From Candidatus Muiribacterium halophilum (GTDB lineage Bacteria; Muiribacteriota; Muiribacteriia; Muiribacteriales; Muiribacteriaceae): DNA of 64,000 nt. Below, in pieces: positions 1-64,000 of this stretch. Made by a program: the position numbers and the translations under genes. How positions within the stretch are numbered: position 1 is the stretch's first letter; each line of letters opens with the position of its first letter. The stretch lies in contig PKTG01000083.1 of the NCBI GenBank assembly GCA_002869225.1, positions 74,732-138,731 of the forward strand. The letters run 5' to 3'. The notes beneath the pieces are model-generated. The model searched no databases and was not told where the DNA came from. It worked only from the letters and a program-made list of their open reading frames with translations.

Positions 1-343
1 CGTTTTCTATTATCTCATCTATAGGAAAATCCGGAATATGTTCCTGATCTTCCTGAAATTCAAGAAGCGTGGCGGCTTTTTCTATGACCATCTTTATATT
101 CTCTTTTGAAAGATCATCAAGCGAAACCTTTGATACCTTCTTATCTTTAACAAGAAGTATTTCAGCTCCAGTTATCTCCTGACTTACGTTTTGAGTTATC
201 TCGTTCTCCCCAAATCTTGTAAGTGCATCTTTTCCACTGTTTATCATCACAAATACAAATGGAACAAATTCTTTGGCTATATCTATTATTTTCTTACTTA
301 AATCCCTTTTTTCTTTTATCCTATCCTGATATGTTAGGCTCAT
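1..343 (-). CDS. TldD/PmbA-family protein, N-terminal fragment (the gene runs off the window start)
   Basis: Not in the ORF track. The minus-strand frame is open from the ATG at 341-343 to the window edge. It translates as MSLTYQDRIKEKRDLSKKIIDIAKEFVPFVFVMINSGKDALTRFGENEITQNVSQ..., which resembles the TldD/PmbA N-terminal region. The ATG overlaps the upstream gene's stop (ATGA). Confidence 0.45.
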   Translation of the reverse strand, partial: MSLTYQDRIKEKRDLSKKIIDIAKEFVPFVFVMINSGKDALTRFGENEITQNVSQEITGAEILLVKDKKVSKVSLDDLSKENIKMVIEKAATLLEFQEDQEHIPDFPIDEIIEN

Positions 344-888
344 TTCTGCTCCTTTACCAGCTTTATTCCAAGTCTTGCAGCTTTTTCATTAATTTCCTGC
401 GTTCCTTTAGGGACTCTAGCTTTAACAGCTTCAAAGAGAGCTTTTTCACTTACACAGCCTGTTGCTGCACAAATTGCACCAAGAGCTATAATATTCACTA
501 CAAGAGTGGTATTAAATTCTTTATTCGCTATCTGGGAAAAAGGAATCTTATATATGTTTTTATATTTAGACGGAACATTTCCAACATAATATGAATCAAT
601 AATAAGAATACCATCTTCCTTTAGGTCATCTATATATTCCTGCGCTGCTTTCTGTGTAAGACAAAGAAGCACATCCAGATCCGATGTCTTAGGAAACAGT
701 ATCTCACCATCACTTATTATGACCTCGGATTTACTTGCTCCAACTCTTGCTTCAGGACCATAAGATTGTGTCTGAGTAGCGTTTATACCATCGTGTATAG
801 CTGCTGCTTCTGCTAAGATGACTCCACCTAGTATCATTCCCTGTCCGCCAGATCCACTAAGTCTGATCTCATATCTTTTTTTTCCCAT
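340..888 (-). CDS. 2-oxoacid:ferredoxin oxidoreductase, gamma subunit
   Basis: 182 aa. The N-terminus RLSGSGGQGMILGGVILAEAA is typical of Kor/Por/Vor gamma subunits. It is the last gene of a delta-alpha-beta-gamma operon. Confidence 0.85.
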   Translation of the reverse strand: MGKKRYEIRLSGSGGQGMILGGVILAEAAAIHDGINATQTQSYGPEARVGASKSEVIISDGEILFPKTSDLDVLLCLTQKAAQEYIDDLKEDGILIIDSYYVGNVPSKYKNIYKIPFSQIANKEFNTTLVVNIIALGAICAATGCVSEKALFEAVKARVPKGTQEINEKAARLGIKLVKEQK

Positions 889-890
889 AA

Positions 891-1709
891 CTACTCCTTG
901 TTAGCTTCAATTAGTCTCAAATATTTTGAGACAAAATCTGTTTTTTCAATATCTACAAACTCACCCATTGGGAACTTACCTTCTCTTTTTTCTTCAGGAA
1001 GTTTGTCCCATGCAGCTTTCATAATAAAATGGTCTTTTTGATATATCATACCAGCAACAGGCTCTTTTATCTTATTAAGTCTTCCATAAGTAGTTGGACA
1101 ATGAGTCATAGCTTCAACAACTGTAAAACCTTTCTTTGAAAGCGATCTATGAATATATTTTTCAAGTGCCTGTACATGATACGATGTTGACCTTGCAACA
1201 TATACAGCACCAGTTGCTTTTGCAAGCTCACAGATATCAAAACTTCTTTCAATGTTTCCATATCTTGCTGTAGTAGCTTTTTTTCCTGATGGAGTAGTTG
1301 GACTTGCCTGTCCACCTGTCATACCATATATGTTATTGTTGTATACGATTACTTTAAGATCCATATTTCTTCTTGCAGCATGAATAAAATGATTCCCACC
1401 AATACCAACTGCATCTCCATCTCCCATTACTACTATTACAGTCATATCAGGTTTAGCAAGTTTAAGACCTGTTGCAAATGCCAGCGCTCGACCATGTGTA
1501 GTATGAATAGTATTAAAATCTACATAAGTTGGAGTCCTTGATGAACAACCAATTCCAGAAACTACAGCAACATCATCTCTATCAAGTCCCTGTTTATCTA
1601 TTGCTCTTAGCATAGAAGACATTATAACTCCATGTCCACAACCTGGACACCATATATGAGGGAATTTCTTGTTTTTTCTTAGATATTTATGAACAACATT
1701 TTTTTCCAT
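891..1709 (-). CDS. 2-oxoacid:ferredoxin oxidoreductase, beta (TPP-binding) subunit
   Basis: 272 aa. It has the WCPGCGHG motif and the GDGD..GIGGNH TPP-binding region, and it is tightly packed with the neighbouring subunit genes. Confidence 0.9.
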   Translation of the reverse strand: MEKNVVHKYLRKNKKFPHIWCPGCGHGVIMSSMLRAIDKQGLDRDDVAVVSGIGCSSRTPTYVDFNTIHTTHGRALAFATGLKLAKPDMTVIVVMGDGDAVGIGGNHFIHAARRNMDLKVIVYNNNIYGMTGGQASPTTPSGKKATTARYGNIERSFDICELAKATGAVYVARSTSYHVQALEKYIHRSLSKKGFTVVEAMTHCPTTYGRLNKIKEPVAGMIYQKDHFIMKAAWDKLPEEKREGKFPMGEFVDIEKTDFVSKYLRLIEANKE

Positions 1710-2836
1710 CAGATATTCCTCCTTATAAAGGAAACTAATTCATGTGGGTATATAGCCTCTCCATTTATCTTATTAAAAGGAAGGATATCGCATATACTTG
1801 AGGCAAATCTTTGTGTTGGAAGAAGGAGCTGACCCATGTTCATCTCAGGAACAAATATCTTCTTCTTGTCCTGCGCTTTATCAATAAGCACCGAGGATAT
1901 GAAAGGCCATATAGTCTTAGGTCTTAAAAGGCCTATCTTTATTCCGTGTTCATCACGAAGAGTCCTGATAGCCTGTTTAGCAGATCTTGCTACACATCCA
2001 GCTGCTAGTATCATATATTCTGAATCTTCAAGCTCATACTCTTCCCAATCAAGAATATCATCAAGATTATCATCGATCTTTCTAAACATCCTTTTCATAA
2101 AAGCATCTATCTGATCAGGTTTGGATGTAGGAAATCCATCAACATCATGAACAAGACCGGTAATATGGTATCTGTAACCTTCGCCAAAATCTGCAAAGGC
2201 AGGTACTCCAGAAGAGTTTCTCTCATAAGGGAAGAACCATTCATTAGGAACATCCGGAGTCTTTCTCTTAAAGGATTTATTCTTATCCACCTTTTCTATA
2301 TCTATCTTCTCTCTCATATGTCCTATCACTTCGTCAAGAAGTAGAATAACAGGTATTCTATATTTTTCAGAAAGTTCGACAGAACGTATTGTCTCTTCAA
2401 ATATCTCGGGTACTGTATGCGGATAAATAGTAATAATAGGATGATCTCCATGAGTTCCCCATCTAGCCTGAAGTATATCTCCCTGAGATGGCATTGTTGG
2501 AAGGCCAGTTGAAGGCCCACCTCTTTGAACGTTAACGATAAGACATGGAGTCTCTGTTATTACAGCGTAACCTATATTTTCCTGCATTAGGGATATACCT
2601 GGTCCGCTTGTTGCGGTCATTGATTTCAATCCACCAATAGAAGCGCCTATGATAGAAGCCATACTTCCGATCTCATCTTCCATCTGTATAAATTTACCAC
2701 CTAGTTTTGGAAGCTCTACGGACATTATCTCGGCTATCTCAGTAGATGGTGTAATAGGATATCAACCAAAAAACCTAACACCCGCTGCTAAAGCCCCATA
2801 TGCACATGCCTCATTACCCTGAAGTAGCTTCAACAT
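1709..2836 (-). CDS. 2-oxoacid:ferredoxin oxidoreductase, alpha subunit, interrupted as sequenced by an in-frame TGA at 2762-2764
   Basis: The track ORF 1709-2725 lacks the canonical N-terminus. The same frame continues upstream to the ATG at 2834-2836: [43 protein letters not shown]. The TGA falls where the conserved FF(A/G)GYPITP motif has Gly. Confidence 0.85.
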
Positions 2837-2839
2837 ATT

Positions 2840-3043
2840 TTACTCCTTATCCTTCTTTTTTATTATAACTGCATAATCGGGACATCTTAGTTCACATAGT
2901 CCGCATGCAATACATTTCTCTTCATCAAAAACCGGTTTCCCTGCCATCTTATCCATTGTTATTGCTCCCTTTGGACAAAACGCTGCACAGATCCCACAAC
3001 CTTTACACCAACTCTCATAAAATTCGATTTTTTTATCCATCAC
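2840..3043 (-). CDS. 2-oxoacid:ferredoxin oxidoreductase, delta subunit (2x[4Fe-4S] ferredoxin)
   Basis: 67 aa with two CxxCxxCxxxCP motifs (CKGCGICAAFCP and CIACGLCELRCP). It lies directly upstream of the alpha subunit. Confidence 0.8.
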   Translation of the reverse strand: MMDKKIEFYESWCKGCGICAAFCPKGAITMDKMAGKPVFDEEKCIACGLCELRCPDYAVIIKKKDKE

Positions 3044-3876
3044 CTATTCTCCCTTTTCAAAAAAGCCTTATAAGTATTTTTAAGAAGTGCAGCTCTAGTC
3101 ATAGGACCAACTCCACCAGGAACAGGTGATATCCATGAAGCCTTTTCTTTTACCGACTCAAAATCGACATCACCATAAAGTTTATCATCAATATAGGTAG
3201 TACCTACATCTACGATAACCACGTTTTCTTTTATCATATTTCCCTTTAAGAAGTTTGGTCTTCCTATTGCCATGATTATTATATCTGATCTTTTTAATAT
3301 AGTTTCAATATTTTTTGTCCTTGAATGACAGACGGTAACAGTACCATTTTCAGCTGTAAGGAGTGAAGCAACAGGTTTCCCAACAATATTACTTCTTCCT
3401 ACAACAGCAACCTCCTTACCTTCGATCATAATGTTGTTTTCTTTAAGAAGATCGATTATACCGGCTGGTGTCGCTGGTAAAAAACAATCCCTTCCCTGTA
3501 ACATCTTACCGAGATTCATAGGATGAAAGCCATCAACATCCTTTTTTGATGATATCGTATCTATTACAACACTTTCATCAATATGTGATGGAAGAGGAAG
3601 CTGAACCAATATACCATGAATAGTATCATCTTCATTCAATTGTCTAATTATATCAAGTAATCTTTCCTGAGTGGTATTTTCTTCGAGTTTGATTTTTTTT
3701 GATGTTATACCTATCTTTTTGCAATCTCTTTCCTTCATATTTACATAAAGTTTAGAAGATGGATCTTCTCCTACAAGTACGACTGCAAGTCCAGGCTTTT
3801 CTGGTGATTTGGAAATCTTTTCTTTGAGTTCTTTACGCATCTTCCTGGCAAGTTCTTTCCCGTTTAAAATCTTCAT
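3040..3876 (-). CDS. folD: Bifunctional methylenetetrahydrofolate dehydrogenase/cyclohydrolase
   Basis: 278 aa. It carries characteristic FolD motifs: GILVQLPLP, DVDGFHP, VVGRSNIVGKP and PVPGGVGPMT. Confidence 0.92.
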   Translation of the reverse strand: MKILNGKELARKMRKELKEKISKSPEKPGLAVVLVGEDPSSKLYVNMKERDCKKIGITSKKIKLEENTTQERLLDIIRQLNEDDTIHGILVQLPLPSHIDESVVIDTISSKKDVDGFHPMNLGKMLQGRDCFLPATPAGIIDLLKENNIMIEGKEVAVVGRSNIVGKPVASLLTAENGTVTVCHSRTKNIETILKRSDIIIMAIGRPNFLKGNMIKENVVIVDVGTTYIDDKLYGDVDFESVKEKASWISPVPGGVGPMTRAALLKNTYKAFLKRENR

Positions 3877-4985
3877 TTGATCACCTCTTTCACAGTTATA
3901 AGAAACGAATCTTCTGCAGATAGCACCTCGCCGTTTTTCATTTTACAATCATTTTCAAGCATAGTATATAACATCTTGTTTGCTCTATCAATCGAAACAA
4001 TATCAGATAAATATTTATAGGAACTCAGATTATAGGCGTTAAGCCTTTTTAATAACTGCTCGTTCATCTCTGGCATTGAGAATTCCTGGATTTTTTTTAT
4101 AGATGACATTATTTTATTAAATTGAGGATATTTTATAGGACCGGTAGTCGATATTTCTTTTAATATTTCTCTAAACTCTACATTGTTGGAAAAAATCTCA
4201 TAAAAAGCAATTAATCTGGTGAGTTGTGTAATTAGGTTCGAATTGATTACATTTGCCGGCATATTCTCAGCAAGAGAATAAAACTCATTAATAGATGAAT
4301 CATGATTACCCGTTAAAATAAGTTCCAGTAATCTTAAAGTGCTGATAAAACTATCATCTGAATCTATATCAAGAGCTTTCGATACATGATCTCTCCAGGA
4401 AGTATTTTCCCAACTATCACCCACAAAATAAAGAGCTACCTTTTCAATTTGATTATGAAGATACATTATGTCCTTGCCATTTATCTTATCGTAAACAAAA
4501 CGAAGAACTTCATCATCTATCTCACCACAAAAATCATCAAAAATATCTTTGATATAGCTTTTTGTCATCCAGCTTATATTGTCGTCAAAAACACAGATAT
4601 TAAAGAAATCGTTTATTAATGTCTTAAACAAAGAATATTTAGAAGATGGAAGATAAAAAATGAAAGAATCTTTAATATCACTTTTTAAATAAACAAGAAA
4701 TCTTTCCCTTTCTTTTTTTTTCAGAGTATCAAAACCTTTTATAAAGTTAATAGAAGGTTCTGAAAAAAAACCTTTATCAAGTTCGTTGTTTATAAAATGG
4801 ATTATATCCTTTTTTTGTATATCATATATATTTCCAGATAGTTTCTTCTGTTGAACTAGGTTCTCATAAAGATAGTGAACCGGAAACTCCCCCTGCTTAC
4901 AACAAAAGAAGAGCACAAACGGTTTTTTTATCAAAGTAGCAGGCGTATTCTCAATAGTCTTTTTTAAATCAAGCCTCAATCTCAT
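3873..4985 (-). CDS. Hypothetical protein (weak resemblance to DNA polymerase III delta/HolA-like proteins)
   Basis: A 370 aa ORF that overlaps the folD start by 4 nt. No diagnostic motif was recognised, and the HolA idea rests only on size and a vague N-terminal pattern. Confidence 0.3.
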   Translation of the reverse strand: MRLRLDLKKTIENTPATLIKKPFVLFFCCKQGEFPVHYLYENLVQQKKLSGNIYDIQKKDIIHFINNELDKGFFSEPSINFIKGFDTLKKKERERFLVYLKSDIKDSFIFYLPSSKYSLFKTLINDFFNICVFDDNISWMTKSYIKDIFDDFCGEIDDEVLRFVYDKINGKDIMYLHNQIEKVALYFVGDSWENTSWRDHVSKALDIDSDDSFISTLRLLELILTGNHDSSINEFYSLAENMPANVINSNLITQLTRLIAFYEIFSNNVEFREILKEISTTGPIKYPQFNKIMSSIKKIQEFSMPEMNEQLLKRLNAYNLSSYKYLSDIVSIDRANKMLYTMLENDCKMKNGEVLSAEDSFLITVKEVIK

Positions 4986-5426
4986 TTAAAGATCTGTTTT
5001 ACCTTTTTTAATTATTTTTTCAATCTTATTAAAGATAGTTTCTTTTTTTGATCTATTAATTTTTAAATAAAACTCACCATAATTTGAGGAAAAAACCTTC
5101 AAATAACAGATTGAATTTTTTATATCTTTTTCTTGAGAATATAACAATTCAAGGATTTCCTCAACATCATCCTTATCAAGGATAACCCTTTTATCTTCAA
5201 AAAACACCAGGGACTTTACAGTATCAATAAAAAACTTATCGTTTTTATCCTTTGAACCAATTATGATCTCAAACGTACCTTCCTTATATTCTCTTTCAAC
5301 ACTTTCCGTATCAGGAAGCTCAAAAGAACAAGAATAATGACCATTTTCATCGACCGTACAAACCGGAGCAGCTGTTATGCATATAGAAAAAAACGCAGTT
5401 ATCATAAAAGTGATTATTAATCTCAT
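4986..5426 (-). CDS. Hypothetical secreted protein
   Basis: 146 aa with an N-terminal hydrophobic signal-like segment (MRLIITFMITAFFSICITAA). Its TAA stop directly abuts the ATG of the next gene. Confidence 0.5.
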   Translation of the reverse strand: MRLIITFMITAFFSICITAAPVCTVDENGHYSCSFELPDTESVEREYKEGTFEIIIGSKDKNDKFFIDTVKSLVFFEDKRVILDKDDVEEILELLYSQEKDIKNSICYLKVFSSNYGEFYLKINRSKKETIFNKIEKIIKKGKTDL

Positions 5427-5616
5427 ATTATAGCTCCTAATATTTTGTTATTGTTTACCTTGTAAACAAGTCCCGGACTTATTTTAATTAAGACCAAAGA
5501 TCCGAGCCCTTTGACTCAAGACTACTATTTACTTGTTTGAAATACTTTTCAAAAAATAACTTGTTCATGTCATTTATGAACAATAACTTGATTAATTTAT
5601 TAATCAATAACCGTTT
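5427..5616 (-). repeat. Diverged copy of the intergenic multi-hairpin element (copy 4)
   Basis: A string of perfect hairpins on the plus-strand text: TGTTTAC-CTT-GTAAACA, AAGTC-CCG-GACTT, TTTGAAA-TACT-TTTCAAA, TTGTTCAT-GTCATTT-ATGAACAA and TTGATTAA-TTTA-TTAATCAA. It also shares the strings GGACTTATTTTAAT and AATAACCGTT with the copy at 42281-42478. Confidence 0.55.
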
Positions 5617-6504
5617 CTAGTATTTTATCATAAACTCATCAATAAATCTTTTAAAATCTCTTTTAAAAGGTGCTCTTACTCTAACTCTTTTTCTGGATAT
5701 CGGATGTAAGAAAGAGACTGTACCACAATGAAGAAGTTGTCTGTCTACAAAATCTATTTTGAGTCCTCCATAGCCTTTATCCCCAACTAAAGGGAATCCT
5801 TCATAGGACATATGAGCCCTTATCTGATGTGTCCTTCCAGTCAAGAGTTTAAAAGCAATAAGCGAATAATTTCTTTTGTTTAATAACTGTCTGAATCTTG
5901 TCAATGATCTTTTACCTTCCTTATCACAGATATACGTATAAGGCATTCTTCTAAGAAGAGAGTGATTTATAACACAGCTTGTACGATAATATTTTTGAGA
6001 TATACCATAATAGGTCTTTATATGATTTTGAAAAATAAAATTATGAGCAAAAGATGATTTTGCGATTATAAGTATTCCCGAGGTATCCCTATCAAGTCTA
6101 TTTACAAATCTTATCTTTGCAACTATGTCGTTTTCAATAAAGTGTTGTTGTACATAGCTTGCAATGCATGGTCTGTCATTGGTGCTGGTATAAAAAAGTA
6201 TCTCATTTGGTTGCTTGTTTATTATAAGAAATAAATCATCCTCATATATTATCTCAAGATCACCTTTGATAGGTTTATAATCTGAAAGTTCCCTATCTCC
6301 AATAAAGACCGCTATCTCTTCGCCTTTTTTTATTTTTCTATTCTTACCTATCTTTTTTCCGTCAGCGAAAGCAACATCCCTGTTTTTAATGACCCTGTTT
6401 ATAAGGTTACTTGAAAAGATATTCAATGAATAAAGGTATTCTTTGATTCGCATCTCTTTTTGTACTTTAATAAAGATGCGCGAGTCCTTCAGATAGATCA
6501 ACAT
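5617..6504 (-). CDS. RluA-family 23S rRNA/tRNA pseudouridine synthase
   Basis: 295 aa with an S4-like N-terminus and the motifs VNRLDRDTSGILIIAKS and GRTHQIRAH. Confidence 0.85.
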   Translation of the reverse strand: MLIYLKDSRIFIKVQKEMRIKEYLYSLNIFSSNLINRVIKNRDVAFADGKKIGKNRKIKKGEEIAVFIGDRELSDYKPIKGDLEIIYEDDLFLIINKQPNEILFYTSTNDRPCIASYVQQHFIENDIVAKIRFVNRLDRDTSGILIIAKSSFAHNFIFQNHIKTYYGISQKYYRTSCVINHSLLRRMPYTYICDKEGKRSLTRFRQLLNKRNYSLIAFKLLTGRTHQIRAHMSYEGFPLVGDKGYGGLKIDFVDRQLLHCGTVSFLHPISRKRVRVRAPFKRDFKRFIDEFMIKY

Positions 6505-6509
6505 TCTAT

Positions 6510-7820
6510 TTATTTATCAAAATAAGAGTTGGTCTCGATGAGGTCGCGATCTATGAAGAAATTATATCTTAGCCTTCCTTCATTTACATAACCATCGACA
6601 GCTTTTATCTCAATAAAGTTAGAACCATATCTTATAAGAACTGAATCAGATTGATTATCGTCTGTCGTCATCTTAAACTGAAAATATCCATGAGAACAAG
6701 GAACATCAAAGTTTTCCTCATAGATAGTACCCCTGTTTAAAGAAATATGCACGATCTTTATATCATTATCCTCGATAAAACCTTTGAAAAACTGGGTTTT
6801 CTTAGTGTTAAAAGGAGGTACGATAGTTATTACCGGAGCTTTTGTATCCGGTATCAACTTGGTAGTAAATACAGCTTTATTTCCATAGACATCCCTTGCG
6901 ATCACATCAAGAAATTTAGCTTTTGCTGGATTTCTGACATTAAAAGTCTTAGAGAACTTAAAGTTCTTGACATCTATATTCCCAAGGAAAGTATCATCAA
7001 GATAGACCTCAAGTACGTTTACCATGACAGTGTTTACTCTACCGGCTACTTTTAAAGTATTTCCAATATTGACCTTGCCTTTAGCAGGAGATGAGAACTC
7101 GATCCTTATCTTAGAATCCATAGTTGACTTTTTCTCTTTTTTCTCTGGAGTATATACTAAAAGTTCTTCTTCAACTCCCGGAGGTAGGACGAAGTCTTTA
7201 TCGGAAAGCTGTACTTTAGTATCTTTTGAGATCGTTGCTCTAACATCTTTAAAGTTTACCCATCTAAGGTTCTCAGTATTGATTCCAAAGTTCATCTCCT
7301 CGATATTACCTGATCTTGTGATTATAACTCTATCTGTAGTCTTCAGAGCAGTCTTTACATCGGTGTTTTCAAGAAGATCTATACTTCCATCCAGACATGA
7401 TACTTTTAGAGAATCGTTTATCAAAGTCTCTGCTGTAAAAATAGAATGTTCAGAAACAAGCTGGTAATTTTTCCATCTAAATACTAATCTGTTTATAAGT
7501 TGAATCCTATATCTACCAAAATCTGATATAAGTTGTATCTCATTACCAACGTTTCTGATCATAAACTCGGCTTGCCCCATGACCTGTATCTTTGCTTTTT
7601 CAGGTATAAAGATCTCCAGTCTATCACCGTTATCCAGAACGAATTTCGAATGGTTGGTAAATTCGTATTCTTTGACAATATTATATTTTTGCCCGGTAGG
7701 ATTTATTATAACAGGGCTACCCTTAACAAATGTAGCCCTGCCAATAAGTTCCTCATAAGAAAAAACTGTAATATTAATAAGAATTATAAAACAAATTAAA
7801 AATATTCTTCTTCTATTCAA
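6510..7820 (-). CDS. Membrane-anchored/secreted protein with a FecR-like domain
   Basis: 436 aa with an N-terminal TM/signal segment (IFLICFIILINITVFS). A beta-rich FecR-like stretch follows (GRATFVKGSPVIINPTG...), then Ig-like segments. The domain call is tentative. Confidence 0.4.
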   Translation of the reverse strand: MNRRRIFLICFIILINITVFSYEELIGRATFVKGSPVIINPTGQKYNIVKEYEFTNHSKFVLDNGDRLEIFIPEKAKIQVMGQAEFMIRNVGNEIQLISDFGRYRIQLINRLVFRWKNYQLVSEHSIFTAETLINDSLKVSCLDGSIDLLENTDVKTALKTTDRVIITRSGNIEEMNFGINTENLRWVNFKDVRATISKDTKVQLSDKDFVLPPGVEEELLVYTPEKKEKKSTMDSKIRIEFSSPAKGKVNIGNTLKVAGRVNTVMVNVLEVYLDDTFLGNIDVKNFKFSKTFNVRNPAKAKFLDVIARDVYGNKAVFTTKLIPDTKAPVITIVPPFNTKKTQFFKGFIEDNDIKIVHISLNRGTIYEENFDVPCSHGYFQFKMTTDDNQSDSVLIRYGSNFIEIKAVDGYVNEGRLRYNFFIDRDLIETNSYFDK

Positions 7821-8826
7821 GTGTCTCGCCTCTTAATGTAAGACTGTGTTCAGCTAATTTTTCTCTGATCTCATTCAAGGTCTTTTGGCCGAAATTCTTA
7901 AGTCTCATAAGTTCATCTGCTGAAACTCTTGTGAAATCAACAAGTTTTCTGTATTGAAAGTTTTTAATACAGTTTTTAGCTCTCTGTGAAAGATCAAGAT
8001 CCATTACTTCGATCTCTTCAACTGGAAGATTTTCGATATTTCTTCTTGGTATAGTTTCTTCCTCTACAGCCTGTGGCTGAGCAGGAGTATCATCCTTCTC
8101 TTCCACTACTTCTTCAGCTACAGGTTCAGGATCAGGTTTTCTTTCCCTTTTCTCAGCCATTATTGATAATCTTTCAACTACCATATGAGCTATATCTGCT
8201 ATTGCATCATTAGGATCTTTTGTACCATTAGTCTTAAGTTCTACAACAAGACTCTCATGATTCATCTCACCACCAAGTCTTATAGGTTTTACTTTACTAT
8301 CAATAAAGACTACCGGTGAAAAGAACGAATCTACGTAAAACTTATTATATGGGACTTTTTTCTCTTTTTTATGCTCATAGGACAAGACATATCCATGACC
8401 CATTTTAAAATCGATCTCGATCTCAAAACTCTTACCTTTTTTTACCGTAAACAGATAAAGGTCTTTGTTTACTATCTCAAGTCTATCATCCACAAGATCT
8501 TTAGCATATACCTTCTTTTCGCCTTTAAACTTGATCTTTCTTGAATAAACTTCACCATCATCGACATTACAGATGATATTTTTAATATTCATTACGATAT
8601 CTATTATCTGTTCTTCGGTTCCTTCAAGCTTCTTGGTCTTTTTATCAAGATCAGGGAAAGTTATACTTACTGGAGAGTAACCTTCTAATTCATTTATAAG
8701 AAGGTCTTTCATAAAACTTCCCAAAGTCTCTCCATATCCTTTTTTTATAGGTTCAAGAATATACTCACAATGAACCTTTGAATGCGTCTTATACTTGACT
8801 GTTTCAGGTACGTTTAAATTAATCAT
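7813..8826 (-). CDS. rpoA: DNA-directed RNA polymerase alpha subunit
   Basis: 337 aa. The N-terminal domain (EPIKKGYGETLGSFMKDLL) and the C-terminal HhH domain (DLSQRAKNCIKNFQYRKLVDF...LMRLKNFGQKTLNEIREKL) are both recognisable. An unusually long acidic, Pro-rich linker joins them. Confidence 0.9.
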   Translation of the reverse strand: MINLNVPETVKYKTHSKVHCEYILEPIKKGYGETLGSFMKDLLINELEGYSPVSITFPDLDKKTKKLEGTEEQIIDIVMNIKNIICNVDDGEVYSRKIKFKGEKKVYAKDLVDDRLEIVNKDLYLFTVKKGKSFEIEIDFKMGHGYVLSYEHKKEKKVPYNKFYVDSFFSPVVFIDSKVKPIRLGGEMNHESLVVELKTNGTKDPNDAIADIAHMVVERLSIMAEKRERKPDPEPVAEEVVEEKDDTPAQPQAVEEETIPRRNIENLPVEEIEVMDLDLSQRAKNCIKNFQYRKLVDFTRVSADELMRLKNFGQKTLNEIREKLAEHSLTLRGETLE

Positions 8827-8884
8827 AAAATAGTCAACTCCATTTAACGTTTTAAATTTAGTTTAAAAATATATCAGAAAAGAA

Positions 8885-8980
8885 TCAAACTTTTCTTTTT
8901 TTATGTCTGTTTGCTCTTCTTTTCTTTTTTCTCTTATGTTTGTTTATTTTTGATTTTCTTTTTTTCTTGACTGATGACAT
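8885..8980 (-). CDS. Small highly basic protein (31 aa), bS22/AURKAIP1-COX24-like ribosome-associated peptide candidate
   Basis: Below the ORF-track size cutoff. It translates as MSSVKKKRKSKINKHKRKKKRRANRHKKRKV. A GGAG lies about 11 nt upstream of the ATG (AAAGGAGATGAAACTTAAATG), and the gene sits just upstream of rpoA on the same strand. Confidence 0.45.
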   Translation of the reverse strand: MSSVKKKRKSKINKHKRKKKRRANRHKKRKV

Positions 8981-9075
8981 TTAAGTTTCATCTCCTTTTT
9001 TGTGAATTTTTTTACCAATTTAACAATAAATACAATAAAAAGTCAATTTTTTTTATTTTAAAACCTTTATTTAAA

Positions 9076-10185
9076 TTATTTTTCTCCATTTTTTTCTAAA
9101 AATCCATCAAATATCTTTTTCACTTTTTGTTCATCAAATCTTTCAAAATCTTTCAAATTTTCAGATATACGTTCCCTATTAATATAAACGTTCATGAGCG
9201 CTTGTTTTAATTTATTATCAGAAAACTCTTTTTCCTCGAGAAGAATAGCAGCATCCTTTTCGGAAAGCATCTTTGCGTTTACATACTGTTCATTACCTGC
9301 TGATCCTTTTAAAGGTATCAGGACTGAAGGTATGTTATATTCTATAATATCAGATATCGTTCCAGCGCCTGCTCTTGCTAGCATACAGTCAATTCGAGCA
9401 AATATCTCAAGCATATCATTCCTTGGAAAAAATCTTTTATTTACAAAATCCATTTTATTGATTTTTTTAAATTAATTCTCAAATCTTTCTATATTTATTG
9501 GATTTGTTCCATATTGAAGAAATACTTCGAAGTTATGATTTATCCAATCTATATTCTTTAAAACAAACTCGTTAAGTATAAACGAACCATTGGCTCCACC
9601 TGTTATAAAAAGCAGAGGTTTATCTTTTTTTTGATCGTCTCTTAGATCATGAACAGGTTTATTTGATATTATATCAGATGGGTTACCAGAAAAAAGATAT
9701 TTCTCTCCCGAAAAACAACCAGAATCGAATGAATAGAGATTTATATCACTTAAACGAAATGCTAACCTATTAGCTATTCCCGGAATCGAAGTCTGTTCAT
9801 GTACGATTATTGGAATAGAAAGCATTCTAGCTGCTATTACGGGACCCAAAGATACATAGCCGCCAGTTGAGAGTATATACGACACCTTTCTTTTTTTTAA
9901 AAATCTGTAAGATTGGAAAATTCCGGAAAAAAAAGAAAAAAAGTCAGAAATATTTCTTTTATCAAGAGCTCTTCTAAACTTACCCGTACTAATATATTTA
10001 AGCTGAACATCCTTTATATTTTTAAAGATGTCTTTTTCAAAATCATTTCCACTACCAATATAAATAAGAGATTTATTGGGATACCATTTTTTGAAAAGCT
10101 CAAGAAACTTGACTGAGGCAAAAGTATGCCCTCCGGTTCCTCCGCCAGTTACTACTATATTTTCAGTCTCTAAGGTCAAACTCAT
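9076..10185 (-). CDS. murG: UDP-N-acetylglucosamine--N-acetylmuramyl-(pentapeptide) pyrophosphoryl-undecaprenol GlcNAc transferase, interrupted by an in-frame TAA at 9472-9474
   Basis: Track ORFs 9472-10185 (N-domain, GGGTGGH motif) and 9076-9453 (C-domain, ARAGAGTISDI...PSVLIP) share one frame. Only the TAA and six sense codons separate them (...IERFEN*FKKINKMDF...). Confidence 0.8.
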
Positions 10186-10912
10186 CTTTAAGCGGCAGCC
10201 TTTCTATAAGAGCTTCGATCTCTTCAATATATTCTTTTTCCCCATTAAGAAGAAGCCTTATAGCTCCCTGAGCTCCCTTTATTCCACCTGTTGCAATATG
10301 ATAAGAACTCACTTTTCCTAATGTTAAGACTTTTATAGCTTCTATCTCTGTAAACAATTGCGCTTTAAAAGAGTACATCCTCGGACATTCTTCGCAACAA
10401 TCGTCTTCGGAAAGCATCAAAGATACTTCATCAAGATCGTACGAGACTTCCTTTTCAAGTCCTACAGGTATGATAAGATTTGCTCTTTTACCAAACACAG
10501 CTTCGAATATTCTCTTTACAGTTCCGCCTTCAGGATGTCTGATCAATATCCCCGCAGTCTCTTTTGCATAATTTATTGAATTGGCACCTTTTAATATTAT
10601 ATCACCGGGATTTATTTCTTTGATTACATCACAAAGGTTTCTCTCATTTGCTACACCTTTGTCTATTACATATTCAAGCATCTTCTCATTTTCTATCCAA
10701 TACTCTCCACCCGGCATGACCACACCAGTTGTAAACCGTTCTTTATCAATCTTCTTTTTCAGAAATTCCTCAACAACATAGGAATTTGTCGTTCCTTTGC
10801 ATATTATTATTTTTTTATCCTTTATAGCTCCCGAAAAGACTTCGGATTGTAAAAAAGCTTTCGCTATAAGTCTTTTTGACTGAGCCGGAACAAGCACGAC
10901 ATCTTTTTTCAT
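10163..10912 (-). CDS. Conserved hypothetical protein
   Basis: A 249 aa ORF whose 3' end overlaps the murG start. No family was recognised by eye. Confidence 0.5.
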   Translation of the reverse strand: MKKDVVLVPAQSKRLIAKAFLQSEVFSGAIKDKKIIICKGTTNSYVVEEFLKKKIDKERFTTGVVMPGGEYWIENEKMLEYVIDKGVANERNLCDVIKEINPGDIILKGANSINYAKETAGILIRHPEGGTVKRIFEAVFGKRANLIIPVGLEKEVSYDLDEVSLMLSEDDCCEECPRMYSFKAQLFTEIEAIKVLTLGKVSSYHIATGGIKGAQGAIRLLLNGEKEYIEEIEALIERLPLKDEFDLRD

Positions 10913-10985
10913 AAATCCTCCTATCCATTGTTGTATAAATTCAATTAAATCTTACTTCACATATTCATTTTAGACAAAGAAAATT

Positions 10986-11873
10986 TCATTTTGCAATGAT
11001 ATCTTTTTTTAACTGTGAATTTTCCCCACCCAGATTCCATAACCTTACTCTAACCTCTTTGTGTTCTTTAAACATCATATATATATCTTCAGAAATCTCT
11101 TTAAATTTTTTAACCGCTATATCAATCGGTCTATGAATAAGCATTATATTACTAACTTTCATCTCAGGAAAATAATGAAGCAGTCCCTTAGTTATAACTG
11201 TAAGCTCTATCTCTGTTGTCCCATTGTTAAGTGAGGATATCTTTAAAGGATAATACAACTCTTCACTTTGGAATGTATACTGCATACTTTTTTTTGATAC
11301 TACCTCTTTTGAAAGATCAATAATATCTAATACAAAATATCTAAAACCTTTTTTTAAATATTTATCAACCATATCTATAAATCCCTGGTCCAGATCCTCT
11401 TTTATATGATCTGGAAAATTCTTTTTAATATACTCGTTCAGATAAAGAACAAACTCTTTTTGTTTTCTCACTTTAAAGATAGAGATATTATGCTCTCCTA
11501 TAAGCTTTTTAAAGATCACTTCCACATCTTTACGGACAACACCTCTTTGTCTGTTAGATCTGGATAGTATATTGTTTAAAAACATCTCTCTGTTTACTAA
11601 AAAAAACATATCTGAAAACACTTTTTCATCAACAGATTTTATTTCAGGCTTTTTTTTAAATGGTATAACCTCAATAGCAGATGTCTTCTCACTTGAATAT
11701 AGATCGGAAGATAGAATGAGATATTCTTTTTTTCCATCCCATGCTATTATCGCCCTTTGTATCGGATTAAAGACTTTAGCATCTGATTTGATTGTGATCA
11801 TACCTCTATCAGATTGAACAATATATGTTGTTATTAAGATAACAAAAAGGACAATAATTGTTTTATTATACAT
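10986..11873 (-). CDS. Hypothetical membrane-anchored protein
   Basis: The track ORF extends to 11987. The likely start is Met39 (MYNKTIIVLFVILITTYIV, signal/TM), which avoids overlap with the divergent kinase gene. Confidence 0.45.
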   Translation of the reverse strand: MYNKTIIVLFVILITTYIVQSDRGMITIKSDAKVFNPIQRAIIAWDGKKEYLILSSDLYSSEKTSAIEVIPFKKKPEIKSVDEKVFSDMFFLVNREMFLNNILSRSNRQRGVVRKDVEVIFKKLIGEHNISIFKVRKQKEFVLYLNEYIKKNFPDHIKEDLDQGFIDMVDKYLKKGFRYFVLDIIDLSKEVVSKKSMQYTFQSEELYYPLKISSLNNGTTEIELTVITKGLLHYFPEMKVSNIMLIHRPIDIAVKKFKEISEDIYMMFKEHKEVRVRLWNLGGENSQLKKDIIAK

Positions 11874-11947
11874 AATAATATAGTACCATAAATATAAGGT
11901 TAGTTCATTTAATACATTTAGAGCGTCTTGAGGGGAATTATTTAATA

Positions 11948-14947
11948 ATGAAAGATGAGAAGAGAGTTGACAGGTATTTAAGGACACTTCTTTTTCTTTT
12001 ACTTGTGGCTACTTCATCTACTTCGATGATAACACTACAATGGGTTAACACTGGTGAACCTGTCTTTCTTGTATTTTCTCTATGTTTCTTCTCTTTATAT
12101 ATTTTTTTCTTTCTTTCTTATAAAGCAATTATAAGGAAAGATTTTTCTACCATGGCTCGATTTCTTTTTTTAGGAGTCTTGATAATATATGTACCTTAAC
12201 AACTTCTTTTTAAGGGATTTGGAGTGTACCAGTTAATACTCAACTTCACCCTTCTCTTAATAACCGCAATTTACGCCTTTCCTAAAAAGGTCAGAAGTAT
12301 ATTGTTTTTAAGTTCGTTATATTTTTTCTTTCTACTTATAATAAATATAATCGATATACCTTGGAGAATAAATCCTTTTAACGACAATCTTCTTTTAAAA
12401 TATCAATGTATAGCTACAATCCTACCCCTTCTTACTTTTATTTTCATTATAATCAGAGAAAAACGATATAATATGAACCTTAAGATATTTACAGGTATGA
12501 TATTTACATCACTTGTACCTATTATATTATCAGGTATATTTGATGTTATAAGAGTTCATAAAAATCCTTTAATTTTAAATATATTTAACTATAATAATAT
12601 TCAAAATAATAGCAGAATAACTCAGAACCTTGCTCAATTTGATAAAACAGAGTTTTTTATGCTTTTTATATTTGTAAACTTTATCGTATTCATTTCAAAA
12701 ATCATTTCTGATTTTATTACAGAACCAATAAAAGATCTAATCGACACCTCCAGAAAGATATCTTCCGGAAATTTCAACATAAAAAAACCGGATGATGATC
12801 CAGGGGATGTTAATTACATTTATAACACTCTTTACCATACATCAAAGTCTTTTTCTGATCTTATCAACAGTTTTCAGGATGAAATATATGAAAAAAGCAA
12901 AGCGGAAGAGGAATTGAAAAGGACACTTTCTCAACTTTATCTTAGCGAGATGGAATTAAATTATATCGCAGAGAGCACAAAAGATGTCATATGGACTATG
13001 GATCCACAATTTAGATTTAAGTATATAAGTCCTGCATCTATTAGACACAGCGGTTTTACTCCAGAGGAAATAAAAAAACAAAGTCTAGAGGAACGTTACA
13101 CTCCAGAAACTGTTATTTTTCTAAAGGAGCTATGGCATAAGACAAAACTTACAGAAGGAAAAGCTGAATATAAAAACAAAAGATCAGAGTTTAGTTTTGA
13201 ATTACAACAGTACGCAAAAGATGGAAGAATAATAATAGACGATGTAAGAGCGACTCTAGTTTACGATGAATTAGGCTATATATCAGAGATGTTCGGAATT
13301 ACAAGAGATATAACAGAAAGAAAGAATTTTGAAGAAGAACTAAAAAAGACAAAGAGCAAACTCGAAGAGACAATACAGGAACTTAAAAATAGTGAGATAA
13401 ACTTCAGATTTTTAGCCGAAAACACAGCAGATGTCATATGGACTATAAACCCTCAACTACAAGTTGAATATGTCTCGCCTTCTATTAAAGAACTACAAGG
13501 TTTAACTCCAGAAGAAGCAATTTCTTATCCTTGGGAAAAGAAACTCACTCCAACAGGTATGAAGACTTTCTTAGGAATAGCTGAAAGATTCTTAAGCACA
13601 AACGGCGATCCTGAATATAAGAATAAGACTATCAGCATAACAGATACTATCGAACAAATACACAAAGATGGTCATACTTTCTGGACTGAAATAACTCTTA
13701 ACGTCATTTATGATGAAAAAGGATACCTTTTAAGAGCTGTTGGAGTTACCAGAAACATAAACGAAAGAAAATTGTATGAAGACAAGATAGAACTTATGAA
13801 CAAAAAACTTATAGAAACAAATAAAAAATTAAAATCAATTGATAATCTAAAAACCGAATTACTTTCTAATGTCTCTCACGAACTTCGAACCCCCCTTGCT
13901 GCAATAAAAGGTTATAGCGATCTTATTCACTCGGAAAAGTCCGGACCAATAACTGATAAACAGCGACATCAACTTGATGTAATCAAAAAGAACATCAATC
14001 ATCTTACCAATCTTATAGACGGTCTCTTATCTTACTCAAGATTATATTTTGGTAAAAACACATTGGATATATCCGTTTTTCCTATAATTGAACTCATTAA
14101 CAGCTCAATTGAAACAATAAACGAAAAACATAATCATAAGAATTTTATATTTAATTTCTATCCTCAGCAGGATCATTTTGTAAAAGCAGATTATGTAAGA
14201 ATAAAACAGGTCATATTAAATCTGCTTGATAATTCGTGTAAGTTTTCTGAGCCAGGGACTGAAATCAATATCGATATTAAATCAGATGATGATAATATCT
14301 TTATCTCAATAAAAGATAATGGAATTGGTATCCCGGAAGATGTCAAGGATCATATATTTGAAAGATTCTATCAGGTCGACTCCTCCACAACCAGAAAATA
14401 TGGTGGAATAGGTCTTGGACTTTCCATAGTAAAGAAAATACTTGATCTTCATGAAAGTCATATTGAACTTGAAAGTTCTAAGGATAAAGGGACATTTTTC
14501 TGTTTTTCATTAAAGCTTTCCAAAATACCGGCTGAGGATTCTAATAAAGAGAACATTAAAAGTAATATAAATAAGAATAATATTGGAAATGATCAAAAGT
14601 CTGTACTTATTATTGATGATCAGAAAGATATTTTAGACTTTCTTTCTGAGATGTTTGAGCTTGAAGGAATAAAAGCTTATTTTCATAATTCTTCGGAGGG
14701 AATACTAAATAAAATAAATATACATAAACCATCAATTCTATTACTTGATATCTCTCTCGGAGGTGAAGACGGGCTTGAGATCTTAAAATATATCAGAAAT
14801 AACAATATAAACATACCAATAATAATGTTAAGTGCGTTTACAGAAGATAGATACAGACAAAAAGCCAAAGAATACGGAGCAGTTGATTATATTACAAAAC
14901 CTTTTGATATGGATGATCTTCTAAGTATAATAAAAAATCATTTTTGA
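11948..14947 (+). CDS. Hybrid sensor histidine kinase (multi-TM N-terminus, 2x PAS, HisKA, HATPase, receiver), with an in-frame TAA at 12197-12199
   Basis: 12224-14947 encodes the PAS repeats, SHELRTPL (H-box), DNGIGIP/GGIGLGL (ATPase) and a C-terminal REC domain. The upstream 83-codon TM-rich ORF (11948-12199) has GAGGGG about 12 nt before its ATG. It is in the same frame, separated by the TAA plus eight sense codons. Confidence 0.75.
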
Positions 14948-15028
14948 TTTCTTTTCTGTTTAGTCTGTACTTGACTTTATAATATTACTTTTGCGATAAT
15001 TAAACAGAAGTTTTAAATAGGAGGAAAC

Positions 15029-15574
15029 ATGAAAAAATTTATTTTTATTTTTTTACTTATAATATCTATCAGTAGTTTTGCTTCAGGAAGTCTTTTTCAG
15101 GTAACTATGGATGTCAGTGGTTCTCTCGATACTCCAACCGGAGATACCGATGTGGATAGTGGTATTTCACTTACCTCTGAATGGAATATACCTTTTGATC
15201 TAGGTGGGTTTGACCTTGGTATTGGAACTGAATATCAGCTTGATAGAGATATTGATACTGGTGGAGAAATAAGATACTGGAATACATATCTTGTATTTAG
15301 TAAGGATATGATCAATAATTCCTTCAACAAATTGACACCTGTGTTTAAAATAGGAAGAGGTAACCCTACTTTAAGTGGACTTCCAGGAATCTCTCTAGAC
15401 AGTGGTATTTTTTACTCAATCGGTCTTAAATACTCAATATCCACTCTTGCTCATGCTGAAATATCATATTCAGTAAACAACAATGAGTTCACAGGAACCT
15501 CAACAGATGTCGATTATACAAGGATCAATTTTACATGGGGAACAAGATTCGATTATATGAAAGAATATTATTAA
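15029..15574 (+). CDS. Small outer-membrane beta-barrel-like protein
   Basis: 181 aa with a signal peptide (MKKFIFIFLLIISISSFA), a Gly/aromatic-rich alternating pattern and an aromatic C-terminus. GGAGG lies upstream of the start. Confidence 0.45.
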   Translation: MKKFIFIFLLIISISSFASGSLFQVTMDVSGSLDTPTGDTDVDSGISLTSEWNIPFDLGGFDLGIGTEYQLDRDIDTGGEIRYWNTYLVFSKDMINNSFNKLTPVFKIGRGNPTLSGLPGISLDSGIFYSIGLKYSISTLAHAEISYSVNNNEFTGTSTDVDYTRINFTWGTRFDYMKEYY

Positions 15575-15580
15575 AAAGAT

Positions 15581-15616
15581 AAAAAAAAAAGCTGCCGAAA
15601 GGCAGCTTTTTTTTTA
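15581..15616. terminator. Bidirectional rho-independent terminator
   Basis: An A-run, the hairpin AGCTGCC-GAAA-GGCAGCT, then a T-run, placed between convergent genes (15029-15574 on plus, serS on minus). Confidence 0.75.
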
Positions 15617-15617
15617 T

Positions 15618-16874
15618 TTATTTTGCGATCTTTTCTATACCATTCATATAAGGTCTTAAAACTTCCGGTACTATTATATATCCTTCCTCTGTCTGATTGA
15701 GTTCGATAATTGCTGGAAGTAATCTAGAAGTGGCAAGACCTGAACCGTTTAAAGTATGAACAAATCTGAGTTTTCCATCCTTTTCCTTAAATCTTATATT
15801 TCCTCTTCTTGCCTGAAAATCGGTACAATTGGAACAAGACGATACCTCTCTGTACTTATTCTGAGTAGGTATCCAAACCTCAAGATCTATTGTCATAGAG
15901 GAAGCATTTGAGATATCACCTGTAACTAGCATCTGCCGTCTATAAGGTATGTTTAAGAGTTCAAGGATCTTTTCTGCATGGGATACTATCTCTTCAAGTG
16001 CATCGGATGATCTATCAGGATGGACAAACTGAACCAACTCAACTTTATTAAACTGATGTGTTCGTATTAGACCTCTGAGATCTTTACCGTAGGAACCAGC
16101 TTCTCTTCTAAAACAAGGAGTATATCCGGTATATTTGATCGGAAGTTCTTCCTGACTGATAATATCATCTCTATGTATGTTAACTAAAGATACTTCTGAA
16201 GTCGGTAAAAGGTATAGATCATCCTGAGTCTTAAAAAGATCCTCTTCGAATTTAGGAAGATTTGAAGTTGTAAAAAGTGATTGTGCATTAACTAAATATG
16301 GAGTCATAAATTCAGTATAACCATGTTTTGTTGTCTGAACATCCAGCATAAAATTTAGAAGTGCTCTCTCTAATCTTGCACCTTCTCCTCTATAAAGAGC
16401 AAACCTTGCTCCAGACATCTTTGCAGCTCTTTCAAAATCAAGCATCTTTAATCCATCTGCAATATCAACATGATCTTTTATCTCAAAATCAAATTCAGGA
16501 ATATCTCCCCAAATCTTTATTGTCTTTGCATCCTCTTCATCGAAACTTATAGGTACATCTTCGCTTGGAATATTAGGGATTACAGCCAAAATTTCATTAA
16601 TAGAATTTTCTACTTCTTTTTGACTCATCTCAAGATCTTTTATATTAGAGCTAAGTTCTCTTACAGAATCTATCACAGCTTTTTTATCTTCTGCCTTTGC
16701 TATTTCCTTGTTTTTCTTATTTCTTACAGATTTAAGTTCATCAAGTTCAGCCTGATTCTCTTTCCTCTTTTTATCTAGTTCTAAAAGCTCTCCCCATGAA
16801 ATTTTATCATCTCTTGTCTTTAGTTTCTTCTCTACCTCTTCAGGATTTTCTCTGATCATCTTAATATCAAGCAT
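15618..16874 (-). CDS. serS: Seryl-tRNA synthetase
   Basis: 418 aa with an N-terminal coiled-coil arm and class II motifs (FRREAGS, GSGLATSR). Confidence 0.95.
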   Translation of the reverse strand: MLDIKMIRENPEEVEKKLKTRDDKISWGELLELDKKRKENQAELDELKSVRNKKNKEIAKAEDKKAVIDSVRELSSNIKDLEMSQKEVENSINEILAVIPNIPSEDVPISFDEEDAKTIKIWGDIPEFDFEIKDHVDIADGLKMLDFERAAKMSGARFALYRGEGARLERALLNFMLDVQTTKHGYTEFMTPYLVNAQSLFTTSNLPKFEEDLFKTQDDLYLLPTSEVSLVNIHRDDIISQEELPIKYTGYTPCFRREAGSYGKDLRGLIRTHQFNKVELVQFVHPDRSSDALEEIVSHAEKILELLNIPYRRQMLVTGDISNASSMTIDLEVWIPTQNKYREVSSCSNCTDFQARRGNIRFKEKDGKLRFVHTLNGSGLATSRLLPAIIELNQTEEGYIIVPEVLRPYMNGIEKIAK

Positions 16875-16886
16875 CTTACTCCTCCA

Positions 16887-17906
16887 TCATACATTAAACC
16901 TTATATTTAAAATGTCACCATCTTGTACAATATATTCCTTGCCCTCAAGTTTTACAAGATTTTCATTTTTTGCTTTACTCATATCCTTAATAGGAATAAA
17001 CTCTTCATAGTTTATCTTTTCAGCTCTGATAAAACCTTTTTCAAGATCTGAATGAATCTTTCCAGCAGCTTTCTTTGCATTAGTATTTATCTTTATAGTC
17101 CATGCTCTTACCTCATCTTTTCCAACGGTAAAAAATGATATAAGTCCAGCATTCTGATATATTTCCCTCATTATCTTATAAAGTGCAGGTATCTTTATAC
17201 CAAGCTCTTCATAGAACATCTCTCTTTCATCAGGTTCGAGTTCGAGTATCTCTTTTTCAGTCTTAATACAAAACGAGATGTGTTTATAATCCTTGGTTAT
17301 ATTATCTTCAGAAGTATTCACAACATACATAACGTTCTTCATCGTAAAAAAGCCATATATGGATTCAATCTCTCTTTCCTTTTCACTTAGTTCACCCTCT
17401 GAGAGAAACTTTCCATCTTCTAATATCTCTTTAAAATGATTCATTGTCTCAAACTCTGTGTTAAGTTCCTGATTCTTCTGTTTTTTTAATGATTTTTCAA
17501 GACTTTCAAGTCTCTTTTCAACAAAAGTAAGATCCTGTAGTATCAATTCATCTTTTATAAGACTAATATCCCTTTCAATGTTATTTTCTTTTAACGGATT
17601 TGGATAAAAGTCACTTTCAAAATCCCTTACAACAGCAAGAAGCATATCCATCTTTCTGACATCTTCAAAAAATTTTCTGTTATTTGTATTATTAGGATCT
17701 AGTCCTGGAATATCAATAAGTTCTATTGAAGCGAAAGTAGTCTTTTTAGGTGAATAGACTTCTGAAAGATTCTCAATTCTGGTATCAGGGACTTTGGCTA
17801 CTCCATGATTGACTTCATTTTTCTCAAAATTCACTTCATCACCGGTAAGTAAAGAGAATAACGAGGTCTTTCCCGAATACTTCAACCCTATAATACCTAT
17901 CTTCAT
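16887..17906 (-). CDS. ychF: Ribosome-binding ATPase YchF/OLA1 family
   Basis: 339 aa with a P-loop (GLKYSGKTSLF) and the typical C-terminus GKEYIVQDGDILNIRFNV. Confidence 0.8.
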   Translation of the reverse strand: MKIGIIGLKYSGKTSLFSLLTGDEVNFEKNEVNHGVAKVPDTRIENLSEVYSPKKTTFASIELIDIPGLDPNNTNNRKFFEDVRKMDMLLAVVRDFESDFYPNPLKENNIERDISLIKDELILQDLTFVEKRLESLEKSLKKQKNQELNTEFETMNHFKEILEDGKFLSEGELSEKEREIESIYGFFTMKNVMYVVNTSEDNITKDYKHISFCIKTEKEILELEPDEREMFYEELGIKIPALYKIMREIYQNAGLISFFTVGKDEVRAWTIKINTNAKKAAGKIHSDLEKGFIRAEKINYEEFIPIKDMSKAKNENLVKLEGKEYIVQDGDILNIRFNV

Positions 17907-17985
17907 ATATTAGCTCCTTTTTATTTTCCTTATTTTTTGTTTTGAGATTTTTTCTTTTTTCAATTATTAATTTTGTTTGATTTCT

Positions 17986-19146
17986 TTATGGCATTAGATC
18001 TTCGGCTGATTTTGCTCTTCCTGTTATATTTATATTATCAAGATACGCATCAAACAGATTATCGTATCCAGCACCTCCACCAATATACAATCTGTTATCA
18101 AATTTAGGGTAAGTACCATCATACAACATTGGATAAAATGTGACTGTAGGAGTGGTGTCAACCGGATTATATTCTGCACCATTAATATAAAACATTACCT
18201 GGCTTTCAGTATTAGAATTTGAATATACTATAGCAAAATGATTCCATTTATCCTCTATATTATTTGGGAGTGTAGGAAAACCTAATAACGAAAAAATATT
18301 TAAAGTGAATAATTTACTTGTAGTAGCAGTAGGATTAGCTGTCTCTGAAGCATTATATGCCATAAGTTCCAACACAAGATCATTTCCACTTATATAAACC
18401 GAAACTTCTCTAGGATCTGAAGTTCCTGCAGGATAGGTGTTGTTCTTAGCATCTATTCCCTTCATACTGACAATAAGTTGGTCTCCTCCATATGATGCAG
18501 GGATATCATGCAGACTTAACCAGAATTCAATTGTTATATTTCTAAAGGCAGGAATCGATACCGGGTACTCAACTCCTCCACCTGGATTACCAAAATCTAG
18601 CCCATTCCCAAACCCAAGCATACCTTTACCAATAGTTACATTTGCACTATTGACATCCGGTTCTGCTGATTCAGGATAATCTGCTTTATAGGAGTTTGTT
18701 CCTCTATCAAAATTTGCAAGAAATATTGTTTCCATATCTTTCTGAGCTTTATATGGAGGTGTAAATTTGACCCTTAACTGTGACTCAAACCCTGATCTTG
18801 TCTTTGTCTTTGTTGATACTGAAAAACCTCTAATATTTTTTTCAATTGAGAAAGAATAACCGAAATTATTTCTAAGGTCTCGAGCATAATCAGGTTTTTC
18901 AGGAAATTTAACCAATCCTGCATTTAATACCTGTTCGACCTGACTTGGCCAATTACCATATATATGTCTATATTCAACTATACCTTTTTTAAGAACATTA
19001 AGATCGTTCTGAGCTCTTTTTAATTGAACATTTTCAACGACGTTCTTATAATATCCAAACATAGCCACGGCAAGTACTGCAAGAACTGCTATCACCATCA
19101 TTGTTTCAACTAAAGTGAAAGCTTTAGTTTCTGAGTTTGATCTCAT
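17986..19146 (-). CDS. Prepilin-type N-terminal cleavage/methylation protein with a LamG/concanavalin-like domain
   Basis: 386 aa. It has a class III signal (KAFTLVETMMVIAVLAVLA). The C-terminal part resembles a LamG-type lectin fold (LYIGGGAGYDNLFDAYLDNINITGRA). Confidence 0.65.
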   Translation of the reverse strand: MRSNSETKAFTLVETMMVIAVLAVLAVAMFGYYKNVVENVQLKRAQNDLNVLKKGIVEYRHIYGNWPSQVEQVLNAGLVKFPEKPDYARDLRNNFGYSFSIEKNIRGFSVSTKTKTRSGFESQLRVKFTPPYKAQKDMETIFLANFDRGTNSYKADYPESAEPDVNSANVTIGKGMLGFGNGLDFGNPGGGVEYPVSIPAFRNITIEFWLSLHDIPASYGGDQLIVSMKGIDAKNNTYPAGTSDPREVSVYISGNDLVLELMAYNASETANPTATTSKLFTLNIFSLLGFPTLPNNIEDKWNHFAIVYSNSNTESQVMFYINGAEYNPVDTTPTVTFYPMLYDGTYPKFDNRLYIGGGAGYDNLFDAYLDNINITGRAKSAEDLMP

Positions 19147-19993
19147 ATTCTACCCCTTTTGTAAGAGTGAAAAAATTCCCGTATTTAGAGGAAATATAAC
19201 CAAATTCGTATGGCACTCCACCAACAGTCGATATTTTATCCAATCTAAACTTAAATCTTATATCTTCCAGACAATTAAATTCAAAGAAAACATATCTTCT
19301 CCATTGTGCATTAACAACATTAGTAAGAGTATTTGATGAATAAGTAAGCATGTAGCTGCCATCTGGTGTCCTTGATTGGTCATAAAAATCTAAATACATA
19401 TTAAAATCATTTAATGCGTCAGTCTTTATGACCCCGCTAAGATTTGAATTATACTGAATTATTAAATAAATCACAGAAGAACCTTTTATTGAAACAAAGT
19501 ATATATTGACTCTATCATCCTTCATGGTATTTGCCATTATTGTACCAAGAGATACTGGCGCAAGTGGAGGAACAAGATCGATATAAACAGGTTTCATTGT
19601 ATAAGTGTCACTCTCCGAACTTATAGTAAAATAGTATTCTCTGTAATAAACAGGCGGTATATAACCCACTTCGTTTGTATCCTTATCCGGCCTGTTTGCA
19701 TAAAAGAAATATTTATCCATCTTATAAGGATATCCCCACGGATTCATTGCTCCTCTGGGGTCTTTTATATCAATAAATTCCTTGAAATTTACAGGCCATC
19801 TTCCTTCTTTTTCATAAAAAAGCTCAGCAGCTTTTTTAAAACTTCTCATATCACTAGTGACTTTTTTTACTTTAAAAGTATCCACATATGATAACAGGTT
19901 TGGAACTATAGCTACTGCCATTATACTTAGTATTGCAACAACTATCATAAGCTCAAGTAATGAGAAGCCTTTCTTAATTTTATTAGTGATCAT
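19124..19993 (-). CDS. Type II secretion/type IV pilus pseudopilin (GspG-like head) with an extended C-terminus
   Basis: 289 aa. It has a class III signal (KGFSLLELMIVVAILSIMA) and a GspG-like NPWGYPY motif. Its start overlaps the pheT stop by 4 nt. Confidence 0.65.
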   Translation of the reverse strand: MITNKIKKGFSLLELMIVVAILSIMAVAIVPNLLSYVDTFKVKKVTSDMRSFKKAAELFYEKEGRWPVNFKEFIDIKDPRGAMNPWGYPYKMDKYFFYANRPDKDTNEVGYIPPVYYREYYFTISSESDTYTMKPVYIDLVPPLAPVSLGTIMANTMKDDRVNIYFVSIKGSSVIYLIIQYNSNLSGVIKTDALNDFNMYLDFYDQSRTPDGSYMLTYSSNTLTNVVNAQWRRYVFFEFNCLEDIRFKFRLDKISTVGGVPYEFGYISSKYGNFFTLTKGVEYEIKLRN

Positions 19994-22299
19994 CTAAGTC
20001 CGATTCCCTTTTCATTTAGATTTTTCAGTATACTGTCGATTGTCTTATTGATCTGCTTATCGTCAAGAGTCTTATCAGGATGCGAGAACAAAAGTCTGTA
20101 AGTAAGACTGTATTTACCTTCAGGAATATTTTCTCCTATATACTCATCATAAAGATGTACATCTGATATCTCTTTTATATTAAGAGCTTTTATCGTATCT
20201 ATTATAACAGCACTCTCAACCCCTTCAGGAACAAGAAGCGATAGGTCAAATTTCACATCAGGAAATCTAGATACAGTACCGACAACAATGTTTTTCTTTG
20301 CAGGGAAAGCTTCAGGATATATCTCTGCATAATAGACATCAGAATAATACTTAGATCCAAGAGATGGATGTATTTTACCTATAACGCCGATATTTTTTCC
20401 GGAGCATCTTATTTTTGCAGCAATACCAGGGTGTAAATATTCAGGAAGATCCTCAGAAACAAATTCAAGTTCATAACCCGAAAGAAGTCTTTCAATTATC
20501 CCTTTTAGATAAAGATATGAATAAGGTATCTTATCACCAGGATCTAAAAAAGCAGAACCTGATACAGCAATAGCTATTACTTTCTTTTCCTTATACTCAT
20601 TTTCGTTTTTTAAATAGGTCCTTCCATTCTCAAAATAAGCATGGTCTTCAACCCCACGTTTAGCGTTATATTCAATGGTATTCAACATGTTTTTATACAT
20701 GTTCTGCCTTAAATACCTCATATCCTCATTTAAAGGATTGATACTTTCTATGACGTTATCATCCTGTTTTTCAGAGGTAAGACTTAAGTTCTTTATTTCA
20801 TAAAAACCCATTGCTACCATCTTATCAGTAAGAACAAACATATTCTCCATCTGATTATAATATGGAAGCATCTCCATTATCATACTTTTTTTGGAGATCT
20901 TATCATAACCGTAGAATTTTGCTATCTCTTCAATTATATCTACTGGTATATTCAGGTCTTTTCTACAACTCTCTACCTCATATCTGTTTTGGGAAACTTC
21001 TTTTATTGGCAAACGTGAAATAATGCTTTCCAACTCCTGTTTTTCAACTTTAACACCCAGATAGGAGTTGACTTTTTCAATATCAAAATCTACATATACA
21101 CCTTGATGCTCTTTTGAATAACTATCGATTATCTCATAAAACTCAGCTTCAGGAATATATTTGTTTATAAGATAACTAGCCATTTTCATAGCATACATCG
21201 CCATATTTATATCAGCATCTTTTTCGAATCTCTGGGACGAATCCGTCTTTAATGATATTTTTCTTGATGTACTTTGTATTCTTTTATGATCAAACATAGC
21301 TGATTCAAGAAATATCTCTTTATTGTCATCTTTGATCTCAGATTCCTGTCCACCAATAATCCCCGCTATTGCAACCGTTTCCTTTTCGTTTGCGATCACT
21401 ATATCATCTTTCGATAAACTGTATTCTTTTTCGTTTAATGCTTTGAATTTCTCTCCCTCTGACTTTCTTATAACCACCTTTTTTAATGGAAAGTACCTTG
21501 CATCAAAAGCATGCATAGGATGTCCTGTCTCAAGCATCACATAGTTTGTAACATCAACAAGAAAATCTATCGGTCTCATTCCGCATGCAACGAGACGATT
21601 TTTTATATATTCAGGAGAATCTGTCTTTGATACATTTTTTACATATCTTCCGATATATCTTGGACAATCTTCACTATTTTCGATCTTTATTTCAAACTCT
21701 TTTGATGGTTTCGAGTTTAGATACGGGATTTCTTTTACCTTTAATTTTGTATTAAAATAAACCGAAAGATCACGAGCAATTCCTATAACACCCATGTGAT
21801 CTGGTCTGTTAGCAAAGGTCTCTAATGAATACATATAATCATCAAGACCATAATAATCTCTGAAATGTTCTCCAACTGGCGCACATGCTGGAAGTATCAT
21901 TATTCCATCAGACTTATCCGCTAGACCAAGCTCCTGAAGCGAGCAAAGCATACCAAAGGATTCTTCGCCTCTAAGCTTCGCCTTCTTTATTTTTATACCA
22001 TTGGGAAGATTAGCTCCAACTTTTGCAAGTACTACTGAATCTCCTTCTTTCATATTCTTTGCACCACATACGATCTGATTTGTGTTTTCGGAATCATTCA
22101 CCATACAAAGTGAGAGTTTGTCAGCATCAGGATGTTTTCTTATACTTTCTATTTTACCTACAACAACCTCTTCTAAGGATTTTCCCATATATTGAAAATC
22201 ATCCACCTCAAGACCTATCTTAGGAAAGATATCCTTAAGCTCCAACGGAGAAACAGGTATATCTATAAATTCTTTCAACCAGTTATATGTCAATTTCAT
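19990..22299 (-). CDS. pheT: Phenylalanyl-tRNA synthetase beta subunit
   Basis: 769 aa with an MKLTYNWLKEFI N-terminus and tRNA-binding, B3/4, B5 and FDX-ACB-like regions. It lies downstream of pheS. Confidence 0.95.
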   Translation of the reverse strand: MKLTYNWLKEFIDIPVSPLELKDIFPKIGLEVDDFQYMGKSLEEVVVGKIESIRKHPDADKLSLCMVNDSENTNQIVCGAKNMKEGDSVVLAKVGANLPNGIKIKKAKLRGEESFGMLCSLQELGLADKSDGIMILPACAPVGEHFRDYYGLDDYMYSLETFANRPDHMGVIGIARDLSVYFNTKLKVKEIPYLNSKPSKEFEIKIENSEDCPRYIGRYVKNVSKTDSPEYIKNRLVACGMRPIDFLVDVTNYVMLETGHPMHAFDARYFPLKKVVIRKSEGEKFKALNEKEYSLSKDDIVIANEKETVAIAGIIGGQESEIKDDNKEIFLESAMFDHKRIQSTSRKISLKTDSSQRFEKDADINMAMYAMKMASYLINKYIPEAEFYEIIDSYSKEHQGVYVDFDIEKVNSYLGVKVEKQELESIISRLPIKEVSQNRYEVESCRKDLNIPVDIIEEIAKFYGYDKISKKSMIMEMLPYYNQMENMFVLTDKMVAMGFYEIKNLSLTSEKQDDNVIESINPLNEDMRYLRQNMYKNMLNTIEYNAKRGVEDHAYFENGRTYLKNENEYKEKKVIAIAVSGSAFLDPGDKIPYSYLYLKGIIERLLSGYELEFVSEDLPEYLHPGIAAKIRCSGKNIGVIGKIHPSLGSKYYSDVYYAEIYPEAFPAKKNIVVGTVSRFPDVKFDLSLLVPEGVESAVIIDTIKALNIKEISDVHLYDEYIGENIPEGKYSLTYRLLFSHPDKTLDDKQINKTIDSILKNLNEKGIGLR

Positions 22300-22314
22300 A
22301 TTATATCTTTCTCC

Positions 22315-23355
22315 TTATTCAAAATTTCTCAAAAATCTTTTATCGTTTTCATAAAAGTATCTTATATCATTGACCTGATACTTTATCATAGCTATTCTTT
22401 CTATACCTATTCCAAAAGCATAACCTTTGAACTTCCCGGAATCTATTTCACATTTTTCAAAGACCTGCGGATGAACCATTCCACAACCAAGGACTTCTAT
22501 ATTGCCAGCTCCTTTGCACACTGAACAGTTATCAGAATCTTTTCATCCACATTCAAAACAAGATATGTATACTTCTGCAGAAGGTTCTGTAAAAGGGAAA
22601 AATGAAGGTTGGAAACTAACACTTATGTGTTCTCCAAAATAATCTTTAAGTACATTTATAAGAAGTGATCTAAGATCAGCAAAAGATACATCCTCTGACA
22701 CGTATAAACCTTCGATCTGATGAAATACAGGAGAATGGGTCGCATCGAAATCATCTTTTCTATAGACTCTTCCAGGAGCTATGATCTTGATAGGAGGTTT
22801 TTGCGAAAGCATTGTCCTTACCTGAACTGATGAGGTATGAGTCCTTAGACAATGTTCATCTTTAGTATAGAAAGTGTCCGCTTCATCTCTAGCCGGATGA
22901 TTCTTTGGAATATTGAGTCTATCAAAACAATACTCGTTCATCTCAACTTCAGGTCCTTCTGCTATAGAGAAACCGTAGGTCTTGAAGATCTCTGAAAGGT
23001 CTCTCAAGACTTTTGTTAGTGGATGTACCGCTCCTTTTCTAACGAACTTACCAGGAAAAGTTACATCGATCTTCTCATTTTTAATCTTTCTATTAAGTTC
23101 CTCTTCTTCTAAAAAGGATTTTTTTTCTTCAAATCTTTTTTCAAGTAATTCTTTTAGGTAATTTACCTGCATACCGAAATTTTTCTTTTCCTCATTCGGC
23201 ACATTAACTATCTCTCTTCTAAGTATATTGACCTTTCCATTTTTACCAAAAAGTGAGACTCTAATTTCTTCAAGTTCTGATATATCGGTTATATTACTTA
23301 TGGATTCATCAGATTCTTTCATCTCATTTAAAAGTTTTTCATTCTTTATCTCCAT
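22315..23355 (-). CDS. pheS: Phenylalanyl-tRNA synthetase alpha subunit, interrupted by an in-frame TGA at 22543-22545
   Basis: Track ORFs 22543-23355 and 22315-22521 share one frame: ...[46 protein letters not shown].... In Firmicute-type PheS this region reads C-G-G-x-G-C-x-x-CK..GWIE(I/V)LG, so the TGA aligns to Gly. Confidence 0.9.
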
Positions 23356-24181
23356 TTACTGGCCTCCATCCTTTTTGTCTAATCACTTCATAAGATATAA
23401 TACCTGCAGATACACCAATATTCAATGAATCTATCTTACCAAGAATAGGTATTTTGACCTGCAGATCAGAAAACTCACAAATATCCTCAGGAATGCCATT
23501 AGCTTCATTCCCCATTATTATAGCTATCTTATCCATACTTGAATAATCAGGAGAATCATGTACCTGAGATCTATCACTAAGAGTAGTACTTATTATTTTA
23601 AAACCGTTATCTTTCATCTTTTTAAGGTATTCTCTTATATCATCCGTTTTATATATTGGCATTCTGAAAATAGCACCCATAGTAGATCTGACAGTTTTAG
23701 GGTTATAATGATCTACACTATCTTCGGATACTATTATACCGTCCATAGCAAGAGCATCGGATATTCTGACTACTGTTCCCATATTACCAGGATCCTGAAT
23801 ACCGACTAATACAAAGACAAATGACTTCTTAGCTTCCATTATGTTTTTTTCTTCCCATTTTAGTCTTGAAGGTACAGCAAGTATTCCCTGAGGTGTCTTT
23901 GTCTCGGAAAGTTTATTGAAGATAGCTTCACTGACAAGTAGAAGTCTTTCACCTCTTTGCTGCAGGTCCTCTATAAGTTCTTTTCCACCACTTACTCTAT
24001 AGAGATCTAGAGAATAAACAAAATATGGTATCTCTATGTCAGTCTTTAAAGCTTCTTTAATAGAATTGATACCTTCAATAAGAAACTTACACTTTTCTTC
24101 TCTAGTTCTCTTTTTCTTTAAAGATCTTATAAACCTTATAAGATTGTTTCTGGGGTTTGTTATAGGTCTTATTTTTTCCAT
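23339..24181 (-). CDS. TrmH/SpoU-family RNA 2'-O-methyltransferase (RlmB-like)
   Basis: 280 aa with SpoU motifs (DPGNMGTVVRISDA, IIMGNEANGI, LNIGVSAGII). Confidence 0.85.
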   Translation of the reverse strand: MEKIRPITNPRNNLIRFIRSLKKKRTREEKCKFLIEGINSIKEALKTDIEIPYFVYSLDLYRVSGGKELIEDLQQRGERLLLVSEAIFNKLSETKTPQGILAVPSRLKWEEKNIMEAKKSFVFVLVGIQDPGNMGTVVRISDALAMDGIIVSEDSVDHYNPKTVRSTMGAIFRMPIYKTDDIREYLKKMKDNGFKIISTTLSDRSQVHDSPDYSSMDKIAIIMGNEANGIPEDICEFSDLQVKIPILGKIDSLNIGVSAGIISYEVIRQKGWRPVNGDKE

Positions 24182-26667
24182 TTTTCAATCTTTTCTTTAT
24201 ATTCTTCTGATAATTTCATTGATTCCTCTTTGTTTTTTCCTTCAGCATATATATTAAAATATGGTTTATCAGTATCAGGAATAAGTAGCACCCAACTTTT
24301 TCCTTTTCTGATCTTAACTCCATCTATAAGCTCAAGTTCTTCTCCGCTACAATTAGCCATTATATTTCTCATCACTGTGCCTTTTTCTTCCCACGCACAA
24401 GGGACTCTCTGAAACACTCTATTATCAGCTGGAAGCTCTTTTCTTATTTTACTAAAGGAATATTCTTTGTTTGAAATAAGATTTAGTATTATTGATATAC
24501 TCGCCATTCCATCAAACCATGTCTGGAACTCAGGGAATATAAATCCACCTTCTCCATCAGCTACCAGTTTTACACCTTCCATCTCGGCTACCTGCATCAT
24601 ATTTCTATTATTAAGCTTGGTATAGACGAGATCACATTTATGTTTATCAACTATCTTTCTGATCCTTTCAGAGCTTGATACAGGTACACCAATTGTACAA
24701 CCAGGTCTTGTCTGACATATTATCTCAACAAGTATTGCCTGAGCATCCTCTTTTGAGATTATCGTACCAGTCTCATCAACAAGAAAGACTTTTTCAGCGC
24801 CTGAATCCATCATTATGCCAAAATCAGCTTTTAGACTTCCAGTTATCTCAGCAAGCTGATTATATTCGTTAATAAAATCCTTTGTATTTTTTGTTAGTTT
24901 CTTAGAATCTTCAAAAGCATTCAAAGCTATGACCTCACAGCCATATTCTGAAAGTATCTTAGGAAAGATATTTGAAGCACTTCCGTAAGAATAATCCAAT
25001 ACGATCTTAAGACCAGCCTTGGCTATCGCTTTTGAATCAACAAAGTTCACAAGTCCATCTTTATAATACTCAAGAACTCTATGAGGAAAAGTAAGTTCTC
25101 CTACCTCGTTTACCTCTGATCTCGAGAAATCCTCTCTAAAGAAGTTTCTTTCAATAGCTTTCTGTTTAGATACAGTAAAATCCATTCCTTCGTCATCTAT
25201 AAATTTAACATCAAGAAAGTTAGGATCATAAGGAGACATATGAGTATGTACACCACCCATAATATTTCGAGCATTTATCTGATATCTAAGCACTGGAGCT
25301 GGAAGGTTTCTAAGATCCTGTACATTTACACCGACAGAAAGAAGTCCTGAGATAAAAGCTCTGTTTATCAACCTGGATACACCGTGTCCGTCTCTTGCGG
25401 TAGCCACCATTGAGCCTTTACCAAGAGCTGCTCCCATCGCTGCTCCTACTTTGGTTGCAAATTCAGGAGTTATCTCAAAATTTGCAAGTCCAACAATACC
25501 ATGAGCTGAGAATAACTCTCTATTCCATTTATCTCCCCAAACAAGTGAAGCACCAAGGACTGATCCATCTTCAAGCGTTTTTCCCGGCCACATCTTGACA
25601 CCATGTTTTACTGTAGCACCAGCTCCTACTTTACAATCATCACCGATCACTGCCTCTTCACCAATATAAGCTTCAGCTTTTATCTTTACATTTCTGCACA
25701 CCACGTTTTTCTCAAGATATGCTTCGCTGCCTATAAAACAGTTTTCCCATACAACAGAATGATCGATCTGAGCACCATCTTCAATGACACAATTATCTCC
25801 AATAGTCGAGTTATAAATATATACATTTTTACCTATCTTACAGTTTTTTCCTATTAGTACACCACCCTCAAATCTGCAATCTTCACCTGTAGTAGTGCCT
25901 TCGCCAAGCCATAGGTCTCTTCCTACTACATCTTTTCTATTTCCTGGTATCTTAGCTTGGACAACACCTTTTATAACATCCATATTTGCCACTCTATAAG
26001 CTTTTATATCACCAATATCAAGCCAGTATCCTTTTGCTACATGACCATGGATGTCCTGACCTTCTTTCATAAGTGTAGGGAATAGATCTTTTGAAAAATC
26101 AAAATCAGTTCTTTCAGGAATAAAATCAAGAACCTCTGGTTCAAATATATACATACCAGTGTTTATAGTATCACTGAAGACCTGACCCCATGAGGGTTTT
26201 TCCAAAAATCTTGTTATCTTTCCTTCCTCGTCGGTGATCACGATACCAAAAGCAAGTGGATTTTCTACTCTTGTAAGTATTATAGTAGATTTAGCTTTTT
26301 TATCCTCATGCCATTTAATAGCTTTTTCAAGATCTATATCAGTAAGGACGTCTCCGCTTAGTACCATAAACCTTTCGTTAAGAAATTTTTTTGCCATTCT
26401 TACAGAACCAGCAGTCCCATAATTATCTTTGGTTGTAAGATATTCCATCTTTATTCCAAATTTTGAACCATCTCCAAAATAGTTGATTATCACATCAGGC
26501 TGAAAATAAAGTACTGAGACGATCTCAGTAATACCAATGTCTTTCAGACTGTTTATTATATGCTCCATCATAGGAATATTTACAACCGGCCCCATAGGTT
26601 TAGGCACCCTATTTGTAACAGGTCTTAATCTTGTTCCAAATCCCCCAGCCATAATAACTGCTTTCAT
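24169..26667 (-). CDS. Bifunctional sugar-1-phosphate nucleotidylyltransferase / phosphomannomutase-phosphoglucomutase fusion
   Basis: The likely start is MKAVIMAGGFGTRLRP, with GGGGGAG upstream; the track ORF starts 16 codons earlier. The order is an NTP-transferase domain, left-handed beta-helix hexapeptide repeats, then a PGM/PMM domain. Confidence 0.85.
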   Translation of the reverse strand: MKAVIMAGGFGTRLRPVTNRVPKPMGPVVNIPMMEHIINSLKDIGITEIVSVLYFQPDVIINYFGDGSKFGIKMEYLTTKDNYGTAGSVRMAKKFLNERFMVLSGDVLTDIDLEKAIKWHEDKKAKSTIILTRVENPLAFGIVITDEEGKITRFLEKPSWGQVFSDTINTGMYIFEPEVLDFIPERTDFDFSKDLFPTLMKEGQDIHGHVAKGYWLDIGDIKAYRVANMDVIKGVVQAKIPGNRKDVVGRDLWLGEGTTTGEDCRFEGGVLIGKNCKIGKNVYIYNSTIGDNCVIEDGAQIDHSVVWENCFIGSEAYLEKNVVCRNVKIKAEAYIGEEAVIGDDCKVGAGATVKHGVKMWPGKTLEDGSVLGASLVWGDKWNRELFSAHGIVGLANFEITPEFATKVGAAMGAALGKGSMVATARDGHGVSRLINRAFISGLLSVGVNVQDLRNLPAPVLRYQINARNIMGGVHTHMSPYDPNFLDVKFIDDEGMDFTVSKQKAIERNFFREDFSRSEVNEVGELTFPHRVLEYYKDGLVNFVDSKAIAKAGLKIVLDYSYGSASNIFPKILSEYGCEVIALNAFEDSKKLTKNTKDFINEYNQLAEITGSLKADFGIMMDSGAEKVFLVDETGTIISKEDAQAILVEIICQTRPGCTIGVPVSSSERIRKIVDKHKCDLVYTKLNNRNMMQVAEMEGVKLVADGEGGFIFPEFQTWFDGMASISIILNLISNKEYSFSKIRKELPADNRVFQRVPCAWEEKGTVMRNIMANCSGEELELIDGVKIRKGKSWVLLIPDTDKPYFNIYAEGKNKEESMKLSEEYKEKIEKWKK

Positions 26668-26780
26668 AAAGACTCCCCCTGATTTATTTTTTTTAAAATT
26701 ATAACATAAAATCATTTAAAATTCGATATTTAAAGGTTGTTAGTCATTGAAAAAAATAATAAATCAATATCTTTAAGCAG

Positions 26781-26812
26781 TGTTAAAAAGGGGTCATGTT
26801 AAAAAGGGGTCA
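26781..26812. repeat. Perfect 16 bp tandem direct repeat (TGTTAAAAAGGGGTCA x2)
   Basis: Read directly at 26781-26796 and 26797-26812. The second unit runs into the left arm of the inverted repeat described in the next feature. Confidence 0.9.
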
Positions 26813-27082
26813 GACCTTGTTATTTGTGATTTTCAAAAATCGGCATAAAATATTGAGTTTGAACTTTTCTTGATAAAACTTCTCTTTAGGTGTTATTAAA
26901 ACTTTTCGTCTTTAAGTTTTTAAAAAAGTTTTAAAGATTTTATAAATGTGTAATAATTTTTATTTTTTTAATATTATTTTTATATAAATTCAAACCTTCT
27001 ATAATCGAACAAATATGTTATTATATCGTTTATTTCTTTCATATTACACAACTAATATGTGAGATGACAAGGTCTGACCCCT
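26805..27082. promoter_or_regulatory. AT-rich segment of about 246 bp bounded by perfect 16 bp inverted repeats, immediately upstream of the membrane-protein operon
   Basis: The left arm is AGGGGTCAGACCTTGT (26805-26820). The right arm is ACAAGGTCTGACCCCT (27067-27082). A TATAAT at 27087-27092 lies only 6 nt before the ATG at 27099. The function (invertible switch, operator pair or RNA stem) is not established. Confidence 0.5.
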
Positions 27083-27098
27083 ATGATATAATCTGATT

Positions 27099-28007
27099 AT
27101 GAGGATATCGGCTGCTAAATATCAATTGTTTTTCTTTTTAGGAATATTATTTTTAAACTCTATGGAACTTCTTGCATACAGAGACATTTTTTTCGATCTT
27201 AAATTCTTCCTTTCTGCTACTACTTGGTATATGATCAATTATTTTCTTGTATATTTTCTCTCTGGAAGGCGTTTAGGTTATTATAAATATACAAAATACT
27301 CTTTTTATTTTCTTATTTTTCCTTTATTTGTGAGAATCGGACTTTTTTTTACAGAGAATAAAAGACTTACTTTTATGGTCAACGAAAAGTTATCTTCATT
27401 CTTTGTTCATCTTTTTTCTTTTACTCTAACTTCAGATTTAAACACTCTACTAAAGTTGGAGACAATATTTATAATTATTATAGGTTTTATCTTTTTAAGA
27501 TTTAAATTAAAAAGACCTTTATCAGATAGTATACTTATTCCACTTTCGGTTTACTTCAGTGCATATCTTACCGGCTGGTTTCCACTATTTTTCGATCTAT
27601 TAAGACCTTATAATCCAATATTTATACTGACAGCATCTTTTCCTTTGTGTTTTTTCTTTTTCTTAAGTAAACGTAAGAAAAAATACTTTTTAATCATGTC
27701 ACTTTTAACCGTATTGTTATTGTTAATATTAGATCTTTCAGAACTTTATTCCTTTAATCTTATATTCACACTACCAATTTTCCTTAATCTAATAAATATG
27801 ATGTTTATTTCAGAATTTTTATTGTTAACATTTAATAAAAATAAACTATTCAAGCGGTTTAACGTGGTCTTTCTTTTGATGATAACAAACTTATCAATAG
27901 ATCTAATCATGCTAAGAAAAAGATTTCTGTTATTTTTATTTTTTTATTTATTGATGAGATCGTTCTTAAATAAAAGAACGAAAGGTAATTACATTGACAA
28001 CGCTTGA
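27099..28007 (+). CDS. Polytopic membrane protein, unknown family (paralog of 30119-31093)
   Basis: 302 aa and very hydrophobic. It aligns by eye with the 324 aa product, for example FFTENKRLTFMVNEKLSSFFVHLFSFTLTS against LFHENKELVYIHNDNIIGFIKNFFSFTLHS. Confidence 0.6.
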   Translation: MRISAAKYQLFFFLGILFLNSMELLAYRDIFFDLKFFLSATTWYMINYFLVYFLSGRRLGYYKYTKYSFYFLIFPLFVRIGLFFTENKRLTFMVNEKLSSFFVHLFSFTLTSDLNTLLKLETIFIIIIGFIFLRFKLKRPLSDSILIPLSVYFSAYLTGWFPLFFDLLRPYNPIFILTASFPLCFFFFLSKRKKKYFLIMSLLTVLLLLILDLSELYSFNLIFTLPIFLNLINMMFISEFLLLTFNKNKLFKRFNVVFLLMITNLSIDLIMLRKRFLLFLFFYLLMRSFLNKRTKGNYIDNA

Positions 28008-28644
28008 AGTACCAGTTCCATTTATCAAAATATTAAAACCAACAACTACAATACTTTGGTCAATAGTCTATATACTTATAATAAGAAGAGGATTTAAGGA
28101 TAAGACTTACGGAATGCCCATTTTAGCATGTATTATGAATCTTTCAATGGAATTTAAGTCTCTTTTTATTTTTTCATATGGAACTTTTTTTTATTTAGGA
28201 AACATTGCATGGTTTTTTCTGGATCTTATAATCTTTTATCAAATAATAATCTTTTTCCCAAAAAAGAATAAACTGCTTTTTTATCTATATTTATCATTTG
28301 GTTTGATCTTCTGGTTTTTTATAATCGAAATATCCTTGAAAATCAACAATTGGATTGTTTATTCATCCTTTTTCCAGAATTTTTTAATGTCACTTCTTTT
28401 TATTGATTTTTTAAAAAAGGATGACTTTCCAAAAGGTCAAAGCATTTATATAGGTATATTTAAATTCTTAGGGACTTTTTCTGCTATTGTTTATTTATTT
28501 GCAATAAATCTTTTTCCTACATTTGATCTAATAACTAAATACATTATTTTTTGTATACCCATATGTGATATAATATATGTATATTTTTTTTATAAAAAAA
28601 GAAACAAGGTGAATTTTGACCAATATTTTAACCCTGGTACTTAA
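27994..28644 (+). CDS. PaxB/Pyr4-like integral-membrane terpene cyclase candidate (copy 1)
   Basis: 216 aa, multi-TM, TTG start after AAAGGT. The motif W.IVYILIIRRGFKDKTYGMPILACIMNLSMEF recalls the fungal Pyr4/PaxB signature Y(K/R)DRTYGM..L....N..WEF. The C-terminal CDIIY recalls the (L)DIAY Asp motif. Confidence 0.5.
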   Translation: MTTLEVPVPFIKILKPTTTILWSIVYILIIRRGFKDKTYGMPILACIMNLSMEFKSLFIFSYGTFFYLGNIAWFFLDLIIFYQIIIFFPKKNKLLFYLYLSFGLIFWFFIIEISLKINNWIVYSSFFQNFLMSLLFIDFLKKDDFPKGQSIYIGIFKFLGTFSAIVYLFAINLFPTFDLITKYIIFCIPICDIIYVYFFYKKRNKVNFDQYFNPGT

Positions 28645-29251
28645 AACCATACCTACAATCTCATGGACTATTGCATATATCCTTATAATAATAAAAGGGT
28701 TTAAAGATAAGACCTATGGAATGCCCATTTTAGCATGTCTTATGAATCTTTCAATGGAGTTTCATACTTTTTTCAACTTTTCATACGATAGTTTTTATTA
28801 TTTAGGTAATATTATCTGGTTTTTACTTGATCTTATAATACTGTATCAAATAATAAGATTTTATCCTGTCAAAAATAAAGTGCAGTTTTATAGTTTAGGT
28901 ATAATCGGGTTTATAATTTGGTCTGTAGTAATACAGATCTCACTCATTATACAGAGCTGGATAATTTTTTCAGCTTTTTTTCAAAATCTTATAATGTCAC
29001 TTCTGTTTATTGATTTTTTAAAAAGGGATGACTTTCCAAAAGGTCAAAGTCTTTACATAGCTTTGTTTAGAATTATTGGAACTACTTCAGCTGTCTTTGT
29101 AATCTTAACAAAGGATATCTTTCAAATCCTCGATCTAACAACAAAAATCCTTCTTCTTTGTATTCCAATATGTGATATAATATATATGTATCTTTTCACA
29201 ATAAAAAAACGAAAATATAAGGTGTGTTTTGAAAAAAAGATTAATATTTAA
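28616..29251 (+). CDS. PaxB/Pyr4-like integral-membrane terpene cyclase candidate (copy 2, tandem paralog)
   Basis: 211 aa, TTG start after AAGGTG. It carries ISWTIAYILIIIKGFKDKTYGMPILACLMNLSMEF and ...CIPICDIIYMY, and it is clearly paralogous to 27994-28644. Confidence 0.5.
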   Translation: MTNILTLVLKTIPTISWTIAYILIIIKGFKDKTYGMPILACLMNLSMEFHTFFNFSYDSFYYLGNIIWFLLDLIILYQIIRFYPVKNKVQFYSLGIIGFIIWSVVIQISLIIQSWIIFSAFFQNLIMSLLFIDFLKRDDFPKGQSLYIALFRIIGTTSAVFVILTKDIFQILDLTTKILLLCIPICDIIYMYLFTIKKRKYKVCFEKKINI

Positions 29252-30122
29252 TCCGGAAATATTCACAGAAAAAACATTACAAAACATTTCATTTATTTTA
29301 ATTTTTTTACTATCTATTTTTTTAGTGAAATCTGATAATTTAAACTTAGATATCACTAACTTTTTCAAGGAGATAAGTTTTTTTTATCTCTCATTTTTTT
29401 GCTTTATTCTAACCTCAAGATATGTCACTAGTGAAAAGAAAAAGAAACTCTTACCTTTTCTATTTCTGAACAGTTTTATTTTTCTTAATCTAAAATTATT
29501 CCTTGAAAATAAAACTACAATATTTTTCTATTTCATTTTGATCTATATAAATCTTATCTTTTTATTTTTATTAAAGATGACTAAGTTTCTCTCAATTATC
29601 AGATCTATTATCATCTTATTACATATTAACCTACAAAGCTATGGACTGTTTTTAGTAAAAGATTATATTTTGCACAATAACGATATTTTTAAATATCTTA
29701 CCATGACCTTATTTGTTATTAGTGTTTATCTTTTTGATAATGATAAAAAAAGAGATCTTTTAAAGAATTTTTTCAAGCTTTTTCTAGTAACTCTTGCTTT
29801 TAATCTTATAAAAGAAAAATCTTTCATCATCCCGGGCAATCATTTTCTGATATTAATATTACTAACAATAAGATCCTATTTTGCTAAGGGATACAAAAAG
29901 ATGAATAAACAAAATATTATAATTCTTTATTTAGGGACAACGTTCTTATACATTCTTTTTGGTAGTTATATCTTTTTTGGATTGACTTTGATATGTCTTA
30001 CAATAGATACTTCTTTAAGATTTATAATTAAAAGACATTTCTTGACATATATCAATTGGTCTAAATATTTGTTGTTGATGATCTATTTTATATTATACTA
30101 TAATACTCAGGGGATATCGTGA
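29229..30122 (+). CDS. Polytopic membrane protein, unknown family
   Basis: 297 aa, hydrophobic, overlapping both neighbours, which suggests translational coupling. Confidence 0.55.
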   Translation: MKKRLIFNPEIFTEKTLQNISFILIFLLSIFLVKSDNLNLDITNFFKEISFFYLSFFCFILTSRYVTSEKKKKLLPFLFLNSFIFLNLKLFLENKTTIFFYFILIYINLIFLFLLKMTKFLSIIRSIIILLHINLQSYGLFLVKDYILHNNDIFKYLTMTLFVISVYLFDNDKKRDLLKNFFKLFLVTLAFNLIKEKSFIIPGNHFLILILLTIRSYFAKGYKKMNKQNIIILYLGTTFLYILFGSYIFFGLTLICLTIDTSLRFIIKRHFLTYINWSKYLLLMIYFILYYNTQGIS

Positions 30123-31093
30123 GCGTTTCAAGAAGACAGATACTTTTTTTTATTTTTATAGTCTTTTTAACTTTTTTTGAAAGCTATATATCCATGGGTG
30201 ATCTAATACCATTTCATTTCCTGTTCCACAGTATATTATGGTATATATTCACATTTTTCATTTGTTATTTCATACTAAGAGATCTTATAAGATACAAAGA
30301 TTACACTCTCGGTGCATGCCTTATGCTAATACCAGCATTTGCACTTAGAATATCTCTTTTATTCCATGAAAATAAAGAACTAGTATATATACATAATGAT
30401 AATATTATTGGGTTTATAAAAAACTTTTTTTCCTTCACACTCCACAGTAACATTCATCCTTTTATGAAGATCGAGATCATATCAATCATAATATTTTCAT
30501 TTATTTTCTCCAGATGGTTTCTAAAAAAGAAATTGCTTGAGAGTTTAAAGATAACGTTTCTGATATATTTTGGTTGTTTTATAGCCGGCTCTCTTCTAAA
30601 TGCTTATCAACTATCAGTTTTCGATAGCATACACACTCTTATCGCACTTAACAGTATTCTTATTATTCTTCTACTTAAAGAAAAGATAAGAAAGATTGCA
30701 TTTTCTTATTTTTTTATTATATTTTTTATCAGTAATATATATTATTTCATGTTTTTTAACTTAAAATTCATACAGGTATTATTAAACGCTTTAATATCAA
30801 GTGGGTTCTGGATGCTCTTCTTTTTACTTAGAGTAATGGCATTGGATCTATTTTTAAAAAGAACCAATAATTCTTCATTTATTAGATTTAATATTCTAAT
30901 AAATTATACGATCCTTTTATCCTTATCATCTATATTTTTCTTACATAGATCTTATACAGTTATTATTGTCTTATTATTCATGATAGATAATATTATAGTA
31001 AATAGACCAACGAAAGAGATTCGTTTTCATATGTATTTTATTTTCTATCCTATAATATTATTGTTACTATCCTATTTATTTAATAATCAATAG
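30119..31093 (+). CDS. Polytopic membrane protein, unknown family (paralog of 27099-28007)
   Basis: 324 aa and the last gene of the five-gene operon. Confidence 0.6.
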   Translation: MSVSRRQILFFIFIVFLTFFESYISMGDLIPFHFLFHSILWYIFTFFICYFILRDLIRYKDYTLGACLMLIPAFALRISLLFHENKELVYIHNDNIIGFIKNFFSFTLHSNIHPFMKIEIISIIIFSFIFSRWFLKKKLLESLKITFLIYFGCFIAGSLLNAYQLSVFDSIHTLIALNSILIILLLKEKIRKIAFSYFFIIFFISNIYYFMFFNLKFIQVLLNALISSGFWMLFFLLRVMALDLFLKRTNNSSFIRFNILINYTILLSLSSIFFLHRSYTVIIVLLFMIDNIIVNRPTKEIRFHMYFIFYPIILLLLSYLFNNQ

Positions 31094-31424
31094 TATTAGA
31101 TGAATCAGCCTCTATAAAATCTGTATCAAGAAGCACATTGCTTGTAGCCTTATCAATGACTTGCACTCTTATATATACTTCCCTTTTAGATGCATAAGTG
31201 CCATAGGTACCACAATTATATACATCACCAGAACCAAACGTTGCCCCATCAAGCGAAGTTGAATCACTACCGCTTTCTATCCATTTAGAATCCCAACCAC
31301 CGCTCCAATAACCAATGGTCATATCGACCTGATATTCAACCTGATCATCTCTACTTGAAATTTGAATACTCGGCTTATATTTATAACCATCCCAATCATT
31401 TCCTGATCTATTCCTATATATAGA
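31080..31424 (-). CDS. C-terminal segment of the giant pilin-headed reading frame (follows the in-frame TAA at 31425-31427)
   Basis: The frame stays open straight after the TAA: ...RKRRALV*SIYRNRSGNDWDGYKYKPSIQISSRDDQVEYQVDMTIGYWSGGWDSKW.... The track lists only 31080-31322. Confidence 0.6.
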   Translation of the reverse strand, partial: SIYRNRSGNDWDGYKYKPSIQISSRDDQVEYQVDMTIGYWSGGWDSKWIESGSDSTSLDGATFGSGDVYNCGTYGTYASKREVYIRVQVIDKATSNVLLDTDFIEADSSNTIDY

Positions 31425-34400
31425 TTATACAAGTGCTCTTCTTTTTCTAACCGTTACAGTATTTGAAAACAATGAGGTATCATCAGCTCCTCTTAACACT
31501 CTTGCCTTAAAATAATAATAACCATAATTTAAACCACTAAATGGATATGTTAGATTTCCATCCCTCGGTCTTGTCCTACTTAAAGTAAACGCTGAATCTC
31601 CAGGTCTTTTCCACCAGATCTCAACATTATCCCATTGAAGTGGAGTTCCCTCAAGAGCAGAACCAGAATAATTTATATCTAAAGTTATTTCAAGTGGATT
31701 ATCAATACCTGGTATAAGTTCGGTATCAGTTGTTGTTAAAACAGGTGGTGGTGGTATTCTGACGCTATGTGATACGATTGAAGAAGCAGCTCCATTATAG
31801 AGAAGCTGTGAATAAAAAGTTATATTACCAGGTACTTTAAAGTATGAATTAAGTGAAGTTGTATCTTTTTCGTTAATTGGTGCTGGAGTCAAAGCTATAT
31901 TCATAGGGGTAGTATATCCCTGAGGTGTTCCAAGTAATACATAAGATATAGGGTTCGGTGGTGTAAAATTAATCGGCGGCAGTAGTCTTATAAGATAGTT
32001 ACCATCCCAATCCTCATAAAAATCATTTGAACCATCTGAGTTTACATCAACATTATAAGAAGGACTATCAAATAGAGGAACAGGAGGCCTGATCTGAAAT
32101 GATCCGGATACTTCCGGTCCCATCTCATATCCAAGAAATCTTATTGCATCTGAAGTTGGTTTTTTTGATCCAAACCTGACTTTGAAATTATTATTCCCAA
32201 TATTATCATAGGCAGCTGTTCCCATAATAGGTTCAAGGACAACCGGATCAAATTGATCTGTAGTTGAATTTATGTCATAGTTCTTTTCATGGATTAAAGT
32301 TCCAGAATCATCTTCTACCTCTAATCTCATAACACTTGCTCTTGCTCCGTTATCTTTAGGATTAGAATTTAGTATTTGTGTTAAACCACCACCAGCAGCT
32401 ATTCCAGGCCATTCCCCGTCACTAATTGCAGCTAAAGATTTTCCAGCATATCTTATTCTAAAATCAATCTCTTTTCTACCTGTTGAATTTTCTGCAACAA
32501 AAGTAAACATAAGTTCACCAGAGATATTAGGATTAACAGCTATATTAAAGTATTTTCCAAGGTTGTAACTATTTGTAAAACCAAGGTTTACAACTGGAGG
32601 ATCTCCAGAAACCTTTGTCGGGCAAGTAGATTCGATCATATAATTATCAACATTTTTATCTCTCGTCCACTCAAGCATAGGTGTATAATGAGAGTTTTCA
32701 TTATTTGTAGGATTTCCATCAAGATCCATAAATATAGGTAGTGTAGGATCAGAAGAATTGTAGGTTCCACCATAATAATCCCTTATGTTAAATCTTCCTT
32801 TTGAATCATAATCCTTATAGGTAAGATCAAAATCACTTGGAATAGGTGGATCAACAAACAGAACATATTTAATACATTTATTAAGCACATCGTTCATCGT
32901 AAGAGTATATGATCCCTCATGATAATAAGCTCTTGATTTTTTCATAAAAGCTTTCTGATTTATAAACACATTTCTCTTTTTATCCGTACCAACTGCATGC
33001 TCATATGCTATTAAAAGTCTTCTGCTAGGAGAATAAATTGGAGTTGTTGCTCCCGTCTTTACGTTATGTATTACCTCAGGAAGCGTCATATTGTCGTGAA
33101 TATCTACTATATTCCCAAAAGTCTCGGTTTGAAATACAGTTTTAAATGGAAGCCCTCCAGAAACATTACTCTTATTAACATACATAGCATTTGAAGGGGA
33201 TGGATAACCCTCGCTTGGCATAGCTCTAACTAAGTGAAGTCCACTATAAGTACTACCTGTTCTCATCTCAGAACAAAACCAATTTTTAAGTATACCACCG
33301 TTTTCTATAAAAGGTGCATCACTTGTTAGTATTGACCATTTTTTGTTAGATACCAACAGATTGTAAAAAATCGATTCATTTGTTGTATAGTTAGCGTTTA
33401 CAAGAAGCACATCAATATTTTCAAGAACTGATTTATAATCTTTTGGATCATAAGGATTGATATCGATGCAACCCGGATCCTCTATTGAATTATTGTTCAA
33501 ACCTTGTTTAATCATGTCTGTAACATTATCATAATCGGTTTTTGATATAGGCAAATTTATTGGATCTGCTACTCTTAGTATCACAGCGTTTTGTAAATCC
33601 TTTATTTCAGCATCCTGCTTAAGATGTTTTAAAGGAGCAAATAGCTGTTCATATGGAGTAGCTATTGCAGCAGTAGGCAAAGGAGCAGTCCAGTTATCAT
33701 CTCCGAAAGCTACAATATTTTTCATACCCGGACGCCAAAGAACGGAACGGTCGGAAACTAAAACGGCTATCGTCTTACCTGTATTACCATTTTTTACCAA
33801 TATGAATCTTTCCGGTCCATATTCTGTATATTCCTCTATATCACCTGACTTAAAGCCAGCCCTTGATCTGTATATATATAAACCAGCTGTAACATTATTA
33901 AGATTAGTCAAAGCGACGTGATTATTATTGGATATATTCTCTTCCCATACTCCGACTTCACTTGAATCAAAACCAATCGTATATTTAGCATATTCGAGTC
34001 TATAAGTGTTTGCTCCTGGAATAAGGTCCATCTCAATAAATTTAGAGCCTGATATGAGTTCGTTTTCAGTATAATAATCCGGTCCAATTACTCTTGGTGG
34101 TTTTTCTACGTGAAAGACATCAGTAGCATCAAAAGCAACACCAGAATCTGAGTCACCTATAATAGCAGGATTTTGAGAGTTTTCTGTATGCTCAAAAGGA
34201 GCATTATTATATGCATAAATTCTAACAACATAGCTACCATAATCTAATTTTTGGGTAGTTGTATAACTTGTTACCGTTCCTGGTAGAGTCAAGTATAAGG
34301 CTTGTACCCAACCACCAGCGGTCAATTTTTTCATTATGACAAGAGTATAATAAAAGATAGGATGGTAGGCATCAACATTATGTTCCCATTCTAAAGTAAC

Positions 34401-34448
34401 AAACCCGTCAAAATCATGACCATTAACAGGACAATCTATACTTGTAAA
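31425..34448 (-). CDS. Third segment of the giant reading frame: large beta-rich surface protein (FN3/Ig-like modules)
   Basis: The track ORF is 31425-34334 (969 aa). The 38 codons upstream of its ATG are open and read as protein (FTSIDCPVNGHDFDGFVTLEWEHNVDAYHPIFYYTLVI). They are in frame with the TAA at 34449-34451 that ends the previous segment. Confidence 0.7.
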   Translation of the reverse strand, partial: FTSIDCPVNGHDFDGFVTLEWEHNVDAYHPIFYYTLVIMKKLTAGGWVQALYLTLPGTVTSYTTTQKLDYGSYVVRIYAYNNAPFEHTENSQNPAIIGDSDSGVAFDATDVFHVEKPPRVIGPDYYTENELISGSKFIEMDLIPGANTYRLEYAKYTIGFDSSEVGVWEENISNNNHVALTNLNNVTAGLYIYRSRAGFKSGDIEEYTEYGPERFILVKNGNTGKTIAVLVSDRSVLWRPGMKNIVAFGDDNWTAPLPTAAIATPYEQLFAPLKHLKQDAEIKDLQNAVILRVADPINLPISKTDYDNVTDMIKQGLNNNSIEDPGCIDINPYDPKDYKSVLENIDVLLVNANYTTNESIFYNLLVSNKKWSILTSDAPFIENGGILKNWFCSEMRTGSTYSGLHLVRAMPSEGYPSPSNAMYVNKSNVSGGLPFKTVFQTETFGNIVDIHDNMTLPEVIHNVKTGATTPIYSPSRRLLIAYEHAVGTDKKRNVFINQKAFMKKSRAYYHEGSYTLTMNDVLNKCIKYVLFVDPPIPSDFDLTYKDYDSKGRFNIRDYYGGTYNSSDPTLPIFMDLDGNPTNNENSHYTPMLEWTRDKNVDNYMIESTCPTKVSGDPPVVNLGFTNSYNLGKYFNIAVNPNISGELMFTFVAENSTGRKEIDFRIRYAGKSLAAISDGEWPGIAAGGGLTQILNSNPKDNGARASVMRLEVEDDSGTLIHEKNYDINSTTDQFDPVVLEPIMGTAAYDNIGNNNFKVRFGSKKPTSDAIRFLGYEMGPEVSGSFQIRPPVPLFDSPSYNVDVNSDGSNDFYEDWDGNYLIRLLPPINFTPPNPISYVLLGTPQGYTTPMNIALTPAPINEKDTTSLNSYFKVPGNITFYSQLLYNGAASSIVSHSVRIPPPPVLTTTDTELIPGIDNPLEITLDINYSGSALEGTPLQWDNVEIWWKRPGDSAFTLSRTRPRDGNLTYPFSGLNYGYYYFKARVLRGADDTSLFSNTVTVRKRRALV

Positions 34449-37400
34449 TTAAAAATCAAGTGGTGGCTCAGGGGGATCTGGCATAGGCATTGGAACAGGA
34501 AACTCAGAAATCCCGTTTATAAGACCAAATACTGGGATACTTACTTTTATAAGATCATTCCAGTCAGCGTTTATATAATTATAATCTGTAGTGGAATTAC
34601 TATATCCGTTTATCGTAAATGTCCCATTATACTCATCAGTACCAGCAGGTCTAGTTAAAATAAAATATCCCTTTTGCTTAGGAGAAGAAAGAAAATTCAC
34701 CTGTGCAGAAGCAGGAGTCATATAATGTCTGACTAAAAAAGCCCCTATAGAGTTGTCCAGGGATGGTCCGGAAAAAAAAGAATTAAAGACACCAAAATCA
34801 AATTGAGTCGCTCCCGGATCTGTAATAAGTGTAAACTGAACATCCTTATCCTTTTGTATATAATTTGGATCCTGATAAACATCCATTCCGTATATCTCTG
34901 AAGTGTCATAAGTTTTCACCTGAAAATCAGCTGAAGTTGAAATATCAACTGGATCAGGTAGAGAAAGTGGATTAATTGAAACTGAAAAAGGAGGATTCTC
35001 GATATAATTACATATAACAGAAGTATTTATTGTGTTAACACTTCCATCAAAACCCTTAAAGTTATTATTTGTAATTACAATAAGATCTGAAGACCCATTT
35101 AGATTAAAAGCATATTCTGAGTTTGAATGATTAAAATAAAATGCCAGCTCATTTAAATTATTTCCATCTATTATATAAAAATCTGAACCGTTTTCCGGTT
35201 TATAAAAAAGATTATTTTTAAAGATAAAAGAGTCAGGAACACCATCAGATGATAACTCAGAAGTATTATAAACTTTAAACAGTTTATCATTGTTTCCTGA
35301 ATAGATAAACTCATTCCCTTCAATAATAAATGGATCATCGACTACGACATTTGAAATCTCAAATGGTGATACTGCACCTAATGAATCTGCAAAAGTATTA
35401 TTGTTTATATTTGCATTATTTAAAGTCAGAGTATCTATCTTCAAAAAACCACCACACGCTTTGTCGGCATCCGGATCAAATCCTGATATATCACCAAATT
35501 CATTTCCTTCTATCAAAAGATTACATGACCCATACTTGAGATAGAATATGTGATCTACCCCATAACATTTTTCAAAAGTATTGTTGAGAATCTCAATGTT
35601 CTGAGGTACAAAATCAAAGTAAATACCTCCGCTTCTATAAAATTCATTATCCGTAAACTCTACCATAGAAGGAGAATCACTCGAAGTGCCGTTTAGACCA
35701 AAGTATTTTGAAGGAGTCGTATTTCCATTTTCTAGCTTTATACCATCAACAAAAAAAGTATAATTATATGGACCGATCTTATTATCTGTAAATTCAAATG
35801 ATGATAATGAGTTTAGTTGACTCATTCTGAACATCGCTGAATTCTTAAATCCTATAATAGAATCCTTTATCTGAAAGTATATACCGTTATAATCGGTATT
35901 AATTACACTATTATCTGATACCATCATAAAACAATCCTCAAATTGCAATACACCATTAACAGTGTTATTCTTAACAATATTTTCCCATACCAGGTTCGCG
36001 TTCTTTATTGAGAATTTCATCTTTGGCTGCATTGAATAAATACCTATTGGAAGATTTTCAGGATCGGTGTCAGGATCTATTCCTCCCCATCTTTCCCAAT
36101 TCTTATAGCTGGAAAATTTTGAATCAAGTACTCTAATATCATTAAATTCAGCATACGGATGTGCAGTCTGTACCGTTATACTTCCTGCAGAAGAAATCTT
36201 TATTCCGTCATCCCCCGTCATAACAACTTGCGGCGTCACTATACCCATAGCACTTCCTGAATTGGCAAATCTCACCTGGGAATTGACCTCTATATCTCCA
36301 AGACATACAAGTCTATGCTCATTTGTAGCAGGATAATACGGTACCGTAATAGCACTATCTATACTCCCCATGACTGCTCTCGGGAATACGTTAACTACTG
36401 CCGCAACTGCACCATCAGGAGTATTGACTATATTATTATCTCCCCAATAGTTATATCTCCAATCAAAAGGATCTGAAAGAGGTACTGGTATATATGAGTT
36501 TGGATCTATATAATCTGATTCTTTCTCAAATATATTAAACGACATCATATTTGATACAGCATTAAACTCATTTCCAGCCTCTGACGCATAAAACCCGAAA
36601 CAATAACCATTTTCTTCACCAAATCGATTGTAGACTATTTCCTGTAATCGTGGTCCATAATTTTCCTCATTTATCATACTCTGGGATCTCATTGCAAAAA
36701 TACAATCAGCTTTATCAACAACTGAGTATTTCAAATTTATATCTCCATATACTCTGAACCCTTCCCACTGTGATTGAGGTTGAAGTCCGGTATCTGTAAA
36801 AATACTCGCTACCTCTGATGTATCCTGATCTATTATCATTGAATCAGCAGAAAATGATGCAGCATCTCCTCCGGTTGATTTTCTTATCTCAATAAACGGT
36901 TTGATAAACTCAGAAAAAAGATACAAACGACCATCCTTAAAATTTGCACTTCCAGAAGAATTTATCCTAAGATGATGTCTTATCACCGATTCACCTTCGT
37001 AGCTTCTTGGTTGATCTATTCTTCCAAAGAGTACATATGGTTCTGTTATAGTATTTGTAAAACTTTTACTTGTATTCTCACCCCAATAATTATATTTACA
37101 GTCTGCAACTTTAGAACTGGTATTTGTTACTTCATTAACACATCTAACAAAATAATTTAACTTAGTATTAATTGAAAGATTCGGAAGCGATCCGGAAAGG
37201 CTCAGAACAGAATCACATCCTGAGAATATATTGTTCATTATATTTAGATCTTTCGGACCACTTGTCATATAATCAGATATATCAAAGAAATAATCACAAT
37301 CGTTTATGTTATTATCAGAAAATCTTATGTCAGCCTCAGTAGCTTCAAGAACATTATCACAGGATGCAAAATCATTGTATGTTACATCAAGTTCTCCTGC

Positions 37401-40400
37401 ATTTGTATATATAACATCAACTGGAATGTTGGAAAACATATTGGATGAAAGTTCAACCTGCGGACAATTGTTCAGATCGATAGATCTAACAACAGTTCCT
37501 GTAAAGATGTTGTTCTCGATCTTTCCGGTGAAAGTATTAAGAACCAGATCATTTTCATTCGCCTTAAAAATATTCCCTTCTATCGTTACATCATCAAAAG
37601 TACCAGTTAATGAAATGGAGGTAAGATTTTTACTGAAGATAGAATCACGAACATCTAAAAAAGAGTTTCCGTGTTTGATTATAGCATTACTGGCATAATA
37701 AAACTCACAGTTCTGCGCAGATATGGAAGCACCTTCATCAAGATCAATTCCTGCATAATCACCAGAAGCAGGAGCTCCTCCTGATGGATTCATACATGCT
37801 CCAAATGTATTATCTTTAAGCGATGTAAAGACAGTTCCTTTAGCATATAAAAACGAACCATCTTCCAGTTTTATTCTTGCCCCTGTATCAAACTTTAATA
37901 TCGTATCATCCTGTATTATGAGTTTTTTTCCGGTCTTTACAACAAGATCATCCTCTATTACATATTGCCTATCAGAAGTCCATACTGTATCCTCATCTAT
38001 CTCACCATTATATTCATTTGTTGTAAATACAAATTCTCTAGCAACAAGATGAGGTATCACCCTTGTAGTATGTTCTGTTTTCCAATTAGACATAGAACTT
38101 GTCAGAACATATTCGTCTACCTTTTGATCCTTATTCTCTACTATTACCTTTATTATCTTTGTCCTTACAGGTTCTTTTATGGAATACATTCCGTTATCTG
38201 TTGCTGCAAATATTGTATTATTATCTTTACTCACTTCAATTTTATATATCTGGGTCACATCAGGTATAGTTACGTTCTTTCTCTGCACAAAGTCTTTCTT
38301 ATCGATATCATAGGTGTATAAGGTGTTACCACTTGCAATATAAAGGAATTTATTATCCCAGGATGTCTTCCAATCCGTTATTGAGTTAAAATCTGTCGAT
38401 TTTGTAAATTCCTTCGTAAACACAGTATCCTGATTGAATCTTATCTTCAATGAATCCAATGTAAGTGAAGCAAAATCATTTGTATCAGAATCATCCAATC
38501 TAAAACCTATTGAAAGAACATTTGATGGAGGAACATTATAGGTATCTGTAAAATTGCCAGTCGCCACAATATCCGTCTTAACAGGTGCATCTGATAATGT
38601 CCCGGATGTCTGATCAAGTAGACTCTTACTTATAATACCGTTATAACAAAAAAATTGGATGTTCCCCTGAACATTCTCAATTTGTGCATCAACAGAAAAA
38701 GTCCTTAGATATTTTGGGATTGGAAATACAAAGGTCCTGTAAAATAGAACAGAACAAAGATTGCTGTTATCATCACTTCCTATTATCGGCTTTGTGTTGA
38801 CCTCTATCTTTCCTGAGTCCTGTTCTATCTGGAACCCTTCATTTGCACCTGTTGAGTAAGATGCAAAGCTGTATCCATTAAAATCATCGAATTCATCCTC
38901 GAACTTATCCTGATAGGAATAAATATCAATTTTTTTCTCAGTATCAGAGAAGGCTACAAATCTGTCTTCTTTGTCTATATTACATAGGTTCTTATAAACA
39001 TCCTCTGTTGAATTTGAGTCTATGTTTTTTGAATAAATAAAATCCACATCTCCATTATCTTTCGAAGTTATAAGTGTATTTCCTGAGGCTGATAGAGTAC
39101 TGGCGATCGCATCATAATCCATATCAGATATATTATTTGTAAAGGTATCTAAAAAGTATATCTTTGAATTCGTCTTTGAAAACATGAACAAAGTCTTACC
39201 ATCTTTGGAACAAAGTATATTGTCTATTCCGGAAAAGTAATTAAAAGTCTTAAGATCTGTAAGTTCTGATGAAAGACTATAAAGAAGCGTTCCATCTGAG
39301 AAAAGCACTTCCTGATTATTTACGGCAAAGTTTCTTATCCCATTTTTGGCAAAATATCTATAATCAGTAATATCCCCTCTGTGGAATCTATATAATCCGT
39401 CGGTTGCAATAATATATATATATTTATTTGTCACTTTGAGATCAATAAGATCATCGTTTATATTTATAGGTTTGTTATAACTAGTTGTCGATTTTGTTTT
39501 CAGGCTATAAAAATTTATTGTGTTCTGACCCAAGTAGACTATCTCACCTGAATCTTCCAGAAAGTCCATATCTATTACAGAACCGTTGTTTATAAGATCT
39601 GCTACACCAAGATAACCGCCATCTGTCTTGAAAAATTTATTGGAATCGCCTTCTTTTCCGCCAAAATAATATTCATCATCTATATATGAGTATACTATTG
39701 ATTCCAGTTTCTCATATTCAAGGCTCACCTGATTAGATAAGGCATCTCCATCTACATCATATTTATATACATAATCTCCACTAGTTGTGAATACAAACTC
39801 GTTGTTAAATACATCATAATAAGCTGATGTGAGTTTAGAAGAAGGTAAAGAAAACTCGTATATAGATGATGTAAGGTCGGTGTTTTCAAGTATTGCTACT
39901 TTATCGGAATAACCTAGGACTGTCTTACCTTGTAAGGTATAAAGAAAATAACAATCTGTATAATCTCCTATCTTTTCAAAATCTACATAAAGACCGTTTA
40001 CTCCGGCAGTAGCAAATTTACCATCAATAAAACACATATCCTCTATTCCCTGAAGAGCTTCTCCTGAAAAGGTCCTTATAAGATTCAATTCTCCCAGTGA
40101 ATAGGAATAGACTTCCATATTATCACCATAATTTACATATATTATCTTCGAATCAGGAGTAGTCGCTATGTTTAAAGGGAGATCGGGCAAAGTCACCTGA
40201 GTCTCGATAGTTCCCGAAAAAGGATTTGCTACAATAAGAGCTTTATTGGAATTATTGACAGCAAACATCCTGTTTCCATCTCTCGAAAGAGTTATATTGG
40301 TTAAGACATCCGGGAAATATGCCAATTTTTCAGGGACAAATTCCAATCCATCAGCTGCTGATATTCTTTGACCGTTAGCATTATATATCTCTACTTTTCT

Positions 40401-40511
40401 TTTATAATCAGAATACTGATCCTGTATATCACCTGATATATCCGATATTGCTCCGTAATCCTCAAAAAATCCATCATAATCATCTATATCATCAAAATCT
40501 CTACGGTTGAT
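34449..40511 (-). CDS. Second segment of the giant reading frame: protein of about 2000 aa with propeller-like repeats and right-handed parallel beta-helix (PbH1/NosD-like) repeats
   Basis: The track ORF is 34449-40346 (1965 aa, TTG start). The 55 codons upstream are open and acidic (INRRDFDDIDDYDGFFEDYGAISDISGDIQDQ...). They are in frame with the TAG at 40512-40514. Repeats such as IEGNIFKANENDLVLNTFTGKIENNIFTG indicate a beta-helix. Confidence 0.7.
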   Translation of the reverse strand: MNRRDFDDIDDYDGFFEDYGAISDISGDIQDQYSDYKRKVEIYNANGQRISAADGLEFVPEKLAYFPDVLTNITLSRDGNRMFAVNNSNKALIVANPFSGTIETQVTLPDLPLNIATTPDSKIIYVNYGDNMEVYSYSLGELNLIRTFSGEALQGIEDMCFIDGKFATAGVNGLYVDFEKIGDYTDCYFLYTLQGKTVLGYSDKVAILENTDLTSSIYEFSLPSSKLTSAYYDVFNNEFVFTTSGDYVYKYDVDGDALSNQVSLEYEKLESIVYSYIDDEYYFGGKEGDSNKFFKTDGGYLGVADLINNGSVIDMDFLEDSGEIVYLGQNTINFYSLKTKSTTSYNKPININDDLIDLKVTNKYIYIIATDGLYRFHRGDITDYRYFAKNGIRNFAVNNQEVLFSDGTLLYSLSSELTDLKTFNYFSGIDNILCSKDGKTLFMFSKTNSKIYFLDTFTNNISDMDYDAIASTLSASGNTLITSKDNGDVDFIYSKNIDSNSTEDVYKNLCNIDKEDRFVAFSDTEKKIDIYSYQDKFEDEFDDFNGYSFASYSTGANEGFQIEQDSGKIEVNTKPIIGSDDNSNLCSVLFYRTFVFPIPKYLRTFSVDAQIENVQGNIQFFCYNGIISKSLLDQTSGTLSDAPVKTDIVATGNFTDTYNVPPSNVLSIGFRLDDSDTNDFASLTLDSLKIRFNQDTVFTKEFTKSTDFNSITDWKTSWDNKFLYIASGNTLYTYDIDKKDFVQRKNVTIPDVTQIYKIEVSKDNNTIFAATDNGMYSIKEPVRTKIIKVIVENKDQKVDEYVLTSSMSNWKTEHTTRVIPHLVAREFVFTTNEYNGEIDEDTVWTSDRQYVIEDDLVVKTGKKLIIQDDTILKFDTGARIKLEDGSFLYAKGTVFTSLKDNTFGACMNPSGGAPASGDYAGIDLDEGASISAQNCEFYYASNAIIKHGNSFLDVRDSIFSKNLTSISLTGTFDDVTIEGNIFKANENDLVLNTFTGKIENNIFTGTVVRSIDLNNCPQVELSSNMFSNIPVDVIYTNAGELDVTYNDFASCDNVLEATEADIRFSDNNINDCDYFFDISDYMTSGPKDLNIMNNIFSGCDSVLSLSGSLPNLSINTKLNYFVRCVNEVTNTSSKVADCKYNYWGENTSKSFTNTITEPYVLFGRIDQPRSYEGESVIRHHLRINSSGSANFKDGRLYLFSEFIKPFIEIRKSTGGDAASFSADSMIIDQDTSEVASIFTDTGLQPQSQWEGFRVYGDINLKYSVVDKADCIFAMRSQSMINEENYGPRLQEIVYNRFGEENGYCFGFYASEAGNEFNAVSNMMSFNIFEKESDYIDPNSYIPVPLSDPFDWRYNYWGDNNIVNTPDGAVAAVVNVFPRAVMGSIDSAITVPYYPATNEHRLVCLGDIEVNSQVRFANSGSAMGIVTPQVVMTGDDGIKISSAGSITVQTAHPYAEFNDIRVLDSKFSSYKNWERWGGIDPDTDPENLPIGIYSMQPKMKFSIKNANLVWENIVKNNTVNGVLQFEDCFMMVSDNSVINTDYNGIYFQIKDSIIGFKNSAMFRMSQLNSLSSFEFTDNKIGPYNYTFFVDGIKLENGNTTPSKYFGLNGTSSDSPSMVEFTDNEFYRSGGIYFDFVPQNIEILNNTFEKCYGVDHIFYLKYGSCNLLIEGNEFGDISGFDPDADKACGGFLKIDTLTLNNANINNNTFADSLGAVSPFEISNVVVDDPFIIEGNEFIYSGNNDKLFKVYNTSELSSDGVPDSFIFKNNLFYKPENGSDFYIIDGNNLNELAFYFNHSNSEYAFNLNGSSDLIVITNNNFKGFDGSVNTINTSVICNYIENPPFSVSINPLSLPDPVDISTSADFQVKTYDTSEIYGMDVYQDPNYIQKDKDVQFTLITDPGATQFDFGVFNSFFSGPSLDNSIGAFLVRHYMTPASAQVNFLSSPKQKGYFILTRPAGTDEYNGTFTINGYSNSTTDYNYINADWNDLIKVSIPVFGLINGISEFPVPMPMPDPPEPPLDF

Positions 40512-40739
40512 CTAGCCATCCTCTTTACCAATGCTTCCGTAGTTTATCCTATCCTCATAATCTCTGCTCATTATCTCGTTCATAAGTTCTTCTGCAAGCA
40601 CTTCCATGTTGAAATCTTTTTGAATATTATCTGTAGACTTCATACCAACCATAAAAGCGGTTACTATTGGTGCTACTACGACGGTAAGAAGTGATATTGT
40701 TATAATTATCTCGACAAGAGTAAAACCTCTTTTTTTCAT
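40512..40739 (-). CDS. Prepilin-type N-terminal cleavage/methylation segment heading the giant reading frame (ends at the in-frame TAG)
   Basis: 75 aa beginning MKKRGFTLVEIIITISLLTVVVAPIV, a class III signal with G/FTLVE. It shares its frame with 34449-40511. Confidence 0.7.
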   Translation of the reverse strand: MKKRGFTLVEIIITISLLTVVVAPIVTAFMVGMKSTDNIQKDFNMEVLAEELMNEIMSRDYEDRINYGSIGKEDG

Positions 40740-40891
40740 ATAAGACTCCCCTCAAAACCTAAACAGCCTAATTTAATTGTAAGACTTTTAAAGTATTTAA
40801 TCAATAACTCTTAATATATAGTACTTGAATATAAGTTGATTTGTTACAGTATGAAGTCTCACTTACTCAACGCTCTAACGTCACAACGTTA

Positions 40892-42208
40892 TTATCTGTA
40901 TACACTTATTCCAAAGAGTGAGCCATCAAGAATATCGAAAATTCTCCAACGATTCTCTTCGTTTTTTCTGAATTTAAAAAGGGTAAATCCGTTCACCTTT
41001 TCGGTCTTTCCATCGGCTGTATATGTGAGATCTGATTCCCAATCGACACCGATCTCTATACTCTTTTCAAATTTCATAAAATTTCTTATATCATAGTGAA
41101 TATAGAAAAAATCCTTATCATAGAAAAAATCTATAAGATTATCACTTATCACATTCATATTTCCGCGATATTCTATCTGATCAAAATATGCCAAAACACC
41201 ACTATATTCTTCATCTTTTAAATAATACACAAGACTTTCCATATACCTTTCCAGCTGCTGTCTATCATTTTCATTCAGATATGTCACCTTAACACTATAG
41301 AAAGTCTTACCTGAATCAAATCCATCTGTATCGCGAGCTAATATCTTTATAAGATATGTCTTCTTTGCCTGAGGCTCGAACTGATATCTGAATGGCGATA
41401 CACCTTCAGCCTGAAGATATGTCTTCCCACCATCTACTGAAATCAGTATGCTTCTTATATCTTTAGCAAACGATTTACCGATCTCTCCACTTATTATGAT
41501 CTTTCCTCTGATAAGATCATCCTTATTTATAAAGAGCTCATCTTTTTCATCAACAAATACATTACATATCTTAAGACCTCTAAATTTCACAAAAAATGGA
41601 TCACCCTGTTTAAAAGGTTCATCAACACCAGCCTGAAAATCCTCCTTCACATCCTGGAGTCTTGCCTTAGCCATCATCTTTTCTTTTGAAATACTAGTTG
41701 GTTCAGGTTCTACCGGGCCGTAATCAGGTGTTATTATAGTCTGATAAGCGTTCAACACCCTTAATTTACCATTTGGACCTTTTGCCCAGAACTCATTATC
41801 ATTTGATATTCCCCACATAAAATTTGAATTTGCAGTAATAATAAAACTACCTGCTTCAAATTCAAAAAAGTTATTCCCCTGATAAAATCTTATACTTCTA
41901 TCAAGATTTTTTGCTTCCAATCCAACCATACCATTTATTTCATAAGAATTTTTTGATTTTCTTTTGACCAAAGTATCAGGTTCAAGTCTCAGTACAGAAC
42001 CATCGTAAAGTCTTATCGAACATCTTGATAGAGGAAGTGTTCTTATATAATCTCCTCTATTTATATTCATATTCTCAACGACTTTTTTCCAGTTCTCCCC
42101 TCTTCTCTTTATCTGTGCTTTACCTGAGAAATCTATTACATTATCCGAAAAAGCTAAAAAAGCTGTACAAATAATGAGGGTAATTAAAATTATTTTTTTA
42201 TCAAACAT
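40892..42208 (-). CDS. Secreted FecR-domain-like protein
   Basis: The likely start is MFDKKIILITLIICTAFLAFS, with GTAGGAG upstream. The track's 32-codon N-terminal extension is a translation of the hairpin element. A FecR-like stretch is present (GKAQIKRRGENWKKV...GDYIRTLPLSRCSIRLYDGSVLRLEPDT). Confidence 0.5.
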   Translation of the reverse strand: MFDKKIILITLIICTAFLAFSDNVIDFSGKAQIKRRGENWKKVVENMNINRGDYIRTLPLSRCSIRLYDGSVLRLEPDTLVKRKSKNSYEINGMVGLEAKNLDRSIRFYQGNNFFEFEAGSFIITANSNFMWGISNDNEFWAKGPNGKLRVLNAYQTIITPDYGPVEPEPTSISKEKMMAKARLQDVKEDFQAGVDEPFKQGDPFFVKFRGLKICNVFVDEKDELFINKDDLIRGKIIISGEIGKSFAKDIRSILISVDGGKTYLQAEGVSPFRYQFEPQAKKTYLIKILARDTDGFDSGKTFYSVKVTYLNENDRQQLERYMESLVYYLKDEEYSGVLAYFDQIEYRGNMNVISDNLIDFFYDKDFFYIHYDIRNFMKFEKSIEIGVDWESDLTYTADGKTEKVNGFTLFKFRKNEENRWRIFDILDGSLFGISVYR

Positions 42209-42280
42209 AAATTCTCCTACAAATATTATTTTATAAATGATACCTTTAATCGTTTTTTTGTTCAACAACAAAAGGCATTT

Positions 42281-42478
42281 TAGCAACTCTGTTGCCGTTG
42301 ACAAACTTCGTTTGTATATTCAACTTACGTTGAAATGCTCACCTTTGCTGAGTGTCTCGGACTTTATTTTAATCTAACCTAAACACTTTCCTTAGGAAAG
42401 CATATGAGCTTTAGCTCATCATTTTTTTCGAAGAAAAAATAATTTGGCTTTTGCCAAATAACCGTTATCTGCACTGTT
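42281..42478 (-). repeat. Intergenic multi-hairpin element, copy 1 (possible structured RNA or REP/BIME-like repeat)
   Basis: Eight consecutive stem-loops beginning directly after the upstream stop codon. It is about 90 percent identical by eye to the inverted copy at 50121-50319. On the minus strand the hairpin at 42319-42334 reads TTCAAC-GTAA-GTTGAA, a GNRA loop. Confidence 0.7.
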
Positions 42479-43954
42479 CTAATGTTTCTCAAACACCATC
42501 GAATCACCTGACTTTTTATACTTAAAGATATTTGTTTTATCAGGTAGCTGTTTTAAAATATCTATATTACCAAAAAGATGCATTGGTACAAATAATCCAG
42601 GTCTTAAAGCATCCATTATATCTTTAGCACCTGATAAATCCCGCACCCTATTGTCAGCATTAGAAAATACAATATCAAAAGGTTTTTTTTTCTTTAGATT
42701 TTCAACAGTATCAAAAAAATATTTCACATAAAGTTCAAATTCCTGTTTACTTAGACCTTCCCAATACCAGCTGGCAAGATCACCCCCAAAGTATATTCTT
42801 AATCCTTTCCATTCTAAAATATATGCCATTCCCTCATCGTTACTTTTAATGGTTGACACTTTTAAATCTTTATCTTTAAAGGAATCATTATCCGTTTTTA
42901 AAGATATGACATCTTTTTTATCTATTTTGATGTTTTCAGGAACAAATATTCTAAGCTTTTTATCCTTAAAAAAAGATAGATCCTTTGTAAAATGATCACT
43001 ATGACCATGTGAGAAAAAGAGATTTATATTCTCAGGTGATATTTTATCTATAAGTGAAAAGACATTTTCTTCTATAAAAGATTTGTCAGGTACATCAAAT
43101 AAAATACCCTCCTCACCATGTTTAATTAAAAAACAGTTCTGATAAAAGTAAACAATTTCAAATCTACCCATGTTATCTCCTTTAATCTTCAAAAGATCAT
43201 TTTCAAAAAAAATTATTAAAGATAGAAAAATACATACAAAATATATGTAGTTTTTCTTTACAAACTTTATTTTTATAAGAAATAGATTGATAAAAGCAAA
43301 TACAGAAAGTAAATAAGACTTAAAATATATATCAGTGAAGAATATGGTAATATTGAGTGAATAAATCAAAAACCAAATTGGAAATCTAAGATTAAACCAG
43401 TTGAATACTTTTGCTTCTTTGTCCCCTTTGGTATCGTTTATATCTTTAAAAGCCATCATCAAAAACGCATAAAAAATAAAGTTTAATAGAAATATCTTGT
43501 CTAAACCTTCAGGTCTGTTTAATAATATTGATAAGGCGACTATTAAAACAACAATATTACCTGAAATATTTCTTTTCGCTCTGAATGGAGGAATTGAATA
43601 TATTATTCCACCGGTCATGACAATGATTGATAATATCAATATTTTTTGAGAAAAATAAACAATCGGTATCATTATCCCAAGAAAAAAAAGAAATATTGAA
43701 TAGTTCCTAATATTTTTTCCACCGAGATCATTGATAAGTTTAATCCTTTTAGGCTTATTTATACTATCTTCTTTTTTGTCTGTCAGGATATTTATAGTAT
43801 ATATGAAATTAAAAGGTATTAAAGAAAAAAAGAATGCTAAAGCAAGTGTTTGAAAAACATTGTTATTATCGAAAGAATAAAAGGATAGCAAAAAAACCAA
43901 AAGAAAAATATCAAATCTGTAGGTTTTAGGAAATAATAATATTATTTTTATCAT
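42479..43954 (-). CDS. UbiA-family prenyltransferase fused to an MBL-fold metallo-hydrolase domain
   Basis: 491 aa. The N-terminal multi-TM half has NILTDKKED (NxxxDxxxD) and DINDTKGD (DxxDxxxD). The C-terminal soluble half has SHGHSDH (HxHxDH). Confidence 0.7.
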   Translation of the reverse strand: MIKIILLFPKTYRFDIFLLVFLLSFYSFDNNNVFQTLALAFFFSLIPFNFIYTINILTDKKEDSINKPKRIKLINDLGGKNIRNYSIFLFFLGIMIPIVYFSQKILILSIIVMTGGIIYSIPPFRAKRNISGNIVVLIVALSILLNRPEGLDKIFLLNFIFYAFLMMAFKDINDTKGDKEAKVFNWFNLRFPIWFLIYSLNITIFFTDIYFKSYLLSVFAFINLFLIKIKFVKKNYIYFVCIFLSLIIFFENDLLKIKGDNMGRFEIVYFYQNCFLIKHGEEGILFDVPDKSFIEENVFSLIDKISPENINLFFSHGHSDHFTKDLSFFKDKKLRIFVPENIKIDKKDVISLKTDNDSFKDKDLKVSTIKSNDEGMAYILEWKGLRIYFGGDLASWYWEGLSKQEFELYVKYFFDTVENLKKKKPFDIVFSNADNRVRDLSGAKDIMDALRPGLFVPMHLFGNIDILKQLPDKTNIFKYKKSGDSMVFEKH

Positions 43955-44523
43955 AACATTTCTTTTTTGAACTCTTCTGCTGGAAACATACCGTTTATAG
44001 TGATTTTACCACTTTGATTTATTCTTATCTCAACACAGTTTTTTTGTTCAAATAACTCTTTTTCAGATATTCGTTCAGATAAGAATCTGAAATTCTGATT
44101 CTTTGAACCAACAAAAGGTCTTTTTGCCTCTTTTTCAATTTGAATAAACCTTCCATCTATAAGAAGATCAATATTTTCCAAAAGTTCTGAACACCTCTTG
44201 TCCTTTTTCAGTAATTCATGATATTCATAACCTGTAAACACTATGATATCCTTTTTTTCCTTTACTCCATGGATTATATCATATAGCTGATCAAACTGAT
44301 CGAAAGGTTCACCACCAGATATTGTTATTCCACGAGTTTCCTGTGAAAGTATCAATCCGATAATCTCAGAGACCTTCTTTGAAAAACCTTTATCTTTTTC
44401 CCAGGTATGTTTGGCAAAACATCCATCACATCGATGAGAACAACCCTGAAACCATAAGGCTGTTCTTACACCCGGTCCTTCTACCGATGTTTTTAAAATG
44501 ATATGATTTAATCTTGCATACAT
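43951..44523 (-). CDS. Small radical-SAM activating enzyme (NrdG / glycyl-radical activase-like)
   Basis: 190 aa with VEGPGVRTALWFQGCSHRCDGCF (CxxxCxxC) and ITISGGEP. No glycyl-radical enzyme or NrdD lies nearby. Confidence 0.7.
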   Translation of the reverse strand: MYARLNHIILKTSVEGPGVRTALWFQGCSHRCDGCFAKHTWEKDKGFSKKVSEIIGLILSQETRGITISGGEPFDQFDQLYDIIHGVKEKKDIIVFTGYEYHELLKKDKRCSELLENIDLLIDGRFIQIEKEAKRPFVGSKNQNFRFLSERISEKELFEQKNCVEIRINQSGKITINGMFPAEEFKKEML

Positions 44524-44527
44524 TTTC

Positions 44528-44746
44528 TTAATCCTGAATTATTCTATTTTTATCTACTATCTTATCTTTTAGGTCTACCTTAACGTCTTCCTCATAATAT
44601 TCTTCAGTAAACTCAGATCTAAGGGTCTTTGCATTTAAAATATTTTCAAGAATAGAAATATTTTTAAGACATTTTTTCCCTTTTATATTTTTCGTCTGTG
44701 CTTCTATCGTTCCATCTGGTCTTATCTTGACAATTATCTCTCCCAT
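44528..44746 (-). CDS. DUF2997-like small protein
   Basis: 72 aa. MGEIIVKIRPDGTIEAQTKNIKGKKCLKNISILENIL...EFTEEYYE fits my recollection of the DUF2997 pattern (i.i.pdG.v...v.G.kG..C). Confidence 0.5.
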   Translation of the reverse strand: MGEIIVKIRPDGTIEAQTKNIKGKKCLKNISILENILNAKTLRSEFTEEYYEEDVKVDLKDKIVDKNRIIQD

Positions 44747-44757
44747 AATAGTTCCCC

Positions 44758-45342
44758 CTAAAAATCAATTATTATTCCTTTTCTTTCAGGAGTCATTATT
44801 GTGATCTCCTGTTTGATCTCTTCTGATTTATGAGCAAAATCTATCTGACTCTCAATAGAACCAATATGATGTGGCATGATCTCAAACTTATCAACAAGAT
44901 CATATACATCATCAATAAATATTCCTTCCTGTCGATCATCAAGTATGTTTTGAGCATTTTTTAATGATAATCCAGGCACTTTAAGAAGTTCATTTAGATC
45001 ACAATAGTTTATTTTTATTTTTTGTTCATCATCTATCGATTTTATTTTTTCTTTAATCTTATCACTATCACCAAAAAGATTTTTCACAGGTTGAAATTCT
45101 CTTTCGTCTACTTTTCTTATATATATTTTATCTTTATTCTTTAACGTACCATTTAACATATCTTTTATTAATTTATCATTATAAGGTCCAAATTCTTTCA
45201 TATCCACCAGTAGGATATATTTTTGATCCTCTTTATTTTCCTTAAAAATATTTTCAATATCTATAAGAAAGGAAAATATATTATTTTTAGACCTTTCCGA
45301 CATCAAAGTTATCTTAATCTCATGATCCTCGTTTATTAACAA
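44758..45342 (-). CDS. Hypothetical protein with a ComEA-like helix-hairpin-helix motif
   Basis: 194 aa. DLNELLKVPGLSLKNAQNILDDRQ resembles the ComEA/HhH DNA-binding motif. Confidence 0.45.
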   Translation of the reverse strand: MLINEDHEIKITLMSERSKNNIFSFLIDIENIFKENKEDQKYILLVDMKEFGPYNDKLIKDMLNGTLKNKDKIYIRKVDEREFQPVKNLFGDSDKIKEKIKSIDDEQKIKINYCDLNELLKVPGLSLKNAQNILDDRQEGIFIDDVYDLVDKFEIMPHHIGSIESQIDFAHKSEEIKQEITIMTPERKGIIIDF

Positions 45343-45738
45343 TTAATTAACCGCTATCTTAAAATCTTTAATATCTTTATAATCTAAAAAAACAGGTTTA
45401 GACATAAAGTTTTTATAATGCATTCCTTTAGTGGTAAGACAAAAACCATTTTGCATGTTCTTTTTTATAGTATCATCATAGAAAGCAAGAACCTCTTCTT
45501 CGCCTTTAATATCAGGGAATATGTTTTTTACTTTTTTGATAAATTCAGAAGAAATGTGACCAAAAGATCTGATTCTTTCAGAAGATGTAACATTTTTTTC
45601 AAGTGCTCTAAAAATATCTTTACCTTCACCGAGCAATTTAACTGGTATTTCTTTTTTTTCTAAAACCACTTTTTTTCCACAGTATTTACAAAATTTTGCG
45701 TTTTCATTTATTTTTCTCCTACAGTGATCGCATATCAT
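45343..45738 (-). CDS. Zinc-ribbon protein with a PH/GRAM-like C-terminal domain
   Basis: MICDHCRRKINENAKFCKYCGKK is a CxxC...CxxC ribbon. GGAGG lies 11 nt upstream of the ATG at 45736-45738. Confidence 0.5.
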   Translation of the reverse strand: MICDHCRRKINENAKFCKYCGKKVVLEKKEIPVKLLGEGKDIFRALEKNVTSSERIRSFGHISSEFIKKVKNIFPDIKGEEEVLAFYDDTIKKNMQNGFCLTTKGMHYKNFMSKPVFLDYKDIKDFKIAVN

Positions 45739-45744
45739 CAAAAA

Positions 45745-46473
45745 CTAATCCTCCGTCTTTAATGTGATCACAATACTTCTGTCCTGTTGCCTGGTTTCAC
45801 TTACTACAGTGTATTCAGAATCCTTCAAGTTATCCATAAAATTCTGATAGGTTCTCTTCTGTATTCTACTTCTATAACTTTCATCTAATACACCTATCAA
45901 GGATAACATCTCAGAAGCATCCTTGAACGATTCAAACCTAACAAAAAAAGGCGAATCATTATTTTCCTGAATAAATCTGATACTATTACCAGTTGCATTG
46001 CAGACCAAATCACCATTATTTTCTTCTTCACAACTCATTCCATATTCCCGTATAACCTTTTTTAATAGTTCTTTATCTTTAAAATTTGTTGGAAACTCTT
46101 TTATTTCCTCTATTTCCAATTTTTTTGTATCAATATTTTCTTTCAGATTAGTTCCAGATGATGAATCGAACTCATTTATAAACTGTTTTATAAAGACGTC
46201 ACCTAAATATTTCGGAAAACAAAAAGTCCAGACACCTTCTATTTTATCAATAAAAAAATAATCGTCTTTATCTTTTAGATGAACTTTAAGGCTTCCTGCA
46301 AAATCAATGACATCATAACCGATTTTTTTTAAAGCTACTCCAAGTGCTTCTTTCTCACTTATACCTGAACTTACCCTTATCTCGTTCTTTTCTGCTAATT
46401 CCTGTAGTTTCTGTTCACCGATTACAGCCCTCACTGCAAGAGCTATTGGAATCATCCATATACATACAGACAT
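45745..46473 (-). CDS. Hypothetical protein with two DUF1257 (Ycf35)-like repeats
   Basis: 242 aa. The segments EALGVALKKIGYDV...FFIDKIEGVW and ELLKKVIREYGMSCEE...IRFIQENNDSPFFVRF resemble the DUF1257 pattern. The call is tentative. Confidence 0.4.
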   Translation of the reverse strand: MSVCIWMIPIALAVRAVIGEQKLQELAEKNEIRVSSGISEKEALGVALKKIGYDVIDFAGSLKVHLKDKDDYFFIDKIEGVWTFCFPKYLGDVFIKQFINEFDSSSGTNLKENIDTKKLEIEEIKEFPTNFKDKELLKKVIREYGMSCEEENNGDLVCNATGNSIRFIQENNDSPFFVRFESFKDASEMLSLIGVLDESYRSRIQKRTYQNFMDNLKDSEYTVVSETRQQDRSIVITLKTED

Positions 46474-46508
46474 ATTTTTCTCCTTCGCTAATTGAACTCA
46501 GTCGTGTT

Positions 46509-46705
46509 TAGCAACTATGTTGCTGATAACAACTTTAAAGTTGTGTATTCAACTTTCGTTGAAGTGCTTTGCTTTGCAAAGTGTAAAATCTTTCAAAAAC
46601 TCTTTCTGAACAGAAAGCAAACGAACTTTAGTTCGTCATTCTTTTTTCGCTAGAAAAAACATATTGTTCAATGAACAATCATCAGATTTGTTCTTAAAAA
46701 GAACT
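46509..46705 (-). repeat. Intergenic multi-hairpin element, copy 2 (diverged, with compensatory stem changes)
   Basis: Same hairpin order as copies 1 and 3 but different stem sequences that still pair, for example ACGAAC/GTTCGT against ATGAGC/GCTCAT. On the minus strand the hairpin at 46548-46563 reads TTCAAC-GAAA-GTTGAA. Confidence 0.7.
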
Positions 46706-46709
46706 AATC

Positions 46710-48434
46710 TTATATATCCAATGTTCTTCCACCACGATTCTGATATATATCCTCTTTTGTCTCAAACTCTTCTATATTATCACTATAATCTTTTCTATCT
46801 TCCTTAGATGTGGCCGATACAGCTCTTAAATTAGCCCATGACCTTATACTTAGAATATTTTCCTTCATTGTCTCTGATAATGGTATTGTATCCTTAACGG
46901 CTTTTAAAAAATCATCCGGCCTTATATTTCTTTCCTCCGAAAAACCTTCAAACAAGGCACTTATGACTATTTGTTCTAATTCCGCACCCGTGAATCCTTC
47001 CGTTATAGAAGCTAGTTTTTCGACAAAATTCTTTGATATTTTAAAATCTCCTAAAATATCTTTGTTTTTAAGTCGTTTAACTAGATGAACAAGAAGAATC
47101 GCTTCTCTTTCCCTTTGTGTAGGAATATCTACGAAGAAGATCTCATCGAATCTTCCTTTTCTTAAAAATTCAGAAGGTAATGCATTAATATTATTAGCTG
47201 TGGCAACAACAAATACGGGTTTCTTTTTCTCCTGCATCCATGTAAGAAAGGTTCCGAATATTCTTGCTGATGTGCCTGAATCTCCTCTTCCACCTGAACC
47301 AGAAAAACCTTTTTCTATTTCATCTATCCAAAGAATTGAAGGAGCAACAGCTTCAGCTGTACTAATAGCTTTTCTCATATTTTCTTCAGAACTACCAACA
47401 ATTCCTTGAAAGATCCTACCCATATCCAACCTTAGAAGTGGCAGTTGCCACATAGAAGATATAGATTTTGCAACAAGACTCTTTCCACAACCAGGGACAC
47501 CAGTAATGAGTACTCCTTTAGGTGCAGGAATAGAATATTTCTTTGCTTTATCCTGCCATGATTTGTTTCTTTTCGTTAGCCATCTTTTGAGATTTTCCAA
47601 TCCCCCTACATCGTCCATGTTCAGCTCAGTATTAATAAACTCCAATATCCCTGTTTTTCTTATTATCTGTTGTTTTTCCTCAAATATTACTTTGACATCC
47701 TTTATATTAAGACAACCATCATGTGCCATAGCCCGGGCGAAAGCATTTTCGGCTTCCTGAAGAGTTAGTCCCTGTGCTGCTTTAACAAGTCTCTCTTTAA
47801 CATAATCATTTATCTCAAATTTTATCTTACCTGTATCTTTATTCTGATCTATTATATCATTTAAGACTTTCATGATATCTTCGTAAGCAGGAAGGTCAAA
47901 TTCAAGTATAGTCATATCTTTTTGAAGTTCTATCGGAAGACAAACAACAGGTGATGTGAATACAATATTTTTAGGGCTATTACCATTTTTAATTACCGGT
48001 GATAGATCCCTTAATCTTCTAATCACATTAGGATCAGGTTGAGAATTATTATACCCAAAAAATACATGGAAATCCTTTAGCATAAAAACAGAAGGATTCT
48101 CGTATTTTTCTATAAAACTCAAAGCTTTCATTGGATCTTTAGTATTACTAACCAGTTCGTTTTTTTCGCCTTTTTTTATAAGACCTTTTGTAGAAGTCCA
48201 TGTGTAAAGGTCTCTTTCAGTCTTTATGATCTCTTTCGTAGTTGAGATCTTTTTAAGAATATCCTCAAGTCGATTTTCCTCCCATGTAGGTATGTAAATA
48301 TAAGAAAATCTTGCTTTAAAGAGATCTGATAGATGTTTTATAAATGCATTATTCAAAATAAAACTCCTTCTAGTCGTTTTATGTAAACGGATTTGTTCAG
48401 TTCTTGTAAGTAAATCTTTGTTTTTGTTAAGCAT
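46710..48434 (-). CDS. AAA+ ATPase, Ycf46-like (classical AAA clade)
   Basis: 574 aa with Walker A (GVPGCGKS), Walker B (ILWIDEIE) and a second region of homology (ATANNINALPSEFLRKGRFD). Confidence 0.8.
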   Translation of the reverse strand: MLNKNKDLLTRTEQIRLHKTTRRSFILNNAFIKHLSDLFKARFSYIYIPTWEENRLEDILKKISTTKEIIKTERDLYTWTSTKGLIKKGEKNELVSNTKDPMKALSFIEKYENPSVFMLKDFHVFFGYNNSQPDPNVIRRLRDLSPVIKNGNSPKNIVFTSPVVCLPIELQKDMTILEFDLPAYEDIMKVLNDIIDQNKDTGKIKFEINDYVKERLVKAAQGLTLQEAENAFARAMAHDGCLNIKDVKVIFEEKQQIIRKTGILEFINTELNMDDVGGLENLKRWLTKRNKSWQDKAKKYSIPAPKGVLITGVPGCGKSLVAKSISSMWQLPLLRLDMGRIFQGIVGSSEENMRKAISTAEAVAPSILWIDEIEKGFSGSGGRGDSGTSARIFGTFLTWMQEKKKPVFVVATANNINALPSEFLRKGRFDEIFFVDIPTQREREAILLVHLVKRLKNKDILGDFKISKNFVEKLASITEGFTGAELEQIVISALFEGFSEERNIRPDDFLKAVKDTIPLSETMKENILSIRSWANLRAVSATSKEDRKDYSDNIEEFETKEDIYQNRGGRTLDI

Positions 48435-48510
48435 CCCTTTTGTTAGTCAGTATATTGTTTACAAGAGGCAATCCCGCTCACTAGAACTTTAGTTCGATCA
48501 CAAATCAAAT
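48435..48510 (-). repeat. Short hairpin pair related to the multi-hairpin elements
   Basis: The plus-strand text has GAAC-TTTA-GTTC and CAAATCAAA-TTTA-TTTGATTTG. On the minus strand the loops read TAAA, matching hairpins H1 and H3 of the larger elements. It starts directly after a stop codon. Confidence 0.45.
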
Positions 48511-49998
48511 TTATTTGATTTGAATTCTTCCATCTTTATATGGGTTTACTTTTTTCTTAGCTTTGATGTACTTTGCAACAGCATCTTTTAACTGCAAACC
48601 ACTGATTTCTGTGAAGACCTCTTCATAATCATCAAATTTATAACCATCTCCCCCACCAAGTATGTAAGTATTTAAAGCTACAACATAGTATTCATCTTTT
48701 TCTATTTTTCTTACATCATCAAGAGTTAATCTAAAGCTATTGTTATCTGGATAATAAACAACTTTCATTCCGGATATCTGCAAAAAAGCACCACTTAAAG
48801 CAGGGTCTTTTAAAGCACTGAGAGAGTTTTTGAAAGCCTTATAGAGTTCATCACCTTTCATCTTTACTACAACGACCCCATTTTTAAAAGGAAGGACTTT
48901 TTCTATCTGAGCCATAGTTATAGGACCTTTCATAAGTGAACTTCTTATTCCTCCACCGTTCATAAGACCGATTTGGGCTTCTGAAAGTTCTTTTATTGAG
49001 TCGGATATAAGATTACCCATCTCATTCTCATTTCCCCTAACAGATTTTTTATCTACCATATAATTAGCAGTCGCTTCACCAATTACCATATCCGATAGTC
49101 TTATAACATCCTCTTTTGCTTTATCAGCAAGTTTAGCAATCTTTTTATCTTCCATCCATATATTTGATGGCTCAAGCATATCACTATCATAATATTTAAG
49201 ACGATAATCTCCATCTTTCTTCTCATAAAAAGCCCTTAAAAAACCTAAATATTTACCACCCCAACCTGCTTGAGTGACAATAGTATGATTTACAACAGGA
49301 GGATATTTTACAAGAGTATGAGAATGTCCACCTATTATTATATCAAGATCAGAAAACTGCTCAGCTATTTTCATGTCATTATCAAGTCCCTGATGGGATA
49401 TCATAACAAATATATCAGCTTTATCATGATTTTTTTTGAGTATGTCATTTACTACAACAGCGGGTTCTCTTACTTCGATTCCAAGCTTTTTAATATCAGG
49501 TGAAAACCTTTCTATCATTGTGGTTGTTATTCCAAAATAAAGGATTCTCAAATTTCCTGTTTTTACTATCTTAAATTGTTTATACAACGGTTTACCCTTA
49601 TAAAAAACATTTGCACACAGAGCTTTATCTGAAAGTCTCTTCAAAGTATTTCTCATACCGGAAAAACCATAATCAAATTCATGGTTTCCAAGTGTAAACA
49701 TATCAAGTGGAAGATTCTCATAGATAGTGGCAACTGATTCTCCAGTATCGTAGTTCGCATATAAATATCCTGAAATAAAGTCCCCTACATCTATAAACAA
49801 TGTGTTAGGAAGTGCCTTTTTGATTATTCTGACTTCATTGGCGATCCTTGCTATTCCACCCTTAAGATTTCCGTTCACATCAGCCTCAGGAAGTAGATGT
49901 CCATGGAAATCGTTTATATGCAATATCCTAACGGGTTCATAAGAAAACGTAAATATAATAGTTATCAAGATAAATACAGTAAAAAGATGCTTTTTCAT
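48511..49998 (-). CDS. Bifunctional metallophosphatase / 5'-nucleotidase (UshA family), secreted
   Basis: It has the motifs HINDFHGH and GNHEFDYG plus a C-terminal 5'-nucleotidase domain. The likely start is MKKHLFTVFILI, with GGAGG 6 nt upstream. Confidence 0.85.
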   Translation of the reverse strand: MKKHLFTVFILITIIFTFSYEPVRILHINDFHGHLLPEADVNGNLKGGIARIANEVRIIKKALPNTLFIDVGDFISGYLYANYDTGESVATIYENLPLDMFTLGNHEFDYGFSGMRNTLKRLSDKALCANVFYKGKPLYKQFKIVKTGNLRILYFGITTTMIERFSPDIKKLGIEVREPAVVVNDILKKNHDKADIFVMISHQGLDNDMKIAEQFSDLDIIIGGHSHTLVKYPPVVNHTIVTQAGWGGKYLGFLRAFYEKKDGDYRLKYYDSDMLEPSNIWMEDKKIAKLADKAKEDVIRLSDMVIGEATANYMVDKKSVRGNENEMGNLISDSIKELSEAQIGLMNGGGIRSSLMKGPITMAQIEKVLPFKNGVVVVKMKGDELYKAFKNSLSALKDPALSGAFLQISGMKVVYYPDNNSFRLTLDDVRKIEKDEYYVVALNTYILGGGDGYKFDDYEEVFTEISGLQLKDAVAKYIKAKKKVNPYKDGRIQIK

Positions 49999-50120
49999 AA
50001 AGATCCTCCGCAACAATTTTTTTCTTCAATTATAATTCAGTTATACACTTTTAGCAAATAATGAAAACAGTAAACGATAGAACTTTTTTCGTAAAGCATA
50101 AAGCGTGAAGCGAAACGGAT

Positions 50121-50319
50121 AGAACTGTGTCGATAAGGTTATTTGGCTAAAGCTAAAATATTTTTTCTGTGAAAAAAATGATGAGCTAAAGCTCATATGC
50201 TTTCCTACGGAAAGTGTTTAGGTTAGATTAAAAAAAAGTCCTCGACACTCAGAAAAGCTGAGCATTTCAACGCAAGTTGAATATACAAACGGAGTTTGTC
50301 AACGGCAACAGAGTTGCTA
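50121..50319 (+). repeat. Intergenic multi-hairpin element, copy 3 (inverted relative to copies 1 and 2)
   Basis: It is the reverse complement of copy 1 with only scattered differences. The hairpin at 50266-50281 reads TTCAAC-GCAA-GTTGAA on the plus strand. Confidence 0.7.
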
Positions 50320-50447
50320 ATCTGATTTAAAAATATTTCTGCTTCAAAATATTAAAATAATATGCTACAATTTAGGTATTATATTAAACAGTCCCTGTTT
50401 TGCTGATTATACAGTTTTACGGTTTACTGTTTTTTTTCGGAGGATAA

Positions 50448-50831
50448 GTGAAAGAACTTCAAAAGGAAGCAACAGAAATAATTTTCAATAAACTTCTTCA
50501 GGTATCACAGAGAAAAAGTCTTATTACATATTATGAGCTTAATAAGTACTTACCTAAAATGGGAAGTAAAAACTTTCTAAATCCATTTCAGCCATTATTT
50601 AACGTCCTTAACGATCTTAATGATTGGCTTAGTGATGAAGAAAAACCATTGATCACTTCTCTTGTGATCAACAGAAAGACTGGACTTCCAGGAAAAGGTT
50701 TCTTTTTTTATGCAAGTAAATTAGGTAGATACGATCAGGACCTTGATGACCTTTCACTTAGGAAAGAGTTTTGGGAACAGGAAACAAAAAAAGTTTATGA
50801 ATTTAAATGGATATTGGAGGAAAGACAATGA
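50448..50831 (+). CDS. Hypothetical protein
   Basis: 127 aa, GTG start with GGAGG upstream. No family was recognised. Confidence 0.5.
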   Translation: MKELQKEATEIIFNKLLQVSQRKSLITYYELNKYLPKMGSKNFLNPFQPLFNVLNDLNDWLSDEEKPLITSLVINRKTGLPGKGFFFYASKLGRYDQDLDDLSLRKEFWEQETKKVYEFKWILEERQ

Positions 50832-51319
50832 AAAAAACTTTAATACTATTATTGATATTTTTTACTTTAAACATATTTGCTGCTGATAATATTTTTATGT
50901 GTTTCTCTGGACTTAATACTTTCTTAAAAGAACAGTATAAGATAGAGACTCCTGATAATCAATATAATATCAATCAACTGGTCTCATTTGGTTATGAAAG
51001 GATCGGTTTAAAAGTAGATGTATCTAATTCTGATATTAAAGTATATGATAATTATGCGAAAGAATACTCCTATTCATTCAAAAACAAGACAATAATTGAT
51101 GAATTTATCGAATATCTTAAGGATAAATGGCTTCCTGAAAACTCAGTTAATCCTGTTTCATTTGACATAAAAGGATGCAATATTGAGAAGGTAGACTCTA
51201 ATTCATGCGGTATTTTTGGTAATGATTTTTATGTGACAATGAATATGGATTATATAGTTGAAGACGAGACAATAAATATAAATGAGACTAGAAAAGAATT
51301 TGTAAAATATCAGGACTAA
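50828..51319 (+). CDS. Hypothetical secreted protein
   Basis: The likely start is MKKTLILLLIFFTLNIFA, with GGAGG upstream and an ATGA overlap with the preceding gene. Confidence 0.5.
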   Translation: MKKTLILLLIFFTLNIFAADNIFMCFSGLNTFLKEQYKIETPDNQYNINQLVSFGYERIGLKVDVSNSDIKVYDNYAKEYSYSFKNKTIIDEFIEYLKDKWLPENSVNPVSFDIKGCNIEKVDSNSCGIFGNDFYVTMNMDYIVEDETININETRKEFVKYQD

Positions 51320-51320
51320 C

Positions 51321-52841
51321 TTGAACAAAAAAAAACAGCTATGTTTAATATCTCTATTAATAATCTATTTACTTTTTCTTATTAGTTGTAACAATAAACA
51401 TAGTTTTAAAGAGATCGTAAAACTGAAAGCTGTTTTTTTCTTAAAACTAAATAAACTACAGACTAAAGAGCTTAATGATATTTTTTCGGATGATTCCAGT
51501 CTAAATATCTTAAATAAAGAAATTATCCCGAAGCATGGTAAGTATATATGTCTTCCTGAAAATTCCGGATTATTCTAGGAGATTCGAGGAAATCTATTCG
51601 ATCTTAAAAATAGGATATTGACTTTCTTTGTAGTCTCAATTCAGGCGCTTGGGGAAAAAGGTTTTTTAAAAAAAAGACTCCTATTTGTAACTAAAGACAT
51701 AGAAACTATTAAATATAACTATGTTATTACTTCCTGGAATTTTGATTTTAAAATAAAAAGAAATAAAGATAAGACAATAAATATAAAATCAAAGGACCTG
51801 ACAGCCACTTTCAAACCCAAACAGGACTCAAAATACTTAAAGTTTATTGTAAGTCCCGAGATTAGTTCTGATATCTATATCAAATACGGCAATAAAAGAT
51901 CACGACAGGTTAAAATTAAAGTAGCTTCATTTGGAAATATTTATTCATTTAAAACAGATGATATATTAAAAAAAGATAATACATACGAACTTCAAATATC
52001 TGATTTTTCAACTGATCTTTCAATCGAAAAAGACTTTGATCTAGTCTTTAAACCTATAAGTACAAGAGATATGGTGATTGATATCTATGACACCATACCT
52101 ACAAAATGTAGAATTAAATGTCATGAGGATGATATTAAAGTAGTATTTCCATATGAGAAAAGCATTATTGAAAAAAAAGAAAATAGTATATATGTAAATG
52201 GGAAAAGTAATTTCAACAATCTTTTTCTTCTAACAGATAATGATTATTCCGAATTCAAGGCTTCCAACATAGATTTAAAAATATCAAAAAAGATTACAGA
52301 TCAGAATATATCTCAGAAACAGTTATCTATATTCACCACTATATTATCCGATCTTACAGATATAAATTTAAAAAATAAAGATGTGTTTGTTTTCAGTGGA
52401 AGAAGCAGCGGAATAATAGAGTATCCTCTAATACTTTTAAATCCCAAGACACTTTATAGAAGACCTGATAACACGCTTATGACTTTCAATCAGACCTTAA
52501 AAAAAAATCTACTTCATGAAATCACCCATCTATATACGGGTAAACTTCCTCATTTTAATCCATATTTTTATGAAGGTATGACTACTTTTTTAGAGTTTTA
52601 TATTTTTTCAGGATTATACAATGATGATCTTTTAAGATTCATTGACTCTGATATTACTCTTATAGATTTTAAAAAAATATCACACGGTCTGATAATCGAG
52701 AATCTTTTGAAAAGAGACGATGTTTATTATACAGGAGCTTCTTTCTTTTATTCACTTTTTAAAAAGGATAATGATATTATAAAAAAGATCTTAAATAAAA
52801 AAGCGCCTGCCGATATAGCAGACGCTTTAGATCTGAATTAA
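51321..52841 (+). CDS. Lipoprotein with an HExxH zinc-metalloprotease-like domain, interrupted by an in-frame TAG at 51576-51578
   Basis: The 85-codon ORF MNKKKQLCLISLLIIYLLFLISC (lipobox) and the 407-codon ORF (LLHEITHLYTG...YFYEG) share one frame. They read ...ENSGLF*EIRGNLFDLKNRILTFF... across the junction. The large ORF has no signal peptide of its own. Confidence 0.65.
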
Positions 52842-52853
52842 TTAACTTCTATT

Positions 52854-55838
52854 CTAATAAAAAGCTACTTTCAATAAATTATTTGTGGAATCAAAATATG
52901 ATACAACAGGAATCTTATCATTATAAAGATCCATTGAGATATATGACCCCACATTACCAACTGAATCAACATCTGTATGAATAAAATTACCTGAACCTGT
53001 ATAATCTATCGATACATAAAGATCCTGATTAACATTATCCTGATAAGCAAGATAGAATGCACCTTCCTCACCTAGCTCAAGATCTAAATAGTTTCCTGTA
53101 TTAGCAGGTGTAAGATCCATTCCCATATTGACAAAATTCCACATACCTGGTGACACATCGGCTCTTTTCATTACTATTGCATTGGAATTTGGATTAAAAT
53201 ATGCTACTACCGCCTTGTCAAATTGATCGTATTCAACATCAAAATAAGTAAATGAACTACCTGCTGCTGCGATCTCATATGTATCGACCCAACCAGGTTG
53301 CGGTACTGCCTGATCAAGACTTGTCGCTTTAGAATATATAAGACTTGTTTGAACTTTCGACATAGCTATCTTTATATTCTGACCGGCAGATGAAATATAA
53401 CCGATTTCCTGCGAATCCCAACTTACCCCGTTCCATTTAAAGAGCTGTGGACTGGTATCAGTCGCATTGTAGGCCGCAATTAAAGGAATCTCTCTTGTAT
53501 CATATACTATATCGTTAAAAAGCCCAATATCAGGTCCTGCTGAACTTACATAAGAAGAACCTGTCCATATGTCCCCAGTAGGACTTAGTATATATTTAAG
53601 CTGAGCTGCTGATGCATCATAATAGGCAACATGAATCTGATCAAAATCATCGATTACCATAGATGGTGATTGAATATTTCCAGTATCAACTGTGTTAAAA
53701 TACCAATTTTTCCTATCAAACATAGCGTATTTGATCAAGGAATTCCCAGTATCCGAGTAAACTATATGAACATTACCTTTAGAATCAATTTTAAGCTCAT
53801 CGCCTTGACAAGTTACATTATCAACTACCTGAATCTCCCAAGTGGAAATTATTCCAACTTCATTTGTTACAAATACACCATTTTCAAAATAACTTATTTC
53901 AAGTGTCGATGGACCATGTAAAGTCGGCTGGAAGAAATTGTTTCCTTCGAGCTTACCTAATCCTGATTTTATTTTAGCTTCAAGACCATAATAAACATTT
54001 CTGGTCGTTCCATCATTATACTGGACTTGCGGATTAAGCTGAGACATATAGGCACCTCTATAAGAGGAGGTCTGTATCTCATATGTATCAAATAAAAGAG
54101 AGGTTGGAGCACTTTTTATTATTACATCAGGTACAAGTAATACTCCGACTATGACTTCTACTGTTCTTGACTCAGTTATAGCTCCACCTGTGTTTATATC
54201 GATTCTATAGACACCTTCATTGACATTATCAAGGAAGTAATAACCTGAAGCATCTGTAAAAACATTATTTACAAGTGTATTTCCTGTATCGTAAACTTCA
54301 ACACTTGCTCCACCAACAGGAGTAAAGAACTGATTCCTTACAAAACCTGTTATTCTTCCTATCTGAGCTTTTGGAAGCATTATTATCTCAGGTGTTATCG
54401 TTGTTCCATTAAACACATTTGCTATAACATAAGATTGTTTTGTTCCATCAGATGCTTTAACGGTATATATACCAGGATTTACTCCACTAAATGAATAGTT
54501 TCCTGTAGCATCTGCTGTTGTACTTAAGATAATATTGTTATTTTGTGTAAGTTCAACCGTAGCACTTGGAACTGGTGTATTATCAAAATATTTTACCTGA
54601 CCCGCAATATTTCCAGGTGTAAAAGAAACACTTTCTGTATCAAGATACAATGTCATTGCAACCTCAGTAGAACCTGGAAATACAGTTGCAAGAACATCAT
54701 CATCTCTATATCCTGTCTTATCTGAATAAATGATATAACTTCCAGCGGCAATATTACTGAAAGAATAATAACCACTTGCATCTGTATAAATATTTCCTAA
54801 TGACTGCTGATTTATCCATATCTCTACACTAGCTCCTTGAATAGGTGAACCTGAGATATTTTCAAGTACATAACCTTCTATATTTCCCGTACCTGCTCCT
54901 GCTGTCGCAACATACATGACAAGATTAGGTGCGTTTATATCTTTTCTTTCAGGACTTATTATTACTGTTGGAATATAAACAGAAGAAAGACCTGTCTTAC
55001 TTGATACTATCTGATAACTTCCTGCTGCAATTCCGCTGACATTATAATCGCCATTTGAATCAGTTGTTGTTGTTCCAACAGTTGTCGCTCCGATCTTTAT
55101 TTCTACTGTAGCACCAACAATAGCATTCCCGCTCTGATCTATTACCTTACCGTAAATCGCACCTGAAATAGTTGGTACATTTAATGTCATAGAAGTAGCA
55201 GAAGTATTCACTCCAGCAGATACACTTACAGACTGCTGAAGTATCTCATATCCATATCCTGCCCACACTTCCATAGTATAGCTTCCCACAGGAACATTAC
55301 TTATAGTATATGCACCACTTGAATCAGAGACTGCCATATAGGATGTTCCAAGCAGATATGCCATTATACCGTTATGACTGGTCTTTACATTCATAAAAAC
55401 CGTACCACTTATACTTCCAGTTGCTGTAACCTGAATATTAAGTGCTGTCGGTGCTTCCTGTCTGACCGAGACTTTCATCGCCTGACCTATTGTTGTCTGC
55501 CCCTGTTTTGCCTGTATAAAGTAGTCTCCTACAGGTACATCCTTAAACTCAAAACTTCCTGTCTCATCTGCCTGTGTATATATAAGTGACGGTACATCCT
55601 TTGAAACAGCGTTTCTTACCTTTGATACCGTCAATGTCTGTCCATTTATTAAATGTTCTGCTATAACTAAAGCTCCTGCTACATCTTCACCTTTTAACGT
55701 CCCTTTTAATATCCCATAACCAGGATTTTCTGCTACTACCTGTGTGTTTCCTCCATCATCGCTTCCTCCGAAACACCCTACAAGCATAAACAGCATGATT
55801 ATTGTTGTTATAACCAGATTTCCGTATGTCCTTCTCAT
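52854..55838 (-). CDS. Large surface lipoprotein: tandem CarboxypepD_reg-like (Ig/prealbumin) domains plus C-terminal propeller-like repeats
   Basis: 994 aa with the lipobox MLVGC. It has repeated G.Y.I.NV..G.Y modules and C-terminal HVAYYD...LKY repeats. It is a paralog of 56669-59677. Confidence 0.7.
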   Translation of the reverse strand: MRRTYGNLVITTIIMLFMLVGCFGGSDDGGNTQVVAENPGYGILKGTLKGEDVAGALVIAEHLINGQTLTVSKVRNAVSKDVPSLIYTQADETGSFEFKDVPVGDYFIQAKQGQTTIGQAMKVSVRQEAPTALNIQVTATGSISGTVFMNVKTSHNGIMAYLLGTSYMAVSDSSGAYTISNVPVGSYTMEVWAGYGYEILQQSVSVSAGVNTSATSMTLNVPTISGAIYGKVIDQSGNAIVGATVEIKIGATTVGTTTTDSNGDYNVSGIAAGSYQIVSSKTGLSSVYIPTVIISPERKDINAPNLVMYVATAGAGTGNIEGYVLENISGSPIQGASVEIWINQQSLGNIYTDASGYYSFSNIAAGSYIIYSDKTGYRDDDVLATVFPGSTEVAMTLYLDTESVSFTPGNIAGQVKYFDNTPVPSATVELTQNNNIILSTTADATGNYSFSGVNPGIYTVKASDGTKQSYVIANVFNGTTITPEIIMLPKAQIGRITGFVRNQFFTPVGGASVEVYDTGNTLVNNVFTDASGYYFLDNVNEGVYRIDINTGGAITESRTVEVIVGVLLVPDVIIKSAPTSLLFDTYEIQTSSYRGAYMSQLNPQVQYNDGTTRNVYYGLEAKIKSGLGKLEGNNFFQPTLHGPSTLEISYFENGVFVTNEVGIISTWEIQVVDNVTCQGDELKIDSKGNVHIVYSDTGNSLIKYAMFDRKNWYFNTVDTGNIQSPSMVIDDFDQIHVAYYDASAAQLKYILSPTGDIWTGSSYVSSAGPDIGLFNDIVYDTREIPLIAAYNATDTSPQLFKWNGVSWDSQEIGYISSAGQNIKIAMSKVQTSLIYSKATSLDQAVPQPGWVDTYEIAAAGSSFTYFDVEYDQFDKAVVAYFNPNSNAIVMKRADVSPGMWNFVNMGMDLTPANTGNYLDLELGEEGAFYLAYQDNVNQDLYVSIDYTGSGNFIHTDVDSVGNVGSYISMDLYNDKIPVVSYFDSTNNLLKVAFY

Positions 55839-55857
55839 GTTCTCCCCCTGTAAAATT

Positions 55858-56601
55858 CTACTCAGCTACATATACGCCAGGTATTGTTTTTATTACATAA
55901 TCATCTCTTACAACTACTACTGTATAGATGCCAGGATTTAATCCTGGTATCTCATAATAACCGTCAACATCAGTTGAGGTATAGATCTCAGTGCCATCTA
56001 TAAAAACAGCAGCCCCTTCTATGGGATTGCCTGTCGTATCATCTGTTACATATCCATATATTGCTCCATCATTTCCAAACTTCAGATCATCCCACTGACT
56101 ATCATCTATAGCAATATTGTTTCCTTCATCTCCTCCAACTGCTACATCAGTTGTATAGGAAAGTGTGTAAACTCCTGAAGGATCACTTCCTAAAAGCACA
56201 AGAACATATTTCTTAGCTTCAAGATCGTCAACTACCACACCATCCTCGTTACCACTTCCAGGTGTAATATCAAACTCTCCATAATAACCACCTTCGGATG
56301 CAAGTTCTGAAGCATAATATGGACTTACTGTGAGTTGTCCACCAATGTCCTGAACATATTCTGGTGCATCAGGACTGGATACAAGATCCCATATATAATT
56401 ATAATCAACAAGAACAACTTCCATGGTAACAACATTATAAACAGCTGGCGGAGCTTTTCTTTGAACCTTTTCAGGCCAGTTCACATCCAGATTAAGTGAA
56501 AATGTATTGTTTGAAGCAGGATTTACATTAACCTGCTTAGATGCACAACCGATTATCAACACTCCTATAATTAGTATTGTAATAAATAATATATTTTTCA
56601 T
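55858..56601 (-). CDS. Lipoprotein with a C-terminal CarboxypepD_reg-like domain
   Basis: 247 aa with the lipobox IIGC. Its C-terminus is GYVTDDTTGNPIEGAAVFIDG...DGYYEIPGLNPGIYTVVV. Confidence 0.6.
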   Translation of the reverse strand: MKNILFITILIIGVLIIGCASKQVNVNPASNNTFSLNLDVNWPEKVQRKAPPAVYNVVTMEVVLVDYNYIWDLVSSPDAPEYVQDIGGQLTVSPYYASELASEGGYYGEFDITPGSGNEDGVVVDDLEAKKYVLVLLGSDPSGVYTLSYTTDVAVGGDEGNNIAIDDSQWDDLKFGNDGAIYGYVTDDTTGNPIEGAAVFIDGTEIYTSTDVDGYYEIPGLNPGIYTVVVVRDDYVIKTIPGVYVAE

Positions 56602-56668
56602 ACGGTATCCCTCCGAGTTATATTATAAAGTTTAAATATATATTTGTAAATATTCATATGCATCCTCA

Positions 56669-59600
56669 TTAATACATAATCACTAAAAGATCAGTGTTTG
56701 TTGCATCATAACATGAAAATACAGTATATTTTTTCTTAATCAGTTTAAAAGATAAATAAGATCCAACATCACCGGTTGTATATACAGTATTATATTTCCA
56801 GCTTGTATCACCAACTTGTGCATAACTGTAACCTAGATCTCCATTTACACTATCATAATAAGCGACATATATTCCATCATATTCTCCAAGTTCAAGATCT
56901 ATATAAGTCCCATTAACTGGAGTTGCCTGAGCATTCACGACATCTGTAATAGCCCCACTACTAACAGGAGTACTTTTTACAAATCCCTGCATCGCCATAG
57001 TATCATATGCAGCTATATATACATCTGAATCGCTTTCCTCAATATCAGTATAAGTAGGTGCTGTTGAAAATGTTGCTACCTCTTTTGTACTCCAAAGTCC
57101 AGTTATTTCCAAAGTACCATAGTTAAGTGCATTAAAACTCTCGTTTGCATAGGCGATTCTATATTGATGTGTATTTGGTGAAACAATCAAAGAGTTATAA
57201 GATCCAGTTATAGAAACAACATCCTCTACCGGTTCAGTCTGCCACGCTGCACCATCGTAATGATAAACTATAGGTCTTGAATTTGTTGCATCCTGAGCGA
57301 TTATCACAGGGAGTTCGTTTGTATCATAATCTATATCAATATATAGACCAACATTATCCGCAGTAGATTCAACATTTTCTGTTGCCCATCCAGCACCATA
57401 GTTGAGAGCATATTTAAGATTCGCATTTGTCACATCCTGATAAGCTATATGGACGTTATCAAAATCATCCACGACAAGATCACAATAATCACCAACATTT
57501 CCAGTTGAATCGACTGTCTCAGGTATGCTCCATGTCCCATCATAATAAGCATATTTAAGATCTGCATTTGTATTATCATAATACGCTACATGTATTCTAC
57601 CGTCTTTTCCTATGTCAAGTGATGAATACATACCAACATCATTTGTACTATCAACGACATCAACTTCCCATGTAGATGTAAACCCGAGATAAGCACTTTG
57701 AGAAATACCATTTTCTATATATTTCGCTTCAAGCGTTCCCTGTTGATGTGAATCAGTATAAAAATATGATCTTTCAAGATCTCCTGTTCCCTGTTTTACT
57801 CTCCAGAAAAGATCTGAATATACTTCATATGTAGAACCATCACTGTAATTTGCTATTCCAAATATCGAGGATAGATCTATTCCTTTAACAACACATGTAT
57901 TAATATTTGTCTGAGAAAGTGCTAATGAATTTAAGGTAGGTCTAACAAAGAAATCAGGAACATTTGTATATCCTATTATGACCTCAACAGTCCTTGACTG
58001 TGTCTGAGCACCTGTTACAACACAATCCACTCGATAGACACCTTCGTTAACCGGATTTAGATTATAATATCCGGAAGCATCAGTATTTGTTGTAGAATAT
58101 AAAGAACCCGTAGAATCATAAAACTGAACACCTGCATTATTTATAGGTAAACCGTTATGGTTTCTTACAAAACCAGCGATGTTTCCAGATCTGACATTTT
58201 GTAATCTTATATCAGGAGCAACATCTGAGGCTCCTGAATACATTTGAAACACCACAAAATTTTCATTTTCAATATCTTTTGATGCTCTTATAGTATATAG
58301 ACCAGGAGTCAATCCGGTGAAAGAATACATTCCTGAATCTGCTCCGTTTAAAGTATATGAAGCTACTACATTGTTGTTAGACATGACCTCAATTGTAGCA
58401 ACATCTACAGGAGTATTATCATAATAAAGTACCTGTCCAGTGACATTTCCAGGTGTGCTACCGGACGAATTATCAACTTCAAGTTCAGTTACACTTGCAA
58501 CTTCAGTTGTTCCAGCAATAACAGTTACAAGATACCCTTCATCCCAATATCCACTTTTGTAAACTTCTAATGCATAATCACCAGCCGTTATATTACTAAA
58601 GCTGTAATAACCGGTGGCATCTGTAAAGACATTTCCTAGAACATGCTGATTTAATCTTACCTCAACACTTGCTCCCTGTATTGGACTACCAGTTCCTTCC
58701 TCAACCACATAACCTTCTATATTTCCAGTAGCTGCTCCAGCTGTCGCAACATACATGACAAGGTTTGGTGCGTTTATTTCCTTTCTTTCGGGACTTATTA
58801 TCACCGTTGGCATATACACTGTTGTAAGTACACTCTTACTTGCATAAAGCTCATAACTTCCAGTAGTTATCCCACTTATTGTATAATCTCCATTTGCATC
58901 ACTTGTTGTCGTGGATACTACTGTTGCTCCACTCTTTAATTCTACTGTTGCTGATGCTATCGCATTACCACTTTGATCTATTACTTTTCCGTATATGTTT
59001 CCTGATATTGTCGGCTTAGTCAATGTCATCGCACTTGCACTTGTTGTAGTACCAGCTGATACACTTACTACCTGCTGTGCTATATCGTATTCATATCCTG
59101 CCCATACTTCCATAGTATAGGTACCCACAGGAACATTGCTTATTGTATAAGCTCCGCTTGCATCAGATATTCCCATATATGATGTTCCTAGAAGATATCC
59201 CATTACTCCGTTATGGGTACTTGCTCCACTCATGTTAAACGTTCCGCTTATACTTCCTGTTGCTGTAACCTGTATATTAAGTGCAGTCCGTGCTTCCTGT
59301 CTGACCGAGACTTTCATTGCCTGACCTATTGTTGTACCACCTTTTTTAGCCTGAATAAAATAGTCTCCAACTGGCACTTTTTCAAGTTCAAATGATCCAT
59401 TTTCATCTGCCTGTGTATATATAAGTGACGGTGCATCCTTTGAAACAGCGTTTCTTACCTTTGAAACCGTCAATGTCTGTCCATTAATTAAAGGTTCTGC
59501 TATAACTAAAGCTCCAGCTACATCCTCACCTTTTAATGTTCCTTTTAATATTCCATAACCAGGATTTTCTGCGACTATCGGTGTGCTTCCACCATCATCG

Positions 59601-59677
59601 TTTCCTCCAAAGCACCCGACAAGCATACTCATCATTATCAGAGTCGTTATCAGTAGATTCCTATAAGTTCTTCTCAT
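56669..59677 (-). CDS. Large surface lipoprotein, paralog of 52854-55838
   Basis: The likely start is MRRTYRNLL, with GGAGG 5 nt upstream. The N-terminal third is nearly identical to its paralog and the remainder is progressively diverged. Confidence 0.7.
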   Translation of the reverse strand: MRRTYRNLLITTLIMMSMLVGCFGGNDDGGSTPIVAENPGYGILKGTLKGEDVAGALVIAEPLINGQTLTVSKVRNAVSKDAPSLIYTQADENGSFELEKVPVGDYFIQAKKGGTTIGQAMKVSVRQEARTALNIQVTATGSISGTFNMSGASTHNGVMGYLLGTSYMGISDASGAYTISNVPVGTYTMEVWAGYEYDIAQQVVSVSAGTTTSASAMTLTKPTISGNIYGKVIDQSGNAIASATVELKSGATVVSTTTSDANGDYTISGITTGSYELYASKSVLTTVYMPTVIISPERKEINAPNLVMYVATAGAATGNIEGYVVEEGTGSPIQGASVEVRLNQHVLGNVFTDATGYYSFSNITAGDYALEVYKSGYWDEGYLVTVIAGTTEVASVTELEVDNSSGSTPGNVTGQVLYYDNTPVDVATIEVMSNNNVVASYTLNGADSGMYSFTGLTPGLYTIRASKDIENENFVVFQMYSGASDVAPDIRLQNVRSGNIAGFVRNHNGLPINNAGVQFYDSTGSLYSTTNTDASGYYNLNPVNEGVYRVDCVVTGAQTQSRTVEVIIGYTNVPDFFVRPTLNSLALSQTNINTCVVKGIDLSSIFGIANYSDGSTYEVYSDLFWRVKQGTGDLERSYFYTDSHQQGTLEAKYIENGISQSAYLGFTSTWEVDVVDSTNDVGMYSSLDIGKDGRIHVAYYDNTNADLKYAYYDGTWSIPETVDSTGNVGDYCDLVVDDFDNVHIAYQDVTNANLKYALNYGAGWATENVESTADNVGLYIDIDYDTNELPVIIAQDATNSRPIVYHYDGAAWQTEPVEDVVSITGSYNSLIVSPNTHQYRIAYANESFNALNYGTLEITGLWSTKEVATFSTAPTYTDIEESDSDVYIAAYDTMAMQGFVKSTPVSSGAITDVVNAQATPVNGTYIDLELGEYDGIYVAYYDSVNGDLGYSYAQVGDTSWKYNTVYTTGDVGSYLSFKLIKKKYTVFSCYDATNTDLLVIMY

Positions 59678-59845
59678 CTTCCCCTCCAAAACTTTTTTAA
59701 TATTTTAACATTTATCAATATTTTTAACAATATGTTTATAAGTAGAATTATATTAAATAAAACGTTCAATTTATTTTTTTATTACATTCTCAATAAATTT
59801 ACAGTATAATTAAATTAGTATTGAGTATTGTAGTAGGAGGTCCCT

Positions 59846-60742
59846 ATGAGAAGATTATTTCTATTTATTTATATATTAATATTTTCCCTATATTCTTTTT
59901 CAGCTGTACTAACAAGACCACAAGCTCCTTCTTTTGATGAAAGTTTTATGATAGCGACCGATATTGAAGATGCTGTTATCGGATGGTATCTTCTAGATAA
60001 AGATGGAGAAAAGACCATTACACCTCCTGATGAACTTTTACCTGATAACACAAAGAAATTAAAAGATAACCTTTTTTTAACAGATATGAATAAAAAAAAG
60101 AATTTCTCAATAATTGATTTCAAAGGATTTCCTAAGGAAATAAATGCAAGACATCTTATCTATTCAATCAGAAATAAAAATGGGAAAAATGAAGATGGTG
60201 TTGTTTCACTCACTCATTATAAGATGCATGGTCAAAGATATGCTTTAAAAGGTACAATAAACTATATTCCAGTTGAGATCACAGAAAAGATCTACTTATT
60301 TACAAAAGAGGATGACCCGATCAATTCAAACATCAAGATAGGCTGCATGATAGATGATATAGATGATCGTTCTATCACACAAAAAAAAATAGGAATATCT
60401 ATTGTTGATAAAAACGGTGATTTTATAGATCTAAAAAATATAAAAACAGAAAAAGATCGAATCTCAGAAGATGGTTCTGCTCTTATAAGAGATTTTAAAG
60501 ATAAAAAGATATCTGTCGATTGCATGAACGATAACGAGGAATTCTCGATTGAAGCTTATACGATTGATCTTGGTATACTAAGGTCACTTGATAAAAGACC
60601 TGCGATGATTGTATTTAGAATAATCTATAGCAATGACACCAGGACCGAGATGATAGGATACTTTTTAGATTCCGGTAATTTTGATCCAGATTCAAAAAAG
60701 ATAGAAATGGATAGACTTTCACGGATGAAAGGCTTGAATTAA
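59846..60742 (+). CDS. Hypothetical secreted protein
   Basis: 298 aa with a signal peptide (MRRLFLFIYILIFSLYSFSA) and AGGAGG upstream. Confidence 0.5.
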   Translation: MRRLFLFIYILIFSLYSFSAVLTRPQAPSFDESFMIATDIEDAVIGWYLLDKDGEKTITPPDELLPDNTKKLKDNLFLTDMNKKKNFSIIDFKGFPKEINARHLIYSIRNKNGKNEDGVVSLTHYKMHGQRYALKGTINYIPVEITEKIYLFTKEDDPINSNIKIGCMIDDIDDRSITQKKIGISIVDKNGDFIDLKNIKTEKDRISEDGSALIRDFKDKKISVDCMNDNEEFSIEAYTIDLGILRSLDKRPAMIVFRIIYSNDTRTEMIGYFLDSGNFDPDSKKIEMDRLSRMKGLN

Positions 60743-60769
60743 GATATATCCCTACAAAAATAATGCAAA

Positions 60770-60799
60770 GGGCTACTCAAAGGAGCAGCCCTTTTTTTT
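60770..60799. terminator. Bidirectional rho-independent terminator
   Basis: The hairpin GGGCTACTC-AAAG-GAGCAGCCC has one mismatch and is followed by a T-run. It lies between convergent genes. Confidence 0.65.
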
Positions 60800-60823
60800 A
60801 TACATATTCAAAAATACTGAGTT

Positions 60824-62470
60824 CTAAACATCTTTTTCTTTTTCTCCAAGCATCTCTTTCATATCCGTTTCAACATCAGATATTGGTTGTAGATTGAAAT
60901 TATCTTGTAAAAATTTGATGACTGGAGCTTTCAAAAAAGCAGGGACCGTAGGTCCAAGTTTCATATTCTTTACTCCCAGATGAAGAAGTGATAGCAATAT
61001 AACTACGGCTTTCTGTTCATACCATGACAATACAAGTGAAAGTGGAAGAGAGTTTATATCAGTATCAAATGCATCAGCAAGTGCTAGTGCTATCTTGACC
61101 GCTGAGTAAGCATCGTTACACTGTCCTATATCAAGAAGTCTTGGTATTCCACCTATATCTCCAAGTTCCATCTTATTAAACCTATATTTTCCACATGCAA
61201 GAGTAAGAACTATACAATCTTCAGGAACTTTTTCAACAAACTCTGTGTAATAGTTTCTACCCGATTTAGCACCATCACATCCTCCTACGAGGAAGAAGTG
61301 TCGGATATCTCCATTTTTCACTCCATCAATTACTTTATCTGCGACTGAAAGTACAGCATTTCTTGCAAATCCACCCATTATATACTTTTCTTCAAAATCG
61401 CCTTTGAAACCTTCCTGTGAAATAGCAGCATCTATAACTGCAGAGAAATCATAGTTCTCAACATGTTTTACTCCAGGCCACTGGACCAGCCCTGTTGTGA
61501 ATATCCTTTCTTTATAACTTTCTCTTGGTTTCTGAATACAATTGGTTGTCATTAATATTGAACCTGGGAAAGCATCAAACTCTTTTGCCTGATCCTGCCA
61601 AGCTCCGCCATAGTTTCCAACAAGATGTTTATATTTTTTTAGCCCAGGATAAGCGTTACAGGGAAGCATCTCACCATGCGTGTAAATATTTATTCCTTTA
61701 CCTTCAGTCTGTTTCAAAAGTTCTTCAAGATCTTTAAGATCATGTCCAGATACTAAGATAGCCTTACCTTCAACTGGTGAGATCCTGATATTTGTTGGTT
61801 CAGGATGTCCATAGGTTCCAGTATTAGCACGGTCAAGCATCTCCATGACCTTTATATTCTCTTCACCGACAGCCATAGATTTCCCAACCAACTCATCAGT
61901 CTCATATTTATCTCTTGATAAGAAATCCATTGTTTCGTGGAAAAAATTATATACAGCCTGATCCTCAACACCAAGAATCTGTGCGTGATCAGCATATGCA
62001 GCCATTCCTTTTAGTCCGTAAAGTACCAGATGATAAAGACCGGCATTTACATCACCATATCTTTCAAGATCTTTTTCAAGATTATGCTTTTTAGCCATTG
62101 CCTTAACCCCATCATCAGAGAAATCTCTTTCCCAAGTGAGCCATTCAGGCAATTTTTCTAAGCCATCTTTTTCATTATATTCATCTGCTAAACGATTTGT
62201 GATAATATCAGCTTTTTTAAGCCATTTAGCAATATCCTTCTCATCAAAATTTACATTTGTAACTGTTGTAAACAATGCTTTTACAACAAATAGATCCGCC
62301 TCTTTATCAAAGATACCTTTTTTGGCCAATCTTGAACTATACCAGGATATCCCTTTAAGAGAATGAATAAGTGCATCCTGCAGATTAGCAGTATCATTTG
62401 TCTTGCCGCATACTCCCGCCACTGTGCAAGCCTGCCCCTTTGCTGTCTGTTAACATTGATAACAATACAT
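60824..62470 (-). CDS. hcp: Hybrid-cluster protein (hydroxylamine reductase), interrupted by an in-frame TAA at 62450-62452
   Basis: The track ORF starts at an internal GTG (…VAGVCGKT). The same frame continues to the ATG at 62468-62470, which has AAGGAGG upstream: MYCYQC*QTAKGQACTVAGVCGK. HCP N-termini read MFC(F/Y/V)QC(E/Q)(Q/E)T...C.....CGK. Confidence 0.9.
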
Positions 62471-62509
62471 GAAACCTCCTTAAGTATAGTATTTGTTTTT
62501 TTAAATCTT

Positions 62510-63268
62510 TTATTTTACATCTCCAGTTATAGAGATAATAAATTCTTCAACAGGAATCTCTTTTTCACTTAGATCCAAAGCTTTTTCAACAACGCTTCCT
62601 ACACCACCACAACACGGCACTTCCATCCTTACCATTGTGATCTTCTCTATATCCATATCTTTGAATATAGATGTTAACTTCTCTATATATTTATCTACCT
62701 CAGAATCTAATTTTGGACAAAATATCACCGGGACTTTACCTTCCATAAAATCTCTATGAAAGTCTCCATAAGAGAAAGCAGTACAATCCGCAGCGATAAG
62801 AAGATGACTATTTCTTAAAAAACCTGCTTTTGGATTTAAAAGTTTTAGCTGAACCGGCCATGACTTATCAGAATCCGGAAAAGGAGTTGAAGGTCCTGCC
62901 ATCTCAGCTGTTATATCAGGCACCGGAATCTTATTTTCCCTAAGATATTTTAAAGCCTGGTTAAAGTACTCGACTTCATTATGCTGAAGAAGATGAACAA
63001 GATGGGCTTTAATAGTATTTTCACCCTTAGCTACAATATTTTTCATTGTCTTTTTCTCGCTATACTCCTGAGCTTCCCTTTCCTCTACTTCTATTGCTCC
63101 TAAAGGGCAATCTCCAATACACGCTCCAAGTCCATCACAGTATATCTCTGATACCAACCTTGCTTTACCATCGATTATCTTTAAAGCTCCTTCAGGACAG
63201 CCTTTTGCACAAAGACCACAACCATTACAAAGATCTTCTTTTATACTGATTATTTTTCTCTTACCCAT
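62510..63268 (-). CDS. 4Fe-4S dicluster-domain protein (HCP-associated)
   Basis: 252 aa. The N-terminus has CNGCGLCAKGCP and CDGLGACIGDCP motifs. It lies between the Rrf2 regulator gene and hcp. Confidence 0.7.
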   Translation of the reverse strand: MGKRKIISIKEDLCNGCGLCAKGCPEGALKIIDGKARLVSEIYCDGLGACIGDCPLGAIEVEEREAQEYSEKKTMKNIVAKGENTIKAHLVHLLQHNEVEYFNQALKYLRENKIPVPDITAEMAGPSTPFPDSDKSWPVQLKLLNPKAGFLRNSHLLIAADCTAFSYGDFHRDFMEGKVPVIFCPKLDSEVDKYIEKLTSIFKDMDIEKITMVRMEVPCCGGVGSVVEKALDLSEKEIPVEEFIISITGDVK

Positions 63269-63269
63269 A

Positions 63270-63668
63270 TTATGACCTCCCTTTAAGATCCGAAAGTCTT
63301 TTAGATTTCAAAAGTTCTTCAAGTTTTTTTTCTATATTTTTAAAATCATTTCCCAGAATACAATGCTCAAACGGACACGAGGTCTTCCCCAGCGGACAAT
63401 TAAGTTTTTTATCATCCCCTTCAAGTAATTTATAAACAGTTAGAAAATCCACATCAGAATCTTCAAGATAAAATCCACCCGAAGGTCCTCGCTGAGACGA
63501 AACAACTCCAGCTTTGACCAATCTTTGAAATATTTTTTGCAAAGTGTTTTCTGCAGCATCTATCTTTTTTGCTATTTCTTTTCCGCTTATCTTCTCTCCA
63601 TTTTTTGTAGCAAGATATGCAAGACCATGTAGAGCAATCGAAAGTCCTTCGCTAAATCTTATAAGCAT
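63270..63668 (-). CDS. Rrf2-family transcriptional regulator (NsrR/IscR-like)
   Basis: 132 aa with the winged-helix region ISGKEIAKKIDAAENTLQKIFQRLVKAGVVSSQRGPSGGFYL and C-terminal Cys residues. Confidence 0.85.
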   Translation of the reverse strand: MLIRFSEGLSIALHGLAYLATKNGEKISGKEIAKKIDAAENTLQKIFQRLVKAGVVSSQRGPSGGFYLEDSDVDFLTVYKLLEGDDKKLNCPLGKTSCPFEHCILGNDFKNIEKKLEELLKSKRLSDLKGRS

Positions 63669-63693
63669 ATTTCACTCCTTTTTTTCTTTTATA

Positions 63694-63713
63694 GTATTAT
63701 GGTACCATAATAC
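63694..63713. promoter_or_regulatory. Perfect 20 bp palindrome, candidate Rrf2 operator
   Basis: GTATTATGGTACCATAATAC is its own reverse complement. It lies about 26 bp upstream of the Rrf2 gene's ATG. Confidence 0.5.
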
Positions 63714-63868
63714 CTTTTTTATGTCAACAATATTTTCTTCCATCCAAAGTTATCTCCTGAAAAGACCACCAACTGTTAAAGTAGAACAGTTAAGGGTAAA
63801 GTGTAGAACAAGGAAATCAATTTGACTATTTATATAGTTAAAAGGTAAGATTAAGAAAAAGATAAAGA

Positions 63869-63955
63869 TGGTGCCGGAGGTCGGACTTGAACCGACACAG
63901 ACCGAGGTCCGGTGGATTTTGAGTCCACTGCGTCTACCAGTTTCACCACTCCGGC
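63869..63955 (-). tRNA. tRNA-Leu (anticodon CAA), class II with a long variable arm and encoded CCA
   Basis: The reverse complement is GCCGGAGTGGTGAAACTGGTAGACGCAGTGGACTCAAAATCCACCGGACCTCGGTCTGTGTCGGTTCAAGTCCGACCTCCGGCACCA. The acceptor stem GCCGGAG/CTCCGGC, the anticodon arm GTGGA-CTCAAAA-TCCAC and the T arm GTCGG-TTCAAGT-CCGAC all fold by hand. Confidence 0.9.
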
Positions 63956-64000
63956 AACAGAGGTAATATTATATAAATATGTATAGAATGTCAATAATAT

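Follow-up and report, generated by a model that had tools for sequence, protein, structure and literature searches.

In-frame stop codons in otherwise intact genes of an uncultured bacterium are very probably sequence errors of the G:C to T:A class

The window, by which we mean the whole 64,000-nucleotide stretch of DNA that was analysed, contains 47 complete genes. Eight of these, including pheS and murG, are truncated by stop codons that lie in frame within otherwise open sequence. The original prediction listed nine such stops. All nine were found at the positions given, in frame and with open sequence on either side, but the total was too low because a tenth stop (TAA, 45343-45345) had been overlooked. 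Three explanations were offered at that stage and none was chosen. To our knowledge, no in-frame stops of this kind are expected among 47 genes of a normal genome, and we confirm that their occurrence here is well above chance.

In four of the interrupted genes, a Pfam domain of the product crosses the stop. The gene for a 2-oxoacid:ferredoxin oxidoreductase alpha subunit (1709-2836, minus strand) carries a TGA at 2762-2764, where other assemblies of the same population have GGA (Gly25); base 2764 is A in the window and C in JGI 3300007102 and SRR5894287, and POR_N (residues 14-239) aligns across the site. In murG (9076-10185, minus strand), a TAA at 9472-9474 stands in place of GAA (Glu238), with A at base 9474 in the window and C in two assemblies. 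Glyco_tran_28_C (residues 192-349) spans this stop, and most of the C-terminal domain of MurG is lost. The TGA at 22543-22545 in pheS (22315-23355, minus strand) is crossed by tRNA-synt_2d (residues 95-345) and removes the C-terminal 76 residues of PheS. Elsewhere the codon is GGA (Gly271); base 22545 is A in the window and C in three assemblies and in an outgroup, L028, a relative with 86% protein identity. Finally, hcp (60824-62470, minus strand) has a TAA at 62450-62452 instead of GAA (Glu7), base 62452 being A in the window and C in ERZ794998, ERZ794999 and SRR5894289, and Prismane (residues 1-538) runs through it. The residues that had been assigned to three of these stops from homology (Gly25 of the oxidoreductase, Gly271 of PheS and Glu7 of Hcp) were all correct.

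The other interrupted genes are less well characterized by domain. On the plus strand, a hybrid sensor kinase gene (11948-14947) has TAA at 12197-12199 where other assemblies have GAA (Glu84; base 12197 is T in the window and G in two assemblies), and a gene for a putative 506-aa lipoprotein (51321-52841) has TAG at 51576-51578 where ERZ794998 has TCG (Ser86). Gene calls in L034 and L036 give the latter a length of 506 aa; its product had no Pfam match, and its description as a metalloprotease is a putative label. On the minus strand, a giant gene of 3219 aa (31080-40739) is interrupted three times. The TAA at 31425-31427 corresponds to TAC (Tyr3105) elsewhere, with T at base 31425 in the window and G in three assemblies, whereas the TAA at 34449-34451 and the TAG at 40512-40514 correspond to GAA (Glu2097) and GAG (Glu76) in ERZ794998, the sole assembly covering these two sites. 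The tenth stop lies in a minus-strand gene of 326 aa (44758-45738), called at this length in L034 and L035, with weak Pfam matches to Zn_Ribbon_1 and HHH_3. The codon elsewhere is TCA (Ser132), and base 45344 is T in the window and G in ERZ794998 and SRR5894287. Sense codons were found at all ten sites in the comparison assemblies covering each, ERZ794998 being the one cited for the sites at 34449, 40512 and 51576. Apart from the 326-aa gene, the interrupted genes appear in other assemblies as single products of 375, 369, 999, 346, 3219, 506 and 548 aa. The earlier view that each pair of adjacent reading frames is one gene is borne out by the Pfam domains that cross four of the stops and by full-length calls in five assemblies.

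We compared the window with five public assemblies made independently from the same population (JGI 3300007102, Logan SRR5894287 and SRR5894289, and ENA ERZ794998 and ERZ794999), which are ~99.8% identical to it. The alignment contained no indels, in agreement with the claim that frameshifts are not involved. There was no comparison sequence for window positions 33356-33950, and 17.6 kb was covered by just one other assembly when the main count was made. G:C to T:A substitutions made up 58 of the 80 differences private to the window (58 of 78 once ERZ794999 was added). These 58 changes lie between positions 743 and 62452 and include all of the stops. They are all singletons, as none of the 58 alleles is present in any of the five other assemblies. 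The SRR5894289 contig is the closest match: three G:C to T:A sites are its sole differences from the window over positions 59435-64000. The ten stops correspond to the changes GGA to TGA (twice), GAA to TAA (four times), GAG to TAG, TAC to TAA, TCA to TAA and TCG to TAG. The proposal that the stops derive from GGA or GAA by a G to T change held for seven of the original nine (GGA, GAA or GAG, changed at codon position 1), but not for the other two. These two (TAC to TAA and TCG to TAG), together with the tenth stop (TCA to TAA), involve a C to A change on the coding strand.

The 58 changes carry no trace of selection. They comprise 10 nonsense, 38 missense, 8 synonymous and 2 intergenic changes, where random G:C to T:A substitution would give 7.0, 43.5, 5.0 and 2.5, respectively. 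Most of the missense changes are radical, and two of them are in RpoA. The test does pick up selection in two controls: 13 of 20 other private differences were synonymous compared with 4.6 expected (p=7e-5), and natural polymorphisms included 29 synonymous changes compared with 11.4 expected (p=1e-7); the private differences outside the G:C to T:A class behave like natural variation. About 0.28% of the G:C pairs in the window have turned to T:A, regardless of coding. The changes are spaced uniformly over the G and C sites (KS p=0.69) and are symmetrical between strands (31 C to A and 27 G to T), with no strand-coordinated runs (33 runs compared with 29.9 expected). Any bias towards one transcription strand is not significant (p=0.057). 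Their sequence context is far from random: 53 of the 58 occur at YCN, where the G has a purine on its 3' side (p=5e-8), compared with none at GCN, for which 8 were expected. The change CCG to CAG was seen three times compared with 1.5 expected, numbers that are too small to judge.

The JGI contig displays changes of the same type. Six of its nine private alleles are G:C to T:A, and it has a nonsense change of its own, GGA to TGA at Gly35 (window position 28718), which cuts the JGI gene call to 176 aa compared with 211 aa elsewhere. We considered whether the window could be the JGI contig with random noise added, and rejected this because the window reaches 21.5 kb past the end of that contig, it has natural variants in common with different assemblies in turn, and the changes are strongly context-dependent. 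PheS of the window has 61% identity to that of the nearest named relative, Candidatus Muirbacterium halophilum, and in a species-level genome scan with PheS the best match was no closer than 48% identity, too distant for a comparison of orthologues. Pattern scans of JGI metagenomes at two degenerate rpoA sites, and of a genome collection at the pheS site, gave no match, even to the ancestral allele. As the scans were blind to an ancestral allele that is known in the JGI contig, those collections do not include this population, and the scans carry no information.

In-frame stops in intact genes are a route by which new genetic codes are discovered, and it might be supposed that reassignment, suppressor tRNAs or programmed readthrough yield full-length proteins here. 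The interrupted genes are otherwise intact, some are essential, and both TGA stops replace a conserved Gly in two window genes, as in genetic code 25 (TGA as Gly, in Gracilibacteria and Absconditabacteria; in code 4, TGA is Trp). We nevertheless consider recoding almost certainly wrong. Stop reassignment of this sort does not sit with only two TGA sites in 64 kb, with TAA and TAG being hit as well, or with the absence of the sites from near-identical assemblies, which carry sense codons. All three stops terminate genes: the 47 genes end in TAA (23), TGA (14) and TAG (10), matching gene lengths in other assemblies. The replaced residues are inconsistent, TAA standing for Glu four times and once each for Tyr and Ser, TAG for Glu and Ser, and TGA for Gly twice. 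The relative with 86% identity has GGA at the pheS site while its pheT ends in TGA. In addition, 38 missense changes from the same mutational class accompany the stops at the chance ratio. Code 25 had been raised by a Gly at the TGA site in a stored PheS sequence, but public DNA reads GGA there, and those gene calls also continue across the TAA and TAG sites. In ~80 kb of the population's DNA the sole tRNA is tRNA-Leu(CAA), and no tRNA of the suppressor kind was found. Just outside the window, adjoining a PrmC-like methyltransferase, is a gene of RF1 type with PCRF and RF-1 domains. It was sound to argue from the essential roles of pheS and murG that they are unlikely to be simple pseudogenes; this essentiality points to an artefact rather than to recoding.

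Real mutations are an alternative that we regard as unlikely. A lineage or single cell with failed 8-oxoG repair (MutM/MutY/MutT-type), or under heavy oxidative stress in vivo, might have been sampled after a burst of G:C to T:A mutations. Mutators of the GO system also produce a near-pure spectrum and a guanine-oxidation context like those of the window, and a few private G:C to T:A changes occur in the JGI assembly, which comes from the same population. However, surviving mutator lineages show purifying selection and shared, nested mutations, whereas the changes in the window are unselected singletons that truncate essential genes. Nonsense and missense changes are undepleted (pheS and murG being among the genes with stops), and the absence from all five other assemblies argues against nested descent. 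Scaled to the genome, truncation of eight in 47 genes together with two RpoA missense changes is incompatible with a growing lineage, and the lack of a significant transcription-strand asymmetry tells against mutation in vivo. Real nonsense alleles in a mutator, as first suggested, would fit the spectrum, but the lack of purifying selection speaks against them. It is likewise improbable that the window is a faithful record of a DNA pool from cells with massive guanine oxidation or lost 8-oxoG repair. If it were, the G:C to T:A load, stops included, would capture an uncultured Muiribacteriota-like bacterium in mutational meltdown in vivo, for example in a dying subpopulation or a single amplified cell, and would not be a laboratory artefact. 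We think it very improbable that the changes were introduced after sequencing, whether through a fault in assembly or polishing, through file handling or by deliberate alteration in silico, rather than by DNA chemistry. The 270-aa PheS fragment, PheT and a 302-aa protein (27099-28007) could not be matched exactly to any of 153 billion indexed gene positions, and the PheS that a protein store assigns to the window is full-length and has Gly271, both of which would be in keeping with changes of this origin. The neighbour dependence of the changes is unlike a simple software fault or a uniform random alteration, and a real public contig from the same project carries the same change type, including a nonsense codon.

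We propose that the stops arose as errors in this one copy of the sequence and are neither features of the organism nor recoding, a reading that we hold to be very probable. The suggestion of a G:C to T:A consensus or damage artefact is supported, as the stops are private to the window and fall within the set of 58. Most likely, guanines were damaged by oxidation (8-oxoG type), or some equivalent process made the errors, and these were carried into the consensus. Guanines followed by a purine are easily oxidised, and 8-oxoG pairs with A during amplification. We infer this chemistry because G to T changes that strongly favour guanines with a 3' purine are expected from the oxidation of guanine to 8-oxoG. 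According to this model, guanine would be converted to 8-oxoG and pair with A in amplification, giving G:C to T:A changes that would fall evenly over the G:C pairs and ignore coding. In coding DNA this AT-rich, ~12% of such hits would by chance turn GAA, GGA, GAG, TCA, TCG or TAC into a stop, and this proportion would account for the ten in-frame stops. The errors may have reached the consensus through very scarce template, very low coverage or a later processing step.

C to A and G to T artefacts from 8-oxoG formed during shearing have been described, with a context preference linked to the ease of guanine oxidation and at low allele fractions (Costello et al., 2013; PMC3616734). The changes in the window resemble these artefacts in being almost exclusively G:C to T:A, in a dependence on neighbouring bases that follows guanine oxidisability, in being absent from independent libraries and in ignoring coding. 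They differ in that they sit in the consensus, and in that their bias is towards a 5' pyrimidine of either kind (A or G after the guanine), whereas the hallmark CCG to CAG change is only mildly enriched. The latter point counts against our explanation, as does the frequency of the changes, since errors would reach the consensus at ~1 per kb only under uncommon conditions, for example with very low coverage or a bottleneck in the template. Furthermore, 8-oxoG mutagenesis in vivo gives the same spectrum and context, so that context alone is not discriminating.

The value of these results lies in a caution: clustered in-frame stops in intact, essential genes can mimic stop-codon recoding. Here, a comparison with sibling assemblies traces the stop signal to one class of base error. 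Recoding and error can be told apart by asking whether the stops are shared with near-identical assemblies, whether they belong to one mutation class, and whether missense changes accompany them at the chance ratio. Gene calls are also shortened by some G:C to T:A consensus errors in public assemblies of this project, the JGI contig among them.

The original prediction listed nine in-frame stop codons in the window, and all nine are there, in frame and with open sequence on both sides. It missed one, and the total is ten. GGA has become TGA in the 2-oxoacid oxidoreductase alpha subunit gene (2762-2764, Gly25) and in pheS (22543-22545, Gly271). GAA has become TAA in murG (9472-9474, Glu238), in a sensor kinase gene (12197-12199, Glu84) and in hcp (62450-62452, Glu7), and TCG has become TAG in the gene for a 506-aa lipoprotein (51576-51578, Ser86). 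One giant gene contains three stops: TAC>TAA at 31425-31427 (Tyr3105), GAA>TAA at 34449-34451 (Glu2097) and GAG>TAG at 40512-40514 (Glu76). The tenth stop (45343-45345, minus strand, TCA>TAA, Ser132) was found by a mechanical screen for neighbouring open stretches in the same frame, followed by a check against other assemblies. It cuts gene 44758-45738 (326 aa; weak Zn_Ribbon_1 and HHH_3 matches) in two, leaving one ORF of 132 aa and another of 194 aa.

The split ORFs had been read as single genes, and this reading is borne out by seven genes that are called full length in all other assemblies. Pfam domains run unbroken across four of the stops, namely POR_N in the oxidoreductase subunit, Glyco_tran_28_C in MurG, the class II core domain in PheS and Prismane in Hcp. 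Solved structures of PheS can likewise be aligned with the window's PheS over its whole length, through the stop.

The protein collection entry for the window's PheS is full length (346 aa) and has a glycine where the window has TGA. Its source DNA is a public JGI contig (3300007102, Ga0102541_1226792), which a base-by-base comparison showed to be the same locus, with 42 substitutions and no indels over 21 kb; it has GGA at the pheS stop site and TAC at 31425-31427. We also used four further independent assemblies of the same population (Logan SRR5894287, Logan SRR5894289, ENA ERZ794998 NODE_51 and ENA ERZ794999 NODE_15). Combined, the assemblies cover all of the window but 33356-33950, at ~99.8% identity and with zero indels, in agreement with the predicted lack of frameshifts. 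They differ from one another by ordinary polymorphism, and the window carries those variants as a mosaic, matching one or another. At the pheS site and at 24091, the ancestral base is the one present in an 86% relative that served as outgroup. No record was found by exact look-up for the truncated PheS or for two more proteins of the window, and exact-pattern scans of metagenome and genome collections gave no match, the ancestral allele being likewise absent. The closest named PheS relative (Candidatus Muirbacterium halophilum / Muiribacteriota) is 61% identical, a JGI metagenome protein (contig 3300005067) is 86% identical, and the best identity in a species-level genome collection scanned with PheS was 48%, with none closer. 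Judging by sequence identity, the lineage is poorly sampled.

Of 80 differences private to the window, 58 are G:C>T:A changes, which on the plus strand read as C>A in 31 cases and as G>T in 27. All ten stops fall among these 58. The changes are spread evenly over G/C sites (KS p=0.69), of which 0.28% are altered. They are strand-symmetric and show no strand-coordinated runs (33 runs, 29.9 expected), and transcription-strand bias among them was not significant (p=0.057). They do depend on context: in the C>A convention, 53/58 have a 5' pyrimidine, so that a purine comes next after the altered G (p=5e-8). No change lies in a GCN context, where 8 were expected, and CCG is mildly enriched (3 vs 1.5 expected). 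A guanine stacked on the 5' side of a purine is oxidised more readily than any other.

To measure selection on these changes, gene models of the other assemblies were projected onto the window, ancestral bases were restored and every possible G:C>T:A change was scored. At the 20,796 covered G/C sites, random changes would be 12.2% nonsense, 74.9% missense, 8.4% synonymous and 4.3% intergenic. The 58 observed changes comprise 10 nonsense, 38 missense, 8 synonymous and 2 intergenic (7.0, 43.5, 5.0 and 2.5 expected). This split is close to the random expectation, and thus the changes are not distinguishable from unselected ones. The test does pick up selection where it is present, as two controls show: 13 of the other 20 window-private differences are synonymous (4.6 expected, p=7e-5), as are 29 of 52 natural polymorphisms among the assemblies (11.4 expected, p=1e-7). 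The changes truncate 8 of 47 complete genes, pheS and murG among them, and RpoA carries two missense changes. Such a load is not bearable by a growing lineage.

Several other features of the window can be described. The giant gene encodes a 3219-aa protein (31080-40739, minus strand) with a prepilin-type N-terminus (MKKRGFTLVEIIITISLL...), whose sole match is a weak one to NosD. Its sequence suggests a pilin-anchored surface protein of giant size, and two nearby genes, 19124-19993 (N_methyl) and 17986-19146 (Laminin_G_3), may be further parts of that system. Two neighbouring paralogues on the minus strand (52854-55838 and 56669-59677) encode ~1000 aa each with CarboxypepD_reg repeats and share ~79% DNA identity over 1.1 kb. 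An inverted ~202-bp repeat, 91.6% identical, has intergenic copies at 42280-42481 and 50120-50320. The JGI contig ends at 42441, the long SRR5894287 contig near 42338 by coordinate calculation, and a short SRR5894287 contig covers 42412-50200 with both ends within repeat copies. As these ends fall in or near the copies, the repeat appears to break these assemblies. Natural differences, other than G:C>T:A, form two tight clusters: seven sites at 32838-33101 common to the window and SRR5894289, and six sites in 18 bp at 52657-52674 that separate the window from ERZ794998. Both clusters have the look of recombination tracts or of mixed strains within a mosaic population.

Readthrough, suppression or recoding, one of three explanations offered originally, does not hold. 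Of the 47 genes, 23 end in TAA, 14 in TGA and 10 in TAG, pheT of the 86% relative is terminated by TGA, and the residues replaced by any given stop codon are inconsistent. The JGI gene calls span TAA and TAG sites too (3219-aa giant protein, 999-aa kinase), so no one genetic code accounts for them. The only tRNA in ~80 kb of the population's DNA is Leu-CAA. Just past the window's right end (contig L038, 1-972), a 357-aa gene has PCRF and RF-1 domains, and a gene for a PrmC-like methyltransferase comes after it; by this domain content, the genome has a predicted class I release factor. Together, the normal use of all three terminators, the inconsistent residues and the TGA-ended pheT rule out recoding. 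It is unlikely that a real hypermutated cell or subpopulation lies behind the changes; it would need to be non-viable and without a link of descent to any other sampled member of the population.

The explanation that stands is the first of the three, a G:C>T:A artefact: every stop belongs to that class and is private to the window, and no selection is seen. C>A/G>T artefacts are known from 8-oxoG made during DNA shearing, their context preference being ascribed to oxidation potential; they have low allele fractions and peak at CCG>CAG (Costello et al. 2013, PMC3616734). The window changes share their class and context dependence. However, they are consensus bases and show no more than a mild enrichment at CCG, so the match to this artefact family is good but incomplete. 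The errors may have come in with a damaged template, through a consensus built at low coverage or during later handling. The JGI contig has similar errors to a lesser degree: of the 9 alleles that it alone carries, 6 are G:C>T:A, with five in a YCN context. One is a nonsense change (G>T, GGA>TGA, Gly35, window 28718, in gene 28616-29251, plus strand) where the window and both Logan assemblies have GGA; because of it, the JGI gene call is 176 aa rather than the 211 aa of the Logan assemblies. The fault would thus seem to lie in the libraries or data of the project and not to be confined to the window, with like errors in the public record. In sum, the stops most likely come from a G:C>T:A error process, of which guanine oxidation would be the likeliest cause, and they are not a biological feature.

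Follow-up and report, generated by a model that had tools for sequence, protein, structure and literature searches.

A 3219-codon gene for a modular pilin-like protein of Candidatus Muiribacterium halophilum, probably split by assembly errors in one deposited record

The question raised by this locus is whether a very long reading frame, opened by a prepilin signal and cut by in-frame stop codons, represents one gene with erroneous stops, several neighbouring genes, or a gene that is decoded through its stops. The window, meaning the whole stretch of 64,000 nucleotides of Candidatus Muiribacterium halophilum that was analysed (GCA_002869225.1, PKTG01000083.1:74732-138731), was translated, and 40739..31080 of its minus strand was found to form a single frame of 3220 codons with three internal stops, TAG, TAA and TAA (Table 1). 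An initial annotation had described four ORFs sharing this frame, and all four lie exactly where it placed them. It had further proposed two readings: decoding through the stops, which would give one protein of about 3200 aa, or nested products ending at them, with lengths of 75, about 2100 and about 3100 aa. The evidence described here points to one gene of 3219 codons, split in the deposited window by three erroneous stops. This is considered very probable, a judgement made jointly for the single gene, the error origin of the stops, and a pilin-like product acting by the mechanism suggested below.

Table 1. Positions of the giant gene, its stops, its modules and its upstream neighbours in the window
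Feature	Position	Strand	Description
Structured leader-like element, about 190 nt	42270..42465	-	Hairpin-rich; 5' of the partner and giant-pilin pair; one of three copies in the window
Upstream partner gene, 438 aa	40892..42208	-	N-terminal signal or membrane anchor; weak FecR/DUF7354 similarity
Shine-Dalgarno GAGGGGAG	40746..40753	-	6 nt 5' of ATG 40739; read from the sequence
Giant gene, 3219-aa modular pilin-like protein	31080..40739	-	Single frame; intact in other assemblies; one ORF in orthologues
Class III (prepilin) signal	40665..40739	-	Leader MKKRG, predicted cleavage after Gly5; then FTLVE and hydrophobic alpha1-N helix
Pilin module, about residues 1-135	40335..40739	-	Includes acidic DFDDIDDYDG; best-conserved part among orthologues
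Stop 1, codon 76	40512-40514	-	TAG for GAG (Glu76); coding-strand G>T at window 40514
Beta-propeller-like repeats, about residues 145-860	38160..40307	-	Inserted beta-sandwich-like stretch; weak PDB match, AF2, Foldseek
Right-handed parallel beta-helix, NosD-type, residues about 990-1145	37305..37772	-	Pfam PF05048
Stop 2, codon 2097	34449-34451	-	TAA for GAA (Glu2097); coding-strand G>T at window 34451
Possible FN3-like domain, residues about 2115-2180	34200..34397	-	Straddles ATG 34334
Stop 3, codon 3105	31425-31427	-	TAA for TAC (Tyr3105); coding-strand C>A at window 31425
Terminal TAA of the giant gene	31080-31082	-	

Continuity of the reading frame

Four independent neighbouring genes might share one frame by chance, and ORF calling together with the record's own annotation does give separate products of 75, 1965, 955-969 and 80 aa. 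However, the stretches that link them contain no stop, and they also lack ATG, GTG and TTG codons. They comprise 55, 38 and 34 codons; the initial annotation had rightly reported them as stop-free but had counted 33 codons in the last. At the regional off-frame stop density of 0.10 per codon, 127 stop-free codons have a probability of about 1.3e-6, which argues that the continuity of the frame is not due to chance. The linker peptide VNGHDFDGFVTLEWEHNVDAYHPIFYYTLVI, which had been quoted as ordinary protein sequence, is present in the translation. A Shine-Dalgarno sequence was found only at the first ATG (40739), which is the only credible start, and inspection of the sequence revealed no comparable element before the restart codons TTG 40346, ATG 34334 and ATG 31322. 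Moreover, ATG 34334 lies inside the possible FN3-like domain and therefore cannot be a natural start. The junctions between the supposed genes are spanned by conserved sequence and by this domain-like unit.

Further evidence came from other copies of the locus. The same population is represented by five independent public assemblies (a JGI contig of 94 kb, ENA contigs of 170 kb and 288 kb, and two Logan contigs), and in all of them the giant ORF is intact and encodes 3219 aa. Their DNA is 99.8% identical to the window without any indels. The codons GAG, GAA and TAC stand at the stop sites in each of the five, and the intact proteins (P0001, P0008 and P0009) have E, E and Y there. Two divergent orthologues, which share 31-34% identity with the giant protein, were also found to be continuous across the window's stop sites. 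One of them, from Ca. Muiribacterium halophilum (L005), is a complete ORF of 3181 aa, and the other, from a second Muiribacteriota MAG (L004), is an ORF of 2808 aa that is open to the contig end. Glu76, the residue lost at stop 1, is invariant in the orthologues. The site of stop 2 is read through as K or S with a continuous alignment, and the region of stop 3 is open in the complete orthologue, the residue at that site being N. Each orthologous locus thus holds one uninterrupted ORF and not four genes. As all other copies and orthologues form one ORF, four genes in chance register deserve practically no credence, and the earlier proposal of a single gene of about 3200 codons with a prepilin head is upheld by near-identical copies and divergent orthologues alike.

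The giant protein has few relatives. A metagenome scan produced one further locus and a genome scan two, and phmmer over 1.84 billion representatives returned four true relatives. Judged from these sequence searches, only a few lineages of Muiribacteriota have the family. The papers found on Muiribacteriota contain taxonomic or incidental mentions.

Origin of the in-frame stops

Programmed decoding, whether by readthrough, a reassigned code or a suppressor tRNA, would give a full-length protein along with nested products, and both the perfectly kept frame and the clearly coding sequence 3' of each stop would fit with it. However, two different stop codons are used (TAG and TAA), sense codons occupy these sites in the five near-identical assemblies and in the orthologues, and the same class of substitution makes stops in seven other, unrelated genes. 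On these grounds programmed decoding is regarded as vanishingly improbable. No recoding RNA family was matched in the window at Rfam gathering thresholds, and the only tRNA match in it (minus 63872-63955) scores as an ordinary tRNA. A change in the meaning of a single codon was ruled out, since the stops include both TAG and TAA, and TAA also ends the same gene. Nor are the stops conserved in copies or orthologues, as recoding would need. The suggestions that the stops are decoded through and that they delimit nested products could not be sustained: the stops are private G>T/C>A changes of one assembly, and the same set of errors truncates pheS.

The origin of these changes was examined by comparing assembly consensus sequences. 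The window differs from the public copies by 79 private substitutions, of which 59 are G:C>T:A, or roughly one per kb; at sites where the five public copies agree, the class makes up 17/18. Of the 59 changes, 10 are nonsense, 39 missense and 8 synonymous, and 2 are intergenic; random G:C>T:A hits would be expected to give 7.1, 43.9, 5.0 and 3.0, respectively. This split matches unselected random hits, which indicates that the changes arose without selection. The remaining private changes (12 synonymous versus 7 missense) resemble real polymorphism. In total, 8 of the 45 genes in the window are broken. Essential pheS is among them, with GGA changed to TGA at codon 271 of 346 (window position 22545), and it is intact in all five public copies; early stops are also found in POR-alpha-like and hybrid-cluster-protein genes. 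The giant ORF received nine G:C>T:A hits, compared with 8.95 expected by length, and the probability of at least three nonsense changes among nine hits is 0.08. The gene makes up 15% of the window, and being the largest target there accounts for its three stops.

The context of the G:C>T:A changes is also informative. The dinucleotides 5'-GG and 5'-GA are favoured and 5'-GC is avoided (0 observed, 8.3 expected), and a preference of 5'-GG and 5'-GA over 5'-GC is the order of guanine oxidisability. The classic CCG>CAG context is only mildly enriched (3 observed, 1.5 expected). C>A/G>T changes are documented as an oxidation artefact, which occurs in a CCG context with a low allele fraction, and which is recognised by a read-orientation asymmetry, G>T falling in read 1 and C>A in read 2, together with a sub-clonal allele fraction (Costello et al., 2013; PMC3616734). 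The changes in the window are similar to these artefacts in being almost exclusively G:C>T:A, in occupying easily oxidised guanine contexts and in showing no selection. They differ in that they stand in an assembly consensus and favour 5'-GG and 5'-GA generally. Artefacts of the kind described by Costello et al., being normally of low allele fraction, should reach a consensus only if coverage or template number is very low.

The 59 G:C>T:A changes, and with them the three stops, would be produced by 8-oxoG-type damage to guanine, or an error of that kind, once it became fixed in one assembly's consensus. The stops would instead be real if the DNA came from a hypermutator sub-lineage, for example one that is MutY/MutM-deficient or oxidatively stressed, in which the giant gene is a young pseudogene. 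Defects in MutY/MutM yield the same G:C>T:A spectrum. Moreover, a deposited assembly has the changes in its consensus, and the resulting fragments of 1965, 955 and 80 aa are found in NCBI/nr; the JGI assembly also has some private G:C>T:A changes (6/10). However, purifying selection is not visible among the changes, and every one of them is absent from four other samplings of the same population. Ten nonsense changes in 64 kb, including the loss of pheS beyond codon 271, would extrapolate to hundreds of broken genes per genome, and such a lineage would not be viable. A hypermutator is thus quite improbable. The stops are, with high confidence, G-to-T errors private to this assembly that carry no biological signal, because their spectrum is G:C>T:A and unselected, an essential gene is truncated by the same changes, and the public copies are intact.

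The apparent recoding and nested products are therefore a data-quality artefact, in an assembly with G>T/C>A errors at about one per kb. The three fragments are already held as separate proteins in nr and UniRef, and the record would mislead searches for pseudogenes, stop-codon recoding or gene content. Private substitutions across independent assemblies, taken together with their spectrum relative to the neutral expectation, provide a cheap and general means of recognizing such records.

Modules and neighbouring genes

The giant protein starts with the prepilin sequence MKKRG/FTLVEIIITISLLTVVVAPIV, which places Glu at mature position 5. Pfam N_methyl (PF07963) matches with E=4e-7 (29.8 bits, cut-off 21.2) and TIGR02532 with E=1.3e-5, confirming the class III signal that had been noticed at the head of the frame. 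The prepilin motif is kept in five of five family lineages, and a helix is modelled by AF2 at residues 8-38 with low confidence. The acidic stretch that follows had been described as a linker. However, the conserved region at about residues 45-135 is homologous to P0031, a stand-alone pilin-like protein of 152 aa, with residues 79-122 of the giant protein matching it at 50% identity; AF2 pLDDT is below 50 for residues 1-144. On the orthologue alignment and the homology to P0031, the acidic stretch is assigned to the conserved, putatively globular part of the pilin module and not to a linker. Profile searches of the giant protein gave no specific minor-pilin family at cut-off.

C-terminal to the pilin module are about 3000 residues, which include propeller-like repeats and a NosD beta-helix. 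The former show a weak PDB match to 1L0Q, a YVTN propeller from an S-layer protein (E=0.007), and many weak phmmer matches to propeller-repeat proteins. In AF2 models, which were built on a two-row alignment, residues 1-900 form all-beta blades with a pLDDT of 44 and are confident only at residues 150-330. Foldseek of this model returned generic tandem WD propellers with a TM of about 0.2. The propeller-like repeats of the initial annotation thus hold qualitatively, through weak matches. The parallel beta-helix that it listed is recovered above cut-off by PF05048 (NosD; E=4.8e-6, 26.6 bits versus 23.6). Beta-helix proteins P0003 and P0004 match residues 904-1176, and the repeats probably run on to about residue 1900. 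As for the FN3/Ig-like modules also listed, a single weak phmmer match to the neuroglian FN3 structure 1CFB (E=0.012) speaks for one such domain and nothing was found for any other; the orthologue alignment is continuous across this region. The last 1220 residues have no Pfam or NCBIfam match even at E<=1, PDB sequence searches of the giant protein gave two weak matches in all, and the AF2 model of residues 2090-2960 has a pLDDT of 26.6.

The partner gene was found directly 5' of the giant gene in three of three lineages. Its product has 47-52% identity across lineages and is more conserved than the giant protein. By its position, the leader-like element may belong to the unit formed by these two genes; blastn did not detect it in the orthologous loci, and it matched no Rfam family. 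The window contains two further prepilin genes, one of them with the N_methyl-PF13385 architecture, which is the commonest among modular pilins (Raynaud et al., 2021; PMC8179133). No pilus machinery of the PilB/C/D/Q type was found in the 64-kb window or beside the orthologues. Two genes upstream of the L004 orthologue (497 and 390 aa) were considered as GspE and GspF and rejected, as they encode a 5'-nucleotidase and a GDSL lipase.

Proposed role and comparison with known systems

It is proposed that a prepilin peptidase would cut the MKKRG leader and that the hydrophobic N-terminal helix would keep the protein anchored in the cytoplasmic membrane. From there it would be built into a type IV filament by machinery with genes elsewhere in the genome, and the tip of the filament is its most plausible position. 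At the tip, about 3000 residues of propeller, beta-helix and unassigned modules may be displayed by the pilin module for adhesion or substrate binding, and the 438-aa upstream partner probably acts together with the giant protein. At about 350 kDa, the folded cargo would far exceed whatever type IV filaments are known to display.

In a different arrangement, the pilin-like N-terminus would be an export and anchor signal only, and the product a membrane-anchored envelope protein that never polymerises. The absence of filament machinery from the 64-kb window and the orthologue flanks would suit this arrangement, as would a mass of about 350 kDa, which the known conduits of pili could hardly let pass. 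That class III signals also occur on proteins outside filaments, as in the archaeal 'bindosome', is documented (PMC3047682). However, the conserved, putatively globular region resembles a pilin module and is common to a small stand-alone pilin-like protein, the window encodes further modular pilins, and the combination of carrier and effector modules is an established pattern among bacterial modular pilins (Raynaud et al., 2021; PMC8179133). A purely anchoring function is thus rather unlikely, and incorporation into a filament is preferred. Tentatively, the intact gene may encode by far the largest pilin-module protein examined so far, of about 350 kDa, displayed at a filament tip and co-conserved across Muiribacteriota with a dedicated 438-aa partner, or else reflect a new form of envelope anchoring; this is possible, although the balance is against it. 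If true, type IV machineries would prime on and export cargo several-fold larger than the characterised minor pilins or PilY1, or, alternatively, a candidate phylum would anchor proteins in its envelope in a new way, by means of a pilin module. With the stops repaired, the gene takes modular pilins up to 3219 residues, in a candidate phylum that has yet to be cultured and alongside a conserved partner gene, and the upper size of the cargo on a type IV filament becomes a concrete question.

Pilins that carry beta-helix, FN3 or propeller modules belong to a class already described, and the architectures in Dataset S1 of the study in question join N_methyl to domains of the NosD/beta-helix, FN3, lectin or propeller type (Raynaud et al., 2021; PMC8179133). 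The initial annotation had called a pilin-anchored adhesin of this size highly unusual, which does not apply to its kind, the class being described, but does apply to its degree, as 3219 aa is far above the examples. The most extreme multi-domain case among these has 860 residues. The IPR numbers given in Dataset S1 are presumably assigned to the domains named. PilB and PilC of Streptococcus sanguinis are modular pilins in which, as proposed for the giant protein, a class III signal and a small pilin module carry effector modules (PMC8179133). PilB is about 50 kDa with one vWA module, whereas the giant protein has several large modules. The giant protein also differs from modular pilins in that about 1200 C-terminal residues have no family match, that pilus genes are not adjacent, and that it is known from its sequence alone.

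A pilin-fold N-terminus with bulky domains is also found in CofB/TcpB (type IVb), ComZ (Thermus) and GspK (T2SS pseudopilus tip), all of which are proposed to be located at the filament tip (PMC8179133). ComZ carries a beta-solenoid module, comparable to the beta-helix of the giant protein. These proteins, however, are 5- to 10-fold smaller and are encoded within pilus or T2SS operons, and no sequence similarity to them was detected in Pfam, NCBIfam and PDB searches of the giant protein. The PilY1/PilC tip adhesins (type IVa) share the logic of carrier plus effector, as large, pilus-displayed adhesins with a beta-propeller. An adhesin of this type was considered and rejected, as the PilY1-type Pfam domain is absent and a pilin signal of its own is present. 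PilY1 itself is no pilin and attaches to minor pilins via its IPR008707 propeller, whereas the giant protein has its own pilin module.

Reading frame and intact copies

Translation of window positions 40739..31080 (-) gives a single frame of 3220 codons, which is interrupted by three internal stops. The four mechanical ORFs quoted in the initial annotation are all present. From each internal stop to the next ATG, GTG or TTG, the lengths of 55 and 38 codons given there were confirmed, while the last stretch was found to comprise 34 codons and not 33. With off-frame stops occurring at 0.10 per codon in this AT-rich stretch, the 127 stop-free linker codons have a probability of ~1.3e-6. Among the four starts, ATG 40739 is the only one equipped with a Shine-Dalgarno sequence (GAGGGGAG); inspection of the sequence upstream of TTG 40346, ATG 34334 and ATG 31322 revealed none. 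The N-terminus (MKKRGFTLVEIIITISLL) matches Pfam N_methyl above cut-off (E=4e-7) and also TIGR02532. Linker statistics, the lone Shine-Dalgarno sequence and the N_methyl match therefore exclude a chance alignment of ORFs, and the single continuous frame headed by a prepilin signal is real.

Features of the giant gene and of the window
Feature	Position	Strand	Details
Internal stop 1	40512-40514	-	TAG, codon 76
Internal stop 2	34449-34451	-	TAA, codon 2097
Internal stop 3	31425-31427	-	TAA, codon 3105
Terminal stop of giant gene	31080-31082	-	TAA
Pilin module	residues 1 to ~135		class III signal, long hydrophobic helix, conserved acidic globular part
Propeller-like region	residues ~145-860		beta-blade repeats (weak matches and AF2)
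Beta-helix	residues ~990-1145		NosD right-handed beta-helix, above Pfam cut-off
Possible FN3 unit	residues 2115-2180		weak FN3 match, E=0.012
Broken POR-alpha-like gene	2764
Broken GT28/MurG-like gene	9474
Broken 999-aa histidine kinase gene	12197
Broken pheS	22543-22545		change at 22545, GGA>TGA, codon 271 of 346; 270/346 aa left
Broken 327-aa gene	45344
Broken 506-aa gene	51577
Broken hybrid-cluster-protein gene	62452
Hairpin-rich element, copy 1	42270-42465	-	precedes partner and giant pilin genes
Hairpin-rich element, copy 2	50137-50320	+	precedes genes of 127, 170 and 506 aa
Hairpin-rich element, copy 3	46507-46659	-	precedes five genes (242, 327, 72, 190 and 491 aa), radical-SAM protein included
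Modular pilin gene	17986-19146	-	386 aa, N_methyl-Laminin_G_3 (PF13385)
Prepilin-type gene	19124-19993	-	289 aa
Five-gene run	27099-31093	+	302, 216, 211, 297 and 324 aa
CarboxypepD_reg cluster	52854-59689	-	paralogues of 994 and 1006 aa
Cluster of private differences	52657-52674		3' end of 506-aa gene

The search query was the read-through translation, in which X replaced the three stops. It recovered a JGI protein (P0001) of exactly 3219 aa, where the stop positions are occupied by E, E and Y. At 90% identity P0001 clusters with two other versions of the full 3219 aa, P0008 and P0009, and the three are only 1-3 residues apart. They trace back to five public assemblies that are independent of each other: JGI sample 3300007102 (94-kb contig), ENA ERZ794998 (170-kb contig, present in NCBI as well), ENA ERZ794999 (288-kb contig), and Logan SRR5894287 and SRR5894289. 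The public copies are ~99.8% identical to the window DNA, without an indel in four of the five assemblies and with a single 1-nt gap in the other. From these copies to the window, the codon changes at stops 1, 2 and 3 are GAG>TAG, GAA>TAA and TAC>TAA. The same cluster holds fragments of 1965, 955 and 80 aa, all from one 152,828-bp NCBI contig. They are exact parts of the window's read-through translation, with starts at 40346, 34292 and 31322, and are the window's own annotated 'proteins'.

Relatives with 28-34% identity are encoded at three further loci, in Ca. Muiribacterium halophilum (L002/L003, partial, and L005, complete) and in another Muiribacteriota MAG (L004). L005 holds an uninterrupted, complete ORF of 3181 aa, and the ORF of L004 stays open for 2808 codons, up to the contig end. 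Sequence conservation extends through stop sites 1 and 2, with an invariant Glu76 inside the motif GxEdGExxRxDFxDxDDYxG; at site 3, L005 is open as well. The initial annotation had named four independent genes at orthologous loci as the outcome that would count against one gene. A single ORF was found there instead, and therefore the single-gene reading stands. Intact copies and orthologues together bear out the suspicion of one giant pilin-headed gene.

Origin of the in-frame stops

The window was compared with all public copies; together they span 63.7 kb of it, each position being represented in one to five assemblies. It carries 79 private substitutions, 59 of them (75%) G:C>T:A transversions; other assemblies have 2-10 private changes apiece. 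In the 21 kb on which five public assemblies are in agreement, this type accounts for 17 of 18 private changes. Coding effects were assigned by first reverting the private changes and then calling 45 genes, with expected counts that assume an equal chance for every G or C. The 59 transversions comprise 10 nonsense (7.1 expected), 39 missense (43.9), 8 synonymous (5.0) and 2 intergenic changes (3.0). Since observed and expected counts are close, these classes bear no trace of purifying selection on the transversions. The remaining 20 private substitutions (12 synonymous, 7 missense) behave like real polymorphism, being mostly synonymous. A separate cluster of five mixed-type private differences in 18 bp (52657-52674) contrasts with the evenly spaced G:C>T:A errors; the stretch is represented in a single public copy and may reflect true polymorphism or recombination.

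The ten nonsense changes, all private G:C>T:A, disrupt eight genes. These include pheS, whose product has its full 346 aa in five of five public copies. Nine of the 59 transversions fall in the giant ORF (8.95 expected from its length; at least three nonsense among nine hits, P=0.08), which has three stops because it makes up 15% of the window. The base following a mutated guanine is preferentially G or A; in the pyrimidine-centred context, YCN is found in 54 of 59 changes and GCN in none (8.3 expected). These contexts fit the order of guanine oxidisability, in which G in 5'-GG and 5'-GA steps stands out. 8-oxoG formed in sample preparation gives C>A/G>T changes, a documented artefact class (PMC3616734).

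The stops could also belong to a real but doomed hypermutator population, which is unlikely given the truncated PheS and an extrapolated load of hundreds of nonsense mutations; that such a lineage is alive is not credible. It is therefore concluded that the three stops are errors specific to the window's assembly. These codons, which lent the locus its exotic look, are not a biological feature but G>T/C>A errors, whose source could be template damage, a very small number of template molecules or insufficient coverage. Owing to the seven premature stops outside the giant gene, the record's gene calls within the window are unreliable, and caution is due with this error-laden public record, whose gene fragments already sit in nr and UniRef.

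Modules, family and genomic surroundings

In the pilin module, AF2 predicts the helix at residues 8-38 and 45-65 with low confidence. The acidic globular part is 50% identical over 44 residues to a stand-alone pilin-like protein of 152 aa (P0031). This stretch, previously described as an acidic linker, therefore belongs to the pilin module, and stop 1 falls inside it. No specific minor-pilin family reached the cut-off in family searches with the giant protein. The propeller-like region weakly matches the YVTN propeller 1L0Q (E=0.007) and numerous propeller-repeat proteins. Its AF2 model is all-beta and similar to tandem WD propellers at a low TM-score; the confident part is limited to residues 150-330. 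Residues 904-1176 are matched by other beta-helix giants, the possible FN3 unit spans ATG 34334, and family searches gave no match for the last ~1200 residues.

An exhaustive phmmer search of residues 77-900 against 1.84 billion representative proteins returned only four true relatives, all of which start with a prepilin motif. The family is restricted to a few lineages of Muiribacteriota, in each of which a conserved protein of ~440 aa is encoded ahead of the giant gene. This partner is 47-52% identical, more conserved than the giant protein, and carries a signal or anchor at its N-terminus, besides weak similarity to FecR/DUF7354. The neighbouring 5'-nucleotidase gene is 48% identical to, and partly syntenic with, L004, which assigns the window to a lineage of Muiribacteriota other than Muiribacterium. 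The value of the locus lies in a giant modular pilin with a conserved partner in a candidate phylum.

A hairpin-rich element of ~190 nt is found in three copies, each immediately upstream of a gene run and in the sense orientation. Identity is 93% between copies 1 and 2 and 69% for copy 3. Aligned together, the three copies give a consensus of 7-8 short hairpins in a row, with 10 of 52 pairs preserved through double changes in one or more copies; the folding energy of copy 1 is -53.8 kcal/mol (z=-4.6). The element has no Rfam match and was not found in the orthologous loci. Short-read public contigs end exactly at copy 1.

Immediately downstream of pheT are two more prepilin-type genes, with no pilus assembly genes nearby; N_methyl-PF13385, found in the 386-aa product, ranks first in frequency among the modular-pilin architectures of Dataset S1 of Raynaud et al. 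The run at 27099-31093, convergent with the giant-gene 3' end, has the lowest G+C of the window (24-28%); two of its five genes have Pyr4-TMTC-like membrane-protein matches and the other three are without a family match. The genes at 52854-59689 form another large surface-protein cluster, whose two paralogues contain many CarboxypepD_reg repeats, share stretches of ~79% identity over 1.1 kb (54742-55846 vs 58581-59684) and lie on either side of a 247-aa CarboxypepD_reg gene.

Comparison with modular pilins

The prepilin signal, with Gly-1 and Glu5, is kept in five lineages, and the giant protein has both the signal and the modularity by which modular pilins are recognized. No pilus or T2SS machinery was found in the 64-kb window or in the orthologues' flanks. 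The leader would be cut off by prepilin peptidase, and the alpha1-N helix would keep the protein in the membrane. From there it would join a type IV filament, most plausibly at the tip, where the propeller and beta-helix modules could be displayed and bind surfaces or polymers. The proposed mechanism is in line with the 'carrier module plus effector module' logic established for PilB, PilC, CofB, ComZ and GspK (PMC8179133). Its main functional rival, a pilin-like N-terminus that acts as an export and anchor device only, is rather unlikely but has appreciable weight. A cargo of ~350 kDa far exceeds any that these filaments have been shown to carry.

Among the IPR numbers in Dataset S1 are those of NosD/beta-helix, FN3 and propeller domains. 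The modular pilins of Raynaud et al. join N_methyl to these same domain types (PMC8179133). The multi-domain extreme cited in their text is 860 residues, and their dataset gives no sizes; the protein described here has 3219 residues. It is best filed as an extremely large modular pilin of an already described class.

Follow-up and report, generated by a model that had tools for sequence, protein, structure and literature searches.

An eight-hairpin intergenic element in three copies from an uncultured Muiribacteriota bacterium: a candidate lineage-specific structured repeat

The systems closest to the element reported here are small intergenic repeats of other bacteria. The Bacillus cereus group has its bcr repeats (Okstad 2004; Klevan 2007; Kristoffersen 2011; summarised in PMC3184786), of which bcr1 is bounded by 5-bp direct repeats, takes a cruciform-like shape with two arms, numbers tens to hundreds of copies and is transcribed (PMC3184786). 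In enterobacteria and pseudomonads, REP sequences number in the hundreds; their unit is a single imperfect palindrome, GC-rich and ~35 nt long, which recurs in alternating orientation and is moved by RAYT transposases. The BIMEs are transcribed together with operons, in which they stabilise mRNA 3' ends and partly terminate transcription. In pneumococci, the BOX and SPRITE elements are transcribed and alter how nearby genes are expressed; BOX is built of modules (boxA, a variable number of boxB, boxC), has more than 100 copies and an inferred IS partner, while SPRITE is ~105 nt long and biased to convergent gene ends. The Correia and REP2/CREN repeats of Neisseria can provide pieces of promoters and are co-transcribed in the form of structured RNA. 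[quoted passage not shown]

Here we describe a non-coding element of ~200 bases, a string of eight small hairpins, in the genome of an uncultured Muiribacteriota bacterium. It is present in three copies (n = 3), all intergenic and all within 8 kb of the window, by which we mean the whole 64-kb stretch of DNA that was analysed.

Placement and similarity of the three copies

Copy c1 occupies 42280-42481 (-), c2 46508-46710 (-) and c3 50120-50320 (+), the last inverted relative to the other two. The positions given in a first-pass annotation of this DNA were right to within a few bases, and its eight hairpins do follow one another in identical order in every copy. In c1 (-) these are H1 (42442-42459), H2 (42423-42439), H3 (42404-42419), H4 (42385-42401), H5 (42338-42352), H6 (42319-42334), H7 (42301-42315) and H8 (42282-42296). 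In c2 (-), an additional 5' hairpin that c1 and c3 lack, H0 (46684-46710), precedes H1 (46663-46679), H2 (46642-46659), H3 (46621-46636), H4 (46602-46617), H5 (46567-46581), H6 (46548-46563), H7 (46529-46544) and H8 (46510-46524). The hairpins of c3 (+) are H1 (50142-50157), H2 (50161-50177), H3 (50181-50196), H4 (50199-50215), H5 (50248-50262), H6 (50266-50281), H7 (50285-50299) and H8 (50304-50318).

On one side c1 meets the stop codon of an MBL-fold gene, with whose TAG (42479-42481) the c1/c3 homology block opens, and on the other the conserved promoter-like block of a 438-aa gene; beyond it runs a very long pilin-like operon (>9 kb). The longest and most diverged copy, c2, lies in the 236-nt gap between an AAA ATPase gene (stop TAA 46710-46712) and a 242-aa gene (ATG 46473), ends 35 nt before that ATG and alone among the copies directly precedes a ribosome-binding site. 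Divergent promoter-like blocks surround c3, one belonging to a 5'-nucleotidase gene (-) and the other to a 127-aa gene (+). A gene start in the same orientation follows every copy within 35-130 nt. The inverted pair c1/c3 brackets a 7.6-kb gene cluster (42482-50119, (-)) in the order 5'-nucleotidase, ycf46-like AAA ATPase, [c2], 242-aa protein, Zn-ribbon/HHH protein, DUF2997, NrdG-like radical SAM enzyme and MBL-fold protein, and the neighbours and orientation of this cluster are unchanged in relatives without c1 and c3.

Together c1 and c3 make up a 184-nt inverted repeat, 93% complementary with a longest identical run of 38 nt, whereas c2 is ~68% identical to either. A covariance model built from c1, c2 and c3 and scanned over the window gave the three copies 247, 242 and 186 bits, and the next sense-strand match in the window scored below 15 bits. 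Perfect hairpins of at least 6 bp number 8-10 per 250 nt at the copies and 143 in the whole window, and the three loci are the sole hairpin hot spots in the 64 kb. Measured against shuffles, the folding z-scores of the copies run from about -3.8 to -4.6. A search of the rest of the window that allowed up to 2-3 mismatches found no solitary H3, H6 or H8.

Hairpin pairing is under constraint

The stems are AT-rich, 5-7 bp long and almost perfect on both strands; the eight hairpins are all unlike one another, and singly they are weak (-1 to -7 kcal/mol). Across 51 pairs in the three copies, 94.8% of cells are paired, which agrees with the earlier description of near-identical c1 and c3 and a c2 that diverged while keeping its pairing. 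Pairs changed on both sides number 10, compared with 0-1 in controls whose partners were slid by 1-3 columns, and the observed covariation value was reached by none of 500 shuffles. These double changes are spread over five different hairpins with no intermediate states, and all of them come from a single comparison, that of c2 with the c1/c3 pair, which represents no more than two independent lineages. In the younger comparison, only 3 of the 17 positions that differ between c1 and c3 fall in stem columns (hypergeometric P = 0.004), one of them a change from G-C to G-U on the sense strand. We conclude from the alignments that hairpin pairing has been under constraint in both the old (c2) and the young (c1/c3) comparison, and the compensatory maintenance of the hairpins that had been proposed is thereby borne out.

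Some details of that proposal need amendment. Copy 2 has its H4 as CTTTCT/AGAAAG with a GTTC loop; a stem of 7 bp would reduce the loop to 2 nt. For H5, the CTGAG arm as given is true of c3 only; c1 reads GTGAG, which produces one G-G mismatch. The H1 loops, said to be TAAA throughout, are AAAA in c1, TAAA in c3 and ATT in c2.

H6 (TTCAAC-GNAA-GTTGAA) behaves differently from a stem that merely keeps its pairing. Its six pairs (6/6) never vary and its loops are GTAA, GAAA and GCAA, as first reported, with only the N (T, A, C) changing inside an otherwise invariant block of 27 nt. The constraint on H6 is thus one of sequence, beyond structure, and its loop reads as GNRA on the sense strand only.

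The sense strand is also preferred in folding energy in 3/3 copies (-54.1 vs -49.6, -54.4 vs -45.3 and -54.6 vs -53.1 kcal/mol), although the antisense fold is nearly as good. Pairing on the sense strand only is seen for the G-U pairs that close H4 and H8 and for a G-U to A-U change in H8. The idea that the strand co-oriented with the flanking genes is favoured therefore gains from the G-U pairs, the folding energy and the GNRA loop, but loses c3, which has divergent genes on its two sides, so that its co-orientation is uninformative; the orientations that count are those of c1 and c2, and the chance probability of both being sense is 0.25.

Origin, class and possible function

The loci corresponding to c1 and c3 were compared in a sister species of ~81% DNA identity (flanks 80-82%). 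At the c1 site (L119), the end of the MBL gene is present, as is the 438-aa gene's promoter block, with ~30 unrelated nt replacing c1; at the c3 site (L120), both flanks are present and an unrelated 112 nt stands in place of window 50115-50335. In more distant Muiribacteriota (L112/L113 and L116), the gap between the AAA gene and the 24x-aa gene measures 15-28 nt, compared with 236 nt here. It follows from the sequence comparison that c1 and c3 are young copies, because they are 93% alike, above the ~81% of orthologous sister DNA, and are missing from the orthologous sister sites, and that c2 splits a gene junction which is tight (15-28 nt) in other Muiribacteriota. The element thus looks like an insertion at three intergenic sites, recent in the case of c1 and c3; loss in the sister species is formally possible, because the empty sites are not clean and hold 30-112 unrelated nt.

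Scanning ~84 kb of this genome, of which ~76 kb lie beyond the 8 kb of the copies, gave no further copy, so that the copy number there is three. The element was found neither in the viral, metagenome and GTDB collections searched nor in the related Muiribacteriota loci examined. Rfam 15 gave no match at gathering score in the window other than a tRNA, and the best match for the element had E = 0.04 and 26.6 bits, compared with a gathering score of 49.9, in line with the view that it is not a known Rfam family. A "family" with a broad RNA function, as first envisaged, does not survive these searches: there are only three copies, in 8 kb, and they are absent from the sister orthologous sites and the collections. 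"Repeat family" is accordingly a term that rests on a very small sample, three copies.

Tests of membership in known classes were carried out as well. A long-range inverted-repeat search revealed no terminal inverted repeats shared by all three copies (at their ends c1 and c3 have at most a 4-8 nt TTAG(C)AAC resemblance, which c2 lacks), and no direct repeat indicative of target-site duplication was seen in the flanks of c1 (..ACAT| |AATGCC..) or c3 (..CGGA| |TCTGAT..). Neither a transposase domain nor a match to RAYT (Y1_Tnp) was detected in those ORFs of the window that were scanned. Presence/absence polymorphism at orthologous sites, a trait of MITEs, is found here, L119 lacking c1 and L120 lacking c3; with terminal inverted repeats and target duplication both missing, a MITE was rejected. 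So was a REP/BIME, which calls for a reiterated palindrome, whereas here eight different AT-rich hairpins with stems of 5-7 bp are strung together. Between the options first offered, a functional RNA or a REP/BIME/BOX-like repeat, a repeat selected for structure is favoured over a conserved functional RNA, though the defining tests for REP and MITE failed.

The reading to which we give a little more than even weight is a lineage-specific, duplicative, non-coding, structured intergenic repeat of ~200 bp, akin to bcr1, BOX, REP or SPRITE, which probably acts on co-transcribed RNA. The constraint would act on RNA of the gene-sense strand, made by read-through from upstream genes; for c2, read-through seems unavoidable, as the next start codon is only 35 nt away. 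On such RNA the element could serve as operon punctuation. Its H1-H2-H3 module (42404-42459 (-); equivalents 46621-46679 and 50142-50196) presents H1 followed by a T6-7 run in sense and, in antisense, H3 followed by the complement of an A run. Seven of the eight terminator-like sites in 40000-52000 lie within the three copies, with stems of 2-3 G-C pairs and -3.7 to -7.1 kcal/mol, far weaker than the clear terminator at 15582-15615. The module thus resembles a weak bidirectional terminator, and H1 with its U run, together with antisense H3 with its own, might work as a leaky one. Between H4 and H5, a single-stranded stretch rich in A and U would be a likely endonuclease site, and the hairpin blocks on either side could act as barriers to 3' and 5' exonucleases.

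Downstream expression might be restored by the outward -35/TG motif of H7-H8. In c1 this sigma-70-like motif, which lies at the element's 3' end (42277-42304 (-)), reads TTGTCA, 16 nt holding H8, and TGc-TAAAAT; the counterparts are TTGTCA-16-TGcTAATCT in c3 and TTGTTA-16-TGcTAAACA in c2, and the second half of the -10 falls outside the repeat. The c1 version has 10/12 matches plus TG, in AT-rich DNA where promoter-like matches occur regionally at chance frequency, and as a promoter candidate it is only a lead. Native promoter-like blocks lie further on: that of the 438-aa gene (42237-42265 (-), TTGAAC-17-TATCAT) directly downstream of c1, and that of the 127-aa gene (50343-50371 (+), TTCAAA-17-TGcTACAAT) 22 nt downstream of c3. 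The first is conserved in the sister species without c1, the second in the sister-species contig without c3. Because these sister-conserved blocks lie downstream of both, c1 and c3 are probably not 5' leaders.

This bears on an unlikely alternative that nevertheless keeps some weight, namely a recruited cis-regulatory module, a leader or upstream element giving three operons common control (as Neisseria REP2/CREN) or a processive-antitermination RNA of the put/EAR/boxB type, whose GNRA hairpin would dock a protein or RNA polymerase. The gene starts 35-130 nt beyond each copy, the sequence constraint on H6, the pilin-like operon after c1 and the -35/TG motif would all suit it. However, c1 and c3 probably fall outside 5' UTRs, being upstream of promoter-like blocks kept in the element-less sister, the orientation of c3 is uninformative, the element does not recur ahead of orthologous genes, and Rfam gave no match, known antitermination RNAs included. 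A conserved cis-regulatory leader or riboswitch was rejected on its absence upstream of the orthologues in L119 and L120 and on the promoter-like blocks downstream of c1 and c3. With c1 and c3 absent from the sister sites, the element looks less like a regulatory RNA that has been conserved than like a young repeat constrained in its structure.

Rather improbable, in our view, is an element acting as DNA, with c1/c3 as a recombination substrate that inverts the 7.6-kb cluster or mobilises it as a composite unit, or with palindromes that are protein-binding or cruciform sites; if the inversion were true, read-through transcription of the pilin-like operon would be redirected to the 127-aa operon. 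The inverted copies stand exactly at both borders of one gene cluster and share 38 identical nt, bcr5 repeats likewise flank a gene cluster (PMC3184786), and two independent assemblies break within c1 and c3 (L046, L059). Yet such breaks are the usual outcome of k-mer assemblers at any repeat, and an ENA assembly spanning both copies is oriented as the window. Stems of 6-7 bp are too short for cruciform extrusion, concerted change of both half-sites speaks against sequence-specific protein binding, strand-asymmetric G-U pairs and a GNRA loop are unexpected of duplex DNA sites, and c2 would have no role.

We regard as very unlikely a small family of sibling trans-acting sRNA genes of ~200 nt, each with its own promoter and terminator. 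Discrete length, defined ends, conserved structure with A-rich loops and the short U-rich stretch after H8 in c1 and c3 would agree with it, but there is neither a conserved promoter at the 5' end, c1 and c2 beginning at the stop codon of the upstream gene, nor a conserved single-stranded seed region; H8 of c2 has no U tract, and the sister species lacks the element. Least probable of all is structure without function, in which template switching in quasi-palindromes or gene conversion keeps the palindromes perfect in copies that are neutral local duplicates: in its favour are the small, local set of copies and stems that are nearly perfect on either strand, and template-switching correction of the arms could mimic compensatory change, but arm correction cannot explain the sequence constraint in loops and H6, and the 10 double changes in five hairpins without intermediates, and G-U pairs tolerated on one strand only, also count against it.

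Comparison with known intergenic repeats

As a structured repeat constrained at the RNA level, the element finds parallels in each of the systems introduced above. Like the bcr repeats, it is a non-coding intergenic repeat (~150-300 bp in both) whose distribution varies between close relatives, RNA-level structure is kept via compensatory base changes in both, and some bcr repeats (bcr5) stand at both ends of a gene cluster (PMC3184786). Unlike bcr1, it has no target duplication, and comprises eight serial mini-hairpins in three known copies. With the Neisseria Correia and REP2/CREN repeats it shares small size and a place just upstream of genes, and it may, as they do, contribute promoter parts and be co-transcribed, but it has neither the terminal inverted repeats, TA duplication and single long hairpin of Correia elements nor the ribosome-binding site and ATG that REP2 includes. 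BOX and SPRITE are likewise structured intergenic repeats, and the SPRITE motif resembles a Rho-independent terminator, as does the H1-H3 module; the element is set apart by description, having no reiterated module. With REP/BIME it has in common the clustering of palindromes at intergenic or intercistronic sites, although it consists of eight different AT-rich perfect hairpins in which no unit is repeated, and the window ORFs scanned contained no RAYT. The role of BIMEs in co-transcribed operons, as 3' stabilisers and partial terminators, corresponds to the mechanism that we infer for the element.

Element architecture and structural constraint

Three copies of an intergenic element of about 200 nt, proposed in the first-pass annotation, were read directly and are real: c1 at 42280-42481 (-), c2 at 46508-46710 (-) and c3 at 50120-50320 (+). 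When each is read on the same strand as its downstream gene, all three share eight stem-loops in the same order (H1-H8; 5-7 bp stems, 3-6 nt loops), as had been described, with an unpaired, A/U-rich spacer of 20-33 nt between H4 and H5. c2 carries an extra 5' hairpin, H0. c1 and c3 form an inverted repeat of 184 nt that is 93% complementary, and the identity of c2 to c1/c3 is about 68%. Within the 64 kb, a density of 8-10 perfect hairpins (>=6 bp) per 250 nt is found only at the three copy loci, and the folding energy of every copy is better than that of shuffled sequences by 3.8-4.6 standard deviations. A covariance model built on the three copies scores them at 247, 242 and 186 bits, and with filters off all other sense-strand matches in the window reach at most 15 bits. 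The best non-copy match, at 5439-5607 (-) (14.9 bits, E = 0.012), is intergenic, between 4986-5426 and 5617-6504; it comprises three AT-rich hairpins of 7-8 bp and is probably unrelated to the element. Two candidate family features were rejected, namely a long-range closing helix (CUGAUGA/UUAUCAG), found in c2 only, and a GAAA-tetraloop receptor (CCUAAG/UAUGG) in H4, not kept in c2 or c3.

The compensatory stem changes claimed for the element were borne out. In the three-sequence alignment, standard pairs occupy 94.8% of 153 pair cells, and two-sided changes with pairing kept occur at 10 pairs (in H1, H3, H4, H5 and H7), as against 0-1 such pairs and 37-46% pairing in controls with partners slid by 1-3 columns; none of 500 shuffles matched the observed pairing values. 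All 10 double changes come from c2 versus c1/c3, and therefore the sample amounts to two lineages, not many. A signal independent of the c2 comparison is the depletion of stem differences between c1 and c3: of their 17 differences, only 3 touch any of the 102 columns that form stems (hypergeometric P = 0.004), and these 3 include a change from G-C to G-U on the sense strand. The invariant GNRA-loop hairpin likewise held up, since H6 (TTCAAC-GNAA-GTTGAA), together with its flanks, makes up 27 nt in which the loop N (T, A or C across copies) is the sole variable position.

The perfect palindromes of the element fold on either strand, and the gene-sense strand is favoured in all three copies (-54.1 versus -49.6 kcal/mol in c1, -54.6 versus -53.1 in c2, -54.4 versus -45.3 in c3). 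This preference arises because of the GNRA loop and of G-U pairs, which become A-C mismatches on the opposite strand; H8 is closed by a G-U pair in c1 and c3 and by A-U in c2. The preference points to sense-strand RNA or single-stranded DNA, by a modest margin. Co-orientation with the flanking genes, put forward earlier, is a weaker argument than it appears: c1 and c2 are indeed sense, but c3 lies between divergent genes, where either orientation would be co-oriented with one neighbour. Co-orientation is informative for c1 and c2 only, and the chance of both being sense is 0.25.

Copy inventory and insertion status

No Rfam family matched, whether the gathering score or permissive thresholds were applied, in agreement with the first-pass annotation, and phage and plasmid records gave no match. 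When viral, GTDB-genome and metagenome collections were scanned for exact patterns of H6 and its flank, the 21-nt matches obtained were all at chance level. The covariance-model scan proposed at that stage recovered the three copies and no others, neither in the 10 kb past either window end nor in 0.84 Mb of related loci; a 21-bit match in one related contig (L106) proved on inspection to be full of non-canonical pairs. Protein-anchored searches, which took in eight Muiribacteriota contigs and relatives of the AAA ATPase from viral and GTDB collections, found no homologous element either. The inventory therefore stands at three copies, confined to 8 kb of the ~84 kb surveyed. To see whether c2 is ancestral, homologues of the 242-aa protein were looked for, and none was found. 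PADLOC gave nothing convincing as defence-system context.

A sister species (~81% DNA identity) is known from two short contigs, L119 and L120. L119 carries an orthologue (87% amino-acid identity) of the 438-aa gene that follows c1. Ahead of this orthologue it keeps the conserved block TTTTGTTGTTGAACAAAAAAACGAT.AAAGGTATCATTTATAAAATAA and, farther out, the MBL-fold gene end; at the site of c1 it has ~30 unrelated nt. L120 carries the 127-aa gene that follows c3. Its left flank is homologous up to window position 50114 and its right flank from 50336, and 112 unrelated nt replace 50115-50335, the stretch enclosing c3. These replacement sequences hold no element remnants (P > 0.1) and resemble no other sequence compared. 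At 42479-42502 (-), the MBL-fold gene stop TAG doubles as the opening three bases of the homology between c1 and c3, and the sister-species ORF (L119 1-10) apparently ends 7 codons earlier (GAT TAG versus GAT TCG in the window), so the insertion region altered the protein C-terminus.

The operon at 43951-50016 (-) is shared across Muiribacteriota (L108, L112, L116, L117) and encodes a 5'-nucleotidase, a ycf46-like AAA ATPase (59-66% identity to proteins of many Firmicutes), a 24x-aa protein, a Zn-ribbon/HHH (ComEA-like) protein, DUF2997 and an NrdG-like radical SAM enzyme. It is kept in the closest AAA-ATPase contigs of other Muiribacteriota, with an AAA-to-24x-aa gap of 15-28 nt in L112/L113 and L116 versus 236 nt in the window, where c2 lies. 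In Muirbacterium halophilum-like contigs this gap is ~300 nt and filled by different, non-homologous repeats and hairpins. A short repeat unlike the element, GTCATCCCGGTA..., in some cases extended into a CCCGG/CCGGG hairpin and a T run, occupies two intergenic gaps of the same operon there, including the AAA-to-24x-aa junction (L108 6520-6555 and 8518-8560, L117 ~5090-5150). This junction seems to be a target for structured insertions in more than one lineage.

Comparison with these relatives indicates that the copies are insertions. c1 and c3 are 93% identical, closer than orthologous flanks between the two species (80-82%); therefore they were duplicated after that split, or homogenisation is ongoing. 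Intramolecular replicative transposition (inversion-insertion) was rejected as their origin, because relatives without copies have the cluster in the same orientation.

Source DNA and transcription signals around the copies

The window is bacterial chromosome (rpoA, serS, pheS/T, folD, PFOR, ychF, murG), and all homologues of the lineage-specific 438-aa protein come from Candidatus Muiribacteriota. A phage origin (jumbo/crAss-like, with N4-type hairpin promoters), prompted by PHROG matches and AT-richness, was rejected on the chromosomal genes and the lack of a phage-record match. At least three further assemblies of the same species exist, with 99.8% identity (ENA ERZ794999, JGI 3300007102, Logan SRR5894287/289). 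Stop-codon recoding (code 4/25/15), prompted by merged public gene calls, was also dismissed: the standard code gives 88% coding, serS and ychF would be fused if TGA were recoded, and the in-frame stops are G>T / C>A differences found only in the assembly that gave the window. Such stops lie at 9472-9474, 45343-45345, 40512-40514 and 34449-34451, in murG, the Zn-ribbon/HHH gene and a giant pilin-like gene. Those in murG and the Zn-ribbon/HHH gene are sense codons in other same-species assemblies (murG: GAA versus TAA in the window), and for the pilin-like gene the difference at 40514 and the merged public gene call point likewise to sense codons. Among the mismatches to the same-species ENA contig NODE_15, 22 of 32 are T/A in the window versus G/C there. 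This G>T / C>A signature (~1.5 per kb) suggests that the source of the window was affected by oxidative damage or errors of assembly, or that it is a mutator lineage; two sites of this type, 42475 and 46620, lie in unpaired parts of c1 and c2.

The giant pilin-like gene (31425-40739 (-); 3219 aa in other assemblies' calls) comes straight after the 438-aa gene; its product carries the prepilin methylation motif GFTLVE at the N-terminus and matches NosD weakly. Two tandem paralogous genes of ~1000 aa packed with CarboxypepD_reg repeats (52854-55838 and 56669-59689 (-)) are 74-79% identical in DNA over >1 kb, with a 247-aa CarboxypepD_reg gene between them. Pyr4-like transmembrane terpene cyclase genes are tandemly duplicated at 27994-29251 (+), as direct repeats that share 71-77% identity at a distance of 607 nt; GC content here, 24%, is the lowest in the window.

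Promoter-like blocks conserved between the species stand just downstream of c1 (TTGAAC-17-TATCAT, 42237-42265, 438-aa gene) and of c3 (TTCAAA-17-TGcTACAAT, 50343-50371, 127-aa gene), and they look like the native promoters of these genes; c1 and c3 would so lie upstream of core promoters, outside 5' UTRs. A likewise conserved block of the 5'-nucleotidase gene (TTGCTA-17-TATAAT, 50029-50057) lies left of c3. c2 begins at the AAA gene stop codon and leaves 35 nt to the next ATG, a space that holds nothing but a Shine-Dalgarno sequence; therefore the downstream genes must be transcribed through c2 or from within it. The 3' end of the element reads TTGTCA/TTGTTA, 16 nt containing H8, then TG-n-TAA, which in c1 gives a 10/12 promoter match with an extended -10; the second half of the -10 is outside the repeat and matches poorly in c2 and c3. 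In this AT-rich region promoter-like matches are as frequent as expected by chance (57 found versus 61 expected). Seven of the eight terminator-like sites in 40000-52000 fall within copies: on the sense strand H1 is followed by a T run that is the 5' arm of H2, and on the antisense strand of all three copies H3 is followed by the complement of the H2 A run. Their stems are weak (2-3 G-C pairs, -3.7 to -7.1 kcal/mol). The organism does use canonical terminators: a textbook bidirectional intrinsic terminator between convergent genes at 15582-15615 (A9-GCTGCC-GAAA-GGCAGC-T9) is far stronger than the element hairpins.

Interpretation and known structured repeats

The evidence moves the element towards a very small, recent, species-specific repeat, and a young, lineage-specific, duplicative intergenic repeat with hairpins under selection fits best. 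It had earlier been taken as a functional RNA or a repeat selected for structure; the structural constraint stands, and a conserved functional RNA class has become the less favoured of the two, c1 and c3 being absent from the sister-species sites.

In the mechanism favoured here, the sense strand may be co-transcribed with the genes, a certain requirement for c2 only, and would then act as operon punctuation on the RNA. Termination at H1-H3 would be leaky, RNA could be cleaved within the A/U-rich H4-H5 linker with the flanking hairpin blocks shielding both products, and an outward promoter is possible. In its full form, which we consider improbable, the element would be a self-contained mobile "operon punctuation cassette" acting as RNA. 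It would combine leaky termination in both directions (H1-H3) with a site for processing, hairpins that protect the products, an outward promoter and docking of a host factor or RNA polymerase via the invariant C-GNAA-G hairpin. Its insertion would have rewired transcript ends and starts around the conserved cluster, possibly with a c1/c3-mediated flip of the 7.6-kb cluster (42482-50119 (-)), which could redirect read-through between two operons.

One alternative is a recruited regulatory or antitermination module centred on the invariant GNRA hairpin. Another is a DNA-level role for the inverted c1/c3 pair bracketing the 7.6-kb cluster. Two independent assemblies of this locus, L046 (window 42412-50200) and L059 (from 42343), are broken inside c1 and/or c3, within or just beside c1/c3-identical stretches. 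Since k-mer assemblers break at any repeat, repeat collapse is expected here; such breaks would also conceal inversion heterogeneity of the segment. One assembly spans both copies, in the window's orientation. The copies might also be sibling sRNA genes. Lastly, they could be neutral palindromes, their perfection maintained by template switching.

If the preferred reading of a young repeat with selected hairpins is true, the element would be a structurally unusual addition to the small structured intergenic repeats, with eight distinct mini-hairpins, one an invariant GNRA. To our knowledge, the phylum Muiribacteriota has no cultured members and no described repeats. The element would have been caught in the act, two copies post-dating the sister-species split and one sitting within a once-tight operon junction, and could serve as a natural experiment in the tolerance of such insertions and in their reshaping of operon boundaries. 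It opens no long-standing question, and its reach is limited at three copies in one species.

Compared with known systems, the element differs from MITEs in lacking shared terminal inverted repeats and a target duplication, and from REP/BIME in lacking a reiterated GC-rich unit; the scanned window ORFs include no transposase, the RAYT type that the first-pass annotation had singled out among them. The structured repeats most like it are bcr1, BOX, SPRITE and REP/BIME (PMC3184786). Among these, bcr1 is transcribed, shows compensatory changes and varies in distribution among close strains (PMC3184786).

Follow-up and report, generated by a model that had tools for sequence, protein, structure and literature searches.

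A Ycf46-type ATPase operon with a radical-SAM enzyme and an HhH protein: one copy of a widespread, undescribed five-component system

Genes and repeats at the locus

The window analysed here is a 64-kb stretch (64,000 nucleotides) of a contig from Candidatus Muiribacterium halophilum. Between positions 42479 and 48434, ORF calling yields seven open reading frames on the minus strand, all in the same direction and spaced by gaps of 3–11 nt and one ATGA overlap, which bears out the co-directional, tightly packed cluster of a preliminary description made from this DNA. The cluster consists of six genes and not seven, because the Zn-ribbon ORF and the HhH ORF form one gene. The genes named in that description are present at their positions; the separation of HhH and Zn-ribbon, the Pfam assignment of DUF1257 and the membership of the UbiA-MBL gene are amended below.

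The Ycf46-type AAA+ ATPase (46710..48434, minus strand, 574 aa; Pfam AAA 1.8e-29) is 59–66% identical to proteins that their sources name ycf46 or AAA family ATPase. Its N-domain is D1-like but degenerate (approximately residues 30–260, without Walker A), and its D2-like domain carries Walker A GVPGCGKS, Walker B WIDEIE and the pore loop GIVGSSE; of the two domains of this p97/Cdc48-like AAA+ ATPase, D1 is thus dead and D2 live. In agreement with this fold, Foldseek aligned about 550 columns of the AF2 model with D1-D2 of p97/Cdc48/Rix7 at a TMq of at most 0.60. The model has an overall pLDDT of 79.6, which drops below 50 in the disordered C-terminal tail (557–574, ending RGGRTLDI). The motor motifs are invariant in the homologue alignment, as are R567, G568, G569, R570 and D573 (n=78 homologues). 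The conserved motif in which this disordered tail ends suggests docking.

Two small partners complete the triad. The DUF2997 protein (44528..44746, minus strand, 72 aa; Pfam PF11211 8.7e-15) clears the cut-off of 24.1 bits with a score of 54.8, so that this earlier assignment held; alignments of 18 and subsequently 50 homologues revealed an N-terminal β-hairpin, a conserved G-x-x-C (KGKKC) and an EYY motif. The DUF1257-like assignment stood in part: a Pfam search of the 242-aa protein (45745..46473, minus strand) gave no DUF1257 match, but a profile of syntenic DUF1257-like proteins detects it by hmmsearch at 2e-15 with two domains, and its family aligns with bona fide Pfam DUF1257 proteins (hhalign, 96.7%, E 3.8e-10). 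Full-length homologues were found by phmmer in Clostridium beijerinckii (4e-36), Muiribacteriota (1e-33) and Riflebacteria (1.5e-33). The protein starts with a hydrophobic segment, MSVCIWMIPIALA, followed by a weak first repeat (33–109) and a clear second one (~122–240), and is, by profile comparison, a divergent tandem DUF1257 homologue. Its single-sequence AF2 model (pLDDT 65.5) had no Foldseek match at E ≤ 0.001.

The NrdG-like radical-SAM enzyme (43951..44523, minus strand, 190 aa; Pfam Fer4_12 2e-35 plus Radical_SAM) contains the motifs CSHRCDGC and GGEP. It scores best with NrdG (2.7e-36) and PflA (3.7e-17) and far worse with QueE and viperin (~1e-4 to 1e-5); its nearest characterised relatives are all protein-glycine activases. 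Against the NrdG model TIGR02491 it reaches 124.8 bits, below the cut-off of 126.1, and it has a match at 1.3e-37 to phrog_626, a phage family annotated as "anaerobic RNR small subunit". A C-terminal extension (~161–188) is specific to its subfamily and resembles the DUF2997 hairpin (hhalign, 94.6%, E 6.9e-8). The preliminary description had noted that no glycyl-radical partner lies nearby, and this proved correct: none of the ORFs in the 64-kb window has a glycyl-radical signature near its C-terminus, and on viral contigs a glycyl-radical-like ORF occurs within 8 kb of 0/14 system-type loci vs 18/66 other loci.

The HhH gene (44758..45741, minus strand) encodes, in other assemblies of the same species, a protein of 326–327 aa composed of a Zn-ribbon, a middle domain of ~90 aa and an HHH_3 domain. 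In the window it is split into a Zn-ribbon ORF (45343–45741) and an HhH ORF (44758–45342) by a TAA stop at 45343–45345. Four other same-species assemblies have TCA (Ser) at this position and call one 326-aa gene, and two separate genes were therefore rejected; what had been listed as a separate zinc-ribbon component is the lineage-variable N-terminus of the HhH protein. The intact protein matches both Zn_Ribbon_1 and HHH_3 in Pfam (in the window 25.5 vs a cut-off of 25 and 30.1 vs 27, respectively), which sustains the first half of the former Zn-ribbon-PH label; the PH part is unconfirmed. A second change, at 44774, replaces a conserved arginine of the C-terminal tail by isoleucine (ATA vs AGA elsewhere), the intact tail of the other same-species assemblies being ERKGRIIDF. 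Because of these two damaging changes the local copy may be defective. The middle domain resembles a Muirbacterium partner protein (1e-7) and the N-terminus of BnzA (4e-8, PADLOC).

The last gene of the cluster (42479..43954, minus strand; Lactamase_B_3 1.1e-8, weak BchG/ChlG) fuses a UbiA-like membrane domain (1–~250) to an MBL-fold hydrolase (~264–491) with an HGHSDH motif. Pfam UbiA does not match the UbiA half, which is supported only by weak NCBIfam BchG/ChlG matches, by Pfam-UbiA-positive stand-alone homologues and by KDxxDxxGD; stand-alone homologues of the two halves match Pfam UbiA or Lactamase_B. Via the ATGA overlap the gene is predicted to be translationally coupled to the radical-SAM gene.

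A hairpin-array element had been described as separating the ATPase from the other genes. This 236-nt spacer between ATPase and DUF1257-like gene (46474..46709, minus strand) is indeed dense with 6–8-bp hairpins (z = -3.61; coverage 0.61 vs a window mean of 0.035) and includes a weak terminator-like hairpin. The element belongs, however, to a dispersed, terminator-bearing repeat that has three copies here and is no part of the system. Copy 2 (42238..42478, minus strand; z = -3.99) directly follows the UbiA-MBL stop, and its terminator ATTTGGCAAAAGCCAAAT with a T-run is the likely operon terminator; copy 3 (50161..50400, plus strand) has the opposite orientation and lies upstream of a 5'-nucleotidase gene. 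The copies are similar by BLAST and keep their hairpin order with compensatory changes. The 5'-nucleotidase gene itself (48511..50016, minus strand; Pfam Metallophos + 5_nucleotid_C) is the upstream neighbour of the cluster. It is syntenic with it only in the closest relatives (Muiribacteriota; loci L053-L056) and is not part of the five-gene system.

Conserved components and their distribution

Neighbourhood comparison separates conserved components from local additions. For the radical-SAM enzyme we defined a subfamily by a score of at least 170 against a purpose-built profile and counted loci with at least 5 kb of flank: members occur together with AAA, DUF1257 and DUF2997 genes in 22/27 well-flanked loci, whereas lower-scoring NrdG-type genes do so in 0/17, some of them adjoining NrdD-like genes. 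The enzyme thus belongs to a distinct NrdG-like subfamily dedicated to the system. Radical-SAM and HhH genes co-vary with the triad in different phyla, in archaea, on plasmids and on viral contigs, and both proteins are integral parts; the idea of an expanded triad is upheld for these two genes, but not for the UbiA-MBL gene, a separate Zn-ribbon or the hairpin array. On this comparative footing the window contains one copy, of the HhH-containing "type A", of a widespread five-component system, comprising a Ycf46-type ATPase, a DUF1257-like protein, DUF2997, at least one DNA-binding HHH_3 protein and a dedicated NrdG-derived radical-SAM enzyme. We found no defence-system model for it in PADLOC, no description in NCBIfam or Pfam and none in the searchable literature, in line with the earlier suggestion that it is undescribed. 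The UbiA-MBL gene and the hairpin arrays are local additions.

The same gene set is kept in at least 12 different gene orders. Its hosts in many bacterial phyla include Clostridium, Bacillus, Paenibacillus, Actinomycetota, Bacteroidota, Melainabacteria, a cyanobacterium and Planctomycetota, and it further occurs in methanogens, on plasmids and on viral contigs of 124–231 kb. Strict aerobes (Microbacterium, Paenarthrobacter, Rhodococcus) also carry it, and a stored glycyl radical is therefore unlikely there. HhH partners vary in their N-termini (TM, GYF, TPR, bPH), and one locus has up to five HhH paralogues. Type A ATPases and nearly all HhH partners share the terminal motif R-x-[LIVM]-[DE]-[FYLIVW], which ends 32/35 of the former and 41/43 of the latter but only 4/3314 background ORFs (0.1%). 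Type B systems have neither HhH nor tail motif and contain an SF1 helicase, a RecA-like or an Hsp70-like protein in place of HhH. Pseudomonas phage SM1 has the triad without radical SAM.

Relation to known systems

Among the closest known systems is the Ycf46/Ycf35 (DUF1257)/DUF2997 trio of cyanobacteria and red-lineage plastids (Synpcc7942_0416-0418), with which the window shares the ATPase family (59–61% identity to ycf46-named proteins), both small partners and operon organisation; in red-algal plastids, ycf35 and ycf46 are retained or lost jointly (PMC5940233). The window system goes beyond the trio by a dedicated radical-SAM enzyme and by HhH proteins that bear the tail; its DUF1257 member is duplicated, begins with a hydrophobic segment and does not reach the Pfam threshold. 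The radical-SAM enzyme resembles the glycyl-radical activases NrdG, its best family match, and PflA in its CxxxCxxC cluster, in the SAM motif GGE and in the small size of its partial barrel, but differs from them by its missing glycyl-radical partner, its DUF2997-like hairpin, its score below the equivalog cut-off, its link to an AAA+ operon and its occurrence in aerobes. With the type II unfoldases Cdc48/p97/VAT the ATPase has the tandem D1-D2-like fold and the classic-clade motor in common; in contrast to these, its D1 nucleotide site is lost, an N-terminal double-psi barrel is missing and no peptidase is encoded. The disordered tail recalls their cofactor motifs and proteasomal HbYX tails and suggests docking, yet unlike HbYX its motif is RxhD/E-aromatic and is common to non-ATPase partners. 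The HhH protein resembles ComEA in its HHH_3 domain, which in many cases follows a membrane anchor, but it scores 20.5 bits against a comEA cut-off of 152.35, lacks competence genes nearby and has a system-specific C-terminal tail. Because of the positive-inside rule and the tail shared with the cytoplasmic ATPase, the HhH domain is probably cytoplasmic. The anti-phage ATPases IetAS/IteA have a classic-clade AAA+ domain as well, to which ours gives partial matches (7.8e-20 in PADLOC; 57 bits in NCBIfam); these fall far short of the NCBIfam cut-off of 510 bits, the IetS protease is missing and the partners differ.

Proposed mechanism and alternatives

The explanation we tentatively prefer, giving it slightly less than an even chance, is a five-component system that couples p97-like remodelling to radical chemistry at DNA. 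The ATPase hexamer would be the protein-remodelling motor. DUF1257 and DUF2997 would serve it as adaptor or docking platform, a part they would also play in cyanobacteria, plastids and phages, where the triad has no radical-SAM enzyme. The shared tails would dock the ATPase and DNA-bound HhH adaptors on one platform site, placing the machine on DNA. The radical-SAM enzyme would be recruited by hairpin mimicry of DUF2997 and, like its activase relatives, could abstract a hydrogen atom from an extended polypeptide that the unfoldase exposes or hands over: candidate targets are the invariant G-x-x-C of DUF2997 or the invariant RGGR tail. In favour of this model speak the linkage counts and the many gene orders, the shared tail motif with its disorder in the AF2 model, the DUF2997-like hairpin, the p97-like fold with its invariant motor motifs, the activase relatives of the radical-SAM enzyme, the phage SM1 triad, the stress- and (p)ppGpp-dependent expression of the cyanobacterial operon and the joint fate of ycf35 and ycf46 in plastids; the aerobic hosts, the type B systems and the two changes in the local HhH gene weigh against it. 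In some lineages the HhH tails are free of glycine (ERxxDL), and the tail is therefore not a universal glycyl-radical site.

Two alternatives centre on one enzyme of the cluster. That the radical-SAM enzyme is an ordinary class III RNR activase serving an NrdD elsewhere, its adjacency to the triad being meaningless, could draw on the TIGR02491 score just below the cut-off and on the phrog_626 match; it is already close to refuted by the separate subfamily with its conserved extension, the contrasting triad co-occurrence, the viral-contig counts, the occurrence in aerobic actinobacteria and the glycyl-radical-free window. An envelope or lipid modification system with the UbiA-MBL membrane enzyme as effector of the whole cluster is highly improbable: the ATGA overlap implies co-transcription in this species, and the DUF1257-like proteins as well as many HhH partners have hydrophobic N-termini, but none of the ~140 related loci has the UbiA-MBL gene, and the nearest relatives among them have a STAS gene in its place. 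The fusion matches only itself among 5.8 billion clusters and nothing in the genome collection; a HMMER search of 1.84 billion representatives returned no second fusion in the best 150 of 810 matches, each of which covers one half only. The gene is thus a species-specific neighbour, by chance or lineage-specific, outside the conserved system, and the "envelope modification" proposed earlier has no comparative basis because the fusion is an orphan.

We regard each of the other two alternatives as unlikely. If the operon serves in conflict with phages or between genetic elements, the ATPase together with the adaptors would detect infection, and the radical-SAM enzyme or the variable accessories (HhH, SF1 helicase, RecA-like, Hsp70-like) would be the effector. 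Such a role would suit the patchy distribution in bacteria and archaea, the plasmid-borne copies with toxin-antitoxin, integrase, HNH and IS genes as neighbours, the lineage-dependent accessory genes with their multiplied HhH paralogues, the weak IetA/IteA matches and the BnzA-like middle domain. It sits poorly with the lack of a PADLOC model for DUF2997, the DUF1257-like protein or the radical-SAM enzyme, with the presence of the core in large viral contigs and phages and of the simpler triad in plastids and cyanobacteria, with synteny that is steady between genera beside a housekeeping 5'-nucleotidase, and with a single ATPase sequence common to many Clostridium genomes (111 blocks). Moreover, in cyanobacteria the three-gene operon of ycf46 responds to severe stress and to darkness with (p)ppGpp-dependent induction (bioRxiv 10.1101/2025.07.21.665879). 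The radical chemistry might instead act on nucleic acid or nucleotides, in DNA repair, modification or modified-nucleotide synthesis, with the ATPase remodelling nucleoprotein and HhH, helicase or RecA-like proteins holding the DNA; this is improbable to a similar degree. All accessories except Hsp70 bind nucleic acid (HHH_3, SF1 helicase AAA_11/AAA_12, RecA-like), small Fer4_12-type enzymes include the weakly matching QueE, NCBIfam TIGR03916 is a putative DNA-repair radical-SAM family with HhH, and an interaction of Ycf46 with KaiC, which has a RecA fold, has been reported (bioRxiv 10.1101/2025.07.21.665879). Against this stand the far greater proximity of the enzyme to NrdG/PflA than to QueE/viperin, its extra domain, a protein-like docking hairpin, and the triad working without radical SAM in cyanobacteria and phages. 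The type B accessory proteins are no less compatible with a nucleic-acid target or a conflict role than with the remodelling model.

For the remodelling system we prefer, a stress- or dormancy-type response or DNA-associated remodelling is the likely role, rather than classical immunity. A CO2-utilisation phenotype of the ycf46 triad is also cited (bioRxiv 10.1101/2025.07.21.665879).

Core proteins of the cluster

The ORFs of the cluster are closely packed on the minus strand between 42479 and 48434. The preliminary description had called the gene at 46710-48434 (minus strand; Pfam AAA, 1.8e-29) a Ycf46-type ATPase, and we find it to be one: a single active AAA domain of the classic clade follows an N-domain of ~270 aa, and identity to ycf46-named proteins reaches 59-66%. 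In the AF2 model (pLDDT 79.6), the D1-like N-domain is confident and has no P-loop, D2 is intact and the tail is disordered; the D1-D2 tandems of p97/Cdc48/Rix7 are superposable with it. The tandem fold is thus common to this ATPase and the type II AAA+ proteins Cdc48/p97; in the latter, however, both domains carry nucleotide-binding motifs, whereas the N-domain encoded here lacks Walker A and reads YIPTWEEN at the P-loop position. The top match among GTDB representative genomes, a set that does not include M. halophilum itself, is 60% identical; in the nearest Muiribacteriota relatives, the ATPase is 64-66% identical and the same 5'-nucleotidase gene lies upstream. Best ATPase matches and common synteny thus both point to Candidatus Muiribacteriota. 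ATPase loci of the Mycobacteriophage Corndog type were rejected as members of the system: They contain no DUF2997, DUF1257 or radical-SAM partners.

The adjacent 242-aa protein (45745-46473, minus strand) had been named as the DUF1257 member of a triad with the ATPase and DUF2997. This holds as homology but not at the Pfam threshold: PF06868 gave no match at E ≤ 0.1, whereas a profile of the syntenic proteins from other loci matched at 2e-15, in two tandem copies, and the protein family aligned with three Pfam-passing DUF1257 proteins (hhalign 96.7%, E 3.8e-10). By profile comparison, the protein is a divergent DUF1257 relative. Full-length homologues were retrieved by phmmer from the fetched loci of Clostridium, Muiribacteriota, Riflebacteria and Paenibacillus (best 4e-36); a word-seeded search had returned only the protein itself because it was too insensitive. 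The single-sequence AF2 model is poor (pLDDT 65.5), and a GNAT-like fold was discarded since the weak Foldseek matches (E ≥ 0.01, TM ≤ 0.25) are not meaningful. The third triad member is secure: The DUF2997 protein (44528-44746, minus strand; PF11211, 8.7e-15) scores 54.8 bits against a threshold of 24.1.

A zinc-ribbon protein (45343-45741, minus strand; Pfam Zn_Ribbon_1) and an HhH protein (44758-45342, minus strand; Pfam HHH_3) had been listed as two genes. Judged by comparison with the four other same-species assemblies that carry the cluster (about nine differences from the window over the 6.6-7 kb compared), they are one gene, split in the window by a TAA at position 45344: All four read TCA there and have a single 326-aa gene called. 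An alternative genetic code behind this gene call is ruled out by the same TCA. At position 44774, five residues before the C-terminus of the HhH protein, an Arg codon (AGA) of the other assemblies is replaced by ATA (Ile) in the window. Over 20.7 kb (35745-56473), the window departs from all other same-species assemblies at 22 positions, 21 of them by G:C→T:A transversions (G→T or C→A on the window side), whereas the other assemblies differ from one another mostly by transitions. This bias resembles an oxidative library artefact of the 8-oxoG type or a MutY/MutM-like mutator lineage; because of this signature, both lesions of the HhH gene may be artefacts. As the N-terminus of the HhH protein, the zinc ribbon is specific to this lineage; others have a TM/YxeC, GYF, TPR or bPH module in its place. 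The PH domain proposed for residues ~42-131 of the zinc-ribbon ORF was not borne out by a Pfam bPH match or by sequence-profile comparison (hhalign against the bPH_3 region of a Conexibacter partner, probability 0.1%). Of the description "ComEA-like", the HHH_3 domain stands and the family does not: The protein scores 20.5 bits against a ComEA (TIGR01259) cut-off of 152.35, and HHH_3 is the sole shared part.

The radical-SAM enzyme (43951-44523, minus strand; Fer4_12, 2e-35) possesses both the CxxxCxxC cluster motif (CSHRCDGC, with C28, C32 and C35 invariant) and the Fer4_12 core, in agreement with its description as NrdG-like. Its subfamily is set apart by a C-terminal extension that is similar to the hairpin at the N-terminus of DUF2997 (hhalign 94.6%, E 6.9e-8). 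A second recurring feature was found at the C-termini of type A systems, i.e. those with HhH partners, to which the window copy belongs: The tail R-x-[LIVM]-[DE]-[FYLIVW]-COOH occurs in 32 of 35 ATPases, where it invariably takes the form RGGRxxD/E-x, and 41 of 43 HhH partners end in it too. Among 3314 background ORFs, only 4 carry the motif, and two of these are neighbours of type A systems. In type B systems, which have neither HhH partners nor this tail (L010, L017, L019, L029, L043, L098), ATPases end in NPF[IVL][EQ], and DUF2997 ends in Q-R/K-G-G-x-K or similar, i.e. a C-terminal Gly-Gly.

Recurrence of the gene set

Among loci found through the ATPase, DUF2997 and radical-SAM genes recur in Firmicutes, Bacteroidota, Actinomycetota, Brachyspira, Proteobacteria and archaea, with an HhH gene between them in several cases. 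A second set of loci was collected through the radical-SAM enzyme with a five-sequence alignment as query. Here, high scorers (at least 170 against the system profile) adjoin AAA, DUF1257 and DUF2997 genes in 22 of 27 loci with at least 5 kb of flank, whereas none of 17 low-scoring, NrdG-type genes do so; the latter sometimes stand beside NrdD-like genes. The radical-SAM gene, which the preliminary description had seen as an addition to the triad, hence co-varies with it. The same gene set is kept in at least 12 gene orders. Its further hosts include one cyanobacterium, one Methanobacterium, plasmids of Bacillus and Paenarthrobacter, where RefSeq names are only generic, and viral contigs of 124-231 kb; in none of these contigs does a glycyl-radical-like ORF lie near the set. 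Type A loci encode one to five HhH partners; in type B, these are replaced by an SF1 helicase, a RecA-like or an Hsp70-like protein. The triad also occurs without radical SAM, namely in Pseudomonas phage SM1 and cyanobacteria.

Several individual loci deserve mention. The pair of DUF1257-like and HhH genes is tandemly duplicated in a relative labelled Muiribacteriota/Absconditabacterales (L055/L056/L058, 5181-8352), and in a sheep-rumen bacterium (L071, 6467-9975), five HhH paralogues stand in a row, each of them ending in the tail motif. The same insert between ATPase and DUF2997, composed of an SF1 helicase (AAA_11/AAA_12, ~1100 aa) and two proteins of ~500 and ~700 aa, is found in type B systems of archaea, Pseudoalteromonas and Desulfobacterales (L010, L029, L098, L104); its recurrence in these hosts suggests that the seven-gene unit moved by horizontal transfer. 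In type B systems of Anaerolineae (L112, L131, L133, L135), an Hsp70-like protein of ~530 aa is encoded between ATPase and DUF1257. Giant-phage-like IMG/VR contigs of 143-180 kb (L151, L154, L156, L163, L168, L220) combine the ATPase with a RecA-like (KaiC-like) protein, DUF2997, the radical-SAM enzyme and DUF1257. The RecA/KaiC-like partner is of note because cyanobacterial Ycf46 has been reported as a KaiC interactor (bioRxiv 10.1101/2025.07.21.665879).

Possible mechanism and competing explanations

The best-supported reading of composition, linkage and motifs is a p97-like remodelling motor with adaptors and a recruited radical-SAM enzyme of the activase type. DUF1257 and DUF2997 would serve as adaptors of the motor, the HhH adaptors would dock by the shared tail and thereby bring the motor to DNA, and the recruited enzyme would act on a polypeptide. 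Since the docking features match (shared tail; DUF2997-like hairpin), the gene neighbourhood yields specific predictions of which parts touch. A more far-reaching version, in which an AAA+ unfoldase feeds or exposes a polypeptide to the hairpin-docked radical-SAM enzyme while tail-sharing adaptors provide DNA targeting, would be a new machine; we regard it as unlikely. If true, it would mean that proteins are radically modified at the expense of ATP by a system widespread in bacteria, archaea, plasmids and giant phages, and it would offer a first mechanistic clue to the long-unexplained Ycf46/Ycf35 genes, both cyanobacterial and plastid.

Two rivals are serious. The radical chemistry may be aimed at nucleic acid instead of a polypeptide. 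Equally, the system may act in conflict or defence, as had been proposed. PADLOC-DB 2.0 gave partial matches to unrelated systems only (IetA, pVip, the BnzA N-terminus) and nothing for DUF2997, the DUF1257-like protein or UbiA-MBL. An ordinary NrdG role for the radical-SAM gene is close to excluded. NrdG (TIGR02491) is its best family, with a score of 124.8 bits against the equivalog cut-off of 126.1. The proposed lack of a glycyl-radical partner nearby was upheld by a screen for R[VIT]xG[YFW] close to the C-terminus, a motif absent from every ORF in the window; across loci, a glycyl-radical-like neighbour is present in 1 of 47 of the system type versus 7 of 31 of the NrdG type. Recognition of the system also marks out a sizeable set of "orphan NrdG" annotations whose products probably do not activate a ribonucleotide reductase.

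An envelope role for the cluster, also proposed earlier, is likewise close to excluded. The membrane protein concerned is the UbiA-MBL fusion (42479-43954, minus strand), whose C-terminal half is a metallo-beta-lactamase fold as described (Lactamase_B_3, 35.6 bits versus 24; HGHSDH for HxHxDH). The UbiA half has no PF01040 match and weak BchG/ChlG/HPT matches; PF01040 does recognise those of its homologues that stand alone (E down to 1.7e-19). Of the two Asp-rich motifs, inspected by eye, the second (FKDINDTKGD) is intact and the first degenerate (NILTDKKED versus NDxxDxxxD). As a component of the system, the fusion had to be dropped: It is absent from related loci including the nearest Muiribacteriota relatives, where a STAS gene follows the radical-SAM gene in its place. 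A word-seeded search matched only the fusion itself, and no relative was found in the GTDB representative genomes or any fetched locus. In an exhaustive search for a second fusion, the best 150 of 810 matches each cover one half and are ordinary UbiA or MBL proteins; a conserved pair of separate UbiA and MBL genes was looked for in other genomes and not found. The ATGA overlap with the radical-SAM gene shows no more than local co-expression.

To our knowledge, Ycf46, Ycf35 and DUF2997 have for decades been listed as conserved "hypothetical" proteins in cyanobacteria, plastids and many bacteria, and no mechanism has been assigned to them. A large branch of the Ycf46 family is always accompanied by an NrdG-derived radical-SAM enzyme of its own. 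Literature searches on DUF2997, DUF1257 and Ycf46 with radical SAM yielded no description of the system, as the claim of novelty had it, and NCBIfam release 20 holds no dedicated family for the five genes. Experiments are feasible because the hosts include Clostridium beijerinckii, C. botulinum, Bacillus cereus plasmids, Paenibacillus and giant-phage-like contigs.

Hairpin arrays and flanking genes

The spacer between ATPase and DUF1257-like gene is strongly structured, as described, but its hairpin array is not peculiar to the system, being one of three copies within 8 kb (46474-46709; 42238-42478; 50161-50400, inverted) that are the most hairpin-dense stretches of the window. The copies (~170-240 nt) share a common hairpin order with compensatory stem changes and carry terminator-like hairpins on both strands; all seven terminator-like sites found in the region fall within them. 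We infer a REP-like dispersed repeat that may punctuate transcription. Rfam returned nothing for the spacer except a sub-threshold freshwater-2 match (26.6 bits versus 49.9), and no alignment with the equally structured spacer of Muiribacteriota relatives was possible. The cluster is flanked by very large, repeat-rich, surface-type proteins at 34449-40346 (1965 aa), 52854-55838 (994 aa, rich in CarboxypepD_reg repeats) and 56669-59689 (1006 aa), and 40512-40739 encodes a small protein whose N-terminus (MKKRGFTLVEIIITISLL) is like that of a type IV prepilin.
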